Notes under the pieces: generated by a model
Told to the model about the DNA's origin: nothing
Database searches by the model: none
The model's input: only the letters and a program-made list of their open reading frames with translations
Made by a program: the position numbers and the translations under genes
NCBI GenBank assembly: GCA_018971765.1
Contig: JAGXAA010000002.1
Span: forward strand, 1-29,370
Length of the DNA stretch: 29,370 nucleotides
Direction of reading: 5' to 3'
Source of the DNA: Patescibacteria group bacterium
GTDB lineage: Bacteria > Patescibacteriota > Minisyncoccia > Phycocordibacterales > GWA1-40-21
Shown: positions 1 to 29,370 of the stretch, in pieces
How the letters are laid out: the number at the start of each line of letters is the position of its first letter
How positions within the stretch are numbered: position 1 is the first letter of the stretch

Positions 1-2
1 GG

Positions 3-200
3 ACGCAATTGTCCTACATCAGATATTATGAAGGCAAGTATGTTGAATCCAATGTTTCTCATCCGACAAAAATTGGCGCAAAGAACTTTTATTTTCAATG
101 GACATTGAAAACCGGACAGATAAGAAAGACGGGAAAATATGCGCTTGCTTTTTATGTGGACGGCAAAAAATCTCAAACGGTCAATTATTTGATACGATAA
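3..200 (+). CDS. 3' end of an upstream hypothetical protein (partial; open to the window edge)
   Basis: The frame is open from position 3 and stops with TAA at 198-200. The ORF-track 'start' at 9 is a TTG; no ATG or RBS is seen, so the gene probably begins upstream of the window. The translated C-terminus is beta-strand-like. Confidence 0.3.
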   Translation, partial: TQLSYIRYYEGKYVESNVSHPTKIGAKNFYFQWTLKTGQIRKTGKYALAFYVDGKKSQTVNYLIR

Positions 201-211
201 ATTTATCCGTG

Positions 212-299
212 AATTACGAAACGCAAAAATTTAAGTCCTCGGGTCGCAAAACAAGGCGTTTTTGCTCAACCAGACTGTAAATTTTTGCGTTTCGTAATT
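212..299. repeat. Palindromic intergenic repeat family A, copy 1 (88 nt), terminal inverted repeats aattacgaaacg / cgtttcgtaatt
   Basis: Near-identical copies occur at 10197-10296, 20979-21078 and 21757-21860, all in the same orientation. The conserved core is gtcctcgggtcgcaaaa - variable loop - gtttttgctcaaccagac. Confidence 0.85.
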
Positions 300-355
300 C
301 AAAGAATTTATAAAAGATTAACCCATTCTTTTTTTGTGAAAGAGATTTTAATTTT

Positions 356-1045
356 ATGGAAAACATTAAAAATAAAATAACGATTCGCGCGATGGCGTTT
401 TGGGGAATATCCGCTTTGGTTTTAGGCGGAATGGTTTTTGGAATGGTCAAATTTGCTTCGCGCAACTCCTTGAGCGATAAGACTCCTTTGTCTTTAACCG
501 CTCCGATGACCGAAGGCGATTGGATAAGAGGAGACAAGAACGCAAAAGTCATAATTACCGAATACAGCGATTTTCAATGTCCCGCCTGCGGAGCTTATTA
601 CGGGGTCGTTAAACAACTGCATAAAGATTTCGGAGACAAGCTCGCGATAGTTTATAAGCATTTTCCGCTCCGACAAAGACACGCGAACGCGGAGGCGGCC
701 GCTTTGTCCGCCGAAGCCGCGGGCGGGCAAGGCAAGTTTTGGGAAATGCACGATATGCTTTTTGAAAATCAAAAAGATTGGGAAACAGCCGGCAATGCCC
801 GAGAAATTTTCATCGGATACGCGAAAGAATTGGGTTTGAACTCCGAACGATTCAAACAAGACTTAAATTCAAAAGAATTAGAGCAAAAAATCGAAATTGA
901 TTATCAAAGCGGGGTCAAAGCCGGAGTGAATCACACGCCGACTTTCTTCTTGAACGGCAAGGAAATTCAAAATCCGCGGAGCTACGAAGAATTCAGAAAT
1001 ATCGTAGACGAAGCGGAATCAAAAAAATCCCAAAGTTCATCTTAA
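356..1045 (+). CDS. DsbA-family thiol:disulfide oxidoreductase (thioredoxin fold), N-terminally membrane-anchored
   Basis: N-terminal TM/signal anchor. The active-site motif FQCPACGAYY (CPAC) is present, along with the cis-Pro loop HTPTFFLNG typical of DsbA/BdbD-like proteins. Confidence 0.8.
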   Translation: MENIKNKITIRAMAFWGISALVLGGMVFGMVKFASRNSLSDKTPLSLTAPMTEGDWIRGDKNAKVIITEYSDFQCPACGAYYGVVKQLHKDFGDKLAIVYKHFPLRQRHANAEAAALSAEAAGGQGKFWEMHDMLFENQKDWETAGNAREIFIGYAKELGLNSERFKQDLNSKELEQKIEIDYQSGVKAGVNHTPTFFLNGKEIQNPRSYEEFRNIVDEAESKKSQSSS

Positions 1046-1050
1046 AAATA

Positions 1051-2586
1051 ATGAACAAAAAGATCAAAAGATTTTTTACACTACGGCAAATGTCAGCGGT
1101 TTTTAAGCAAGCATTCAATTCTCCGCTTTATTGGATTATCATGATTGAAGCCGCTTTGGCTGTCGGTGTTTTGTATTGGCAACTTCTTTCAAAAGTAACC
1201 ACCGTCATAAATTTTTACTTGATTTATCGGAATGCGCCTCTCTATCTTTATTCTTACGCCGGTCTTGCTTTTTTGAGTATGATTCTTTTTGGTCTAAACG
1301 CTGCCATTCTTGTTTATTTGTGGCGAGAATCAAAGTCAGCGAGCGCCAAATATTCAGGCGGAAGCGTTTTGGGGGCTTTCTTCGGCTCTTTAGGTTCCGC
1401 TTGCCCGTCTTGCGGAGCGTTTCTTTTGTCTTTTCTTGGAGTTAGCGGCGGGGTGGCGATGCTGCCGTTTCGAGGACTTGAGATTCTTTTTGCAAGCGTT
1501 GTAATCTTAGGAGTATCGCTTTTATTGTCATTGAGAAGGCTTGCCGCCGCCGATTCCTGCGAATTATGCCCAATTCAACCGGATAAATCTGGAAACGCCG
1601 CAACGACAAATGCGAGGAAAAGAAGCGATCATAATCAAAAGCTTTACTACCAAGCGTCTCTTGTCGTCTTATTTCTAATAATCTTTTTTGTCTGGCCTCT
1701 TTTTCAAAATGAAATTATTTCCGCAAGTTCGGACGCAAAAAGCGGCCTTCTTCTCCAAAATAAGATTAATTTCGAACAAAAAAATGAAGCAGGGAGCAAA
1801 TTATACGTTGAAACTTTGGAAAAAGTTTTGCCGAAAGGCGGATTTGAGACAGGTCTTGCGCTTAGCGGCATTGTTCCGAAGATGGTTTCTTACGGGATAA
1901 TTGACGCGGACAAATTCAGAAAGCTTTATGGCAGACGCGGTTTGGACGAAGGCAGTCTTTCCATTCTGACTCGGAATTCAAAAGAGCCCCTCAAAATCAA
2001 CGAAAACAATGCCGGACTTCTTCTAAACATATTTTGGCCTTTGGGTATTTCCAATAAGACGAATTTCAATGAGAAAAGCCGGCTCAAAGGCGATTCTCTG
2101 TTTAACTTCGCTTCAACCGGCGGCTGGACATTGGGCAAGGAAGATAATGGCGGAAAATATTTCAACAGATACGAGATAATAAAATTGACTGAGGAGCAAG
2201 AAGAGGTTGTTCTCAAAGTCGCCGGAAACACTTATCGCCCTTGTTGCGGCAACTCGACTTTCTTTCAGGACTGCAATCACGGCTCGGCCCTGCTCGGCGC
2301 CATAGAACTCGGAGCTTCTCAAGGAATGTCCGAAGAAGAACTTTACAAGCTGGCGCTGAAACTGAATTCATTCTGGTTTCCCGATACTTATTTAGAAACC
2401 GCCCTTTATTTCAAAATAGCCAAAAGCGTCGATTGGGAAGATGTTGGCCCGAAAGAAATAATGAGTTTTGAATATTCCAGCGGTCCCGGGTGGGCGAAAA
2501 ATGTCGCAAAAACCTTTCAAGAAATTTTGAAAGATAACCCCGATCTTTTGCCGAAGACGACGCAAGGAGGCGGCTGCGGAGTCTGA
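1051..2586 (+). CDS. Polytopic membrane protein with two CxxC motifs (CPSC inside a Gly-rich TM segment; CELC after TM4) and a ~290 aa Cys-containing C-terminal soluble domain. Candidate DsbA redox partner of unknown family
   Basis: There are about five hydrophobic helices in the first ~210 aa, with the motifs GSACPSCGAF and DSCELCP. The C-terminal domain carries RPCCGNSTFFQDCNHG. The start lies 6 nt after the dsbA-like stop, consistent with operonic coupling. Confidence 0.6.
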   Translation: MNKKIKRFFTLRQMSAVFKQAFNSPLYWIIMIEAALAVGVLYWQLLSKVTTVINFYLIYRNAPLYLYSYAGLAFLSMILFGLNAAILVYLWRESKSASAKYSGGSVLGAFFGSLGSACPSCGAFLLSFLGVSGGVAMLPFRGLEILFASVVILGVSLLLSLRRLAAADSCELCPIQPDKSGNAATTNARKRSDHNQKLYYQASLVVLFLIIFFVWPLFQNEIISASSDAKSGLLLQNKINFEQKNEAGSKLYVETLEKVLPKGGFETGLALSGIVPKMVSYGIIDADKFRKLYGRRGLDEGSLSILTRNSKEPLKINENNAGLLLNIFWPLGISNKTNFNEKSRLKGDSLFNFASTGGWTLGKEDNGGKYFNRYEIIKLTEEQEEVVLKVAGNTYRPCCGNSTFFQDCNHGSALLGAIELGASQGMSEEELYKLALKLNSFWFPDTYLETALYFKIAKSVDWEDVGPKEIMSFEYSSGPGWAKNVAKTFQEILKDNPDLLPKTTQGGGCGV

Positions 2587-2641
2587 TGAATGGCGCCTTT
2601 TTAAATGTTGGGCGCCGAGTGTCCAATATTTGTTGATGACT

Positions 2642-2778
2642 TTGAATCGCGAAACTCCTGCTCGGCGCGTTATTTTAAGGGTACGGATTTTTCGAAGCTT
2701 GAAAAATCCTGAAGTTCTCGCGCCGCCGCGCTCGAAACCCTCTTAAAATAACGCGCCTCGACGAGTTTCGCGATTCAA
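2642..2778. repeat. Structured palindromic repeat family B, copy 1 (137 nt)
   Basis: Outer 16-bp inverted repeat ttgaatcgcgaaactc / gagtttcgcgattcaa. Second stem gcgcgttatttta / taaaataacgcgc. Central conserved hairpin ggatttttcgaagcttgaaaaatcc, plus a GC hairpin cgcgccgccgcg. The second copy is at 14487-14666. Confidence 0.8.
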
Positions 2779-2839
2779 AGTGATGAAAAGCTTGACTATT
2801 CGCATAGTAATCTGTTAGCATATCATTTGTCGTTTAAAA

Positions 2840-3067
2840 GTGATGGAAAATAAAAAAGCAAAGGATAAAGTGGCGGCAAGCGGAGTGATCATTGAGGCGT
2901 TCCCCAATGCTTTGTTCAAAGTCAAGCTTGAAAAAGAAGGAGCCGAGATACTCGCTTATCTTTCAGGGAAAATGAGAATGAATAGAATAAGAGTCTTGAT
3001 CGGCGACAAGATCATCGTCGAGCTTGATGAGTATGGCGGTAAAGGGAGGATTGTCAAAAGAATCTAG
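2840..3067 (+). CDS. infA: Translation initiation factor IF-1
   Basis: 75 aa, S1-like OB fold. The stretch GVIIEAFPNALFKVKLEKEGAEILAYLSGKMRMNRIRVLIGDKIIVEL is characteristic of IF-1. Confidence 0.92.
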   Translation: MMENKKAKDKVAASGVIIEAFPNALFKVKLEKEGAEILAYLSGKMRMNRIRVLIGDKIIVELDEYGGKGRIVKRI

Positions 3068-3145
3068 TTGGAAATTAGATAGCTTATAAAGCGCAAGAAG
3101 AAATTAATTGTTTAAACCCATAACCCGTAAAGCATAATTTAAAAA

Positions 3146-3262
3146 ATGAAAGTCAAATCATCAGTAAAAAAAATCTGTTCCAAATGCAAAGTCGTGCGCA
3201 GAAAAAAGTATGTGTATGTCGTCTGCGACGCGAATTTGAGACATAAACAGAGGCAGGGTTAA
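3146..3262 (+). CDS. rpmJ: 50S ribosomal protein L36
   Basis: Not in the ORF track because it is shorter than 60 aa. Hand translation of ATG 3146 to TAA 3260-3262 gives [38 protein letters not shown] (38 aa), the classic L36 zinc-ribbon sequence. It sits in the canonical infA-rpmJ-rpsM position. Confidence 0.9.
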
Positions 3263-3291
3263 TTTTATTAAAAAACGCAAATTATTCAAAT

Positions 3292-3672
3292 ATGAGAATT
3301 GCCGGCATAACAATACCTGAAAATAAAAGACTTGAGATAAGCCTTACCGCGGTGTACGGCATAGGAAGGTCTTTGGCGCGCAAAATATTGGACAAATCAA
3401 AGGTTGATTACGGAAAAAAGCCGAAAGATTTGACTCCCGAAGAAGAAAACGAGATTAGGAAAAATGTGGAAGCCCACAAAATAGAAGGCGACTTGAAAAG
3501 AGAAGTTTCTTCCAACATCAAGCGGCTTAAAGACATAAAATCATATCGCGGTTCAAGACACGCCAAGAGATTGCCGTCGCGGGGACAGAGGACGAAGACG
3601 AATTCAAGAACTCTGCGGGGCAATGTGAGAAAAACAATGGGCACAGGCAGGAAGAAAGAAGATAAAAAATAA
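3292..3672 (+). CDS. rpsM: 30S ribosomal protein S13
   Basis: MRIAGITIPENKRLEISLTAVYGIGRSLARKIL is the canonical S13 N-terminus. The C-terminus has the basic tail. Confidence 0.95.
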   Translation: MRIAGITIPENKRLEISLTAVYGIGRSLARKILDKSKVDYGKKPKDLTPEEENEIRKNVEAHKIEGDLKREVSSNIKRLKDIKSYRGSRHAKRLPSRGQRTKTNSRTLRGNVRKTMGTGRKKEDKK

Positions 3673-3684
3673 TTTATTTAATTT

Positions 3685-4119
3685 ATGGGTAAAAAGAGAA
3701 TTGTAAAAAAAGAAGAACAAGAATCCGCGGCTGAAGCGAAAAGTCAGGTTGAGGTTAAATCCGGCAAAAAAAAGCTGGAAGGGGGAATTCTTTTCGTTCA
3801 ATCAACCTACAACAACACGAAAGTCCTTCTTGCCGACCTTAAGGGCAACGCTCTGGCTTGGTCGTCGAGCGGCGCCCTTGGTTTCAAAGGGGCCAAGAAA
3901 GGAACGCCTTTCGCGGCGGCTAAAGTCGGCGAATTGGTTGGAGAGAAGGCGAGCAATATGGGAATAAAAGGAGTTGAAGTGGTCATTAAGGGAGTGGGGC
4001 AAGGAAGAGAGTCTTCCGTAAGAGGATTTCTGTCAAAGGGGATTGATCTTATGGGCATCAGAGACGTCACTCCCGTCCCTCACAACGGACCAAAACCAAA
4101 GAAACCAAGAAGAGTGTAA
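3685..4119 (+). CDS. rpsK: 30S ribosomal protein S11
   Basis: GILFVQSTYNNTKVLLADLKGNALAWSSSGALGFKGAKKGTPFAAA is an S11 signature. Confidence 0.95.
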   Translation: MGKKRIVKKEEQESAAEAKSQVEVKSGKKKLEGGILFVQSTYNNTKVLLADLKGNALAWSSSGALGFKGAKKGTPFAAAKVGELVGEKASNMGIKGVEVVIKGVGQGRESSVRGFLSKGIDLMGIRDVTPVPHNGPKPKKPRRV

Positions 4120-4162
4120 TTTATTTTTTTATTTGATTTTTCGATAATTTTTTAATTAAAAT

Positions 4163-4774
4163 ATGTTAATCGGACCAAGATACAAAAAGGCAAAAAAACT
4201 GGGAGCGCATATCTTTGATAAGACCCAGACGCAAAAATTCGCCCTCAGGCAGTCAATGGGCAAAAAGGATGACAAAAAAAGGGGAAGACCGAAAACCGAT
4301 TTCGGGCTTCAGCTTCTTGAAAAACAAAAAGCGAGGTTCACTTACGGCGTCAACGAAAGGCAATTTTCCAAGTATGTCAAAAGCATAATCAATAAAAAAG
4401 GAGCCAATTCTCCCGACACGCTCGTCCAGATTTTGGAATCAAGGCTTGATAACGTCGTTTATCGGCTGGGGCTTGCCAATTCGCGCCAGGCCGCGAGGCA
4501 GATGGTGTCGCACGGCCATATCACGATAAACGGAAGAAGAAATAACATACCTTCGTATGGTGTCATTGTCGGGGATAAGATAGGCGTGAGCCAAAGGAGC
4601 TTGAAGAATAAGCTTTTTGCCGATTTGGAAAACAAAATCAAAGAGCATAATTATCCTTCTTGGCTTAAGTATGACGCGGCCAAAAAATCTTACGATGTCC
4701 AAGGAATGCCTAAGCTCGCAAACACGGAAATAATGTTTAACGCGGCTTCGGTCATTCAGTTTTACAGCAGATAG
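4163..4774 (+). CDS. rpsD: 30S ribosomal protein S4
   Basis: ARFTYGVNERQF...LESRLDNVVYRLGLANSRQAARQMVSHGHITINGRR is the S4 S4-domain signature. Confidence 0.95.
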   Translation: MLIGPRYKKAKKLGAHIFDKTQTQKFALRQSMGKKDDKKRGRPKTDFGLQLLEKQKARFTYGVNERQFSKYVKSIINKKGANSPDTLVQILESRLDNVVYRLGLANSRQAARQMVSHGHITINGRRNNIPSYGVIVGDKIGVSQRSLKNKLFADLENKIKEHNYPSWLKYDAAKKSYDVQGMPKLANTEIMFNAASVIQFYSR

Positions 4775-4856
4775 TCCGCAAATGCTTGCATAAATCAAGA
4801 AAATGATACATAATTGTTTTTTATCGAATCAATTTAAAAATAATTAAAAGAAACAT

Positions 4857-5819
4857 ATGATTGATCATAACGACATAATTTTACCTTCAAAACCCAAAGT
4901 AATTCAAGAGAAAGATTCAAGCGGCGTCTATGAAATAGACGGATTATATCCGGGCTACGGTCATACGCTCGGGAATTCGCTCCGAAGAATCATATTGTTG
5001 TCGCTCAAGGGAGCGGCGATAACCTCAGTGAAGATAAAGGGGGTAAGTCATGAATTTTCATCAATAAGCGGCGTCAAAGAAGATGTCATAAATATCATTC
5101 TGAATTTGAAAAACATAAGAGTGAAGATGCTCACGGACGAGCCGCAGATTCTGAACCTGAAGGTTAAAGGCGTCAAGGACATCAAAGCGGGGGATATTGA
5201 CGCCCCCGGCCAGGTTGAAGTTTTGAATAAAGATTTATATGTAGCCGGCATTACCGAAAAAAATACCGAATTGTCGATTGAGATGCGGGTGGAAAAAGGA
5301 CTCGGCTATGTGCCCAAGGAAGTCCTTCAGAAAGACAGGGTTGAGGTGGGCGCGATTGTCCTTGACGCTTCATTCACTCCTATCCGCCGAGTGAATTATG
5401 AAGTTGAAAATATGCGAGTCGGCGACAGGACGGATTTCAATCGTTTGAGAATATTCATAGAGACCGACGGCACGATTTCTCCGAAAGAAGCTTTGGAGTC
5501 GTCCGTTCAGATTATGATTGCCCAGCTCAAGGCTATTGTCGGATTTGAAGAGAAAGAAAAGCCTGAGAGGGAAAAATCCATAGAGGCGAAAGAGCCGGAA
5601 GAAAAAAAGGAGGCGGATGTGGAATTCATGAAAACCAGAATAGAGTCCGTTGATCTTTCCACAAGGACGGTCAAAGCCCTTTCGAATGCGAACATAAGAA
5701 CCGTTGGCGGTCTCGCCAGGAAGAAAGAAAAAGATCTTCTCGAGATAGAAGGGCTCGGAACCAAAGGAATCCAAGAGATTAAAAAAACTTTATCCAATTT
5801 CGGCATAACGCTAAATTAA
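4857..5819 (+). CDS. rpoA: DNA-directed RNA polymerase subunit alpha
   Basis: 320 aa. [34 protein letters not shown] is the alpha N-terminal domain signature. It follows rpsD in the canonical alpha-operon order. Confidence 0.93.
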   Translation: [320 protein letters not shown]

Positions 5820-5886
5820 TAAGATAAAGCGATCTCTGGTTTTTTAATAAAATGAATTTTGGAGATAATAATCGGCAATATGAAAT

Positions 5887-6234
5887 ATGAAACATCATAA
5901 ATCAATGAGAACATTGGGAAGAGAAAGAAACCAGAGGAGAGCGCTCCTCAAGTCTCTCGCTTCTTCTTTGATAAAGAGCAAGAAAATCAAAACGACTTTG
6001 GCGAAAGCCAGAGAGCTTCGGCCGTTTATGGACAAGTTCGTCACTCTTTCCAAGAAAGGTGGCTTGAATTCAACAAGATTGATCTCGTCCAAGCTCGGGA
6101 AAGACAGCGCTATGATACTTGCGAAAGAAATCTCGTTGAATTACAAAGACAGGAAAGGCGGTTATACCAGAATAATCAAATTAAACCCCAGAAAGAGCGA
6201 CGGAGCTTTGATGGCGCAGATTGAATTCGTTTAA
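5887..6234 (+). CDS. rplQ: 50S ribosomal protein L17
   Basis: MKHHKSMRTLGRERNQRRALLKSLASSLIKSKKIKTTLAKARELRPFMDK is the L17 signature. It follows rpoA. Confidence 0.93.
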   Translation: MKHHKSMRTLGRERNQRRALLKSLASSLIKSKKIKTTLAKARELRPFMDKFVTLSKKGGLNSTRLISSKLGKDSAMILAKEISLNYKDRKGGYTRIIKLNPRKSDGALMAQIEFV

Positions 6235-6249
6235 TCCGGCGAAAGAATA

Positions 6250-6615
6250 TTGAATTTCAAAATTATGAAAAATATCATAGAAATAGACGCAAAAGGAAAG
6301 AAATTGGGCAGGGTGGCGAGCCAAGCCGCCGTTATTCTAATGGGCAAGAACTTGGTCAATCAAGCGAGGAATATCGTTCCGGAAGTTTCAGTCAGCATCT
6401 CAAATGTTTCCAAATTACAAATTGATTCCAAAAAGAAAAAAGAAAAAGATTACGCCTCTTTCTCCGGTTATCCGGGCGGACTCAAGAAAGAAAGCATGGA
6501 AAAGCTGATTGGCAGAAAGGGTTTCAGCGAGATTTTGAAACTGGCGATTTACGGGATGTTGCCGTCCAATAAATTGAGAGCGAAGATGATGAATAATTTA
6601 ACGATAATCGAATAA
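6250..6615 (+). CDS. rplM: 50S ribosomal protein L13
   Basis: IIEIDAKGKKLGRVASQAAVILMGK is an L13 signature. The true start may be the internal ATG at 6265. Confidence 0.9.
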   Translation: MNFKIMKNIIEIDAKGKKLGRVASQAAVILMGKNLVNQARNIVPEVSVSISNVSKLQIDSKKKKEKDYASFSGYPGGLKKESMEKLIGRKGFSEILKLAIYGMLPSNKLRAKMMNNLTIIE

Positions 6616-6618
6616 AAT

Positions 6619-7068
6619 ATGACGCCGATTAAAAATGAAGACAATAAAATGGAAAAAGATTCAAAAATGGAAAGAAAGAAGACCTACATAGAGGCCGTCG
6701 GAAGAAGGAAGACGGCCAGCGCCAGAGTCAGAATCGTTGAAAGCGCGAAAAACAATTTTAATGTTAATGGCAAAAGCTTGGAAGATTATTTCAAAGTAAA
6801 AGAGTTGACGGAGATTGCGAGTGAATCTTTGCTCAAATCCAAAACACCCGCGAATTTCAGCGTTTCCGCGAAAATAAAAGGAGGAGGAATAAGCGCTCAA
6901 GCTGAAGCTTTTAGACTCGGCATTGCCAGAGCGCTTGTGATCTACGATAATGAATTAAGAAAGAAATTGAAGGGCGCGGGATTTTTGAAGAGAGACCCGA
7001 GAGCGAAAGAAAGAAGGAAATTCGGCCTCAAAAAAGCCCGAAAAGCCCCGCAATGGTCAAAGAGATAA
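6619..7068 (+). CDS. rpsI: 30S ribosomal protein S9
   Basis: YIEAVGRRKTASARVRIV and the C-terminal ...KKARKAPQWSKR are S9 signatures. The gene follows rplM, the conserved rplM-rpsI pair. Confidence 0.93.
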   Translation: MTPIKNEDNKMEKDSKMERKKTYIEAVGRRKTASARVRIVESAKNNFNVNGKSLEDYFKVKELTEIASESLLKSKTPANFSVSAKIKGGGISAQAEAFRLGIARALVIYDNELRKKLKGAGFLKRDPRAKERRKFGLKKARKAPQWSKR

Positions 7069-7182
7069 TATTTTGCAAGATATTTTAGGTCTTTGGATCA
7101 TGGGAAGTTATGTAAAATATTTAAATTCTCCTCAATTTCCTGTCCGCTTGTCGCGGGGTTCTCGGTTTTTCTGAAAACACAT

Positions 7183-7208
7183 TGACTTTCCATTGGAATG
7201 GTATATTC
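7183..7208 (+). promoter_or_regulatory. Candidate sigma-70-type promoter in the S9/holB gap: TTGACT -35 and an extended -10 tgGTATATT
   Basis: ttgactttccattggaatggtatattct. The -35 hexamer is at 7183-7188. A TGn-TATATT element lies at 7199-7207, or TATTCT with a 16-nt spacer. It sits ~115 nt upstream of a small ORF at 7323. Confidence 0.35.
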
Positions 7209-7322
7209 TATTTTTAGACGCGCGTTTTATTAATTCTGAGAAAATGCAAAGGAGGCGGTGTTCCCGTCGTTCGTTGATTTTTATTATCTTGTTTTTATTT
7301 TTAAAATAGAGAGAGAGGGAAA

Positions 7323-7496
7323 ATGGCTAGGAGAAAAAAAGAAGAAAATAAAATAATGAGATCGGTTAAGAAGTCGGAAAGGAAATGTTTTAAAATTTGC
7401 TATTCCGATTCCAAGCAGCATTTTCGACCGCATGTAATTTTTAATTCTTTTGGTTTGAAGGAGGACACCGCATTACCGGCCATTGCTCAGAGGTAA
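7323..7496 (+). CDS. Small basic hypothetical protein (57 aa), apparently a stand-alone transcription unit
   Basis: Hand-translated: MARRKKEENKIMRSVKKSERKCFKICYSDSKQHFRPHVIFNSFGLKEDTALPAIAQR. It is below the ORF-track size cutoff. A GAGGG RBS lies 4 nt upstream. A candidate promoter is at 7183 and a strong intrinsic terminator at 7521. I see no match to any ribosomal protein I know. Confidence 0.35.
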   Translation: MARRKKEENKIMRSVKKSERKCFKICYSDSKQHFRPHVIFNSFGLKEDTALPAIAQR

Positions 7497-7520
7497 TTTA
7501 ATTATCCGCGATAAAATATT

Positions 7521-7557
7521 AGAGACTTCAGTTTGTATGACTGAAGTCTTTTTTATT
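7521..7557 (+). terminator. Rho-independent terminator
   Basis: agacttcag-ttgtat-ctgaagtct (perfect 9-bp stem) followed by TTTTTTATT. Confidence 0.7.
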
Positions 7558-7628
7558 ATTCTCGCAGAGAAGGGGTGGCTTTATTCATTTATTTGCTCTT
7601 TAAGCGGAAAGTGGTCTATAATTTTCAT

Positions 7629-8366
7629 ATGAATAAAGTTTTAGACTTGAAATCGGCCTTTCCGAATCTAATGGAAAAACTTCATCACGCTTATTGCTTG
7701 GAAGGGAAGCGCGAAAATATTTTGAAAGAATTGCTTGAATTTCTGGAAAATGTTTTACAATTTCGCCCCAAAGGGAACCCCGATTTTTATTACGGCGGTT
7801 TTGAAACTTTTGGAATTGACGACGGAAGGATAATCAATGAAACGCAGTCCAAAAAAGCCGTGTCTTCCGCGAGGAGAATTTTCATAATAGCGGCGAATTT
7901 TATCACGAAAGAGGCCCAAAACTCTCTTCTTAAAATGTTTGAAGAGCCGTCGGGCGGGGCGGTATTCTTTTTGATAATTTCTTCCGCGAGCATTCTTTTG
8001 CCGACTCTCCGTTCAAGGATGATAATTATGAACTTCAACCGCGTCTTAAGGTCGAGCGAAGCCGGTCAATCTGAGAAATCGGAAGATATTTTTGACGCAA
8101 AAAAATTCATCAAGTCCTCGATAGTTGAACGGCTGGCTATGGCAAAAAACATCTCGGATAAAATTGCCGATGAAGAAATAAGCAGATCGGTCGCCGCGGA
8201 TTTTTTAAACGGTGTTGAGAAAGAACTGGCGGGTAGGGCTGGAAAAGGCGGAGTCAAAAAAGAAGACATATTCATGTTCAATGAAATAGACAAATGCCGA
8301 AATTACGGGGGCGACAGATCACCCTCCATTAAAATGCTTCTTGAGCATATAGCGGTGACGCTTTAG
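7629..8366 (+). CDS. holB: DNA polymerase III delta-prime-like clamp-loader subunit (AAA+ fold; Walker A degenerate)
   Basis: HHAYCLEGKRENILKELLEFL resembles the HAYLF motif region. FIIAANFITKEAQNSLLKMFEEPSGGAVFFLIISSASILLPTLRSRM matches the sensor-1/SRC region of the delta-prime and gamma family. The start is taken at the internal ATG 7629 (MNKVLDL); the ORF-track start at 7575 overlaps the terminator. Confidence 0.5.
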   Translation: MNKVLDLKSAFPNLMEKLHHAYCLEGKRENILKELLEFLENVLQFRPKGNPDFYYGGFETFGIDDGRIINETQSKKAVSSARRIFIIAANFITKEAQNSLLKMFEEPSGGAVFFLIISSASILLPTLRSRMIIMNFNRVLRSSEAGQSEKSEDIFDAKKFIKSSIVERLAMAKNISDKIADEEISRSVAADFLNGVEKELAGRAGKGGVKKEDIFMFNEIDKCRNYGGDRSPSIKMLLEHIAVTL

Positions 8367-8446
8367 CTTGAGTTGGATTTTTAAACAGTCGATGGTATTA
8401 TGGAAGCATTATTTAAATACTTTTAACGGAAGTAAAAATAAAAAAT

Positions 8447-8998
8447 ATGTTATACGATTTTGGAAAATTAAAAAGCAAAACCGGGGAGGTTGAAGAATGG
8501 CTGAAGAAAGAATACGCGGGCATAAGGACGGGAATGGCGACTCCGGTCCTTCTTGACAATATTGTCGTTGAATCTTACGGAAGCAGGATGGGCATAAAGG
8601 AATTGGCGAGCGTGAGCACGGAAGACCCCAGGTCTATTCGCGTTTCTCCGTGGGATTCTTCGCAGACGGCAAGCATTGAAAAAGCCATCACTCTGGCGAA
8701 CCTCGGGGTTTCTCTAAGAGTCGATGAAAAAGGCATTCGAGTGTTATTTCCCGAACTGACCACTGAAAGAAGATCCTCTATCGTAAAAGTCGCCAACGGC
8801 AAACTTGAAGAAGCCAAAGTCTCTCTTCGCTCCGCCCGCGACGAGGCGTGGAGCGAAATTCAGAAGAAGGAAAAGGAGGGCGGGATGGGCGAGGATGATA
8901 AATTCAGATTAAAGAATGAAATGCAAAAAATCATTGACGACGCCGCCAAAAAACTGGAAGAAATCGCCGCAAAAAAAGACAGGGAGATAATGTCTTGA
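8447..8998 (+). CDS. frr: Ribosome recycling factor
   Basis: 183 aa with RRF signatures throughout: LKKEYAGIRTGMATPVLLDNIVVESYG...IRVSPWD...IEKAI...LGV..R.....IRV..PELTTERR. Confidence 0.92.
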   Translation: MLYDFGKLKSKTGEVEEWLKKEYAGIRTGMATPVLLDNIVVESYGSRMGIKELASVSTEDPRSIRVSPWDSSQTASIEKAITLANLGVSLRVDEKGIRVLFPELTTERRSSIVKVANGKLEEAKVSLRSARDEAWSEIQKKEKEGGMGEDDKFRLKNEMQKIIDDAAKKLEEIAAKKDREIMS

Positions 8999-9079
8999 AA
9001 CAGGTTTTAGGAAATAAAAATCAATAGTCATATATTCTTTTCCGCCTATAACCTAACGCCTAATACTAAAACCTAAAAA

Positions 9080-10165
9080 ATGTCCATAATAATTTTCATA
9101 ATAATACTTGCCGCTCTGATCTTTGTTCACGAACTTGGGCACTTTATCATAGCCAAGAAATTTGGAATCAGGGTTGATGAATTTGCCATCGGTTTTCCTC
9201 CAAAAATTTGGAGCAAGAAATATGGCGAGACGACTTACGCGATAAATTCAATTCCTTTCGGCGGTTATGTGAAAATTTTCGGAGAGAATCCGAACGAAGA
9301 ATCAATGTCCGGCCCGGACAGCGCTAGGAGTTTCATAAACGCTTCAAGGCCGAAGCAGGCCGCGGTGCTTGTTTCCGGAATCGTCTTCAATATTTTGTTC
9401 GCGTGGATTATTTTGTCCATTTCTTTTATGACGGGACTTACGACATCTGTTCAAGGTTACGGTCCGTACGCGAAAGACCAGCGTATTATTATCATCGCGG
9501 CGCAAACGGATTCGCCGGCGCGCAGAGCCGGACTTGTCGGAGGAGAAACTTTAATATCTTTGGAATCAGGAAACAAAAAGATTGACAATCTTAGTGTCGC
9601 TGATGTGCAGGATTTTATAGCGAAGAGTGGTGGCCCGATAAAAATAAATTACAAGCGGGACAATGATTTTAAAACCGCGATAATTACCGCGGCCGAAGGC
9701 ATTGTCTCGGGCAGGAAGGCGATAGGCATAGCTATGGATGAAGTCGGCGTGGTAAAGCTTCCGCCGAGCAAAGCTTTTTTTGAAGGAGCGAAACTAGCGG
9801 GCATAACGACCAAAAATGTGGCAATCGGGCTATATCGTTTCATTTTTGACGCGTTCAGAGGCAAAGCCGATTTCTCTCAAGTGACCGGTCCTGTCGGCAT
9901 TGTCGGGCTTGTCGGGGAAGCGTCGACTCTTGGCATTGTTTATTTAATGAGTTTCGCCGCGTTTATTTCGTTAAATCTGGCCGTCATAAATATAATTCCT
10001 TTTCCCGCCCTTGATGGCGGACGGCTTCTTTTCGTTGCCATTGAAGTCCTGAGAAGAAAAGCGATAAGCCCGAAAATAGCGAATAATCTAAACGCCGCCG
10101 GCTTCGCCTTGTTGATTCTCTTGATGCTTGTCGTCACCTATAAGGACATTGTTAAGATGTTTTAG
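9080..10165 (+). CDS. rseP: RIP site-2 metalloprotease (RseP/YluC family) with a PDZ domain
   Basis: HELGH zinc motif in TM1 (FVHELGHFIIAKKFG), a central PDZ-like segment, and the C-terminal LNLAVINIIPFPALDGGRLL motif. Confidence 0.9.
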   Translation: MSIIIFIIILAALIFVHELGHFIIAKKFGIRVDEFAIGFPPKIWSKKYGETTYAINSIPFGGYVKIFGENPNEESMSGPDSARSFINASRPKQAAVLVSGIVFNILFAWIILSISFMTGLTTSVQGYGPYAKDQRIIIIAAQTDSPARRAGLVGGETLISLESGNKKIDNLSVADVQDFIAKSGGPIKINYKRDNDFKTAIITAAEGIVSGRKAIGIAMDEVGVVKLPPSKAFFEGAKLAGITTKNVAIGLYRFIFDAFRGKADFSQVTGPVGIVGLVGEASTLGIVYLMSFAAFISLNLAVINIIPFPALDGGRLLFVAIEVLRRKAISPKIANNLNAAGFALLILLMLVVTYKDIVKMF

Positions 10166-10196
10166 CGTTTGGAAGTATCTTTTCCAAATCACTTTG

Positions 10197-10296
10197 ATTA
10201 CGAAACGGAAAAATTTAAGTCCTCGGGTCGCAAAAACTCTTTGTCTTTCAAGGTGTTTTTGCTCAACCAGACTGTAAATTTTTCCGCTTCGTAATT
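10197..10296. repeat. Repeat family A, copy 2 (100 nt)
   Basis: gattacgaaacggaaaaatttaagtcctcgggtcgcaaaa...gtttttgctcaaccagactgtaaatttttccgcttcgtaatt. Intergenic between rseP and a secreted-protein gene. Confidence 0.85.
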
Positions 10297-10416
10297 CACA
10301 GAAATCATGGAAAAATTATTTTCTCTTCTTAAACTTGCCGTCTGAAATTCTTCGGCCTTTTTATTTTGACCAGCGTATTTTTTTCCTGTATCATTTCGGC
10401 TATGAGGCAAATTTGA

Positions 10417-11322
10417 TTGCCGGCTAAGATATCAAATAATATCATTATATTTATGGAATCGAACGGAGTAAAATATTTATTTTTGACCATGATTGTCGCA
10501 GTGGCAAGCTTTTTTATCATTCCAAATTTTTCTTTCGCGATCAGCGAGGAAGAAAAGACTCAAGCTTTGATTGATTTTTTTCAAAATCATCTTGTTCAGT
10601 TGCGGAATGAGACGAAAGATTCGAATCAATGGTGCTACGATTTTGAGAATAATTTGAATATGGGTGATGAAAACAACGATGTTTACAATCTTCAGATCGC
10701 TTTGCAGAAAGACGGCTTTGACACTGGAATAACGGAGACGAACGAACAAGAGCCAACGGTTTACTTTGATGAAAAACTCGCCTCATTGGTTTCCGGTTTC
10801 CAGATGAAATACAAAGATGAGATTCTGATCCCGAACAATCTTCAATACGGCAACGGATTCGTCGGTCAAGCCACAAGGGATAAGTTGAATAAATTGTATG
10901 GGTGCTGGAAAGATATTACTCCTTCAATCACCCTCCTTTCGCCGAATGGGGGAGAGAAACTGGCGATAGGTCAGACTTATACGATAAAATGGTCTTCTCA
11001 AAACATTCCGTCAGGCAAATTAATCACAATCAGCGTTTATAATCCGGCAAAAAATGACAGAAGAAATATGATTGAGCGCGTCGTCAATAACGGAGAGATA
11101 CGATGGACCGTGCCGACCGTTTTGGATGCGGGAGAAAAATACTATCTTATGGTTGAAGTTGGTTGCGATAGTGGAGGAAGGAATTGCATCGCTAGCGATA
11201 AAAGCGACGAGCCGTTTAGCGCAGTCAGCGTATCTTCCGGCAATTCGCCGTCTTCATCCGCCGCTTCTGATTGGCAAACTTACTTTATGAAATTTTTGAA
11301 ATCCTTTAATTTTGCGAAATAA
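10417..11322 (+). CDS. Secreted protein with a peptidoglycan-binding (PG_binding_1-like) domain and a C-terminal beta-sandwich-like domain
   Basis: Signal peptide ...MIVAVASFFIIPNFSFA; the alternative start ATG 10453 (MESNGVKY) gives a cleaner signal peptide. DVYNLQIALQKDGFDTGI...LVSGFQMKY...GNGFVGQATRDKL matches the PG-binding helical repeat pattern. A Ser-rich tail follows. Confidence 0.6.
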   Translation: MPAKISNNIIIFMESNGVKYLFLTMIVAVASFFIIPNFSFAISEEEKTQALIDFFQNHLVQLRNETKDSNQWCYDFENNLNMGDENNDVYNLQIALQKDGFDTGITETNEQEPTVYFDEKLASLVSGFQMKYKDEILIPNNLQYGNGFVGQATRDKLNKLYGCWKDITPSITLLSPNGGEKLAIGQTYTIKWSSQNIPSGKLITISVYNPAKNDRRNMIERVVNNGEIRWTVPTVLDAGEKYYLMVEVGCDSGGRNCIASDKSDEPFSAVSVSSGNSPSSSAASDWQTYFMKFLKSFNFAK

Positions 11323-11330
11323 TCATATTT

Positions 11331-12590
11331 ATGAAGCAATCTCAATTATTATCCAAAACTCGCAAGGAAGCGCCTAAGGACGAGGCGTCGAAAAACGCGG
11401 AGCTTCTGATTCGCGCCGGTTTCATTCACAAAGAAATGGCGGGAGTTTATTCTTTCTTACCCCTTGGTTTGCGGGTTTTGAACAGGGTTAATGATATAAT
11501 CCGTGAAGAAATGAACGCGATCGGCGGGCAGGAAATTCTTTTGACCACCCTTCAAGACAGGGAACTTTGGGAAAAGACGGGAAGGTGGAGCGACGAGGTC
11601 GTGGATAATTGGTTCAAGACCAAGCTCAAAAGCGGGACGGAGCTAGGGCTCGGCTTCACTCACGAAGAGCCTTTGACCGCGCTTATGAAAAATCACGTGA
11701 GGTCGTTCAGGGACTTGCCTTTGTATCCTTATCAAATACAGACAAAATTCAGGAATGAAATGCGCGCGAAAAGCGGAATTATGAGGGGACGAGAATTTCT
11801 TATGAAAGACCTTTATTCATTTTCCAGAGACGAAAAAGAACACAGCTTGTTTTATGAAAAAGCCAAGCTTGCTTATATGAGTATATTTGATAAGGTTGGC
11901 ATTGGAGAGATGACTTACATTACTTCCGCTTCCGGCGGAACTTTCAGCAAATATTCGGACGAGTTTCAGACGATTACGGATGCCGGCGAAGACACGGTAT
12001 ATGTCTGCGAGGGTTGTAAAATCGCGATTAACGGCGAGGTTCTTGAAGGCAAGAAAGAATGCCACAATTGCAGACTCTCTGATTTAAAAGAGAGAAAAGC
12101 CGTGGAGGTCGGCAACATTTTCAATTTGGGAATAAGATTTTCTGAAGCGCTCAATCTGACTTATCTTGATGAAGAAGGAAAAGAAAAATTTGTCGTTATG
12201 GGAAGCTATGGGCTTGGCCCCACTCGTCTTATTGGGACTATTGCCGAGACTCTGTCCGACAAAGACGGTTTAGTCTGGCCGAAGCGAGTGGCGCCGTTTG
12301 ATGTTCATCTTGTTGAAATTTCCGATGAAAACAATGAGGTGAGAAAAGTGTCCGAGCGAGTATATTCAATGCTAAAAAAACGCGGGGTAGAAGTCCTTTT
12401 TGACGACAGGGAATTGAGAGCAGGCGAGAAATTCAAAGATTCAGATTTGATAGGAATACCCTTAAGACTCATAGTAAGCAAGAAAACTTTTGACGGCGGC
12501 TTATTCGAAGTGAAAGAGAGGGCGAGCGGAAAAATTTCAATGATCAAAGAGGACGATCTCTGCGGTTTCGCTAGAGATTATTTGAAGTAA
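11331..12590 (+). CDS. proS: Prolyl-tRNA synthetase, bacterial-type N-terminus but short (419 aa), no INS editing domain
   Basis: LLSKTRKEAPKDEASKNAELLIRAGFIHKEMAGVYSFLPLGLRVLNRVNDIIREEMNAIGGQEILLTTLQDRELWEKTGRW aligns with the bacterial ProRS N-terminus and motif 1. A Cys4 cluster CEGCKIAINGEVLEGKKECHNC sits where INS normally lies. Confidence 0.85.
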   Translation: MKQSQLLSKTRKEAPKDEASKNAELLIRAGFIHKEMAGVYSFLPLGLRVLNRVNDIIREEMNAIGGQEILLTTLQDRELWEKTGRWSDEVVDNWFKTKLKSGTELGLGFTHEEPLTALMKNHVRSFRDLPLYPYQIQTKFRNEMRAKSGIMRGREFLMKDLYSFSRDEKEHSLFYEKAKLAYMSIFDKVGIGEMTYITSASGGTFSKYSDEFQTITDAGEDTVYVCEGCKIAINGEVLEGKKECHNCRLSDLKERKAVEVGNIFNLGIRFSEALNLTYLDEEGKEKFVVMGSYGLGPTRLIGTIAETLSDKDGLVWPKRVAPFDVHLVEISDENNEVRKVSERVYSMLKKRGVEVLFDDRELRAGEKFKDSDLIGIPLRLIVSKKTFDGGLFEVKERASGKISMIKEDDLCGFARDYLK

Positions 12591-12629
12591 TTAAAGGGCG
12601 GTCGATATGTTTTTAAGATTTGAAATGAA

Positions 12630-13691
12630 ATGAAGAAAAAACTGTTCAGTAAAATATACAAGATGATGTCCAATGAGATAGGAATTGACTTGGGAACGGC
12701 CAACACTCTCGTCTATCTCGGAGGCAAGGGGATTGTGGTCAATGAGCCGTCGGTGGTCGCCCTCAATCAGAAGACGGGCAGAGTGGTCGCCGTCGGCTCT
12801 CACGCCAAAGAGATGCTTGGCCGCACGCCCGCGCATATTGTCGCGATCCGCCCCCTCGTGGACGGCGTCATCTCGGATTTTGAAGTGACGGAAGAGATGA
12901 TTACCTATTTTATAAAAAGAGCGGAGGAACATTCAAAGAAAATGTTCGGACCGAGAGTCGTGGTCGGCGTTCCGTCAGGAGTCACCAATGTCGAGATAAG
13001 AGCGGTTCGCGACGCAACCAGAAATGCCGGCGCCAGAGAAGTCTACATAGTGGAGGAGCCGATGGCCGGAGCGATAGGAATAAGACTGCCCGTCAATGAC
13101 CCCGTCGGCAATATGATAATTGACATCGGAGGAGGGACGACTGACATTGCCGTAATATCCTTGGGCGGAATTGTCCGTTCCAAAAATTTAAAAATCGCGG
13201 GAGACAAGTTCAACAACGACATAACCTCGTACATAAGAAGCGAATTCAAAATTCTAATCGGCGAGAAAACAGCCGAAAATCTCAAGATTGCCATCGGCTC
13301 CGTGATGCCAGCGGAAACGGCTGAAGTTTCGGTAAAAGGCAGAGATCTGATTACGGGACTGCCGCGCGAAGTCGTCATCACCGACTCGGACGTAAGGGAA
13401 GCCATGGCGCAATCCGTCGACAATCTTATTGAAGCGGTTAAAGAGGTGTTGGAAACGACTCCGCCGGAAGTGATCTCCGATGTTATGCAAAGGGGCATTC
13501 ATTTGGTCGGCGGGGGGGCGCTGATTAAGGGGCTGGATGAACTTTTGCGGAAGTGGTTTAAAATTCCGGTGTTCATAGCGGACGATCCTCTGACGGCCAT
13601 CGCGAGGGGAACCGGAATAATTCTCGAAAATTTAAAAGAATTTGAAGAAGCGCTGATTCAAAACGAAGATGAATTACCTCCTAAAAAATAA
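12630..13691 (+). CDS. mreB: Rod shape-determining protein MreB (actin homologue)
   Basis: IGIDLGTANTLVYL phosphate-1 motif, DIGGGTTD, and LVGGGALIKGLDELL. Confidence 0.93.
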   Translation: MKKKLFSKIYKMMSNEIGIDLGTANTLVYLGGKGIVVNEPSVVALNQKTGRVVAVGSHAKEMLGRTPAHIVAIRPLVDGVISDFEVTEEMITYFIKRAEEHSKKMFGPRVVVGVPSGVTNVEIRAVRDATRNAGAREVYIVEEPMAGAIGIRLPVNDPVGNMIIDIGGGTTDIAVISLGGIVRSKNLKIAGDKFNNDITSYIRSEFKILIGEKTAENLKIAIGSVMPAETAEVSVKGRDLITGLPREVVITDSDVREAMAQSVDNLIEAVKEVLETTPPEVISDVMQRGIHLVGGGALIKGLDELLRKWFKIPVFIADDPLTAIARGTGIILENLKEFEEALIQNEDELPPKK

Positions 13692-14475
13692 TCGTAAGGC
13701 GTCAAATAAAAAATGGCAACTGAAAGCGGTCGTTGCGATTCTTATATTCGCGGTATTTTTTTTCGTTTCGCGCGCGCCCGCGTCTAAAGGATTTTTGAAC
13801 GGAATCGCTCTTCCTTTCTGGGGGCTTGAAAATTACACTTTTGCCAAATTTTCCGAATACGCAAAGGCAATAGGATCAAATGAATCTCTTATTTCCGAAA
13901 ATCAGGCCATGAAAGAAGAATTGGAAAAAAATAAAACAGATTTGGCGGCTTTTAAAATTGTCCAAAAAGAAAACGATGATTTGAAAGCTTTGCTCGGAAG
14001 AAATGATTCAAAAAGAAGCTTTGTATTGGCCGCCGTCTTGGTGAAGCCGAGCATATCGCCTTTTGACGTTATCATTATTGACATAGGAAAGAATAAAGGC
14101 GCGAAAGCGGGGGATAAAGTTTTGTATAATGGAATGATTGCCATCGGAGAAATTGAAGAAGCGTACGACAAATCTTCCAAGGTCAAGCTTTATTCAAGTT
14201 CGGGAGAAAAAGTTATCGCCCTTATAGGCCCGAAATCGACGCAAACGGAAGCGGAGGGAATCGGCGGCGGCAATTTTACGGCCAAGTTGCCGCGGGACGC
14301 GGAAGTGAAAGAGGGAGACGCGGCGGTCGTCCCGAGCATATCGACTTCGGTTTTCGGATTCGCTCAAAAGATTGAAATCAATCCGGCGGAATCTTTTCAG
14401 AAGATTATCTTCAGAATGCCGGTAAATTTGTCCGAACTCAAATGGGTGGAAGTGGAAACGAGTTCCAATAATTGA
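13669..14475 (+). CDS. mreC: Rod shape-determining protein MreC
   Basis: N-terminal TM, coiled-coil region, and C-terminal beta domain (VIIIDIGKNKGAKAGDKVLYNGMIAIGEIEE). The gene overlaps the mreB stop. Confidence 0.8.
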   Translation: MNYLLKNNRKASNKKWQLKAVVAILIFAVFFFVSRAPASKGFLNGIALPFWGLENYTFAKFSEYAKAIGSNESLISENQAMKEELEKNKTDLAAFKIVQKENDDLKALLGRNDSKRSFVLAAVLVKPSISPFDVIIIDIGKNKGAKAGDKVLYNGMIAIGEIEEAYDKSSKVKLYSSSGEKVIALIGPKSTQTEAEGIGGGNFTAKLPRDAEVKEGDAAVVPSISTSVFGFAQKIEINPAESFQKIIFRMPVNLSELKWVEVETSSNN

Positions 14476-14486
14476 TTTACCGTGAA

Positions 14487-14666
14487 TTGAATCGCGAAAC
14501 TCTTTCTCGGTATGTCTTTTTTAGGGTACGGATTTTTTGAAGCTTAAAAAATCCTGAAGTTCTCGTCCCTCACCAGTTTTGATTTTAGAAATTTCCATTT
14601 CCAAAACTGGTGAGGGACTCGAAACCCCCTAAAAAAGACATACCTTCGACGAGTTTCGCAATGCAA
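14487..14666. repeat. Structured palindromic repeat family B, copy 2 (180 nt)
   Basis: Shares the outer inverted repeats and the central ggattttttgaagcttaaaaaatcc hairpin with copy 1. The second stem is compensated (gtatgtctttttta / taaaaaagacatac). The variable hairpin is a perfect 17-bp stem gtccctcaccagttttg / caaaactggtgagggac. Confidence 0.8.
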
Positions 14667-14683
14667 GGTGATTTTATAAAAAA

Positions 14684-14953
14684 ATGATGAAAAGAATTAT
14701 CATCGACGCGCTGTTATTCTTGGCGATTTTATTATTGCCGCCGCTTGCTCCCCTTATTGTGGCTTTTTTTCTGTCGTATTATTTTGAATCTTTCTACGAA
14801 ATAATATTCGTCGGAATTTTCATCGACTCTCTTTACGGCAGGTCTCTTTCTGGCTTTTATGATTTTTCTCATCTTGCGACTTTCATTTCCGCGGTTTTGT
14901 TCGTCTTATCGATTTTTGCGAAAAAGCGCCTGAAATTTCATTCAGACAGATGA
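14684..14953 (+). CDS. Small 3-TM membrane protein in the MreD position (putative MreD-like)
   Basis: 89 aa, hydrophobic. It sits between mreC and PBP2 as mreD does in canonical operons and overlaps the PBP2 start. The assignment rests on position only. Confidence 0.35.
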   Translation: MMKRIIIDALLFLAILLLPPLAPLIVAFFLSYYFESFYEIIFVGIFIDSLYGRSLSGFYDFSHLATFISAVLFVLSIFAKKRLKFHSDR

Positions 14954-16680
14954 TTATGTTAAACGGGAAAATCAAAAAAATATTTGGCTGGAGTCGGCGG
15001 TCTCGGCGGCTGATGAAATCAAACAGAGACATCGATCCGGATGAGATTTTTCTTGACTCGAGCAATTTGCCGAAATTCGACACCCATCAGTTTGAAGGAA
15101 GAATCGTCAGTTCGATTTCCAAAAGAAGCATCACTTTTTTGGCTGTCTTTTTCGCATTCATATTCGCCTTGTTTTCCGTGAAAATCTGGAATCTGCAGGT
15201 CGTCAAAGGTTCGGAATATTCGGCGCGGAGCGAGAATAATCGCTTGCGCCACACGACAATATTTCCTTTGCGCGGCGTAATTTATGACAGAAACGGCAAA
15301 GAGCTCGCGTGGAACACTCTTGGCGAGGGCAAAGAATTCGCTCTAAGAAAATACCTCGATCTTCCCGGACTCTCCCATATCTTGGGATACGTCAAATATC
15401 CGGCGAAAGATTCTTCCGGATTTTATTACAATGAAAATTATGTGGGCAAAACGGGCGTTGAAAAATTTTTTAACGATGAACTTTCCGGAGAAAGCGGTCT
15501 CAAGATAATAGAGACGAACGCTTTGGGAAAAATTCAATCGGAAAGCGTCATTCGTCCGCCCAAAAACGGAAATAACGTCAATCTATCGATCGATGCGGAA
15601 GTGCAGAATAAATTGCATGAATCGATATCGAACTTGGCAAAACAGGCGGGATTTTCGGGCGGAGCCGGGGTGATTATGGACGCGCGAAGCGGAGAAGTGC
15701 TGGCTCTGTCAAGCTATCCGGAATACAGCTCGCAGATTCTTTCGGACGGGACGAATATCGGAGCGATAAAAAAATATGTGGAAGACAAAAATAAACCTTT
15801 TTTGAACAGAGTCACGGATGGTCTTTACACTCCCGGTTCCATCATAAAACCTTTCGTCGCTTTGGGGGCGCTCACTGAAAAAATCATTTCTCCTTCAGAT
15901 TTGATATTTAGCGGCGGGTCAATCAAAGTGCCTAACATCTATAATCCAAACAAGCCCTCGGTCTTCACGGAAGTGAAGGCTCACGGCTATGTCGATATGA
16001 GGAAAGCCCTGGCCGAATCGTCAAATGTTTATTTTTATGAAATAGGCGGAGGGTATGAAAATCAGAAGGGGCTTGGAATTTCCAATATTGAAAAGTACGT
16101 GAGATTGTTCGGTTTCGGAAGCGATTTTCCGGAAGGATTTTTCTCCGGCAAATCCGGAACCGTTCCCAATCCCGAATGGAAAAAAGAAAATTTCACCGAT
16201 CAGGAATGGAGGGTGGGAGACACTTACAACACTTCAATAGGGCAATACGGTTTCCAAATAACTCCGATTCAAGCCGTTCGAGCCGTCTCCGCGATAGCGA
16301 ACGGAGGCAAACTCGTGGACACTTCAATCATTTTAGATTCTCCCGACGGCGGCGCGAAATCAATTGACATCAAGAGCGAGGATTTTCAAGTCGTAAGGGA
16401 GGGCATGAGGGGAGCGGTGCAATTTGGCACGGCTGTCGGACTGAATATTCCTCAAGTCGAAGTGGCGGCGAAGACGGGAACGGCGGAGCTCGGCTCTGAT
16501 AAAAAATTCGTGAATTCATGGGTGATCGGTTTCTTCCCTTACAAAAATCCAAGATACGCTTTTGCCGTGCTTATGGAACACGGTCCGAGCGCCAACCTAA
16601 TCGGAGGCCTGTATGTGATGAGAGGAGTTTTGGATTGGATGAGCGCCAACGCTCCCCAGTATTTGCAGTCTGCCGATTGA
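14950..16680 (+). CDS. mrdA: Penicillin-binding protein 2 (class B transpeptidase, elongasome)
   Basis: N-terminal TM, dimerisation domain, and the transpeptidase motifs SIIK (SxxK), SSN and KTGT. It lies immediately downstream of mreBC(D). Confidence 0.88.
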   Translation: MIMLNGKIKKIFGWSRRSRRLMKSNRDIDPDEIFLDSSNLPKFDTHQFEGRIVSSISKRSITFLAVFFAFIFALFSVKIWNLQVVKGSEYSARSENNRLRHTTIFPLRGVIYDRNGKELAWNTLGEGKEFALRKYLDLPGLSHILGYVKYPAKDSSGFYYNENYVGKTGVEKFFNDELSGESGLKIIETNALGKIQSESVIRPPKNGNNVNLSIDAEVQNKLHESISNLAKQAGFSGGAGVIMDARSGEVLALSSYPEYSSQILSDGTNIGAIKKYVEDKNKPFLNRVTDGLYTPGSIIKPFVALGALTEKIISPSDLIFSGGSIKVPNIYNPNKPSVFTEVKAHGYVDMRKALAESSNVYFYEIGGGYENQKGLGISNIEKYVRLFGFGSDFPEGFFSGKSGTVPNPEWKKENFTDQEWRVGDTYNTSIGQYGFQITPIQAVRAVSAIANGGKLVDTSIILDSPDGGAKSIDIKSEDFQVVREGMRGAVQFGTAVGLNIPQVEVAAKTGTAELGSDKKFVNSWVIGFFPYKNPRYAFAVLMEHGPSANLIGGLYVMRGVLDWMSANAPQYLQSAD

Positions 16681-16712
16681 TATTTTATCTCAATTGATGA
16701 TAAAATTTTCAA

Positions 16713-17069
16713 ATGAAAAAATTTCGCAAGAGTTTCAAAGCGGCGACCAATGGCATAAAGGAGACTCTGATCTTTGAGAGGAATTTTAAAATAATGCTGG
16801 TTATGGCTTTGATGATAGTAGGCTTGATGTTTTATTTTCCCACTTCTCGAACCGAAAAAGCGATTCTCTCCACCGCTATTTTTGCGGTGCTCACTTTGGA
16901 AATGGTAAACATCGTCATCGAGCGGCTTCTCGATTTCGTTCATCCCGGGCATCATGAGGAAGTGAGAATCATAAAAGATCTGATCGCCGCCATAGTTTTA
17001 ATCGCCAGTTTTGGAGCGGCGGTAATCGGACTCATAGTATTTTGGCCTTACATTACTGGGGTAAAATGA
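16713..17069 (+). CDS. dgkA: Diacylglycerol kinase / undecaprenol kinase (prokaryotic DgkA family)
   Basis: 118 aa, 3 TM. ERNFKIM...LEMVNIVIERLLD...KDLIAAIVL matches the DgkA E..N.AIE motif and spacing. Confidence 0.75.
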   Translation: MKKFRKSFKAATNGIKETLIFERNFKIMLVMALMIVGLMFYFPTSRTEKAILSTAIFAVLTLEMVNIVIERLLDFVHPGHHEEVRIIKDLIAAIVLIASFGAAVIGLIVFWPYITGVK

Positions 17070-17070
17070 A

Positions 17071-17120
17071 AACCAGAATCAAATTTTAGTCTTTAAACTA
17101 AAATCGATTCTGGTTTTTGA
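17071..17120. terminator. Bidirectional intrinsic terminator between convergent dgkA (+) and the HAD hydrolase (-)
   Basis: aaccagaatcaaattttagt-cttt-aaactaaaatcgattctggtt, a ~19-bp stem flanked by A-run and T-run. Confidence 0.7.
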
Positions 17121-17133
17121 ACCGTCCGCTATT

Positions 17134-17673
17134 TTAAGCAGGCAAATCGATAGGGTCCATCGCCTGCAGTCCAAAGTTTTTGGCGAGCGCTCTTGCTTCA
17201 GCAAGATCATCGACAAAAACTACATTATTTTTTTTCAAACCATTCTTCTTAACAAAACAAAGAAGGTTTTCAAACACTTCTTTGTCCGGTTTGGTTTTTT
17301 GCGACACAAAAACCTCCTTTTCGGAATAAATAAAAAAATTCAAGAGACTTTTTCGCGTTTGAACAAATGCAAGATTTTTAATGTCAATACCCAACACCTC
17401 CAGATATTGACATAAGGAAAACAAACTTCTGTCGGTTAATATTCCGATGGGAAAATTATTTTCCTTCACAAGATTGTGAATGTTTTTGTGAGCGACAACT
17501 TTCTTTATTTTAAAAAGAAAGCCGAAGAAATCTACAATCTCGCTTAACGCCAAACATATATTTGGCGGGCGAGACAGACCGATCTTTTTAAAAATGCGCC
17601 TGCAAAGTTTTTCGATTCTGCTTGACGGGATTATTGTCCCGTCAAAATCAAGAATGAATAGGACTGTCCTCAT
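17134..17673 (-). CDS. HAD-superfamily hydrolase
   Basis: N-terminal motif I ILDFDGTI (DxDGT) and a C-terminal VVFVDD motif IV-like segment. Confidence 0.6.
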   Translation of the reverse strand: MRTVLFILDFDGTIIPSSRIEKLCRRIFKKIGLSRPPNICLALSEIVDFFGFLFKIKKVVAHKNIHNLVKENNFPIGILTDRSLFSLCQYLEVLGIDIKNLAFVQTRKSLLNFFIYSEKEVFVSQKTKPDKEVFENLLCFVKKNGLKKNNVVFVDDLAEARALAKNFGLQAMDPIDLPA

Positions 17674-17755
17674 TCACCGACTCCTTTCTTTTCAAAAAAC
17701 ACGAAATAAAAAACTATCTTGCGACAGATTACACCTTTTTGGTCAAAAGTCAAGG

Positions 17756-17784
17756 TTGCCCTCCTCTTTAAACGGCTATATAAT
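17756..17784 (+). promoter_or_regulatory. Candidate sigma-70 promoter TTGCCC-17-TATAAT for the methyltransferase/SBP operon
   Basis: ttgccctcctctttaaacggctatataat ends ~50 nt upstream of ATG 17836. It lies in the divergent intergenic region. Confidence 0.45.
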
Positions 17785-17835
17785 ATGCGCAATAAATTTA
17801 TTATTGCTCATTAATTCAATTCACTTCAAATTTTT

Positions 17836-18363
17836 ATGTTCTCCGATCCGGCAAAAAATATCGAACAATTCGGACTTTCTAAAGGGATGTTCGTGGCTGA
17901 TTTTGGCGCCGGTTCGGGATTTTACGCGATGTCCGCCGCCAAAGCGGTGGGGGATAAAGGAAGAATCTACGCGATTGATGTCCAAAAAGATTTGCTTCAG
18001 AGAATAAAAAATCAAGCCAATACGGAACGAATGCCGAATATCGAGATAATTTGGGGCGATGTGGAGAAAATAGGAGGAACGAAGCTAAAAGACGATTCGA
18101 TTGACGCCGTGATAATCGCCAACATTCTCTTTCAAGCGGCGGAGAAAAATAATATTTGCCTTGAAGCGACAAGAATTTTAAAAAGAGGCGGAAGAGCGCT
18201 TGTGGTCGATTGGCGCGACTCTTTCGGCGGACTGGGGCCAAAACAAAGCGATGTTTTTTCGTCGTCCGTCGCGAAAGAAATTTTTCAGAAAAATAATTTC
18301 GCGCTCGAAAGGGAATTCAACGCCGGCGAACATCATTACGGGTTAATTTTTAAAAAACAATGA
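17836..18363 (+). CDS. Class I SAM-dependent methyltransferase
   Basis: Motif I VADFGAGSGFYAMSAA, motif II IYAIDVQ, and motif post-II VIIANILFQ. Confidence 0.7.
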   Translation: MFSDPAKNIEQFGLSKGMFVADFGAGSGFYAMSAAKAVGDKGRIYAIDVQKDLLQRIKNQANTERMPNIEIIWGDVEKIGGTKLKDDSIDAVIIANILFQAAEKNNICLEATRILKRGGRALVVDWRDSFGGLGPKQSDVFSSSVAKEIFQKNNFALEREFNAGEHHYGLIFKKQ

Positions 18364-19649
18364 GCAATTTTAGAATAGCGCTTACCGCAATATTCGCGAT
18401 TTTCATCGTAGTCGGCGTTATTATGTTTTCTCTTTCTCGCGGAGGTTCAAGCGGCGCGGGGGAGGAAATAACCCTCTGGGGGACTATTCCGGAATCGCTC
18501 TTCGTCAAATACTTGGACAGCGTTAATTTAAACAGAAAAAACAAAGTATTGATCAAATATGTCGCGAAAGAAGCCAGTTCTTTTGACGCTGAATTTGTCG
18601 AGGCCTTGGCGAGCGGCACGGGGCCGGACGCCATTCTCCTTCCTCAAGACTCGATTCTTCGCCATAAAGACAAGATATATCCGATTCCTTACGGCACTCT
18701 TTCCGAGCGCGCTTTCAAAGACACTTTCATCCAAGAAGCGGAGCTTTATCTCTTTCCTGAGGGTATTATCGCTCTTCCTTTCACGATTGACCCTTTGGTG
18801 ATGTATTGGAACAGAGACATATTCACCGATGCCCTTATGGCGCAAGCGCCGTCTTATTGGGATGAATTTCCTTCTCTTGTCGGAAAAATCACAAAAGTCG
18901 ACAGCCAGCTGAACATCTTAAGAAGCGCGGCGGCATTGGGCGAATTCAGAAATATCGCAAGCGCCAAGGAAATAATTTCAATGCTCATATTTCAAGCGGG
19001 CAATCCCATCGTCAAAAACGATAACGGCAAGACGACAGCCGTTTTGAGCGACAGGATGGATTCGGCCATACCTCCTTCGGAAGCGGCGCTTCGCTTTTAC
19101 GCCGAGTTTTCAAATCCGTCAAAGACTTCTTACTCATGGAACAGGGCGCTCCCTCTTTCCACCTCTTATTTCTTAAGCGGAGATTTGGCGGTTTACTTCG
19201 GTTTCGCCTCGGAATTCGACGGAATTAAAATAAAAAATCCCAATCTTAATTTTGATGTCGCCGTTGTTCCGCAGAGAAGGGGCGCGAATACGAAAACCAC
19301 TTTTGGCGCGATGCAAGGCTTTGCTCTAGTCAAATCTTCCAAAAAATTATCGTCCGCTTGGAGCGCGATATCGACTCTCGCCAATAAGGACAATCTTTCG
19401 CTGTGGACAAAAACATCGGGATTGCCTCCCGTTCGGAGAGACTTGCTAAGCGCCGGTTCGGCTGACCCCGTCGGCTCAGTTTTTTACGCCTCCGCGATAA
19501 TATCCAAAGGGTGGCTTGATCCGAACAAGGAAGAGACTAATGCCGTATTTCAAAATATGGTAGAATCGATAATATCGGGAAAATCAATGCTTGACGAGGC
19601 TGTTCATCAAGCCGATCTTGAATTGCAAAGTATTCTGCCTCAAAAATAA
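18360..19649 (+). CDS. Membrane-anchored extracellular solute-binding protein (ABC-type SBP family 1-like), orphan
   Basis: N-terminal TM anchor. ITLWGTIPE...PDAILLPQD...LVMYWNRDIF resembles sugar-type SBPs. The start overlaps the methyltransferase stop (ATGA). No permease or ATPase is in the window. Confidence 0.5.
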   Translation: MSNFRIALTAIFAIFIVVGVIMFSLSRGGSSGAGEEITLWGTIPESLFVKYLDSVNLNRKNKVLIKYVAKEASSFDAEFVEALASGTGPDAILLPQDSILRHKDKIYPIPYGTLSERAFKDTFIQEAELYLFPEGIIALPFTIDPLVMYWNRDIFTDALMAQAPSYWDEFPSLVGKITKVDSQLNILRSAAALGEFRNIASAKEIISMLIFQAGNPIVKNDNGKTTAVLSDRMDSAIPPSEAALRFYAEFSNPSKTSYSWNRALPLSTSYFLSGDLAVYFGFASEFDGIKIKNPNLNFDVAVVPQRRGANTKTTFGAMQGFALVKSSKKLSSAWSAISTLANKDNLSLWTKTSGLPPVRRDLLSAGSADPVGSVFYASAIISKGWLDPNKEETNAVFQNMVESIISGKSMLDEAVHQADLELQSILPQK

Positions 19650-19657
19650 AAAATTTT

Positions 19658-20296
19658 ATGAAATGTTTAAAATTTCCAATAATGACGGCATTTTTGTTTT
19701 TTTTGAGCGTTGCGTTTCCTCTTTCAAGCTATGCCGCTTATTCCGGCAGCCCCAATCCGATAAGTCCCGGTTTCCAGCTTGTGCCCTGCGACGGCGTTTA
19801 TGTTCCCTGCGATTTCAACGCGCTGATGGAGCTCGTGAACAGAATCATCAGCTTCATTTTTTACCTTTCAATCCCTCTCGCCGCCATATCATTCTCTTAC
19901 GCCGGTTATCTTTATGTGAGCGCCGCGGGAAGCGAAGACAAGATCAAAGAAGCGCACAAAATTTTCGGGAAAGTTATGTGGGGGTTTATTTTGATGTCTT
20001 CAGCGTGGCTTATCGTCTATAGCATAACCAGCGTTCTTCTCGGCAACGATTTCAAAAATTCCAAAAGCAATCTTTTGAGAAATAACGGCGTTCAGAGCGG
20101 CAGTGGAAGCGGTAGCGGCGTTAATGGCGGAAGCGGAGGCGAAGCTGTCGGCAACGGATACAATAGCAGTGTCAGAGTTGGGATTATTAATAGAGGCGCA
20201 ACAGATGCGAAAAATCTCCAGTTTGATTTTGGAGATCAGAATAGCAGCGCGATTACGGATGTGAAAGACCTTCCGTTTAAATTTGGCAATCAGTAG
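19658..20296 (+). CDS. Exported two-helix-hairpin protein, paralog A (TrbC/VirB2-pilin-like topology) with Cys pair and Gly/Ser-rich C-terminal tail
   Basis: Signal peptide ...PLSSYA. Cys pair LVPCDGVYVPCD. The hairpin is ISFSYAGYLYVSAAGSEDKIKEAHKIFGKVMWGFILMSSAWLIV, then the tail SGSGSGSGVNGGSGGEAVGNG. Confidence 0.45.
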   Translation: MKCLKFPIMTAFLFFLSVAFPLSSYAAYSGSPNPISPGFQLVPCDGVYVPCDFNALMELVNRIISFIFYLSIPLAAISFSYAGYLYVSAAGSEDKIKEAHKIFGKVMWGFILMSSAWLIVYSITSVLLGNDFKNSKSNLLRNNGVQSGSGSGSGVNGGSGGEAVGNGYNSSVRVGIINRGATDAKNLQFDFGDQNSSAITDVKDLPFKFGNQ

Positions 20297-20320
20297 TCTT
20301 AAAATTTTAAAATCATTTTT

Positions 20321-20749
20321 ATGAAAAAATTAAATAAAAGGAAAATAGCGGTGATTACGGGGGCGGCGATTTTGTTATTTTTCGCACTGACTTTTCAACC
20401 TATCGTTTCGTTTGCCGCTCTAGACACTGAAGGCGGCAATAACGACAGTGGAAGAAGCGGCAACATCATCACGCTCAGAAATCCCCTCGGCAATAATATC
20501 AACAATCTCCCCGCATTCATCTATATGATCCTTGACATAGTCTTTCGCATCGGAGCGATTATGGCGGTCTTGGTCTTAATGTATGTCGGCTTTATGTTCG
20601 TAAGCGCGAGAGGCGACACGGAAAAGCTTGAGACGGCAAGAAGAGCTTTTCTTTGGACCGTCATCGGCATAGCTCTGCTTCTAGGAGGCAGGCTTATCGC
20701 GAGCATTATAGGCAACACCATAAGTCAAGTTTCCACGGGGATATACTAG
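20321..20749 (+). CDS. Exported two-helix-hairpin protein, paralog B (TrbC/VirB2-pilin-like)
   Basis: Signal peptide ...IVSFA. Hairpin LVLMYVGFMFVSARGDTEKLETARRAFLWTVIGIALLLGGRLIASIIGN. Confidence 0.45.
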   Translation: MKKLNKRKIAVITGAAILLFFALTFQPIVSFAALDTEGGNNDSGRSGNIITLRNPLGNNINNLPAFIYMILDIVFRIGAIMAVLVLMYVGFMFVSARGDTEKLETARRAFLWTVIGIALLLGGRLIASIIGNTISQVSTGIY

Positions 20750-20946
20750 AACCCATTTCAAAAATAATGAATAATCTAAACACCCAAATTTCGAGGAAAA
20801 AACAGAGGATGAGGAAGGAGGCGCAACTTTCGTTGCGACGACTGACGAAACTCTGTTTTTTGCCGAAATTTGGGCGTTTGGATATTCAAGCATTTTCAGT
20901 ATAGCTTTATAAGCGTTTATTTTTGAGATGGGTTCTAATCAAAATT

Positions 20947-21735
20947 ATGAAGAAAATAACTAATCTTAATGGATTATCAATTACGAAACGGGAAAATTCA
21001 GGTCCTCGGGTCGCAAAATCTCTTTGTTTCTTAAATGTTTTTGCTCAACCAGATCGTAAATTTTTCCGTTTCGTAATTAAAAGTAATAGATTAAAATTAT
21101 CGGCGATTATCCTTATATTTCTGATTATGCCGGCAATCACTTTCGCTTTTACGCGCGGTCCGGACGGTTATAATTATTACGACTATCAATCAAACTATCC
21201 TATTGGCGGCCTAATATTCGGCGGAGGCAGTTTCGGCGGCAGCGGTCTATTTTGTTCCGGCGGTTACTATCCCACTTTCTGCAGCGTTATTGAATTTTTC
21301 CTAGGTCTTATAGGAAAATCAATTCCGATTCTTATTTCCATCTCCATTATAGTTTTCGTCTGGGGCGTATTCAGATATGTTATGTACGAAGGAGAAGACA
21401 GGCAAAAAAGCAGAGATGTGATGATGTACGGGATCATCGGTCTGTTTGTAATGGTGTCGGTCTGGGGTTTGGTCGCGCTGGTATATAACACTTTCGGCCT
21501 AAATAATACCAACAACTCCATCTATTATTACGGCAGTGGCGGATATGGCATCGGAAGCGGCGGGGGAGGCGGATTTAGCGGCAGCGGGAGCGGATTGGGA
21601 AAGGCGGCTTTTGACGGCAGTAGCTCTGGCAACGGCGGCGCAAATGACAACACTTCCGGAAGTCCCTTTGGTTTGCCGCCAATCAAGCTCGCTCCCAGCG
21701 ATTTGTCCTTACCGCTTAACACTTCCATAAAATAA
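20947..21735 (+). CDS. Exported two-helix-hairpin protein, paralog C (TrbC/VirB2-pilin-like) with Cys pair and long Gly-rich tail. Repeat A copy 3 lies in-frame in its 5' end
   Basis: Cys pair FCSGGYYPTFC. Hairpin ISIIVFVWGVFRYVMYEGEDRQKSRDVMMYGIIGLFVMVSVWGLVALV. Tail YYYGSGGYGIGSGGGGGFSGSGSG. ATG 20947 (MKKIT...) resembles the paralog starts, but the frame runs through the 100-nt repeat. Alternatively the gene starts downstream at a non-ATG codon. The start is uncertain. Confidence 0.4.
   Translation: MKKITNLNGLSITKRENSGPRVAKSLCFLNVFAQPDRKFFRFVIKSNRLKLSAIILIFLIMPAITFAFTRGPDGYNYYDYQSNYPIGGLIFGGGSFGGSGLFCSGGYYPTFCSVIEFFLGLIGKSIPILISISIIVFVWGVFRYVMYEGEDRQKSRDVMMYGIIGLFVMVSVWGLVALVYNTFGLNNTNNSIYYYGSGGYGIGSGGGGGFSGSGSGLGKAAFDGSSSGNGGANDNTSGSPFGLPPIKLAPSDLSLPLNTSIK
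20979..21078. repeat. Repeat family A, copy 3 (100 nt), embedded in the open frame of paralog C
   Basis: aattacgaaacgggaaaattcaggtcctcgggtcgcaaaa...gtttttgctcaaccagatcgtaaatttttccgtttcgtaatt. Confidence 0.85.
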
Positions 21736-21756
21736 ACATAATAACTTATGATTCCG

Positions 21757-21860
21757 AATTACGAAACGCAAAATTTAGGTCCTCGGGTCGCAAAAACTCT
21801 TTAATGTTATCACAAGGTGTTTTTGCTCAACCAGACCATAAATTTTCGCGTTTCGTAATT
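21757..21860. repeat. Repeat family A, copy 4 (104 nt)
   Basis: A perfect 16-bp terminal inverted repeat ccgaattacgaaacgc / gcgtttcgtaattcgg with the same conserved core. It sits between paralogs C and D. Confidence 0.85.
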
Positions 21861-21951
21861 CGGGATTATGCACAGCCCGCTTGCCTTTTATTGTATGAGA
21901 GTTATAATTTATTAACTTGAAAGAAAGTCAATTATTAATTATCAAATTCTT

Positions 21952-22293
21952 ATGAAAAAAATTATTTCAATCGTTTCCGTGTGCGCTCTCCCGTTTTTCG
22001 CCTTGGCGCAAGGCACCGTTATTGACGCGCAAACATTATTCGCCGAGGTGAACACCATACTGAATTCGATTCTGCCGATTATCATTTCCATCGCCATAAT
22101 TTGGTTTGTCTATAACGCTTTTATATATATGGTTGCCGCCGATGAAGAAAAGAAAGGTGAAGCTAAATCAAAAATGATTTACGGCCTCATAGCCATATTC
22201 GTGATGGTATCAGTTTGGGGATTGGTTAATGTTTTGAAAGGCACTTTCAATCTTAATAATGGCACAATCCCTCCGCCCATTTTGCTTAGATAA
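21952..22293 (+). CDS. Exported two-helix-hairpin protein, paralog D (TrbC/VirB2-pilin-like)
   Basis: Signal peptide MKKIISIVSVCALPFFALAQG. Hairpin IAIIWFVYNAFIYMVAADEEKKGEAKSKMIYGLIAIFVMVSVWGLVNVL. Confidence 0.45.
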   Translation: MKKIISIVSVCALPFFALAQGTVIDAQTLFAEVNTILNSILPIIISIAIIWFVYNAFIYMVAADEEKKGEAKSKMIYGLIAIFVMVSVWGLVNVLKGTFNLNNGTIPPPILLR

Positions 22294-22633
22294 TTTTCCA
22301 TTTTATTCTATGCCCGTCTTTATAAGCATCGCCCGCGCCCAAGGAACGACAAATGCCATAGGCGGCACTTTTTCCCAACTTCTATACAATATTGAAATAT
22401 TCATATTGAATCCGATCATTTATCTTCTTTTTGGTTTGGCTCTAATCATATTTCTTTACGGCGTTTTTGAATTTATCAAAAATTCTGAAAGCGAAGAAGA
22501 GAGGAAGAAGGGCGGGGAACATATGCTCTGGGGGATTATCGGCATGGCGATAATGTTTTCGGCGTACGGAATCATCAATTTCATTCTAAACACCTTGGGG
22601 AACATCGGCTACGGTTATTCGTCATTCTTCTAA
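22259..22633 (+). CDS. Exported two-helix-hairpin protein, paralog E (TrbC/VirB2-pilin-like)
   Basis: ...SIARAQG cleavage-like site (compare paralog D's ALAQG). Hairpin LALIIFLYGVFEFIKNSESEEERKKGGEHMLWGIIGMAIMFSAYGIINFIL. The start is either 22259, overlapping D by 35 nt, or the internal ATG at 22310. Confidence 0.4.
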   Translation: MAQSLRPFCLDNFPFYSMPVFISIARAQGTTNAIGGTFSQLLYNIEIFILNPIIYLLFGLALIIFLYGVFEFIKNSESEEERKKGGEHMLWGIIGMAIMFSAYGIINFILNTLGNIGYGYSSFF

Positions 22634-22721
22634 ATTATCGCGATTGATTGCGATTGAAATTAAAAAAGCGAGGCGAGATTTTGGAATTAAATCCATCATC
22701 TCTCCTCGCTTTTGCATTTAT

Positions 22722-23291
22722 TCAATTCAACAGTTCTAACTGCAGATATGCCCAATCAGGGAGGTCGATGTCGCTGATTTCTCCCCTGTATAATTTAGGG
22801 TTGTTTTTATCTTTTTTAAGATACCAATTTCCCCCATTAGGCGAATTTATCCAACTCCCCTCAATTCTATCTCCAACTTTCCTTCCGTAATAGTGGCTGT
22901 CTTCATTTCTGCTGATGTGGACGGTAAAGCAAAATTTATCGCCATCCTCCGTTACTGTGGCATTCAGATGTCCACTGGTTCTCTTTTCCGGATTACTGCC
23001 ATATTGATGCGGCTTTTTAATCCAAATGTAAGAGGCGGGCATTGATGATTTGGTCTTGAAATGCTTTGGAACTGTCAAAATAGCTCCAATAATCGCCGAA
23101 ATTATCGCAATGGGAATAATCCAATTCCAAATTTTCCCGTAGCTTTTTCTTGTTTCTGCTATTGGTATTGTGGTTATAGGGACTTGTGATTTTTTGGCAT
23201 TCTCTCCATTGATGAGATCCATTAGAGATTTGATTGAATAAGATATTCCAATCACCCCTAATATAATGCCTACAATCTTAAACCAATTCAT
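22722..23291 (-). CDS. Two-TM membrane protein with a C-terminal beta-rich domain, operonic with the SPFH protein (NfeD-like partner)
   Basis: N-terminal TM helices (IVGIILGVIGISY; IIPIAIISAIIGAIL). Its start overlaps the SPFH stop by 4 nt (ATGA). The NfeD call rests on topology and gene context only. Confidence 0.35.
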   Translation of the reverse strand: MNWFKIVGIILGVIGISYSIKSLMDLINGENAKKSQVPITTIPIAETRKSYGKIWNWIIPIAIISAIIGAILTVPKHFKTKSSMPASYIWIKKPHQYGSNPEKRTSGHLNATVTEDGDKFCFTVHISRNEDSHYYGRKVGDRIEGSWINSPNGGNWYLKKDKNNPKLYRGEISDIDLPDWAYLQLELLN

Positions 23292-24505
23292 TTTTTGCCC
23301 CCAGTCTTTTTATCATCGTCGTCATCCGGAGATTTAGTTTTTTTCAAAATTTCCTGAACGCTGGAAATAAGACTGCCTAGACCTTCAGGTATGATGCTGT
23401 ATTTAGCGTTTTTCAAGGCTTCTTCTTGGGTTTTTGATATAATCGCAACCTTACCTTCCGTCGTTTTGGCTACCCCCGCTATTTTTTCCAGCCCTTCCGC
23501 TTCAGCTTCCAAGAAAGATAATCTGGCGTTGGCAACTCCTGTGCCCTTATCCGTTTCAAATTTTTTCTCTCCTTCCCCTTCAAGTTCGCGTGACTTTTTC
23601 TTTTTTTCCGCTTCTTTTACGCCAACCTCGTAACGCAGTTTTGAATCAGCAACATCTCGCAAGCTTTGATTTATTGTCTTGCTTAAATCAACATCCGCAA
23701 GTTGGACATTTATAACATTTATTCCCCAGCTTTCTTCTTGATTAAATGAGTCAGGATCTTCAGGGTCGGGTATTTCACCGACCAAAATCTCAATTTTTTC
23801 CCTTAATTTTCTGTTTATCTCCTCCTTGTCTATAATAATTAAGGCAGGAGTTCTTTTTGGAAATTCGATGTTTAAGACAGAATCCACCGTATCTCTCATC
23901 TGGGAAACTGCATGTTCTATGCTGCCAATGTTCGTTAAGAAAGAGATAAAGTCGTCACCCCTTATTTGAAATCTAACCACAACAGACGGTTCCAATGTCA
24001 TTATTTCATTAAGAGGATGGTCTTTAAATTCTTTAATCCGAACTTTATCTTCATCTGATATCATATCCCTTGATGCCGTTGTTACCCTTATGGGTTTTAG
24101 GTATCCGGTTGGGACCGGTCTATTGTCTAGGCCAGATTTATCCACAAATTCCGGCTCGGCAGGAAATTGCTCTTTGATTACAAGTTTTGTTTCCTTTGCC
24201 AGTTGACAAACTATGAAAGGAACATACACTAAACCGGATTTGACTTGATGTAATGGTCTGCCAAACAGAAGCACTGCGCCCAAAGATTTTGGACCGACAG
24301 TCCTAAAGCTCAACCCAAAATGAAAAAACTCGATAGAAAGTATTGCCCAACCCAAGTTCCATTTATTTTTTTCATCAATAGAAACCTCCTTTTCCATAAG
24401 AACCAGCGCAACACAGGCAAAAATGGCGTATGTCACCATTACCCATATCCACAATGAAATCATATTTTTCCGCTCTTTCTTAAAATTGTCACTTTTATCA
24501 ACCAT
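23288..24505 (-). CDS. SPFH/band-7 (stomatin/prohibitin/HflK-like) membrane protein
   Basis: N-terminal TM, then the band-7 core FRTVGPKSLGAVLLFGRPLHQVKSGLVYVPFIV ... and a coiled-coil charged segment (EAEKKKKSRELEGEGEKK). Confidence 0.75.
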   Translation of the reverse strand: MVDKSDNFKKERKNMISLWIWVMVTYAIFACVALVLMEKEVSIDEKNKWNLGWAILSIEFFHFGLSFRTVGPKSLGAVLLFGRPLHQVKSGLVYVPFIVCQLAKETKLVIKEQFPAEPEFVDKSGLDNRPVPTGYLKPIRVTTASRDMISDEDKVRIKEFKDHPLNEIMTLEPSVVVRFQIRGDDFISFLTNIGSIEHAVSQMRDTVDSVLNIEFPKRTPALIIIDKEEINRKLREKIEILVGEIPDPEDPDSFNQEESWGINVINVQLADVDLSKTINQSLRDVADSKLRYEVGVKEAEKKKKSRELEGEGEKKFETDKGTGVANARLSFLEAEAEGLEKIAGVAKTTEGKVAIISKTQEEALKNAKYSIIPEGLGSLISSVQEILKKTKSPDDDDDKKTGGKK

Positions 24506-24654
24506 CCCGCGCCTTCCTTTCTTTAAAAGAATTTAACGAAGTTAATTAAACTGAATGACGAAGATCTTTTCTTTAATAAATCTGTCAAAAAACTAGCATA
24601 ACTTATTGATAAGTCAAGTTTTTTTGCAGAGATGGAGGTTGTTAGGCGATAGTC

Positions 24655-24694
24655 GTCTAAAAAATAAAGGGGTGAGTTTTTTAACCCACCCCTT
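24655..24694 (-). terminator. Intrinsic terminator for the - strand lipoprotein gene
   Basis: On the - strand this reads aaggggtgggtt-aaaaaa-ctcacccctt followed by TATTTTTT. Confidence 0.55.
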
Positions 24695-24726
24695 GCGGCA
24701 AAATGAAGCCGTGCCACGCGTCAGCA

Positions 24727-25257
24727 TTACATTACTTCACACTTATTAGAAAATACATAATGGTTGCTTTTCATTGCCGTATGGCACTCATAGCAACCCT
24801 TAACAGGATCGATGTTTTTAGAAACTTTTGTTTTTCCGTCAAAAGCCTCAAAAAACCACCCGCCTGTTGTTGTTGCGGGGGAATATTTTATCATTACGGC
24901 GATCCAATTTGGATCGCCCTTAATGACATCGCCATGCGGTCCCTCCGGGATTGGTTCATTGAACTCAAGAACCAATCTGCTTCCTTCAGGATATTCCCCC
25001 CTGCCACTTTTATAAGTTGGCAGAGCGGTATCGCTGACAAGCACCCTTTGAAATCCGTAAAAGGGGCTTGTCTTGTCCAACACCACTTTTGACGCAGTGT
25101 TGGTCCAAAACTGGTATCCGTCGGGATACCCATTGTGCAAGACAACTGTCACAGCCGGCTCGGACTCGGACGAAGGACTATTTGTTGTCGTCGCGCAACC
25201 CGCGACATAAATAAAAAATCCAAAAAACGCCACCAATAACCCCAAAATTTTTTTCAT
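24727..25257 (-). CDS. Lipoprotein with a C-terminal CxxCH haem-c-type motif (possible cytochrome P460 / c'-beta-like fold)
   Basis: Start placed at the internal ATG (MKKILGLLVAFFGFFIYVAGC) with lipobox VAGC; the longer ORF-track start lacks a signal. The C-terminus reads ...TGGWFFEAFDGKTKVSKNIDPVKGCYECHTAMKSNHYVFS. Confidence 0.5.
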   Translation of the reverse strand: MKKILGLLVAFFGFFIYVAGCATTTNSPSSESEPAVTVVLHNGYPDGYQFWTNTASKVVLDKTSPFYGFQRVLVSDTALPTYKSGRGEYPEGSRLVLEFNEPIPEGPHGDVIKGDPNWIAVMIKYSPATTTGGWFFEAFDGKTKVSKNIDPVKGCYECHTAMKSNHYVFSNKCEVM

Positions 25258-25472
25258 CTTCAACCCCCACTTAAAAAAGTAAAAAAATAAAATACGCAAA
25301 CCTGCTAATTTTCTCCTTTCCTTAAAATTTTTCAAAATTCAATATAATCTGTATCTAAAAAATATACTAATCATTAATTTAAAAAAGTCAAGCCGCGCGA
25401 ATTTATGCCGGTTAATTCTCGTGATTTAACTACAAGACTTCACTCAAATCAGACATAGGATATAAGCATTTT

Positions 25473-26309
25473 TCATTGTCTCGCGCGCAAATCTTCGACA
25501 AATTCCGTTAAGCTGTCCTTGGCGTCAACGGTTTTTAAAGTAAAAAGGTCGTTTGAAGCGTGAAATACGCCCTTATAGCCGTCAGTGCGCGCCGCTACAA
25601 ATCCGTTTTCTTTTAAGATCGCGATTATTTCCTCATTGTAGCGGCCGAAAGGATAAGCAAAAATGTCGATTTTTTTGCCAAGATTATTTTCTAAAATTTC
25701 TCTGCTTCCGATTATCTCTTGGCGGAGCTCGTCTTTGTCGGTTATTTTGAATAAGTAAGGGTGAGATTTACTGTGGTCGCCGATTATCATTCCCGCGGCG
25801 GATAATTCTTTTATTTGAGGCCAAGTCAGAAAATGCTTATGTCCAATCGCGTTGGTAAAAATAAAAAAGGTGGCGATGTCGCCGTATTTTTTCAGAATGG
25901 GGAACGCGTACTTATACTGATTTTCCCAGCCGTCGTCAAGGGTGATAATGACGGATTTTTCAGGCAAAGCCGTCTTTTGCGAGAAGTGATTGGCCAAATC
26001 ATAAAGCGACATCGCGGCATAACCGTTGTCTTTCAGATAGCGCATTTGTTTTTCAAAAATGTCCGGCTCCACGGCGAATTTTTTTCTGAAATTTGATTCC
26101 GAAGGATAATAAGGCGACACGCTGTGATAAACAAAAATGGGAATTTTGACCGCTTCCGCCGAAGAGGAAGCGTTTTTTATTTGGCTGTTTGGATTCGCGC
26201 TGTTGCTCGCTCCTTGAGCCGACTTGTCTCCCGCGACATAGAGGCGGCTTATCAAGCCAAGCCCCGTCGCCAAAATAATAAAAGTGAAAATTTTTATTTT
26301 CTTTTTCAT
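25473..26309 (-). CDS. Polysaccharide deacetylase (NodB-homology / CE4 family), membrane-anchored
   Basis: N-terminal anchor MKKKIKIFTFIILATGLGLI at the chosen start; the ORF-track N-terminal extension looks non-coding. NodB motifs ITLDDGW, HSKSHPYL and FAYPFGRY are present. Confidence 0.75.
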   Translation of the reverse strand: MKKKIKIFTFIILATGLGLISRLYVAGDKSAQGASNSANPNSQIKNASSSAEAVKIPIFVYHSVSPYYPSESNFRKKFAVEPDIFEKQMRYLKDNGYAAMSLYDLANHFSQKTALPEKSVIITLDDGWENQYKYAFPILKKYGDIATFFIFTNAIGHKHFLTWPQIKELSAAGMIIGDHSKSHPYLFKITDKDELRQEIIGSREILENNLGKKIDIFAYPFGRYNEEIIAILKENGFVAARTDGYKGVFHASNDLFTLKTVDAKDSLTEFVEDLRARQ

Positions 26310-26392
26310 TTTTTTGATTAAAAGCAATTGTACCATATTTAAGACGATATTTCCGCTATTCAAAATTTGAGCATCCTTATTTTTTCTGAAAG

Positions 26393-26482
26393 TGTGGATA
26401 ATTTTAAAAGTTATCCACACTTTTTGTTTGCTTATGTGTGGCGAAGTGGGATAAAATGCCAGTGTTGTGGGAAGAAGTGGGA
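26393..26482 (+). promoter_or_regulatory. mraZ upstream control region: a perfect palindrome plus four phased GTGGG (MraZ-box-like) direct repeats
   Basis: Palindrome tgtggataattttaaaagttatccaca (26393-26419). GTGGG-type boxes sit at 26436, 26446, 26467 and 26477, a ~10-bp helical phasing, immediately upstream of mraZ ATG 26496. Confidence 0.5.
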
Positions 26483-26495
26483 AGTAAAAAATATT

Positions 26496-26930
26496 ATGCT
26501 CATAGGCGAATACAAACACGCGCTGGACGACAAAAAAAGGATTTCTCTTCCGGCGAAATTCAGGAAGGAGATGGGCAAGAAAATAGTCATCACGCCCGGT
26601 CTTGATAATTGTCTGTTTGTCTTCACTATGGGGCAGTGGAATAAAATTTCCGAAAAGCTTTCCCAGTCGTCAATGCTGAAGGCCGACAGCCGAAGTTTCA
26701 ACAGGTTTATGTTCGGCGGCGCGGTGGAGGTGGAGATTGATTCCATCGGAAGAATGCTTATTCCGGACTTTCTCATAGAGAGAGCCGGTCTAAAAAGCAG
26801 AGTCGCCGTCATCGGGGTGGAGGACAGGGTTGAAATTTGGAACGAAGAAGGGTGGATGAATTACAAGAAGATCGTGGAGAAAGAAGCGGACGCGCTGGCG
26901 GAAAAACTCGGACAGGTCGGGGTTCTGTGA
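26496..26930 (+). CDS. mraZ: Transcriptional regulator MraZ
   Basis: MLIGEYKHALDDKKRISLPAKFR and the second DxxxR repeat DSIGRMLIPDFL identify the duplicated MraZ/UPF0040 fold. Start at the internal ATG 26496. Confidence 0.9.
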   Translation: MLIGEYKHALDDKKRISLPAKFRKEMGKKIVITPGLDNCLFVFTMGQWNKISEKLSQSSMLKADSRSFNRFMFGGAVEVEIDSIGRMLIPDFLIERAGLKSRVAVIGVEDRVEIWNEEGWMNYKKIVEKEADALAEKLGQVGVL

Positions 26931-26941
26931 AAGCAACGGCT

Positions 26942-27874
26942 ATGACGATACACAAGTCAGTTCTTTTAAATGAAGCGATAGGAGGCCTTAATTTAAAATC
27001 CGGCGACATATTTTTCGACGGGACTTTGGGCGGAGGCGGGCACAGTCAAAAGGTCTGCGAGCTTTTCGGCAAGAGCGTCAAAATCATCGGAGTGGACAAG
27101 GACAGTCAAGCCGTGAAAAGAGCGACCGAAAAATTTGAAACTTTGGACTGCGATTTTAATTTTCAAACGGCGAGTTTCAGAAATATCGGCGAGGTCCTGG
27201 ATAATTTGAATCTCAAAGAGGTAAACGGAATTCTTCTCGACCTCGGTTTGAGTTCGGACCAGATTGAAGACTCGTCGCGCGGTTTTTCATTCCAAAAGGA
27301 CGAGCCGTTGATTATGACATTTTCGAAGGAATACGAAAACGGAACGACGACGGCTCAAACCGTGATAAACGAATGGAGCGAAGAAACTTTAGCGGACATA
27401 TTATTTGGCTACGCCGATGAACGCTACGCAAGAAAGATAGCCAAGAAAATTGCCGAGGTCCGCCGAATCAAGCCGATAGAAAAAACTTTTGAGCTTGTGG
27501 AGATAATCAAGAGCGCCGTGCCTGTCGGATACCGGAAAGGCAGGATACATTTCGCCACAAAAACTTTTCAGGCAATCCGAATCGCGGTGAATGATGAACT
27601 TGAAGCCCTGAAAGAAGGGCTTGCCGAGAGTTTCGAAAAACTTGCCCGCGGCGGAAGAATGGCGATTATTTCTTTCCATAGCGGGGAAGACAGGATTGTC
27701 AAAAACTTTTTTAAAAATAAGAAAGCGGTCAGCGGCGGATTTATCGCGACCAAAAAGCCGATCATTGCAAGCGAAGAGGAGCTTGCGAGAAACCCGAGAG
27801 CGCGAAGCGCGAAACTCCGAATTTTTGAGAAATCTACCGCGCCCATTTTAAATTTTGAACATCTTAAAATTTAA
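26942..27874 (+). CDS. rsmH: 16S rRNA (cytosine1402-N4)-methyltransferase RsmH (MraW)
   Basis: HKSVLLNEAIGGLNLKSGDIFFDGTLGGGGHS and FHSGEDRIVKNFF are RsmH signatures. Start at the internal ATG 26942; the upstream extension is Arg-rich junk overlapping mraZ. Confidence 0.9.
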   Translation: MTIHKSVLLNEAIGGLNLKSGDIFFDGTLGGGGHSQKVCELFGKSVKIIGVDKDSQAVKRATEKFETLDCDFNFQTASFRNIGEVLDNLNLKEVNGILLDLGLSSDQIEDSSRGFSFQKDEPLIMTFSKEYENGTTTAQTVINEWSEETLADILFGYADERYARKIAKKIAEVRRIKPIEKTFELVEIIKSAVPVGYRKGRIHFATKTFQAIRIAVNDELEALKEGLAESFEKLARGGRMAIISFHSGEDRIVKNFFKNKKAVSGGFIATKKPIIASEEELARNPRARSAKLRIFEKSTAPILNFEHLKI

Positions 27875-27895
27875 AATGGATGTTGAATAAAAAAT

Positions 27896-28228
27896 ATGAC
27901 AAAAACGATTAAAAACAAAATATTGAATATGGAACATTCAGAAAGAAAAATTTTCTGGTGTTTGGCGCTGTTTGTCGCCGCTTTCTCCGGGCTTTATATG
28001 TATTTTGTAAACGGCGCGATAGTAAATGTGGTGGAACGGCAAAAAATAGAAAAGGAAATCGCCGCGCTTAATTCGCGGATAAGCGATTTAGAATCGTCTT
28101 ATCTTGATCTGAACAATCAAATCAGCTTTAATCGCGCGCTTTCGATGGGATTTGTGAAAATGGCCGACGAGAAATATGTGTTCAGAAAAACACTAAGCGC
28201 GAACCTGTCATTCAATCAATCCAATTAA
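27896..28228 (+). CDS. ftsL: Cell division protein FtsL-like (single TM + coiled coil)
   Basis: 110 aa with a TM helix (IFWCLALFVAAFSGLYMYFV) followed by a heptad-like region (KIEKEIAALNSRISDLESSYLDLNNQI). It sits in the canonical rsmH-ftsL-ftsI position. Confidence 0.6.
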   Translation: MTKTIKNKILNMEHSERKIFWCLALFVAAFSGLYMYFVNGAIVNVVERQKIEKEIAALNSRISDLESSYLDLNNQISFNRALSMGFVKMADEKYVFRKTLSANLSFNQSN

Positions 28229-28261
28229 GAATATTAAGGATGCGGCAATCTATAATGAAAG

Positions 28262-29370
28262 ATGAAATCTAAATTTCAATCCAGGGTAAGGTTATTGTTT
28301 TTATTCGTCGCAACCGCAGCTTTGATACTTGTCGCCAATCTTTACGTAATTCAAATCTCCAAAGGAGAAATCTACAAAGAAAAAGCCGAACGGCAATATG
28401 TAAGCCCTTCGGAGTCAGTCTTTGATCGCGGTAACATTAATTTCTCAAGCAAGGACGGAACGATTATTTCCGCCGCAACCTTGAAGTCGGGATTCATTTT
28501 AGCCGTTAATCCCAAGAAATTGAAAAATCCGCAGGACGCCTATCGGAGGTTATCGGCTATTATGCCGATTGACGAGGCGAAATTTCTAGCGAAATCCTCA
28601 AAAAAAGACGATTCGCACGAAGAGATAGAAAAAAGAATCAGCGATGATAAAGCTGAAAAAATAAGCTCGCTTCAGATCGCGGGAGTGGAGCTTAGCAGAG
28701 AAAATTGGCGGATTTATCCGGGCGGAAAAATGGCGGCGAATACGCTCGGTTTTGTCGGTTATAACGGCAATTCCATTTCCGGACGATACGGATTGGAAAG
28801 ATATTACGAAGATATTTTAAAAAGGAGCGGAGACTCGGCGTATGTCAATTTCTTCGCGGAGATTTTTTCAAACATAAACAAAGTCGTTTCGCAAGGCGAC
28901 CGGAGAGAAGGTGACATAGACACCGCCATTGATCCAGTCCTTCAATCTTTTTTTGAAAATGAGCTGGCAAGCACGACGGATAAATGGCATTCAAAATTGA
29001 CTCTCGGATTGATTATGAATCCGATGAACGGCGAAATTTACAGCATTGCCGTTAATCCGACTTTTGATCCTAACGCTTACGGGAGCGAACCAGATGTAAA
29101 GATTTTCATCAATCCCGTCGCGGAAAATCTTTATGAAATGGGCTCAATCATAAAGCCTCTTACGATGGCGGCGGGTTTGGATTCGGGCGCGGTAACCGCC
29201 GACACGACTTACAATGACAAAGGTTTCCTCACTTTAAACAAGAGCACTATTTCCAACTATGATCATAAAGGCAACGGGATCATAAATATGCAGGAAGTGC
29301 TCAATAAGTCCGTGAATACCGGCGCCGCATTCGTGGTGAGCAAAATGGGCAAAGAAAATTTCGCGAAATA
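28262..29370 (+). CDS. ftsI: Penicillin-binding protein (FtsI-like class B transpeptidase), 5' portion; continues beyond the window
   Basis: Hand-translated from ATG 28262 with no stop to the window end. N-terminal TM (LLFLFVATAALILVANLYVI), then SIIKP (SxxK) and SVNTG (SxN) transpeptidase motifs. It is absent from the ORF track because it lacks a stop. Confidence 0.8.
   Translation, partial: MKSKFQSRVRLLFLFVATAALILVANLYVIQISKGEIYKEKAERQYVSPSESVFDRGNINFSSKDGTIISAATLKSGFILAVNPKKLKNPQDAYRRLSAIMPIDEAKFLAKSSKKDDSHEEIEKRISDDKAEKISSLQIAGVELSRENWRIYPGGKMAANTLGFVGYNGNSISGRYGLERYYEDILKRSGDSAYVNFFAEIFSNINKVVSQGDRREGDIDTAIDPVLQSFFENELASTTDKWHSKLTLGLIMNPMNGEIYSIAVNPTFDPNAYGSEPDVKIFINPVAENLYEMGSIIKPLTMAAGLDSGAVTADTTYNDKGFLTLNKSTISNYDHKGNGIINMQEVLNKSVNTGAAFVVSKMGKENFAK

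Follow-up and report, generated by a model that had tools for sequence, protein, structure and literature searches.

Four copies of a hairpin-forming repeat in a Patescibacteria genome as probable insertions of a MITE with an invariant centre

Rickettsia palindromic elements (RPEs), described by Ogata et al. (2000, 2002) and outlined in PMC10969869, are short (~100–150 bp) palindromic repeats of small reduced genomes, present in many copies both in intergenic regions and in frame in unrelated housekeeping genes. REPs are 20–40 nt long, strictly extragenic and not flanked by target-site duplications (TSDs), and carry a GTAG/CGTC head. Ordinary MITEs are conserved at their termini. Genomes of Patescibacteria are tiny and are thought to be streamlined.

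The window analysed here, a stretch of 29,370 nucleotides from a Patescibacteria group bacterium (assembly GCA_018971765.1, contig JAGXAA010000002.1), contains four copies of a palindromic repeat, family A, which share exact core strings and all lie on the + strand in the same orientation, as was originally predicted (Table 1). The strings GTCCTCGGGTCGCAAAA and TTTTTGCTCAACCAGA occur exactly four times each, at the predicted positions, and no further matches were found in the window when up to three mismatches were allowed (chance expectation 0.06 and 0.69, respectively). A covariance model (CM) gave the four copies 64–74 bits, while the next match in the window and the 10 kb upstream of it reached 12.8 bits; no fifth copy was found in this region. 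Every copy folds into a long hairpin on either strand, with dG of −33 to −46 kcal/mol and z of −6 to −9.4. The positions proposed for the copies were correct, but the bounds were not: the elements, delimited by TSDs, reach 6 nt beyond the stated ends in both directions and are 98–115 nt long, with a mode of 110 nt over 36 distinct copies. Likewise, instead of the inverted repeat of 12–16 bp first described, nearly the whole element is paired, with arms of ~30 bp or more.

Table 1. Positions of the family-A copies, their cores and the gene containing copy 3 in the window.
Feature	Position	Strand	Details
Family-A copy 1	207..304	+	98 nt, shortened central loop; CM score 72.2 bits; exact core strings; bounds from fixed-offset TSD analysis
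TSD of copy 1, AATTTAT	left 200..206, right 305–311	+	perfect direct repeat of 7 nt, offset 6/6
Asymmetric conserved core, copy 1	235..274; 5' half GTCCTCGGGTCGC 235–247, 3' half GCTCAACCAGAC 264–275	+	invariant in the 74-sequence seed alignment
Family-A copy 2	10192..10301	+	110 nt; CM score 73.9 bits; TSD AAATCA at 10186–10191 and 10302–10307
Family-A copy 3	20974..21083	+	110 nt; CM score 69.3 bits; TSD TAATGGA 20967–20973 / TAATAGA 21084–21090, 6/7 match
Family-A copy 4	21751..21865	+	115 nt, longer central loop; CM score 64.4–64.6 bits; TSD TTATG 21746–21750 and 21866–21870
Same asymmetric core, copies 2–4	10219–10272, 21002–21054, 21779–21836	+	
Pilin-like paralog C, host gene of copy 3	20947..21735	+	PF18895 T4SS_pilin family (Pfam match); NCBI protein KGJ58_00790 identical to ORF

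Copy 1 lies immediately behind the stop codon that ends the preceding ORF (9..200), the last base of whose TAA is overlapped by the left TSD, and 51 nt before the start of the dsbA-like gene. Copy 2 lies between the genes of the rseP-like M50 protease and the PG-binding/Kre9 protein, and the minus-strand 70-aa ‘gene’ called over it is likely to be a spurious call caused by the repeat. Copy 4 separates the genes of pilin-like paralogs C and D. None of the copies is followed by a T-run, in agreement with the original prediction, and in a scan none of the four was called as terminator-like.

Exact direct repeats of at least 6 nt were found around 26 of the 39 family-A copies, compared with 5.4% of mismatched flank pairs, which served as the control. 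The repeats are AT-rich, 6–8 bp long with a mode of 7 nt, differ in sequence from copy to copy and are positioned exactly 6 nt outside both anchors; all four copies of the window are flanked by TSDs. The search for TSDs proposed in the prediction thus had a positive outcome, and the fixed offset of the duplications identifies the family-A copies as MITE-like insertions. In subfamilies other than A, the boundaries of which are uncertain, inspection by eye revealed no clear repeats.

Copy 3 had been placed upstream of pilin-like paralog C but is located inside its ORF, annotated at NCBI as a 262-aa protein with the start codon ATG at 20947. Inserted in frame behind codon 9, it accounts, together with one TSD, for 117 extra nucleotides, or 39 codons, while the pilin-C orthologues, 55–67% identical, lack these residues. 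Excision in silico of copy 3 and one TSD leaves the ORF in frame with a normal signal peptide, and the N-terminus reconstructed in this way, MKKITNLNGLKLSAIILIFLIMPAITFA, matches the orthologues. The terminal codon of copy 3 is TCA, the corresponding triplet being TGA in 25 of the 36 family members. Copy 3 is thus predicted to extend the N-terminus of the pilin-like protein by 39 residues, and the annotation is corrected in that one pilin-like gene holds a 39-codon mobile insertion.

Beyond the window, at least 108 stretches bearing the core were found by scanning, nearly all of them in MAGs of Patescibacteria, and a seed alignment of 74 sequences was compiled from many subfamilies. The core GUCCUCGGGUCGC...GCUCAACCAGAC is invariant over many subfamilies of this group, forming an asymmetric 24-nt centre, 5' GUC[CUC]GG[GUC]GC ... 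GC[UCAA]CC[A]GAC 3', and the arms are entirely different from one subfamily to another, with complementarity always kept. Several subfamilies possess additional conserved internal loops, UC/UC and UUC/UUC, and A-runs and T-runs are present around the stem in some subfamilies other than A. Dozens of copies are present in other MAGs, and four within 29 kb here. Family-A copies near-identical across several genomes, some of them at contig ends where they break the contigs, speak against the original leaning away from a recently active MITE; about 20 further low-scoring, AT-enriched copies reflect decay of the family. No matches were found in viral contigs, plasmids or phages. No description of these elements was found in the searchable literature, which is an incomplete collection, and an earlier description is possible.

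About 44 instances are embedded in ORFs, 29 of them in the sense orientation and in one frame. Many core-bearing copies lie in frame within the genes of PolA, CCA-adding enzyme, MnmA and RecJ-like proteins; in general, subfamilies other than A are found mostly in frame inside housekeeping genes, the ORFs of which are intact, suggesting that these elements are translated as peptide segments. Family A is mostly intergenic and usually contains an in-frame stop, and its coding insertions are rare. The ORFs are not spurious frames in rRNA or other large RNA: only tRNAs were present, and the ORFs are real genes of PolA and CCA-adding enzyme. In one linker of PolA, compared among 117 orthologues, 21 contain a sense core, 20 a truncated core, 17 an antisense core and ~30 other palindromes. 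This turnover, in which close orthologues carry sense, antisense, degenerate and unrelated hairpins at the same site, was confirmed at the DNA level. Derivation of the arms from the target was rejected, since the entire 96-nt hairpin in MnmA comes on top of the spacing expected there, and the family-A arms are common to several genomes.

The covariance analysis over related genomes that had been proposed as a check revealed very strong covariation of the stem. In the model alignment 91.7% of cells are paired, compared with 63.7% in shuffles and 32–48% in slid controls; 759 cells are changed on both sides versus 239 in shuffles, and none of 500 shuffles reached 759. The helices flanking the core covary through all four types of Watson–Crick pairs, while G.U or A.C occupy only 1–3% of cells, with sense-strand G.U at ~1%. 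The difference in the outer stem, C:G in copies 1 and 4 and G:C in copies 2 and 3, is real, but paired changes are the rule in the family and are almost exclusively of the Watson–Crick type, the pattern to be expected of palindrome arms in DNA and not of an RNA helix. Changes on both sides would also be produced by the arms of a DNA palindrome, and near-pure Watson–Crick covariation is more in keeping with such a palindrome than with RNA. On the sense strand, A.C and G.U mismatches number 20 versus 17 in family A and 55 versus 22 in the other subfamilies (a second count in older subfamilies gave 56 versus 14). The excess of A.C in the older subfamilies points to some strand-specific force, either selection on mRNA, a single-stranded intermediate or replication.

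The common orientation of the four copies, the paired C:G/G:C change and the neighbouring genes had pointed to a regulon of exported proteins under the control of a cis-regulatory RNA or of a palindrome bound by a regulator. Every copy was said to precede a gene of an exported protein; in fact, three precede genes with hydrophobic N-termini, and copy 3 lies within one. The proposed enrichment upstream of signal-peptide genes is not observed, genes with hydrophobic N-termini following 10 of 22 family-A copies against a background of 34% (p = 0.35), and 7 of 19 outside the window. In other genomes, the genes downstream of family-A copies are unrelated housekeeping ones, including those of enolase and ribosomal proteins S13 and S2; Pth, RNase III, nusA, rplU and the tuf-rpsJ spacer are also among the neighbours. 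The promoter-like sites of the downstream genes in the window are placed 3' of the element and 5' of the gene, and no consistent promoter or terminator was found within the elements themselves. Searches against Rfam yielded nothing relevant, either in the window at E ≤ 1, where one spurious miRNA match appeared, or in 17 loci at the gathering threshold. With TSDs showing arrival by insertion and copy 3 residing in a coding sequence, the regulon is largely refuted and is hardly credible, and a tempting regulatory story for this window is removed.

Some function in the host could also be served by an RNA module, i.e. an mRNA-stabilising or processing hairpin, or a target of a Patescibacteria-wide RNA-binding protein or RNase, spread by hitch-hiking or co-opted later. 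The invariant asymmetric internal loop between covarying helices, the additional conserved loops, the A- and T-runs resembling bidirectional terminators and the orientation relative to neighbouring genes (19 sense versus 7, p = 0.03) agree with such a module. It is nevertheless unlikely in view of the rarity of wobble pairs, a mismatch asymmetry favouring the strand opposite to the mRNA, the occurrence of both core orientations and degenerate forms at one orthologous PolA site, the decay of family-A copies and the lack of a common gene context. The conserved imperfect bulged hairpin of REP-like size, arms that only need to pair, Watson–Crick-dominated pairing with strand-asymmetric mismatches and the orientation bias relative to gene, and hence replication, direction would be expected of a ssDNA hairpin element moved by a HUH/Y1 enzyme (REP-RAYT or IS200/IS605-PATE type) that reads the folded core. 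Such systems make no TSD, whereas that of family A is clear, at ~7 bp; the head typical of REPs is not visible in the aligned copies, and neither a RAYT nor a TnpA gene was noticed beside the copies, in loci without systematic annotation. Movement of this kind is accordingly very improbable.

The four copies are, with high probability, insertions of a ~110-bp non-autonomous hairpin-forming MITE belonging to a Patescibacteria-wide group. An ERIC/REP-like MITE was among the options first listed, and it is favoured by the TSDs at a fixed offset, the copies in other genomes, their decay and the coding insertion verified by orthologues. Of the features by which MITEs are recognized, small non-coding size, terminal inverted repeats, TSDs of variable sequence and dispersed copies with presence/absence differences were found. 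The element would integrate into AT-rich DNA, duplicating ~7 bp of the target; since it has no coding capacity, its movement must depend on an enzyme whose gene lies elsewhere, and the duplication suggests mobilisation in trans by a staggered-cut, DDE-type transposase. Copies would survive only where they do little harm, in short intergenic spacers and, rarely for family A, at in-frame coding positions, and the centre may be conserved because propagation needs it and not for use by the host.

The search for an autonomous partner, or for a transposase whose ends would match, covered ~0.85 Mb of fetched loci and was negative: all unpaired termini and half-cores there were accounted for by decay of the copy or by the end of a contig. 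Metagenomes yielded no empty-site allele of copy 2, and no empty site of the same species was found. The demonstration of TSDs for family A only, the sense-strand bias and the A.C excess in the older subfamilies also count against the MITE reading, and the invariance of the centre with varying arms counts against a simple model of terminal repeats and transposase. It is possible, if doubtful, that the centre serves as recognition module in an undescribed, Patescibacteria-specific propagation system, whose protein would read the folded hairpin centre as ssDNA or RNA in place of terminal repeats, so that any complementary arms could travel with it. The constancy of the core beside free arms would then be accounted for, as would the repeated replacement and flipping of hairpins at a given site of essential genes and the strand asymmetry of the mismatches, and loops and linkers of core proteins would have been remodelled by the elements across the radiation. 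A self-priming model, with the second arm copied from the first, was rejected, since several subfamilies keep conserved mismatched arm loops. A K-turn, bulge-helix-bulge, attC, IHF site and CRISPR repeat, compared by eye, were each dismissed for lack of a defining feature; the resemblance to attC is limited to one RYYYAAC-like box.

If the MITE reading is correct, selfish hairpins occur phylum-wide inside essential genes (PolA, CCA-adding enzyme, MnmA, RecJ-like) despite the small genomes of their hosts. The elements break MAG assemblies, inflate the diversity of protein families and create hypervariable linkers, and the invariant centre gives a concrete point from which to search for the mobilising enzyme.

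Similar to cis-regulatory RNAs and intrinsic terminators, the elements form long, stable hairpins whose stems covary and which, in some subfamilies, are flanked by A- and T-runs. They differ in the absence of Rfam matches, of a described family and of a conserved context, in the near absence of G.U pairs, and in the presence of insertion signatures; among the features of functional RNA, covariation was found and tolerance of G.U was not, and the GC-rich stem followed by a U-run that marks an intrinsic terminator is absent from the four window copies. With REP/BIME and RAYT systems they share high-copy imperfect bulged palindromes and conservation in the hairpin rather than in terminal repeats, but a length of ~100–160 nt, the TSDs of family A and a frequently intragenic location set them apart from REP/RAYT elements. 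Correia/NEMIS elements of Neisseria, ERIC/IRU of enterobacteria and RUP/BOX of pneumococcus resemble them in size, long hairpin-forming inverted repeats, TSDs, non-coding nature and intergenic survival of many copies. In contrast to these classical MITEs, the TSD is AT-rich and ~7 bp long (TA in Correia elements), there is no known partner IS, conservation peaks at the centre and not at the termini, and the elements are spread over many classes of a phylum-level radiation.

RPEs, as presented in PMC10969869, are likewise short multicopy palindromes of small reduced genomes, both intergenic and in frame, read through as peptide, and the mobilising enzyme is known for neither group. The elements described here differ in the single invariant asymmetric 24-nt centre retained in all subfamilies while the arms vary, and in family A, with its mostly intergenic copies and usual in-frame stop. 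RPE hosts are Alphaproteobacteria, and no sequence relationship to elements of Patescibacteria is expected; since the hosts are unrelated, RPEs are treated as an analogue and not as a group (RPE-1 to RPE-10) of which these elements are members. The peculiarity for which RPEs became famous has thus now been encountered in an unrelated lineage.

The four copies in the window are ordinary in kind: they are members of a new MITE family, and one of them is an in-frame insertion similar to Rickettsia palindromic elements. As originally predicted, all four lie on the + strand, where the exact core strings GTCCTCGGGTCGCAAAA and TTTTTGCTCAACCAGA occur four times each; no further matches with up to three mismatches are present in the window (chance expectation 0.06 and 0.69, respectively). 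A covariance model, seeded with 74 diverse copies, matched exactly the same four copies in the window and no additional copy in the 10 kb upstream of it. Each copy contains a long near-perfect hairpin on either strand, with dG of -33 to -46 kcal/mol and z-scores of -6 to -9.4; the mean column identity in the alignment of the four copies with flanks is 75%. No Rfam family was matched at E<=1, save for a plant microRNA, a meaningless match merely reflecting the long hairpin.

The window covers a housekeeping region of a Patescibacteria chromosome, placed on contig JAGWOM010000003.1 of NCBI assembly GCA_028870935.1. It contains genes of ribosomal proteins, rpoA, frr, a gene for an M50 protease, mreBC, a gene for a PBP2-like transpeptidase and the PF18895 pilin-like cluster. 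The common orientation of the copies is unremarkable, since all genes around them are on the + strand. The minus-strand 70-aa ORF called over copy 2 has no Pfam match and is probably a gene-calling artefact made by the repeat. A sub-threshold L20_leader-like match (28.1 bits, gathering score 58.7, E 0.096) is formed for the most part by a terminator-like hairpin, GUGUGGAUAAU...GUUAUCCACAC, with a U-run after it, and overlaps the start of an ORF.

Repeat copies and accompanying features of the window (TSD, target-site duplication)
Feature	Position	Strand	Details
Copy 1	207-304	+	TSD AATTTAT on both sides
Copy 2	10192-10301	+	TSD AAATCA on both sides
Copy 3	20974-21083	+	TSD TAATGGA / TAATAGA
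Copy 4	21751-21865	+	TSD TTATG on both sides
70-aa ORF over copy 2	10198-10410	-	19843-20055 in the fetched locus L001
Pilin-like cluster	19658-22633		five tandem PF18895 (T4SS_pilin-like) paralogs
ORF of pilin-like paralog C	20947-21735	+	starts from ATG 20947; contains copy 3
L20_leader-like match	26335-26432	+	sub-threshold
ORF overlapped by L20_leader-like match	26367-26930		

The left and right flanks were compared in 39 copies of family A, the subfamily present in the window, anchored on ATTACGAAA...TTTCGTAAT. In 26 of them the two flanks share an exact direct repeat, 6-8 nt long and most often 7 nt, located exactly 6 nt outside both anchors; a repeat of 6 nt is reached in only 5.4% of mismatched pairs, in which the two flanks come from different copies. 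These direct repeats are AT-rich, vary in sequence from copy to copy and are target-site duplications; demonstrated for family A only, they are present at all four window copies. Their fixed offset places the true ends of the element at approximately CTATGAATTACG...CGTAATTCAAGA, so that the copies exist as predicted, but with other boundaries. The modal length of family A is 110 nt. The covariance model adds about 20 lower-scoring, AT-enriched copies across other loci, which are decaying elements. In several MAGs family-A copies are located at contig ends (loci L007, at both ends, L041, L073, L082 and L097), as expected of assembly-breaking repeats; since MAG assemblies break at the repeat, MAG-based copy numbers will be underestimates. 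Family A, with the outer arm GAATTACGAAAYGCAAAAATTTAGG, recurs nearly unchanged in several other genomes. The duplications, the decayed copies and the repeats at contig ends bear out the MITE, which was one of the options of the original prediction. No enzyme or autonomous partner was found in the loci analysed (about 0.85 Mb), and no same-species empty site of copy 2 was found in the metagenomes searched.

Copy 3, previously placed upstream of pilin-like paralog C, is located inside this gene. The ORF runs through the copy into the pilin, and the NCBI annotation contains exactly this 262-aa protein. Excision of the 110-nt element with one 7-nt duplication (117 nt, or 39 codons) leaves MKKITNLNGLKLSAIILIFLIMPAITFA..., a normal signal peptide, and the 39 residues are absent from orthologues of pilin C, 55-67% identical, which start with MKKNIKLGKLGLF...FILPIFTFAF. 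In the frame of copy 3, all but 3 of 36 distinct family-A elements contain a stop, and the second codon, which is TGA (from the terminal CTATGA) in 25 of the 36, is TCA in copy 3; copy 3 has therefore survived in frame, which is rare, and does not lie upstream of the gene. Two copies have landed in the pilin cluster, copy 3 within paralog C and copy 4 between C and D, and redundancy of the paralogs may explain the tolerance of the intragenic copy. In the pilin C orthologues P0018 and P0021 another insertion (...CHSRAGENPDSITKNLDSRLRGNDRG...) occupies this N-terminal position and resembles a translated palindromic repeat of a different family.

A scan of one genome per species for the core CCTCGGGTCGC-N(10-40)-GCTCAACCAGA matched at least 108 stretches; nearly all matches listed are in MAGs labelled Parcubacteria, Campbellbacteria, Nomurabacteria, Paceibacteria/Paceibacterota, Patescibacteria or Saccharibacteria, and none of the viral contigs, plasmids and phages searched matched. 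In all 125 instances read among the matches listed, the two core strings do not vary. The helices inside the core and those outside it have sequences wholly unlike between subfamilies, and sometimes between copies in one genome, and the arms are complementary in every instance, whatever their sequence. The four copies belong to a Patescibacteria-wide hairpin superfamily with an invariant asymmetric core, apparently undescribed so far; no description was found in the literature searched, the coverage of which was incomplete. This superfamily merits a proper census.

Outer stems of other subfamilies (e.g., L004, L011, L012, L019, L057 and L098) contain recurrent conserved pyrimidine-pyrimidine internal loops, namely, 2x2 UC/UC beside GGUC/GACC and 3x3 UUC/UUC (CTTCG in both arms) about 20 bp further out; the arms are thus not simply perfect palindromes. 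Locus L021 (JAMPXW010000002.1), on a 268-kb contig assigned to a Burkholderiales MAG, has a genuine element, its arms paired, within AT-rich sequence; the contig is probably a misbinned Patescibacteria one. Matches in Mycobacteriaceae, Vibrio and Demequina have no paired arms and are chance-like.

The alternative readings, a cis-regulatory RNA or a regulator-binding palindrome of an exported-protein regulon, are not supported by the genes following the copies. For the 22 family-A copies with a co-oriented gene start after them, 10 downstream proteins have a hydrophobic N-terminus (p=0.35; background among all ORFs of these loci, 34%), and outside the window 7 of 19; hydrophobic N-termini are not enriched. 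The downstream genes are unrelated and include those of enolase, S13, S2, peptidyl-tRNA hydrolase and RNase III, and a second subfamily occupies the spacer between tuf and rpsJ and precedes nusA, rplU and eno. The best promoter-like sites of the downstream genes in the window lie between element and gene. The terminator scan called no terminator-like site at any of the four copies, in agreement with the view that they are not simple intrinsic terminators. The copies show a modest preference for the sense orientation relative to co-directional neighbours (19 vs. 7, p=0.03).

The compensatory pair put forward for selection on pairing, C:G in some copies and G:C in others, is real and seen in the flanked alignment, but it is not special, since paired changes of this kind in the arms are numerous and distinguish sub-lineages. 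In the covariance-model alignment of 133 copies, standard pairs account for 91.7% of cells versus 63.7% after shuffling, pairing falls to 32-48% when partners are slid by 1-3 columns, and 759 cells are changed on both sides versus 239 in shuffles, a value reached in 0 of 500 shuffles. Pairing is clearly maintained in the family. An RNA-selected helix normally tolerates G.U on the transcribed strand. Non-canonical cells are few here, and G.U is rare: of about 1,150 cells in family A, 17 are G.U and 20 A.C, and the other subfamilies have 22 G.U and 55 A.C; an independent arm-versus-arm comparison gave 22 G.U vs. 24 A.C and 14 vs. 56, respectively. Pairing is almost purely Watson-Crick, and the sole asymmetry is in favour of the strand that is not the usual mRNA, which fits the two arms of a DNA palindrome better than an RNA helix. 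The asymmetry in older subfamilies may stem from selection for a weaker hairpin in mRNA, from a single-stranded intermediate formed by the other strand or from replication bias. Since related copies are not independent, the p-values make the case look stronger than it is.

Insertion into genes is represented well beyond the pilin. Among the matches listed, about 44 of 122 instances are inside long ORFs, and 29 of these are in sense orientation and in one frame, reading ...VLGSP...AQPD.... The host genes include those of DNA polymerase I (L025, L043, L045, L053 and L109), a CCA-adding/HD enzyme, with the insert between HDIGKP and FYGHE (L019, L056, L069 and L075), MnmA, with the insert after ATGHY (L032 and L106), and a DHH/RecJ-like protein. 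No Rfam RNAs besides tRNAs were found at these loci.

The linker of DNA polymerase I (PolA), between the 5'-3' exonuclease and LQEASIALW, was compared in those 117 of 120 orthologues of 77-100% identity (P0121-P0240) that could be anchored. The full sense form is present in 21 of the 117, the sense form with a partly deleted core (VLGSPGPQTPARPFENSL) in 20, the reverse complement of the core (GLVEP...ATRGPEK) in 17, a different palindrome (HSHSVLEGQ...SEDSSEH) in 19 and three other kinds of insert in 11, while 29 are unclassified or without a recognisable insert. Linker forms were confirmed on the DNA of three orthologues: in L111 the exact reverse-complement core lies within a hairpin whose arms differ (dG -67), L112 has a degenerate core with a strong hairpin retained, and L113 an unrelated palindrome. 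At least seven different translated palindromes, including those of L025 and L111-L113, occupy the linker among orthologues only 10-23% diverged. Accordingly, the linker is an insertion or replacement hotspot with turnover, both orientations are translatable, and the core can decay in place. We infer that the core is kept as a requirement for propagation of the copies and not for any use by the host.

The usual MITE has the opposite conservation pattern, whereas the elements described here have a constant centre and variable arms, which is the main reason to consider them more than a routine repeat. Rickettsia palindromic elements are likewise described as inserting in frame into genes (review PMC10969869), and in this the Patescibacteria elements resemble them.

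What the first reader, a model, noticed from the sequence alone, without database searches (positions are those of the whole stretch)
356..2586. DsbA-like oxidoreductase coupled to a novel double-CxxC polytopic membrane protein (candidate DsbB/VKOR analogue)
The CPAC thioredoxin-fold protein is followed 6 nt later by a 511-aa protein. Its N-terminal ~210 aa form about five TM helices and contain two CxxC motifs. One, CPSC, lies in the middle of a Gly-rich hydrophobic segment (GSLGSACPSCGAFLLSF); the other, CELC, follows the next helix. The ~290-aa C-terminal soluble domain carries a CC-x8-C cluster (RPCCGNSTFFQDCNHG) and ends GGGCGV. This does not fit the Cys pattern of DsbB (CxxC plus a distant pair), VKOR (loop pair plus CxxC) or DsbD/CcdA (single Cys in two TMs). 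The tight linkage with DsbA suggests it could be the DsbA re-oxidant, or a reductive partner, in an organism that may lack canonical DsbB.
Basis: partly seen in the sequence, partly recalled or inferred. Interest (0 to 1): 0.55.

Follow-up and report, generated by a model that had tools for sequence, protein, structure and literature searches.

The report
Unannotated cysteine-relay membrane partner of DsbA
Next to a DsbA disulfide-enzyme gene in a candidate-phyla (Patescibacteria) genome lies a large, unannotated membrane protein with invariant cysteines running from the cytoplasm, through the membrane, to an outer domain; it sits where close relatives carry VKOR but resembles a mercury-transporter-type cysteine relay used in copper/mercury defence, so it is a real, new and untested kind of DsbA-linked membrane protein.

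Summary
ORF 356-1045 is a membrane-anchored DsbA (CPAC). After a 5-nt spacer, ORF 1051-2586 encodes a 511-aa protein with five TM helices, CPSC and CELC, a CC-x8-C-x-H site and a GGGCGV end.

All these cysteines are invariant or nearly so in a family of over 1000 Patescibacteria proteins with no Pfam, NCBIfam or PDB match.

Topology puts CPSC mid-membrane, CELC in the cytoplasm and the C-domain outside. That fits a trans-membrane relay, not a DsbB/VKOR layout.

In relatives the gene sits in copper/mercury-type clusters, including ArsR–Cys-rich protein–this gene–MerA operons. A free-standing copy of the N-domain directly follows DsbA in 10 of 12 loci.

Orthologues of this window's DsbA are followed by canonical VKOR in 4 of 6 loci. 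Here this gene occupies that slot and no VKOR is seen.

Verdict: a new MerT-like cysteine relay fused to a CcmH-like head and functionally tied to DsbA. Its cargo (electrons or soft metal) is unresolved, and a VKOR-replacing oxidant remains a minority possibility.

The parts
356..1045 (+). DsbA-like thiol:disulfide oxidoreductase, 229 aa. N-terminal membrane anchor at about aa 12-34, active site CPAC at aa 75-78 (nt 578-589), cis-Pro region HTPTF at aa 193-197.
   Evidence: Pfam Thioredoxin_4 5.9e-29 and DSBA 1.3e-15. Identical protein is named 'DsbA family protein' in NCBI. Orthologues at 64-78% identity share EYSDFQCPAC and are followed by VKOR in L103, L104, L105 and L107.
1046..1050 (+). 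5-nt spacer (AAATA) between the DsbA stop and the start of the 511-aa ORF. Suggests operon-type coupling.
   Evidence: No terminator-like site between the genes.
1051..1722 (+). N-terminal membrane domain of the 511-aa protein (aa 1-224). Five TM helices at about aa 26-46, 63-91, 103-130, 141-160 and 197-218. N-terminus inside, C-terminus outside.
   Evidence: Conserved hydrophobic segments and K+R counts across 118 homologues: N-term 6.1, loop 1-2 0.8, loop 2-3 3.8, loop 3-4 0.2, loop 4-5 6.1. Homologous to the free-standing ~187-aa family that follows DsbA (hhalign Prob 99%, E 3.6e-18).
1354..1590 (+). MerT-like unit (aa 102-180): TM3 carrying CPSC, TM4, and the cytoplasmic Cys pair.
   Evidence: hhalign against MerT scores 31.9, P 1.6e-4, in register for both Cys sites. 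None of 200 column-shuffled controls reach that score, maximum 22.7. NCBIfam MerT_CopZ_Se E 0.0057. Pfam MerT hits 3 of 56 members.
1402..1413 (+). CPSC (aa 118-121). Invariant C-P-x-C in the middle of the Gly-rich TM3, at a helix break.
   Evidence: C118, P119 and C121 are invariant. The AF2 model shows a break at 116-118 with a helix restarting at 119, but pLDDT there is only about 50-64.
1558..1569 (+). CELC (aa 170-173) in the cytoplasmic loop between TM4 and TM5.
   Evidence: C173 is invariant and C170 is 77% conserved. The loop is K/R-rich, mean 6.1. It aligns with MerT C76/C82.
1723..2583 (+). Extracytoplasmic all-alpha C-domain (aa 225-511).
   Evidence: AF2 pLDDT 86, pTM 0.88. The domain also occurs as a free-standing signal-anchored protein of about 320 aa. 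There are 457 representatives at 50% clustering. The closest is the 323-aa protein in L104, 69% identical.
2188..2382 (+). CcmH-like three-helix core (aa 380-444).
2242..2280 (+). CC-x8-C-x-H site (C398, C399, C408, H410).
   Evidence: All four residues are invariant. The motif CC.{6,10}C.H is present in 144 of 147 diverse representatives.
2566..2583 (+). Flexible C-terminal tail GGGCGV carrying invariant C509.
   Evidence: C509 and G510 are invariant. pLDDT is below 50. A Cys occurs in the last six residues in 127 of 147 representatives.

Best explanation
The 511-aa protein is a trans-membrane cysteine relay.

Shown:
- A cytoplasmic C-x-x-C lies after TM4.
- An invariant C-P-x-C lies in the middle of TM3.
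- The outer face carries an all-helical domain with a CcmH-like core, an invariant CC-x8-C-x-H site and a floppy C-terminal Cys tail.
- The membrane part is built like MerT plus two extra N-terminal helices, and it is not related to DsbB, VKOR or DsbD.

Inferred:
- The cysteines pass a thiol-bound cargo between the cytoplasm and the outer face.
- The tail Cys and the CC site are the outer hand-off points.
- The membrane-anchored DsbA-like protein, and in most relatives a ~200-aa Cys-rich secreted protein, are the outer partners or clients.
- The system is an accessory module for extracytoplasmic thiol and soft-metal (Cu/Hg) defence. The nearest logic is ScsB-ScsC or DsbD-CcmG-CcmH on one side and MerP-MerT-MerA on the other.

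Cargo: I put about 55:45 on reducing equivalents moving outward (thiol-disulfide exchange) versus a soft metal ion moving inward. For the subclade sitting in ArsR–Cys-rich protein–this gene–MerA operons, Hg(II) import is the most parsimonious reading. It is not a quinone-type, all-periplasmic-cysteine oxidase.
For: - Invariant cysteines across 118 and 56 homologues.
- N-in, 5-TM, C-out topology from the positive-inside rule over 118 sequences. Free-standing C-domains carry a signal anchor.
- MerT similarity is in register. hhalign scores 31.9, P 1.6e-4, and 0 of 200 shuffles reach it. There are weak HMM hits to MerT families. A MerT HMM run against all 2365 ORFs of the 80 loci finds, below E 0.03, only members of this family.
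- Controls are negative: DsbB P 0.16, DsbD P 0.019 (noise level), VKOR P 0.12.
- Context in 80 relatives:
  - Cys-rich ~200-aa protein directly upstream in 36 loci
  - MerA (TIGR02053, 499 bits against a cutoff of 454) in 11 loci, 5 of them 46-63 nt downstream
  - P1B ATPases in 11 loci (17 ORFs), ArsR in 10, CsoR-like in 6, cupredoxin in 9, CopY/BlaR pairs
- No MerT or MerP is present in the MerA-linked loci.
- The free-standing N-domain directly follows DsbA in 10 of 12 loci.
- In CopY-BlaR-DsbA-X operons, X is this module (L015) or a CcdA-like protein (L014).
- Free-standing C-domains sit next to CcdA-like proteins.
- About a quarter of members add a cytoplasmic Cys-rich DUF7128 finger.
Against: - No experiment exists. 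All similarities to MerT and CcmH are below the family thresholds.
- The AF2 model is weak exactly around the TM CPxC, pLDDT 50-64.
- The free-standing N-domain family alone shows no MerT signal, P 0.28.
- The window copy has no MerA, no Cys-rich partner and no metal genes nearby.
- Its DsbA is orthologous to VKOR-paired DsbAs, which are presumably oxidases. A reductive relay beside an oxidase would be futile unless DsbA is not its client.
- C170 is only 77% conserved, and the free-standing module has a single cytoplasmic Cys.
- The cargo cannot be decided from sequence.
Confidence: 0.5

Rival explanations
1. VKOR/DsbB analogue. The N-domain, fused here and free-standing elsewhere, is a non-homologous membrane re-oxidant of DsbA that has displaced VKOR. 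The outer CC site and tail Cys would shuttle electrons from DsbA to the membrane CPxC, and from there to a quinone or other acceptor.
For: - In 4 of 6 loci holding the orthologous DsbA (64-78% identity, same EYSDFQCPAC site, same upstream 67-aa and DoxX genes), the gene overlapping the DsbA stop is a canonical VKOR.
- In the window that slot holds this gene, and no VKOR is found in the window or the 21.5-kb source locus.
- L104 has VKOR together with a C-domain that lacks the N-domain. The window has the N-domain without VKOR.
- DsbA followed by the free-standing N-domain recurs in 10 of 12 loci, with no VKOR annotated or detected in the flanks examined (±4-6 kb).
- Only 1 of 80 loci with this family has a VKOR-like ORF.
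Against: - No conserved Cys lies in either short outer loop of the TM domain.
- The second CxxC is cytoplasmic and its C173 is invariant. A quinone-linked oxidase does not need that.
- There is no sequence or fold similarity to VKOR or DsbB.
- A thiol path to the reducing cytoplasm would reduce DsbA, not oxidise it (inference from known redox potentials).
- The VKOR/N-domain complementarity rests on one genome and could be a simple deletion of VKOR-120aa-peroxiredoxin.
- The rest of the genome was not searched.
- 2 of the 6 relatives also lack VKOR at the locus without having this gene.
Confidence: 0.15
2. No relay. The protein is a Cys-rich exported client of DsbA. Its cysteines form structural disulfides or a structural metal site. 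It is encoded beside DsbA only because it needs oxidative folding. Its real activity would lie in the 290-aa outer domain and would be unrelated to thiol transfer.
For: - The C-domain exists mostly as a free-standing anchored protein without the N-domain.
- It lies in the DsbA-VKOR-peroxiredoxin cluster of L104.
- The outer domain is large and very highly conserved, as an enzyme would be.
Against: - This does not explain the invariant mid-membrane C-P-x-C or the cytoplasmic Cys. DsbA cannot reach either.
- It does not explain the free-standing N-domain family that always sits between DsbA and the Cys-rich protein.
- A Cys on a disordered extreme C-terminal tail is typical of shuttle arms, not of structural disulfides.
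Confidence: 0.12
3. Thiol-based sensor or signal transducer. The cysteines would sense extracytoplasmic Cu/Hg or redox state and transmit it to the cytoplasmic loop or Zn-finger, which would control the neighbouring metal regulons.
For: - Regulators are frequently adjacent: ArsR, CsoR and CopY/BlaR.
- About 25% of members carry a cytoplasmic DUF7128 zinc-finger-like domain.
Against: - There is no recognisable output domain.
- The window copy has only a 24-aa cytoplasmic N-terminus and a short loop.
- The regulators found nearby are complete one-component sensors in their own right.
- The MerT-like register argues for transfer, not signalling.
Confidence: 0.06

Closest known systems
MerT (mercuric ion transporter, PF02411) with MerP and MerA
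   Same: - The Cys pair sits in a small-residue TM helix: ASACC in MerT, (A/G)SACPxCG here. A hairpin helix follows, then a cytoplasmic Cys pair followed by Pro, then a further TM. The alignment is in register.
- The protein is the only MerT-like ORF in ArsR–X–this gene–MerA operons of one subclade.
- A flexible Cys tail is reminiscent of the C-terminal CC of MerA.
   Different: - It has CPxC instead of vicinal CC.
- It has two extra N-terminal TM helices and a 290-aa outer domain in place of a separate MerP (HMA fold).
- It scores below every MerT family cutoff.
- Most members, including this window's, have no MerA nearby.
- It is tightly linked to DsbA-like genes, which classical mer operons lack.
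DsbD/CcdA/ScsB membrane reductant conduits with their Trx-fold partners (DsbC/G, CcmG, ScsC), including the Scs copper-tolerance system
   Same: - The logic matches: cysteines on both sides of and within the membrane, a Trx-fold DsbA-like partner encoded alongside, and a copper-resistance gene context.
- In CopY-BlaR-DsbA-X operons the module and a CcdA-like protein occupy the same slot.
- That Scs proteins both relay electrons and bind Cu(I) is from my own knowledge and was not checked here.
   Different: - There is no sequence relation; hhalign P 0.019 is at the noise level, and there are no Pfam DsbD hits.
- The membrane cysteines are a CxxC on one helix, not single cysteines on two inverted-repeat helices.
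- The cytoplasmic cysteines are part of the protein itself.
- The outer domain is helical and CcmH-like, not an Ig or Trx fold.
CcmH/NrfF/CycL (PF03918), the non-thioredoxin three-helix thiol oxidoreductase of cytochrome c maturation
   Same: - The order of elements matches: helix, R-x-Cys loop, (N/Q)N(S), D-(S/C)-N, helix, G-x-S-x-x-E-(I/L) helix.
- Both are extracytoplasmic and membrane-tethered.
   Different: - It has PCC plus a third Cys and a His instead of the RCxxC motif.
- The core is embedded in a domain of about 290 aa.
- There is no Pfam hit, and sequence support is only P about 0.01.
- No CcmF or heme lyase genes were seen nearby.
- Patescibacteria generally lack c-type cytochromes; this is from my own knowledge.
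VKOR (PF07884) and DsbB (PF02600), the membrane re-oxidants of DsbA
   Same: - Gene position matches: directly after DsbA. In this window the gene occupies exactly the slot that VKOR holds after the orthologous DsbA in relatives.
- A CxxC sits in a TM helix.
   Different: - There is no sequence or fold similarity.
- There is no outer-loop Cys pair.
- The CxxC is mid-membrane rather than at the outer end.
- The protein has an additional invariant cytoplasmic Cys.
- No quinone site is evident.

Membership tests
DsbA / Thioredoxin_4 (ORF 356-1045) | HMM match above the curated cutoff, plus a CxxC active site and a cis-Pro loop in a Trx fold with a helical insertion | tested here: met
   PF13462 scores 101.8 bits against a cutoff of 23.2, and PF01323 scores 58.1 bits against a cutoff of 25.6. 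CPAC is at aa 75-78 and T-P at aa 194-195.
VKOR (PF07884) | Sequence match to the family | tested here: not met
   No Pfam hit at E<=1 in the window protein or in any of 56 homologues. hhalign against four Patescibacteria VKORs gives P 0.12. A VKOR HMM finds nothing in the window.
VKOR (PF07884) | Outer-loop Cys pair plus a CxxC at the outer end of TM4, with all four Cys extracytoplasmic | tested here: not met
   The outer loops 1-2 and 3-4 carry no conserved Cys. CPSC is central in TM3 and CELC is in the K/R-rich cytoplasmic loop.
VKOR / DsbB | Four-helix-bundle fold similar to solved DsbB or VKOR structures | tested here: not met
   [not shown]
VKOR / DsbB | Quinone-dependent re-oxidation of DsbA | not testable with these tools
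   This needs biochemistry or complementation of an E. coli dsbB mutant.
DsbB (PF02600) | Sequence match and two periplasmic Cys pairs | tested here: not met
   No Pfam hit. hhalign against E. coli DsbB gives P 0.16. Topology as described above.
DsbD / CcdA (PF02683, PF13386) | Sequence match, with one reactive Cys in each of two inverted-repeat TM helices | tested here: not met
   No Pfam hit. hhalign against the E. coli DsbD TM domain scores 22.2, P 0.019, which is within the range of shuffled controls, maximum 22.7. Both membrane Cys lie on one helix.
DoxX (PF07681) | Sequence match | tested here: not met
   No hit in the protein. A separate DoxX gene lies 1.3 kb upstream of DsbA in the source contig.
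MerT (PF02411 / NF045683) | HMM match above the curated cutoff | tested here: not met
   NF045683 scores E 0.0057, 16 bits, against a cutoff of 375. PF02411 hits only 3 of 56 members, best E 0.0012.
MerT | Cys pair in the first TM of a three-TM unit and a cytoplasmic Cys pair between the second and third TM, alignable in register | tested here: met
   hhalign aligns aa 102-180 to MerT 8-89, score 31.9, P 1.6e-4. CPxC aligns to the MerT CC, and C170/C173 align to C76/C82. None of 200 shuffles reach that score. The motif differs: CPxC here, CC in MerT.
MerT | Encoded in a mer operon with MerA | tested here: inconclusive
   This is met for a subclade, the ArsR–Cys-rich protein–this gene–MerA loci L019, L029, L032, L049, L063 and L012. 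It is not met for the window or its clade's immediate context.
MerT | Hg(II) uptake activity | not testable with these tools
   This needs a Hg hypersensitivity or uptake assay.
CcmH (PF03918) | HMM match and the LRCxxC active-site motif | tested here: not met
   No Pfam hit. The motif is YRPCC rather than LRCxxC, and only the second Cys aligns.
CcmH | Three-helix-bundle fold with the Cys loop between helices 1 and 2 | tested here: inconclusive
   [not shown]
CcmH | Association with the CcmF/NrfE heme lyase and c-type cytochrome maturation | tested here: not met
   No such genes appear among the recurrent neighbours in the 80 loci.

The most novel reading that the evidence does not exclude
The five- or four-TM CPxC module, fused here and free-standing after DsbA in many Patescibacteria, is a third, non-homologous class of membrane redox partner for DsbA. 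In this genome it has displaced VKOR. It would link DsbA to the cytoplasmic thiol pool or another acceptor through a mid-membrane CxxC. The CcmH-like head and its Cys tail would act as the shuttle arm. That would be a DsbA recycling route that does not work like DsbB or VKOR.
Probability: 0.17. Interest if true: 0.85.

Novelty: new variant of a known kind. Interest (0 to 1): 0.6.

Why it matters
- Three large, sharply conserved and completely unannotated protein families travel together with DsbA and with Cu/Hg resistance genes across Patescibacteria. They are the 5-TM relay fused to the outer domain, the free-standing 4-TM module, and the Cys-rich ~200-aa secreted protein.
- If the relay imports Hg(II), it is the missing transporter of the candidate-phyla mer operons. 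MerA in these phyla has been catalogued (PMC8261052), but no partner has been described.
- If the relay exchanges electrons with DsbA, it is a new solution to disulfide management in organisms with minimal respiratory equipment. It would then be positionally interchangeable with VKOR and with CcdA-like proteins.
- Either outcome is directly testable in E. coli, using a dsbB or dsbD mutant or a Hg hypersensitivity assay. Either would give the first function to a domain with an unusual CC-x8-C-x-H plus C-terminal Cys-tail chemistry.

Tried and rejected
- Pfam, NCBIfam and PDB sequence searches of the single protein, of 56 homologues and of a profile gave nothing above threshold.
- Foldseek against PDB with the full-length model gave only spurious membrane-protein hits, E>0.6.
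- The AlphaFold database libraries were not available.
- I searched for informative domain fusions of the free-standing N-domain family. The top 120 hits are all about 187 aa with no Pfam domain.
- The idea that the Cys-rich ~200-aa neighbour is a paralogue of the C-domain found only a 23-column match (LTPEQ...PCC, P 0.0017) and no CcmH signal. I kept it as a weak lead and did not claim it.
- Non-Patescibacteria contexts of the free-standing C-domain (Geminicoccaceae, Hyphomicrobiaceae) were uninformative, apart from one TlpA/Redoxin-type neighbour.
- The possibility that the N-domain is a divergent VKOR, DsbB or DsbD was rejected by profile comparisons with shuffled controls.
- Literature searches for a DsbA partner in candidate phyla, for DUF7128 and for mer transporters in candidate phyla found no description.
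Full report
**Observation**

ORF 356-1045 (229 aa) is followed, after a 5-nt AAATA spacer, by ORF 1051-2586 (511 aa). ORF1 is a clear DsbA/Thioredoxin_4 protein with an N-terminal membrane anchor and CPAC at aa 75-78.

ORF2 contains all the quoted motifs:
- CPSC at aa 118-121
- CELC at aa 170-173
- CC-x8-C-x-H at aa 398-410
- a GGGCGV end

Downstream lie infA, rpmJ, rpsM, rpsK, rpsD, rpoA and rplQ. The rest of the window is housekeeping: MreB/C, PBP2, RsmH and others. The identical protein is a 'hypothetical protein' of a Patescibacteria metagenome-assembled genome.

**The family**

The 511-aa protein has no Pfam, NCBIfam or PDB-sequence match, alone or as a profile. It nonetheless has more than 1000 homologues at 90% clustering. 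Relatives occur in 443 GTDB species genomes, almost all Patescibacteria.

In 118 full-length members C118, C121, C173, C398, C399, C408 and C509 are 100% conserved. C170 is 77% conserved. P119 and H410 are invariant in the 56-sequence alignment. The cysteine pattern is therefore under strong selection.

**Topology**

Five hydrophobic segments are conserved. Mean K+R counts are 6.1 (N-terminus), 0.8 (loop 1-2), 3.8 (loop 2-3), 0.2 (loop 3-4) and 6.1 (loop 4-5).

This gives an N-in topology with a C-out domain. It agrees with the fact that the C-domain also exists as a signal-anchored free-standing protein.

Three placements follow:
- CPSC is in the centre of TM3, at a helix break in the AF2 model. 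Confidence is low there.
- CELC is cytoplasmic.
- The CC-x8-C-x-H site and the tail Cys are outside.

Cysteines therefore lie on both faces and inside the membrane. That is the layout of a relay such as MerT or DsbD. It is not the layout of DsbB or VKOR, whose reactive cysteines all face outward.

**What the two halves resemble**

*N-domain*
- Profile-profile comparison with MerT gives score 31.9, P 1.6e-4. My recalled MerT sequence was validated at 98% identity to annotated merT genes, and two divergent plasmid MerTs were added.
- The CPxC aligns on the MerT CC, and C170/C173 align on MerT C76/C82.
- None of 200 column-shuffled MerT alignments reached that score; the maximum was 22.7.
- The same query against E. 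coli DsbB (P 0.16), the DsbD membrane domain (score 22.2, within noise) and four Patescibacteria VKORs (P 0.12) is negative.

*C-domain*
- The AF2 model has pLDDT 86.
- It has no Foldseek match in the PDB.
- An alignment against ten real CcmH/NrfF sequences matches aa 380-431 to CcmH 9-61. C399 falls on the second CcmH Cys, and C408 on the Ser of the DSNA motif.
- Sequence support is weak: P 0.014, and 1 of 150 shuffles reaches the score.

I treat the MerT-like architecture as moderately supported. I treat the CcmH-like core as suggestive only.

**Gene context in relatives**

In 80 loci the recurrent neighbours are:
- a ~200-aa secreted Cys-rich protein with motifs GSCCSPM, GPCCCKCWRW and DGCGG, translationally coupled upstream in 36 loci. 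This is the commonest neighbour, and it has no Pfam match.
- MerA in 11 loci (TIGR02053, 499 bits, above the cutoff of 454, with a C-terminal CC). It is 46-63 nt downstream in five of them.
- P1B ATPases in 11 loci (17 ORFs)
- ArsR/SmtB regulators in 10 loci
- CsoR-like regulators in 6 loci
- cupredoxins in 9 loci
- CopY/BlaR pairs and Met-rich proteins

One subclade has the classical mer layout: ArsR, the Cys-rich protein, this gene, then MerA. In these loci no MerT or MerP is present, and this family is essentially the only thing a MerT HMM detects.

MerA in candidate phyla is documented (PMC8261052). I found no description of a transporter for these operons.

DsbA lies within 6 kb in only 12 of the 80 loci.

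**The DsbA link**

A free-standing homologue of the N-domain exists. It is about 187 aa with four TM helices, a GCAACG motif and one C-terminal cytoplasmic Cys. hhalign against the N-domain gives Prob 99%, E 3.6e-18. It forms another family of over 1000 unannotated proteins.

In 10 of the 12 loci I could inspect, this module starts at or within a few nucleotides of a DsbA stop codon. Where the sequence continues downstream, the Cys-rich protein usually follows. So the membrane module, rather than the whole fusion, is the DsbA-linked unit.

In CopY-BlaR-DsbA-X operons, X is this module in L015 and a CcdA-like protein with CC pairs in L014.

**The window's own lineage**

The window DsbA has the site EYSDFQCPAC, and its orthologues are 64-78% identical. 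They lie in a syntenic cluster: giant surface protein, a ~100-aa gene, a 67-aa gene, DoxX, then DsbA. The same genes lie upstream in the source contig.

In four of six such loci the gene overlapping the DsbA stop by 20-26 nt is a canonical VKOR, with a C-x6-C loop and a CLYC motif. A 120-aa membrane protein and a peroxiredoxin follow.

One of these loci, L104, also carries a free-standing C-domain that is 69% identical to window aa 190-511.

In the window the VKOR, 120-aa and peroxiredoxin genes are absent, and the 511-aa fusion sits in VKOR's place. No VKOR is detectable in the window or the 21.5-kb source locus. Only 1 of the 80 loci with this family has a VKOR-like ORF.

It rests on one genome, it could be a simple deletion, and the remainder of the genome was not searched.

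**Synthesis**

I consider these points shown:
- a strongly conserved trans-membrane arrangement of cysteines
- MerT-like membrane architecture without membership of MerT, DsbB, VKOR or DsbD
- an extracytoplasmic helical domain with an invariant CC-x8-C-x-H site and a disordered Cys tail. The motif is present in 144 of 147 diverse representatives and the tail Cys in 127 of 147.
- a recurrent genetic link of the membrane module to DsbA, and of the whole system to Cu/Hg resistance genes

I infer that the protein relays a thiol-bound cargo across the membrane.

The evidence divides by cargo:
- For reducing equivalents (DsbD/ScsB-like): the DsbA coupling, the CcmH-like head, and interchange with CcdA-like proteins.
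- For a soft metal ion (MerT-like): the MerT register, the mer operons that lack any other transporter, and the metal context.

Sequence cannot separate the two. I put them at roughly 55:45.

A quinone-type DsbA oxidase is disfavoured by the topology and by the invariant cytoplasmic Cys. The VKOR replacement keeps it alive at about 15%.

**Novelty and score**

I found nothing in Pfam, NCBIfam, the PDB or the searchable literature that describes this family. It is best classed as a new variant of a known kind, a cysteine-relay membrane protein, with a new outer domain and a new partnership.

I set interest at 0.6. The family is large, its chemistry is distinctive, and the competing functions can be separated with standard E. 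coli assays.

Noticed in passing
window 210-301, 10195-10297, 21756-21861; partial copy 20985-21095: A palindromic intergenic repeat of about 90-105 nt, with arms of roughly 23 nt (GAATTACGAAACGCAAAAATTTA) and a conserved core (GTCCTCGGGTCGCAAAA...GTTTTTGCTCAACCAGAC). The copy just upstream of DsbA folds into a hairpin with a 24-bp main stem (dG -45 kcal/mol, z -7.8). There is no Rfam match. It looks like a REP/MITE-like element or a terminator/insulator hairpin of this genome.
   Followed up: partly
L043:5311-5922, L093:5558-6175, L095:5576-6184 (36 of the 80 loci): A highly conserved secreted Cys-rich protein of about 200 aa, with motifs GNSSCSG, GSCCSPM, EKGPCCCKCWRW and SDGCGG plus a His-rich end. 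It has no Pfam or NCBIfam match. It is translationally coupled upstream of the 511-aa family or downstream of the free-standing N-domain. A short LTPEQ...PCC stretch resembles the C-domain (P 0.0017 over 23 columns only).
   Followed up: partly
L001:4937-5500, L074:4038-4601, L093:5001-5561, L095:5001-5579, L097:4001-4564: A free-standing 4-TM homologue of the N-domain, about 187 aa, with GCAACGS in TM3 and a single C-terminal Cys. It forms its own family of over 1000 unannotated proteins. It is almost always encoded immediately after a CPFC-type DsbA and usually before the Cys-rich protein.
   Followed up: yes
L103:3489-6089, L104:841-3421, L105:3484-5728, L107:3959-6568: A conserved Patescibacteria redox cluster, DoxX - DsbA - VKOR - 120-aa four-TM protein - 2-Cys peroxiredoxin. 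VKOR overlaps DsbA by 20-26 nt. These candidate-phyla bacteria therefore do encode canonical VKOR. DoxX is consistently the gene before DsbA.
   Followed up: partly
L019, L029, L032, L049, L063 (about 5000-9000 in each locus); L012:1-5267: Mer-type operons of candidate phyla: ArsR - Cys-rich 200-aa protein - 511-aa family member - MerA. The MerA is core-only, about 466 aa, with a C-terminal CC. These operons have no MerT, MerP, MerC or MerF. They seem undescribed in the mer literature I could search.
   Followed up: partly
N-termini of P0002, P0080, P0094, P0120 and about 30 of 118 homologues; also L077:2814-3983: A cytoplasmic Cys-rich zinc-finger-like extension (YQCEECGFQYADKEWAEKCEAWCKEHxSCN) matching Pfam DUF7128. 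The best score is 27.2 bits against a cutoff of 25.7. It is fused to the N-terminus of many family members but is absent from the window protein.
   Followed up: partly
L029:1512-2348, L014, L008, L017, L071: CcdA-like membrane proteins of about 278 aa with vicinal CC pairs in two TM helices (FAPCCITF and SACCAPV), and no NCBIfam hit. They sit next to free-standing C-domain paralogues. In L014 one lies directly after DsbA.
   Followed up: no
L081:8111-9150 (source contig, just upstream of window position 356; the 191-aa ORF ends at window 200): Two small secreted proteins lie between DoxX and DsbA only in this genome. One is 148 aa and extremely acidic; the other is 191 aa and Ser/Thr-rich. 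Relatives have DoxX directly before DsbA.
   Followed up: no
L098:243-878; clusters 'HWHP180' such as L045:3740-4285 and L093:6190-6747: Anchored proteins of about 180 aa with HWHP...HTHD motifs recur between the DsbA-linked module and the 511-aa gene. In L098 a DUF3105 protein takes the position directly upstream of the free-standing module.
   Followed up: no

Follow-up and report, generated by a model that had tools for sequence, protein, structure and literature searches.

The window analysed here, a 29,370-nt stretch of a Patescibacteria genome, carries two copies of a long palindromic element. Copy 1 separates the gene for a 511-aa protein of unknown family, which follows a DsbA-like gene, from infA. 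Copy 2 lies between mreC (stop at 14475) and a gene for an 89-aa protein (start at 14684) that has no Pfam match and is followed by the gene for PBP2. A first-pass annotation had placed both copies at operon seams beside infA and mreC, with one architecture in common, and the gene context, the coordinates and the shared long-hairpin fold were all confirmed. Copy 2 is probably co-transcribed, since it sits inside the mreB-mreC-mreD-PBP2 string with no promoter-like site seen nearby. The features of the two copies are as follows.

2634–2639, no strand: left target-site duplication of copy 1, TGATGA, 3 nt outside TGAAT...ATTCA
2640–2780, plus strand: copy 1, whole element, 141 nt (3-nt ends, terminal repeats, arms and core)
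2642–2657 and 2763–2778: outer inverted repeat of copy 1, TTGAATCGCGAAACTC / GAGTTTCGCGATTCAA, perfect
2643–2657, plus strand: left terminal inverted repeat of copy 1, TGAATCGCGAAACTC, the 5' strand of outer stem P1
2664–2682, plus strand: 5' strand of P2 of copy 1, GGCGCGTTATTTTAAGGGT, from the fold; the helix covaries
2681–2741, plus strand: core of copy 1, a 61-nt three-way junction of GUAC, P3, UGAAG, P4 and AAACCC
2685–2709, plus strand: P3 hairpin of copy 1, GGATTTTTCGAAGCTTGAAAAATCC
2715–2736, plus strand: P4 of copy 1, UUC/GAA, internal loop UCG/CUC, then G-CGC-CGCC-GCG-C
2737–2757, plus strand: 3' strand of P2 of copy 1, from the fold and covariation
2763–2777, plus strand: right terminal inverted repeat of copy 1, GAGTTTCGCGATTCA
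2781–2786, no strand: right target-site duplication of copy 1, TGATGA
~14485–14668, plus strand: copy 2, whole element, ~184 nt, between mreC and the 89-aa gene
14487–14502 and 14651–14666: outer inverted repeat of copy 2, two mismatches in the right arm (14 of 16 positions matching)
14488–14502, plus strand: left terminal inverted repeat of copy 2
14526–14628, plus strand: core of copy 2, 103 nt owing to an insert in P4
14530–14554, plus strand: P3 hairpin of copy 2
14565–14618, plus strand: lineage-specific 54-nt hairpin of copy 2, 17-bp stem, in place of the usual P4 tip
14651–14665, plus strand: right terminal inverted repeat of copy 2, decayed, two mismatches

Folded as RNA, both copies form one long hairpin made of the outer stem, the second stem and a three-way junction with two small hairpins. 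Fold energies are -69.3 (copy 1) and -82.9 kcal/mol (copy 2), and the corresponding z-scores of -9.9 and -13.1, with 0 of 200 shuffles folding equally well, bear out the structure originally proposed. The minus strand folds alike (-74.4 kcal/mol) and DNA energy parameters give a similar picture (z = -9.8). The description of the individual stems also proved accurate: the 16-bp outer inverted repeat is shared, the P3 hairpins are a single compensated pair apart (C-G to U-A), and the second stems differ at several positions while staying complementary within each copy. The suggestion that a third hairpin is swapped between copies applies to copy 2, whose 54-nt hairpin replaces P4 and has no second match in 1.24 Mb of loci, but not to copy 1, whose GC hairpin is the P4 typical of the family (G-NNN-CGNC-NNN-C). 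Across the family, lineage-specific extra hairpins occupy tolerated loop positions, and the extra hairpin of two further members consists of a short palindrome found elsewhere as well. A GGCGCC hairpin does precede copy 1 (arms at 2592–2597 and 2611–2616), but it has no T-run and shows no sign of any significance. No terminator-like site was found in or directly after either window copy, and ARAGORN found nothing in the window that would support a tRNA or tmRNA origin.

The two copies belong to a large family. Pattern scans, a covariance model and a profile search (198 matches in the last) yielded 170 distinct copies, so that the case in which just these two exist does not hold. The genome scan gave 44 genuine matches, every one in Patescibacteria MAGs, and a single Nomurabacteria genome holds about 20 near-identical copies; the metagenome scan gave at least 120 loci, no match was found in the viral contigs scanned, and the densest locus (L042) has four copies in 8 kb. 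Covariance-model E-values reach 1e-38 across the family, copy 1 scoring 116.8 bits (E = 3e-35) and copy 2 111.6 bits. Copies 1 and 2 are 83% identical, and each is nearer to copies in other genomes, copy 1 to the metagenomic copy L131 (89%) and copy 2, without its P4 insert, to the Nomurabacteria copies (91–92%). The window has no Rfam match at the gathering score, and at E ≤ 10 just two miRNA-precursor models appear, both hairpin artefacts, which score 29 and 17 bits where the threshold is 100. A description of the family was not found in the literature on MITEs, REP or palindromic elements and structured RNA in Patescibacteria/CPR, and it is apparently undescribed so far.

What defines the family is its centre. 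The core, laid out as GUAC-P3-UGAAR-P4-AAACCCC, is 61 nt long in 142 of the 170 copies and is kept across many candidate-phylum-level Patescibacteria lineages. Most of its positions are 0.9–1.0 conserved, including positions unforced by the search patterns, although those patterns fixed 22 of the 61 positions and the conservation is thus partly a matter of ascertainment; identity at the unforced core positions is 0.80, against 0.38 in the distal arms. The closing helix has a median length of 34 bp.

The ends of the window copies tell of mobility. Their subfamily carries a terminal inverted repeat of 13–16 nt, TGAAT(T/C)(A/G)CGAAAC(TC), which is also present in MFTH01, L131, L157, L064, L097 and L159; about 12% of the family has it, and some 85–88% of the 170 copies lack it. 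Target-site duplications of 7–8 bp, set 3 nt outside the repeat, accompany 13 of 16 copies of this type, and the targets of the 7-bp duplications are AT-rich. For copy 1 the duplication is TGATGA, with 6 of 7 positions matching; none is recognisable for copy 2. An unrelated repeat in the same window (family A) shares the terminal repeat and the arrangement of the duplication, which here is AATTTAT, and therefore the termini are taken as a transposition module and the interior as cargo. Sites empty of copy 2 exist in L049 and L052, where mreC abuts or overlaps the next gene, 46 kb from the window genome's closest relatives contain no copy, and further filled and empty alleles were found at ~80–92% flank identity. 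In-frame, stop-free insertions occur in lepA (L025, sense) and uvrB (L016, antisense) of an Adlerbacteria MAG; reconstruction of the uvrB target-site duplication gave no clean frame. Intragenic copies number 2 of 170, and both window copies are intergenic. An origin of the arms from the target itself, by inverted duplication of the flank or from a pre-existing palindrome, was hinted at by one or two filled/empty pairs (e6, e34) but was not adopted, as three other pairs have arms wholly inside the inserted DNA.

A parent element would be expected to end in TGAATTACGAAAC ... GTTTCGTAATTCA. Terminal-repeat pairs 200–5000 bp apart in the 1.24 Mb of loci were just adjacent small elements, the same loci contained no autonomous element or transposase with these repeats, and 17 loci of the high-copy genome held no paralogous ORFs beyond overlap with an element-encoded peptide.

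These observations suggest, with a probability of about 0.72, that the window copies are non-autonomous, MITE-like palindromic mobile DNA elements of a family restricted, as sampled, to Patescibacteria. At 141 and ~184 nt and ORF-free, they have the size (below ~500 bp) and non-coding character of MITEs, together with multiple copies and presence/absence polymorphism. The likeness to an ERIC-type palindromic unit, raised by the first-pass annotation, is thereby upheld by terminal repeats, target duplications, empty sites in relatives and many copies. Each element is one long hairpin, with the terminal repeats as outer stem, the variable arms as second stem and the 61-nt junction as tip. A burst of near-identical copies in another genome is, like the terminal repeats, duplications and empty sites, a direct sign of movement, and we infer that a DDE-type transposase acting in trans made the 7-bp staggered cuts. 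The cargo, consisting of the three-way junction and its closing stem, is on this reading an older palindromic repeat by itself.

Covariation in the stems is strong. Of the cells, 94.1% are paired compared with 77.5% in shuffles, double-sided changes number 165 compared with 53, and core pairs occur as two or three pair types across the family: P3 pair 13-21 has counts of UA 118 and CG 10, and the P4 pairs 37-54, 42-49 and 43-48 are CG 72, UA 36 and GC 23; GC 67 and CG 64; and UA 68 and CG 66, respectively. Covarying stems had been read as the signature of a structured RNA, a reading to which the finer pattern lends no specific support. Stem changes run from Watson-Crick pair to Watson-Crick pair, and plus-strand mismatches show no enrichment of G·U, with 8 G·U against 13 A·C in the core helices and 19 against 34 in the distal arms (the latter counted from arm-to-arm alignments; a count from minimum-free-energy folds was dropped because a constant loop-closing G·U biased it). 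Antisense copies are conserved as well as sense copies, and identical intergenic sites are filled in either orientation, depending on the lineage. Given the lack of a G·U excess, the equal folding of the two strands and the matching conservation of antisense copies, covariation alone does not point to a sense RNA. For the same reasons, a constraint acting on folded single-stranded or cruciform DNA, or through a junction-binding protein, is most likely, and a constraint on sense RNA is less likely.

The family is placed preferentially at the 3' ends of genes and in the sense orientation, a bias that is also compatible with a role in transcripts. Copies without the terminal repeat, which have closing stems of 25–45 bp and locus-specific distal sequence, mostly lie just after stop codons. 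Tandem gene pairs favour the sense orientation (56 against 19 antisense, p = 2e-5) and convergent sites outnumber divergent ones (44 against 19), where the orientations are counted from greedy calls of crude ORFs after a first count had been dropped over spurious ORFs. The same sites after rpsR, rpsT, mraZ and rny are filled in diverged genomes, and some copies precede an intrinsic terminator, which sets them inside 3' UTRs. Together with the near-invariant junction and loop nucleotides and the covarying helices, this would fit a junction that is primarily a functional cis-acting RNA in 3' UTRs or between cistrons, serving protein binding, processing or stability, with mobility secondary. We consider this unlikely. 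Besides the lack of a plus-strand G·U excess, the equal conservation of antisense copies and the use of a site in either orientation, recently transposed copies are oriented at random, the in-frame copy within uvrB is antisense, the 46 kb of closest relatives do without a copy, and no Rfam family matches.

A further explanation is that the whole family moves through folded single-stranded DNA under a hairpin-recognising enzyme (HUH/RAYT-like, IS200/IS605-like or a recombinase), the junction being the recognition site and the terminal-repeat subfamily a secondary capture. The central position of the conserved part, the many copies lacking a terminal repeat and the DNA-type conservation of the stems agree with this, several filled/empty comparisons show arms in the inserted DNA with no clean duplication, and the orientation bias could mirror the replication strand. 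However, recurrent neighbours are housekeeping genes only (efp, rpsR, map, comM, rny, xthA, mraZ/rsmH), with no gene for such an enzyme or other transposase-like gene among them, a conserved target tetranucleotide is not seen, and the 7-bp duplications of the window copies' own subfamily are not made by such enzymes; this route, too, appears unlikely. A broader proposal, that the 61-nt junction is the conserved recognition module of an undescribed Patescibacteria system, either the cis-site of an enzyme of mobilisation or maintenance, or a protein-binding RNA element located at gene 3' ends and captured as well by a conventional transposon, is made tentatively.

The junction also recalls a hammerhead-like self-cleaving ribozyme: GGGU-A precedes a hairpin, CUGAAG comes next, and CGAAAC leads into the closing strand. 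The topology is like type III, a three-way junction with a short strand on the 5' side, a purine-rich strand of 5–7 nt and GAAAC on the 3' side, and both short strings, CUGA.G and CGAAAC, occur. Hammerheads are defined by C3-U4-G5-A6-N7-G8-A9, G12-A13-A14, an A15.1-U16.1 pair and an unpaired H17. When the mapping was made by hand, the C3 equivalent was found to be paired and covarying (GC 133 against AU 3; L024 and L041 have compensated variants), the G12 equivalent covaries with position 37 (CG, UA, GC), and U stands in the place of A9. The mapping is ruled out by covariation where the catalytic residues would have to be, no Rfam hammerhead match appears even at E ≤ 10, and a ribozyme is highly improbable. 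That the copies are independent hairpins, resemble each other by chance, or are just intrinsic terminators of the ordinary kind at operon seams agrees with their intergenic positions but is refuted by the census of 170 homologous copies and their E-values, and neither copy is followed by a T-run or called terminator-like.

Among the closest known systems are the bacterial MITEs ERIC of Enterobacteriaceae and Vibrionaceae and Correia of Neisseria, which are likewise 100–200 bp long and wholly palindromic, have terminal repeats and target duplications, are mostly intergenic and co-transcribed, and occur in larger variants with internal insertions at fixed sites. The present family differs in phylum and in its 7-bp rather than TA-type duplication, in that the central three-way junction and not the termini is best conserved, and in that the majority of its members are without the terminal repeat and carry distal arms peculiar to their locus. 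In classical MITEs the ends are conserved rather than the centre. The family is atypical in this respect, with a conserved centre, unconserved distal arms and a terminal repeat in about 12% of copies.

ERIC and Correia are reported to affect mRNAs through RNase III or RNase E, and inversion in situ is reported for Correia (reviewed in PMC10969869). By analogy, the ~40-bp hairpin would, if transcribed, be an RNase III-type substrate, and that of copy 2 would uncouple translation of the adjoining cistrons. Rickettsia palindromic elements can lie in frame and stop-free within conserved protein genes (PMC10969869). The lepA and uvrB members resemble these ~100–150-bp in-frame palindromes, but just 2 of 170 copies are intragenic, neither of them in the window, and no sequence relation was seen. 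REP, BIME and REPIN sequences are also extragenic palindromes that concentrate at the 3' ends of genes, at times with several in a few kb, whose stems stay complementary and within which other small palindromes nest. However, the present family is much larger, has a branched tip, shows no GTAG-type 5' motif, RAYT gene or recurrent transposase-like neighbour, and includes a subfamily with 7-bp duplications, which do not arise by RAYT/HUH chemistry; its core spans many lineages, whereas REP/REPIN are species-specific.

Patescibacteria genomes are small and streamlined and are usually called repeat-poor, which makes a widespread, structured and locally dense repeat family noteworthy. For the search for RNA motifs the family is a caution, as DNA palindromes can give strong covariation and extreme folding z-scores, and a count of G·U against A·C helps to separate them from structured RNA. 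Assemblies are likely to break at the repeats, and gene starts and stops to be called wrongly because of them. The 61-nt invariant junction offers a handle for finding the protein that recognises it, and should it serve as cis-site for an enzyme that recognises hairpins or junctions, this would be a mobile element defined by its centre and not by its ends. The family reaches essential genes in frame and is a marker of genome dynamics and horizontal exchange in uncultivated Patescibacteria.

Both copies of family B, a palindromic repeat, occupy the positions reported in the first-pass annotation, and their gene context is likewise as described there, with copy 1 before infA (DsbA-like gene and 511-aa unknown protein, copy 1, then infA-rpsM and onwards) and copy 2 between mreC and an mreD-like gene (mreB-mreC, copy 2, then an 89-aa gene and PBP2).

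Features of the window
1051-2586: ORF of 511 aa upstream of copy 1, no Pfam match
2642-2657 / 2763-2778: outer inverted repeat of copy 1, 16 bp, perfect
2792-2821: promoter-like site TTGACT-18-TAGCAT (TG before TAGCAT), just 3' of copy 1, before infA
14487-14502 / 14651-14666: outer inverted repeat of copy 2, as copy 1 with two mismatches
206-302, 10193-10302, 20979-21080, 21748-21869: family A, a second palindromic repeat (four copies, about 95-120 nt)

Alignment of the two copies gives a column identity of 79%, and the chief difference is that the distal hairpin is 43 bases longer in copy 2. The common architecture proposed for them is confirmed by folding: in each single strand an outer stem (P1) leads through an asymmetric internal loop to a second stem (P2, about 18 bp in the predicted fold) and a three-way junction with hairpins P3 and P4, at -69.3 kcal/mol (z = -9.9) for copy 1 and -82.9 kcal/mol (z = -13.1) for copy 2. 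Equally extreme values are obtained with DNA parameters and with the opposite strand, in line with a palindrome. Copy 1 is located between a stop codon and the infA promoter-like site. As that site is found between copy 1 and infA, the insertion left the likely infA promoter uninterrupted and is upstream of it. No terminator-like site was found within or directly after copy 1 or copy 2. Directly 3' of the 511-aa ORF stop codon lies a GGCGCC ... GGCGCC hairpin (2592-2616; 6-bp stem, 13-nt loop) with no T-run after it.

The two copies are not a private pair. When a single genome for each species was searched with two junction strings as query, 46 loci were obtained, of which 44 are genuine, every one in Patescibacteria MAGs labelled in the database records, as taken here, as Nomura-, Yanofsky-, Yonath-, Adler- or Taylorbacteria, Paceibacterota and some Saccharibacteria; the other two (Streptomyces, Vicinamibacterales) were discarded as chance matches in coding DNA. 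A covariance model trained on 33 copies recovered 54 copies from 363 kb of sequence, some of them divergent and missed by the pattern, and none in the window beyond the two known. A looser pattern matched at least 120 metagenome loci and no viral contigs. Finally, a profile search of 1.24 Mb of loci, a sample leaning towards pattern-positive regions, gave 198 matches representing 170 distinct copies. Nothing comparable was found in Rfam, nor did literature searches turn up a description of the family. One Paceibacterota genome (SO_2017_LW4_151, JBAZKU010000001.1; L042:2639-7446) carries four copies in 8 kb, each beginning where a housekeeping gene has its stop codon (PNPase, a DksA-like gene, ComM, RNase Y), and three of these have a second core variant, UGAAAUUGGC-UCG-CCGUCG-CUC-GCCAAACCCC.

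The three-way junction forms a core of 61 nt in 142 of the 170 copies, in the order G-U-A-C, P3 (typically GGAUUUUUU-GAAGCUU-AAAAAAUCC), U-G-A-A-R, P4 (UUC/GAA, a UCG/CUC internal loop and a stem of 3-4 bp capped by a CGNC loop) and A-ACCCC. Conservation reaches 0.97-1.00 at junction and loop residues, among them the 21 P3 positions left free by every search pattern. Of the 61 core positions, 22 were set in advance by the patterns. The core helices covary, as at pairs 37-54 (CG 72, UA 36, GC 23), 42-49 (GC 67, CG 64), 43-48 (UA 68, CG 66), 8-26 (UA 125, AU 10) and 13-21 (UA 118, CG 10). In the 33-sequence alignment 94.1% of paired cells are complementary versus 77.5% in shuffles, pairing is at most 66% when partners are slid, and double-sided changes number 165 observed versus 53. 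Closing helices have a median length of 34 bp. Averaged over pairs of copies, identity is 0.80 at core positions that the patterns left open, 0.60 in the first 10 nt of the arms next to the core, and 0.38 farther out in the distal arms.

Extra hairpins are tolerated at three sites: the P4 tip (copy 2 and L026), the P3 loop (L011:6253) and after P3 (L159). The swappable internal hairpin noted earlier is an insert at a tolerated place; that of copy 2 is unique among the 1.24 Mb of loci, and two others are themselves short palindromes found again at other loci. One, a 20-24-nt GC-rich perfect palindrome, CCTGCCTGCCGGCAGGCAGG, is nested in a P3 loop at L011:6323-6346 and occurs also at L031:2910-2930, L066:11906-11929, L067:6073-6093 and L085:6525-6545; the second, from L159, recurs in L040 and L041. 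These genomes therefore contain other small palindromic repeats.

The covariation was originally read as the signature of a structured RNA. Consistent with this, copies lie mostly at gene 3' ends, with arms often overlapping the stop codon, and by simple ORF calls they are biased to the sense orientation in tandem gene pairs (56 versus 19, p = 2e-5) and to convergent over divergent spacers (44 versus 19); some are followed by an intrinsic terminator. However, under selection on RNA pairing G·U is normally the commonest exception, and here isolated mismatches in the distal arms comprise 19 G·U, 34 A·C and 61 transversion-type, with 8 G·U versus 13 A·C in the core helices. Fold strength is equal on both strands, antisense and sense copies are similarly conserved (1.2 versus 1.4 core mismatches, stems equal), the sites after rpsR, after rny and between mraZ and rsmH are filled in either orientation depending on lineage, and recently transposed copies are oriented at random. 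The covariation is real, but an RNA role for the conserved structure is rather unlikely without a G·U excess and with both strands and orientations alike. In our reading, what keeps the stems paired most likely operates on the DNA itself or via a junction-binding protein, and the placement bias would reflect where insertions are tolerated or an insertion strand bias. Four other genomes have a family B copy in the mraZ-rsmH spacer, in the sense orientation for L004, L015 and L027 and inverted for L045; in the window the mraZ-like ORF (26367-26930) and rsmH (26837-27874) apparently overlap, with no copy between them.

The alternative suggestion of an ERIC-like palindromic unit is supported, as regards mobility, by terminal repeats, target duplications, empty sites and a copy burst. 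Hairpin termini in the subfamily of the window copies read TGAAT(T/C)(A/G)CGAAAC, and 13 of 16 terminal-repeat copies show 7-8-bp direct repeats of an AT-rich target 3 nt beyond the repeat (TGATGA for copy 1). About 20 near-identical copies occupy unrelated sites of one Nomurabacteria genome, and several filled and empty allele pairs have flanks 80-92% identical. In a GC-richer Adlerbacteria MAG (C24_bin-2304), copies lie in frame and stop-free within lepA (L025:1800-1921, sense) and uvrB (L016:446-566, antisense, +40 residues), lengthening the proteins by about 35-40 residues, as already known for Rickettsia palindromic elements (PMC10969869). Each window copy has closer relatives in other genomes (89% identity of copy 1 to L131 and 91-92% of copy 2, without its P4 insert, to Nomurabacteria copies) than in the other window copy (83%), so the compensatory substitutions, although present, are differences between two element sub-lineages.

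Family A shares with family B the 13-nt terminal repeat (TGAATTACGAAAC), the 3-nt ends and the layout of the 7-bp duplication (AATTTAT at 210-301), but has an unlike interior, AAATTTAAGTCCTCGGGTCGCAAAA ... TTTTGCTCAACCAGACTGTAAATTT. The termini therefore act as a transposition module and the interior as cargo, and both families were probably moved by one and the same transposase. Family A copy 20979-21080 lies within the 5' part of an ORF (20923/20947-21735) for a pilin-like protein. We infer that the window copies were inserted in trans by a DDE-type enzyme, which would recognise the 13-nt ends and make cuts staggered by 7 bp; no transposase for these ends was found in the 1.24 Mb of loci. 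The junction-bearing hairpin is probably a palindromic repeat of earlier origin that travels as cargo. Copies without the terminal repeat may have spread through a hairpin-recognising enzyme, a plausible rival explanation to which we give a rather low probability.

In relatives with MreC 61-72% identical, mreC overlaps or abuts the 89-aa gene with no spacer, and no family B copy was found in 46 kb of these relatives, whereas here 208 nt separate the mreC and mreD-like cistrons, formerly coupled and parted by copy 2. Copy 2 probably forms a hairpin of about 40 bp inside a single transcript. For Correia and ERIC elements, effects of RNase III or RNase E on mRNAs are reported (PMC10969869); on that analogy the hairpin of copy 2, once transcribed, would be an RNase III-type substrate.

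Follow-up and report, generated by a model that had tools for sequence, protein, structure and literature searches.

Five tandem T4SS_pilin-family genes lie in a predicted, conserved methyltransferase-SBP-pilin operon of Paceibacteria

Five adjacent genes in a Patescibacteria genome encode small two-helix-hairpin proteins resembling conjugative pilins, with no secretion genes in their surroundings, and this raises the question of what these proteins are and which apparatus they might serve. They lie in a stretch of 29,370 nucleotides (GCA_018971765.1, JAGXAA010000002.1:1-29370), hereafter the window, and the contig beyond the window was read from the Patescibacteria MAG GCA_028870935.1. The original prediction had proposed a CPR-type organism, and the genome is indeed that of a Patescibacteria MAG. 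It had also described five paralogous + strand hairpin genes between positions 19658 and 22633; the ORFs were present, and the loop sequences and helix-2 core motif that it quoted were found exactly as written. The first gene, g1 (19658..20296, +), encodes 212 aa with a signal peptide ending in SSYA↓AY, a hairpin at about residues 56-129, and a Gly/Ser/Asn-rich C-terminal tail of ~80 aa, and g2 (20321..20749, +) encodes 142 aa with a signal peptide (VSFA↓AL) and the hairpin. The g3 gene (20947..21735, +) gives 262 aa from the ATG at 20947, with a TTG also present upstream at 20923; it has an interrupted signal peptide, and its layout is a Gly-rich N-terminal region, the hairpin, and then a Gly/Ser-rich C-terminal tail of ~75 aa. 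The 113-aa product of g4 (21952..22293, +), with a signal peptide (FALA↓QG) and the hairpin, is the most conserved of the five paralogues. Finally, g5 (22310..22633, +) encodes a hairpin protein of 107 aa from the ATG at 22310, as in the NCBI gene call; this ORF is open from an ATG at 22259, which would give 124 aa, and a start there overlaps g4.

By blastp, the paralogy of the five predicted proteins is far beyond chance. The g3-g4 pair aligned with E = 1.3e-13 and 46% identity, followed by g3-g5 (7e-12), g4-g5 (1e-10), g1-g2 (7e-8), g2-g5 (6e-7), and g1-g5 (9e-5), and pairwise identity ranged from 25 to 46%. Kyte-Doolittle analysis detected two hydrophobic segments beyond the N-terminal one in each of the five proteins. 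The AF2 model of g4 (pLDDT 81 overall, ~90 in the hairpin) contained helices at residues 2-20, 26-61, and 65-98, and as modelled, this protein is a signal helix plus a hairpin. The architecture of PF18895, a two-helix hairpin with a short charged loop, was thus recognized in the hydropathy of all five proteins and in the AF2 model of g4.

A signal peptide had been attributed to each protein, and this held for some of them only. By inspection, g1, g2, and g4 each have the n-, h-, and c-regions of a canonical signal peptide together with an A-x-A-type site; in g3 the site is present but the peptide is interrupted, and the attribution failed for g5. In the family alignment, nearly every sequence has Pro at -6 and Ala at -1 relative to cleavage, and conserved A-x-A sites and predicted signal peptides are found on g1-g4 only. 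A 27-residue "signal" in g5 requires the upstream ATG at 22259, and in the last-position orthologues of g5 the A-x-A↓QG motif is either preceded by 10-12 residues or missing. As predicted from its sequence, g5 is without a real signal peptide because only a 10-residue N-terminal remnant, MPVFISIARA↓QG, is present. In g3, the n-region contains ~37 in-frame codons of a palindromic repeat (20979..21090; hairpin z = -6.2), a MITE/REP-like copy of ~105-115 nt that was defined by alignment of four copies and by comparison with the orthologue. In the closest relative, this orthologue reads MMKKSFKLKLGKSGLYVELLLLVLPIFTFA↓FVRGPDGYNYY, and the insert is absent. A second copy of the repeat occupies the g3-g4 spacer (21748..21872; fold -56.7 kcal/mol, z = -11.5), and a 136-nt palindromic element, also an inverted repeat, fills the g2-g3 spacer (20761..20896; fold -59.8 kcal/mol, z = -10); in the closest relative (L002), g2 and g3 are only 8 nt apart, and the 136-nt element is absent. 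The interleaving with repeats, presented earlier as a feature of the array, turned out to be incidental, as the repeat core motif was absent from 86 of 86 loci on other contigs. On this comparison, the repeats among the array genes are recent, genome-specific insertions and not part of the array design.

Next, the family assignment was addressed. The top Pfam family for all five proteins was PF18895 (T4SS_pilin), with 25.6, 32.4, 21.3, 41.5, and 34.6 bits for g1 to g5, respectively; the gathering threshold of 26.6 bits was passed by g2, g4, and g5, and g1 and g3 fell just short of it. An HMM built from the g4 homologues matched g1 (E = 2e-22) and g3 (E = 6e-34), and all but 2 of the g4 homologues among the 81 matches listed are annotated as PF18895. 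The NCBIfam model NF045849, "Mbov_0395 family pilin-like conjugal transfer protein", gave 43.8 bits with g4, 36.9 with g5, 24.6 with g2, 14.9 with g3, and 12.9 with g1, and its cut-off of 40 bits was passed by g4 only. PF04956 (TrbC/VirB2) scored best with g2 (22.4 bits), then g5 (16.0) and g4 (11.3), and none of the five proteins reached its threshold of 27.9 bits. When the family profile was compared with PDB sequences, the best match was the pKM101 pilin TraM (8cw4, E = 0.0026). Collectively, these matches bear out the proposed VirB2/TrbC-type, pilin-like nature of the hairpins. The idea of a novel family could not be sustained, as these are PF18895 members and tandem arrays of them have already been published for Patescibacteria (PMC12102498, PMC10633639); judged by their profiles, the five genes belong to T4SS_pilin, a family already known in Pfam, and do not represent a new kind of system. 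A pilus built of PF18895 proteins was not found in the PDB or in the literature searched, and the published texts speak only of predicted pilins and of a "potential" to elaborate pili (PMC10633639, PMC12857230).

The number of copies had been considered unusual, but such arrays are on record for the phylum. A survey that defined an array as two or more pilin-profile genes of low mutual identity, next to each other or one non-pilin gene apart, reported 441 arrays of 2-11 VirB2-like pilin genes in 383 Patescibacteria assemblies (PMC12102498), and our five consecutive, mutually divergent genes in a Patescibacteria MAG are an array in this sense. In Southlakia epibionticum, the array is essential and placed within the T4SS cluster, in the SEML1_0006-0019 region (PMC10633639), and comprises six VirB2-like pilins (review PMC12857230). 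In cultured Paceibacterales, T4SS-pilin-domain genes are among the highest-expressed genes of unknown function (PMC10936435).

Two genes on the same strand precede the array. The first gene of the conserved module (17836..18363, +) encodes a class I SAM-dependent methyltransferase of 175 aa (Pfam Methyltransf_31/25/11), for which NCBIfam gave generic ArsM/UbiE-like partial matches only, and its stop overlaps the start of the next gene by 4 nt. This second gene (18360..19649, +) encodes a membrane-anchored extracellular solute-binding protein (SBP) of 429 aa (Pfam SBP_bac_8) with an N-terminal TM helix and a MalE/sugar-type fold family; its family profile matches MBP1 (PDB 4r9f) over the full length (E = 1.3e-16), 2858 homologues were found at ~50% identity, and the gap to g1 is 8 nt. 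A candidate operon promoter, TTGCCC-17-TATAAT (17756..17784, +), was located 5' of the methyltransferase gene by a consensus scan (10/12), as a pattern match only. At the other end, between the convergent g5 and a 189-aa gene, a perfectly adjacent inverted repeat (GCGAGG...CCTCGC) is followed by TTTTGCATTT (22664..22713); it was not picked up by the consensus terminator scan, and from our reading of its bases it is probably the terminator ending the operon.

We then analyzed the conservation of this arrangement. SBP relatives in species-representative genomes numbered 582, and 80 loci were fetched for comparison, 76 of them informative, i.e., with sequence downstream of the SBP gene. All of these (76/76), from other Paceibacteria species, had 4-8 pilin ORFs directly 3' of the SBP_bac_8 gene and on the same strand. 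Of ~80 loci, 70 had a methyltransferase homologue as the direct 5' neighbour of the SBP gene, and the 4-nt overlap recurred in most of them. The genes flanking the methyltransferase-SBP-pilin block were otherwise variable among loci; the suggested SPFH link proved weak, with a homologue downstream in only 9 of ~80. The arrays begin with g1 and g2 types, the g1 type taking the first position in nearly all species, and g4 and g5 types come last; 18 of 63 complete arrays had precisely the order 12345, and the size of 4-8 arises via expansion of the middle (g3/g4/g5-like) positions. Tail length of g1 and g3 differs between close relatives, one array (L009) contains a 2170-aa He_PIG/Big_9/cadherin/PKD (Ig-type) protein with the hairpin at its C-terminal end, and several others have members of 280-540 aa with long N-terminal regions. 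The dN/dS values were 0.24, 0.13, 0.16, 0.12, and 0.09 for g1 to g5, and all five genes are under purifying selection. Comparable arrays, a search for which had been advised at the outset, were thus present in all informative loci. These data suggest that the pilins belong to an operon that Paceibacteria (Parcubacteria) have inherited vertically and that consists of a methyltransferase, an anchored SBP, and ordered PF18895 paralogues. To judge from the literature searched, this conserved operon is previously unreported.

The observation that no secretion machinery occurs within 10 kb was correct, and it holds over positions 6408-47734 of the 47.7-kb contig: no T4SS genes (VirB4, VirB6, VirD4) were detected in the window or in ~41 kb of the contig. 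Likewise, none of ~80 related loci had VirB4, VirB6, or VirD4 less than 10 kb from the operon. The T4SS assembly genes (VirB4, VirB6, VirB3) with which PF04956 pilins are encoded were thus not found at the locus. To our knowledge, an obligatory SBP linkage is without precedent in T4SS biology. VirB4 has been found in 2417 of 3035 Patescibacteria genomes, and only 1135 of 1948 assemblies had their pilin genes in the vicinity of virB4 (PMC12102498).

We consider it fairly probable that the pilins of this vertically inherited operon are subunits of a heteromeric T4SS-type host-contact filament, with the machinery encoded elsewhere; the filament function and the assembly by such machinery are the step that we infer as most likely. 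The g1-g4 products would be exported via Sec and cleaved by signal peptidase I; they would then be kept in the cytoplasmic membrane as hairpins of N-out/C-out topology, with the short charged loop in the cytoplasm, and g5 would be inserted in the membrane without cleavage. By analogy with Southlakia epibionticum, the hairpins could then be extracted and polymerised by Patescibacteria-type (MPF-FATA-like) VirB4/VirB6/VirB3 proteins, putatively encoded elsewhere, and the product would be a heteromeric surface filament touching the host cell. The conserved g4 and g5 types would probably be core subunits, and g1 and g3, with their variable extracellular extensions (here the Gly/Ser-rich tails), may be minor or adhesive subunits, as may the 2170-aa protein of L009 and the 280-540-aa members of other arrays. 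A surface role is suggested because the hairpin ends that giant protein with its adhesin-type domains. The SBP is probably a carbohydrate-recognising receptor, adhesin, or assembly partner, and the methyltransferase might have a role coupled to the operon.

It is unlikely that the five distinct hairpins stay in the cytoplasmic membrane and form with the anchored SBP a T4SS-independent, hetero-oligomeric complex, i.e., a channel, a receptor, or a host-carbohydrate uptake device replacing the missing ABC permease. This would agree with the SBP-array linkage in every informative locus, the tight spacing of the genes (4-nt overlap and 8-nt gap), the purifying selection on non-redundant paralogues whose set and order are fixed, and the bona fide sugar-type nature of the SBP. 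Moreover, an SBP-dependent ABC importer would have its permease and ATPase genes beside the SBP gene, and no such family recurs there in the 80 loci; no T4SS gene is nearby in any locus either, and structure searches cannot separate a pilin from other membrane hairpins. However, the homology is specifically to pilin families, no VirB2-like-hairpin transporter was found in Pfam, NCBIfam, and PDB searches, an energising component is absent, and the giant adhesin-domain fusion and the very high expression (PMC10936435) suit a structural surface role better. We also regard as unlikely, though worth stating, that the operon encodes a self-contained, hitherto undescribed Paceibacteria surface or membrane apparatus of five ordered, non-redundant VirB2-like hairpins and an obligatory sugar-binding SBP, possibly VirB4-independent; if true, the hairpins might build a heteropolymeric filament with the SBP as its tip adhesin or receptor, or an uptake channel with the SBP as its gate, and in either form the apparatus would serve to take carbohydrates from the host or to attach to host envelopes.

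Whether the adjacency reflects inherited gene order only, with pilins serving a T4SS and the SBP and methyltransferase being unrelated housekeeping proteins, was also considered, and we find this quite improbable. A broader upstream synteny (S1 protein, Lactamase_B_3, GyrA, methyltransferase) does exist in most Paceibacteria, and the generic family matches of the methyltransferase fit a housekeeping role; nonetheless, PBP2-dgkA-HAD replaces gyrA and other upstream genes in the lineage of the window, and the downstream region varies, yet the block is intact, and its reading frames overlap or abut. It is very improbable that the pilins are a cassette that was duplicated recently and evolves fast on an accessory island, where it would serve antigenic or host-range variation by the Bartonella/Anaplasma analogy of PMC12102498. 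The divergence of the paralogues (25-46% identity), the variable g1/g3 tails, and the array size of 4-8 would be in line with it, but it is largely refuted because the positions are orthologous across species with only ~45-50% SBP identity; in addition, dN/dS is 0.09-0.24, and the chromosomal operon context is identical everywhere. The original prediction had seen an accessory island here, but the flanks have the same GC content, with no compositional anomaly, and the operon is conserved in every related species examined. Lastly, two TM segments in a small protein are a generic feature, and many unrelated hairpins come up in structure searches, but it is scarcely credible that these are holins, bacteriocin immunity proteins, or secreted membrane-active peptides (the last an alternative raised earlier), as the five proteins matched no holin, immunity, or defence family in Pfam, NCBIfam, and PADLOC, the neighbours are housekeeping genes with no lysin, bacteriocin, or phage genes nearby, and the array is within a core conserved chromosomal operon.

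Taking the host-contact filament as the preferred reading, the closest known systems are compared here. The Patescibacteria VirB2 arrays (Quinonero-Coronel et al. 2025, PMC12102498; Wang et al. 2023, PMC10633639) share with ours the phylum, PF18895, tandem divergent hairpins with a mean of ~25% identity between copies, and a chromosomal location often not adjoining virB4. They differ in that our array has T4SS genes near it in none of ~80 species, always shares its operon with the methyltransferase and the membrane-anchored SBP, and shows a fixed positional orthology with a last member lacking the signal peptide; these features, including the constant distance from T4SS genes, are unmentioned in the literature searched. 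The Mbov_0395 proteins of Mycoplasma ICEs (NF045849) are likewise hairpins of ~80 residues from wall-less or monoderm bacteria with an MPF-FATA-class T4SS, but their genes are single-copy in a mobile conjugative element, beside VirB4/TraE-like genes, whereas ours are several paralogues in a chromosomal operon that contains no mobility genes. The VirB2/TrbC/TraM/TraA pilins (PF04956; 8cw4, 5LEG-type) and the archaeal Ced/Ted pilins (8dft, 8dfu) have a signal peptide, two hydrophobic helices, and a short charged loop, a layout also predicted for most of our proteins; the modelled fold would be compatible, with weak profile similarity (TrbC 22.4 bits, TraM E = 0.0026). In contrast to these pilins, there are no adjoining VirB4, VirB5, VirB6, cyclisation, or acetylation enzymes here, and five non-identical subunits of a putative pilus replace the one major pilin. 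Finally, tandem virB2 paralogues of divergent sequence also occur with the T4SS of Bartonella and Anaplasma, and a role in antigenic or host variation has been ascribed to them; in our array, the conserved order and the purifying selection point to non-redundant subunits.

Translation of the array region gave five tandem open reading frames (ORFs) on the + strand, which we call g1 (19658-20296), g2 (20321-20749), g3 (20923 or 20947 to 21735, with two possible starts), g4 (21952-22293), and g5 (22259 or 22310 to 22633, also with two possible starts), and the loops and helix-2 motif quoted in the original prediction were found in the translated proteins. Each product has two hydrophobic segments C-terminal to its N-terminal region. 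Pairwise identity among the five was 25-46%, and blastp linked g3 with g4 (1.3e-13), g3 with g5 (7e-12), g4 with g5 (1e-10), g1 with g2 (7e-8), g2 with g5 (6e-7), and g1 with g5 (9e-5). The AlphaFold2 model of g4, built on an input alignment of 71 sequences, had a mean pLDDT of 81, rising to about 90 within the hairpin, and placed helices at residues 2-20, 26-61, and 65-98. Together, the ORFs, the motifs, the paralogy, and the hairpin model confirm the array of five paralogous hairpin proteins as genuine rather than coincidental.

The HMM search for a pilin class returned PF18895 (T4SS_pilin) as the best Pfam family of all five proteins, with 25.6, 32.4, 21.3, 41.5, and 34.6 bits for g1 to g5, respectively, the gathering score being 26.6 bits. 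The NCBIfam equivalog NF045849, the "Mbov_0395 family pilin-like conjugal transfer protein", was passed by g4 (43.8 versus 40) and nearly so by g5; the best match of a g4-family profile among PDB sequences was the pKM101 VirB2-type pilin TraM (8cw4; E = 0.0026), and PF18895 was carried by all but two of 81 database homologues of g4. Membership of g1-g5 in PF18895 is thus well supported by these profile matches. The pilin-like reading is supported at this family level. Assignment to VirB2/TrbC proper is not established; PF04956 gave only sub-threshold matches, from g2, g4, and g5.

In the window, the array directly follows genes for a methyltransferase (17836-18363, +) and an SBP_bac_8 solute-binding protein (SBP; 18360-19649, +). 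The same string, a methyltransferase gene followed by SBP_bac_8 and by four or five pilin genes, was present around the g4 homologues with 80%, 63%, and 46% identity (a fourth, at 45% identity, lay in a fragmented assembly), and it was kept even with different outer flanks. An SBP profile with 2858 homologues at about 50% identity was therefore searched through GTDB species, one genome per species, giving 582 relatives, and 80 of these loci were fetched, from Taylor-, Zambryski-, Wolfe-, and Nomurabacteria and other Paceibacteria. Four contigs ended at the SBP gene and were not counted; in all the others (76/76), the SBP gene was followed immediately, on its own strand, by 4-8 pilin ORFs detected with the pilin-family HMM. 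The earlier description of five tandem copies as unusual is not supported; published arrays contain 2-11 (PMC12102498). The 175-aa SAM methyltransferase had a homologue directly 5' of the SBP gene in 70 loci, and most of these gene pairs shared the 4-nt ATGA overlap seen in the window. The other window neighbours were poorly kept (SPFH in 9 loci, cytochrome P460 in 1, PBP2 in 1), and gyrA, absent from the window, was upstream in most species. In some species, one or two further pilin-family genes lay apart from the main array, a few kb upstream of the SBP gene and in the opposite orientation (L013 980-1528, L038 5377-5925, L050 8890-9396, and L079 807-1852, all -). Two loci from long ERZ1286166 contigs, L004 and L006, showed many fragmented genes, including SBP, mraZ/mraW, gyrA, infB, and some pilins, which looks like a frameshift-prone assembly rather than biology; gyrA of L006 contains an intein-splicing domain.

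No recurrent VirB4-like ATPase was found within 10 kb of the operon in the 80 related loci, and the large ORFs considered as such were instead ABC-F/ABC ATPases, ValRS, GyrB, MurJ, PriA, a lipase-like hydrolase, and adhesins. T4SS genes were likewise absent from the window and from positions 6408-47734 of contig JAGWOM010000003.1 (47.7 kb; MAG GCA_028870935.1, labelled "Patescibacteria group bacterium"), to which the window belongs, in agreement with the original prediction of no secretion machinery nearby. By analogy with T4SS biology and Saccharibacteria data, the pilin-like proteins would be exported by Sec and cleaved by signal peptidase I, and the N-out/C-out hairpins would be held in the membrane as a store; VirB4-dependent machinery from elsewhere in the genome would then extract and polymerise them into a heteromeric host-contact filament. 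Its core subunits would be g4 and g5, and the extended g1 and g3 types would be minor or adhesive subunits. The closest solved relative of the SBP is the sugar-binding MBP1 (4r9f), and candidate roles for this protein are those of carbohydrate receptor, adhesin, and assembly partner; a role of the methyltransferase in the system is speculative. The principal rival to such a filament is a T4SS-independent membrane complex of the SBP with the hairpin proteins. The constant SBP linkage and the lack of a recurrent neighbouring ATPase speak for it, the pilin-family profile matches against it, and we regard it as less likely than the filament.

The pilin ORFs of 63 complete arrays were assigned to the best-matching window paralogue, and the patterns almost always had "12" at the start and "45" at the end. 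The exact pattern "12345" was present in 18 of the 63, and arrays of 6-8 genes had the middle expanded with g3-, g4-, or g5-like copies. All five genes are under purifying selection, with dN/dS values of 0.09-0.24 at a dS of about 0.9-1.3 against the nearest relative (80% identical in g4). This fixed order and low dN/dS indicate five non-redundant subunits and point to ancient paralogues, in contradiction to a recent duplication, to pseudogenisation, and to diversifying "antigenic variation". What varies is the extensions, predicted to be extracellular. Gly/Ser-rich C-terminal tails of about 75-80 aa are present in g1 and g3 and missing in the nearest relative, and in other species the region between signal peptide and hairpin is expanded. 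The most extreme example is a 2170-aa protein within the pilin array of another Patescibacteria MAG (L009 9747-16259), in which He_PIG, Big_9, cadherin-like, PKD, and fn3 domains are combined with a C-terminal pilin hairpin (residues 2089-2166, the last ~80), so by its domain content it is an adhesin-pilin fusion; several other arrays include members of 280-540 aa with the hairpin C-terminal.

A signal peptide on each of the five proteins had also been claimed, and this did not stand for g5, while that of g3 is interrupted by an insert. The signal peptide of g5 had been read because the upstream ATG at 22259 was taken as the start, which would overlap g4 by 35 nt; the NCBI gene call is a 107-aa protein from the ATG at 22310. 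In other species, the proteins encoded last in the array have 79-103 aa and either start 10-12 residues ahead of a remnant of the conserved cleavage-site motif, ..A-x-A↓QG/AT, or miss it wholly, and the closest g5 orthologue begins with MPAFLSIASAQG. Judged from these N-termini, the g5 product is without a real signal peptide. The g3 orthologues begin with MMKKSFKLKLGKSGLYVELLLLVLPIFTFA↓FVRGPDGYNYY in the closest relative (L002) and MKNIIKFKRLVLLAVISCLILPAISFA↓LVRGQDGYNYY in L004; in the window, g3 reads MKKITNLNGL, about 37 extra residues, and then RLKLSAIILIFLIMPAITFA↓FTRGPDGYNYY. The extra residues are a palindromic-repeat copy (20979-21090), in frame and free of stop codons, and reading of the sequence found no canonical start codon from the insert to the hydrophobic core, so g3 would have either a 48-residue basic n-region or poor export. 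This MITE/REP-like repeat of about 105-115 nt has three further copies, all intergenic (206-311, 10193-10308, and 21748-21872), and long hairpins are predicted for all four (-34 to -57 kcal/mol, z -6 to -11.5). Its core motif GTCCTCGGGTCGCAAAA was absent in 86/86 loci of other genomes, closest relative included, and the repeats were rejected as a component of the array design. An unrelated second palindromic family is intergenic, after a 511-aa ORF (2633-2787) and after mreC (14487-14666); its 79-nt direct copies are 87% identical, and each carries a separate set of inverted arms. A third palindromic element of 136 nt (20761-20896; -59.8 kcal/mol, z -10) occupies the spacer between g2 and g3, which has only 8 nt in the closest relative.

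An accessory island between housekeeping blocks had been proposed. The neighbours are indeed housekeeping genes (rpsM/K/D, rpoA, rplQ, rplM, rpsI, holB, frr, an M50 protease, proS, mreB/C, PBP2, and dgkA, with mraZ/mraW on the downstream side); the array GC content (0.42-0.46) and skew match those of the flanks and the gene string is kept across related species, and the island was rejected. The divergent SPFH/"NfeD" pair alongside (22722-24505, -), a 405-aa SPFH/Band_7 protein and a 189-aa two-TM protein with a 4-nt overlap between genes, was discarded as part of the system, since only 9 of about 80 loci had an SPFH homologue downstream of the array and 3 had the 189-aa gene; the latter had no family match, leaving the NfeD identity unsupported. 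Defence-system and RNA explanations were rejected on a PADLOC scan with a generic methyltransferase-domain match only and on empty Rfam and tRNA scans of the whole window. Elsewhere in the window, a cytochrome P460 family protein (24727-25335, -; E = 1e-21) is kept in the closest relative, and is unexpected in a lineage generally described as without respiratory and nitrogen-oxide metabolism. The 511-aa ORF (1051-2586, +) directly follows a DsbA-like thioredoxin gene and gave no Pfam match and a faint MerT/CopZ-like NCBIfam match. On the same contig, a predicted surface protein of 2368 aa (L088 411-7517), some 9.6 kb upstream of where the window begins, has LTD, Big_5, CarboxypepD_reg, and PG_binding_1 domains.

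A large part of uncultured bacterial diversity belongs to the Patescibacteria, which depend on host-cell contact; to our knowledge no T4SS other than theirs, with its VirB2-like pilins, is known to be growth-essential. The comparative findings, paralogue order and SBP/methyltransferase linkage, are the main new result and lend the locus moderate interest. They sharpen the question of what this T4SS builds, despite the known family: in Paceibacteria, at least five distinct pilin subunits make up an ordered and fixed set under purifying selection, co-encoded in the loci examined with a methyltransferase and an orphan binding protein of the sugar type and not with the ATPase, which argues against simple antigenic variation. 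The comparison leads to the hypotheses of a heteropolymeric filament with major and minor subunits, an SBP acting as adhesin, receptor, or assembly factor, and a last subunit that may be inserted without a signal peptide.

In a survey of 3035 Patescibacteria genomes with PF18895, PF04956, and other profiles (Quinonero-Coronel et al. 2025, PMC12102498), VirB4 was detected in 2417 genomes and VirB2-like pilins in 1948 VirB4-positive assemblies, near virB4 in only 1135; the 441 arrays reported there of 2-11 pilin genes had a mean identity of 25% and a maximum of 54%. The kind of object is therefore already known and this locus adds no new family, contrary to one alternative first offered, PF18895 also being the best family of all five proteins. 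The assembly of this locus, GCA_020847275, and GCA_041643075 are absent from the supplementary tables of that study. By Tn-seq, a predicted pilin series within the T4SS cluster of Southlakia epibionticum was essential for epibiotic growth (Wang et al. 2023, PMC10633639), a T4SS that a 2025 review regards as an exception among those of monoderms (PMC12857230), and genes with T4SS-pilin domains were among the top-expressed genes of unknown function in cultured Paceibacterales (Kuroda et al. 2024, PMC10936435). In these papers and in targeted full-text searches with limited access, we found no mention of an obligatory SBP/methyltransferase linkage, positional orthology, or a signal-less terminal member. 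In the published VirB2-like arrays of Patescibacteria the pilins often lie away from virB4 (PMC12102498), and the array described here has no T4SS gene within positions 6408-47734 of its contig.
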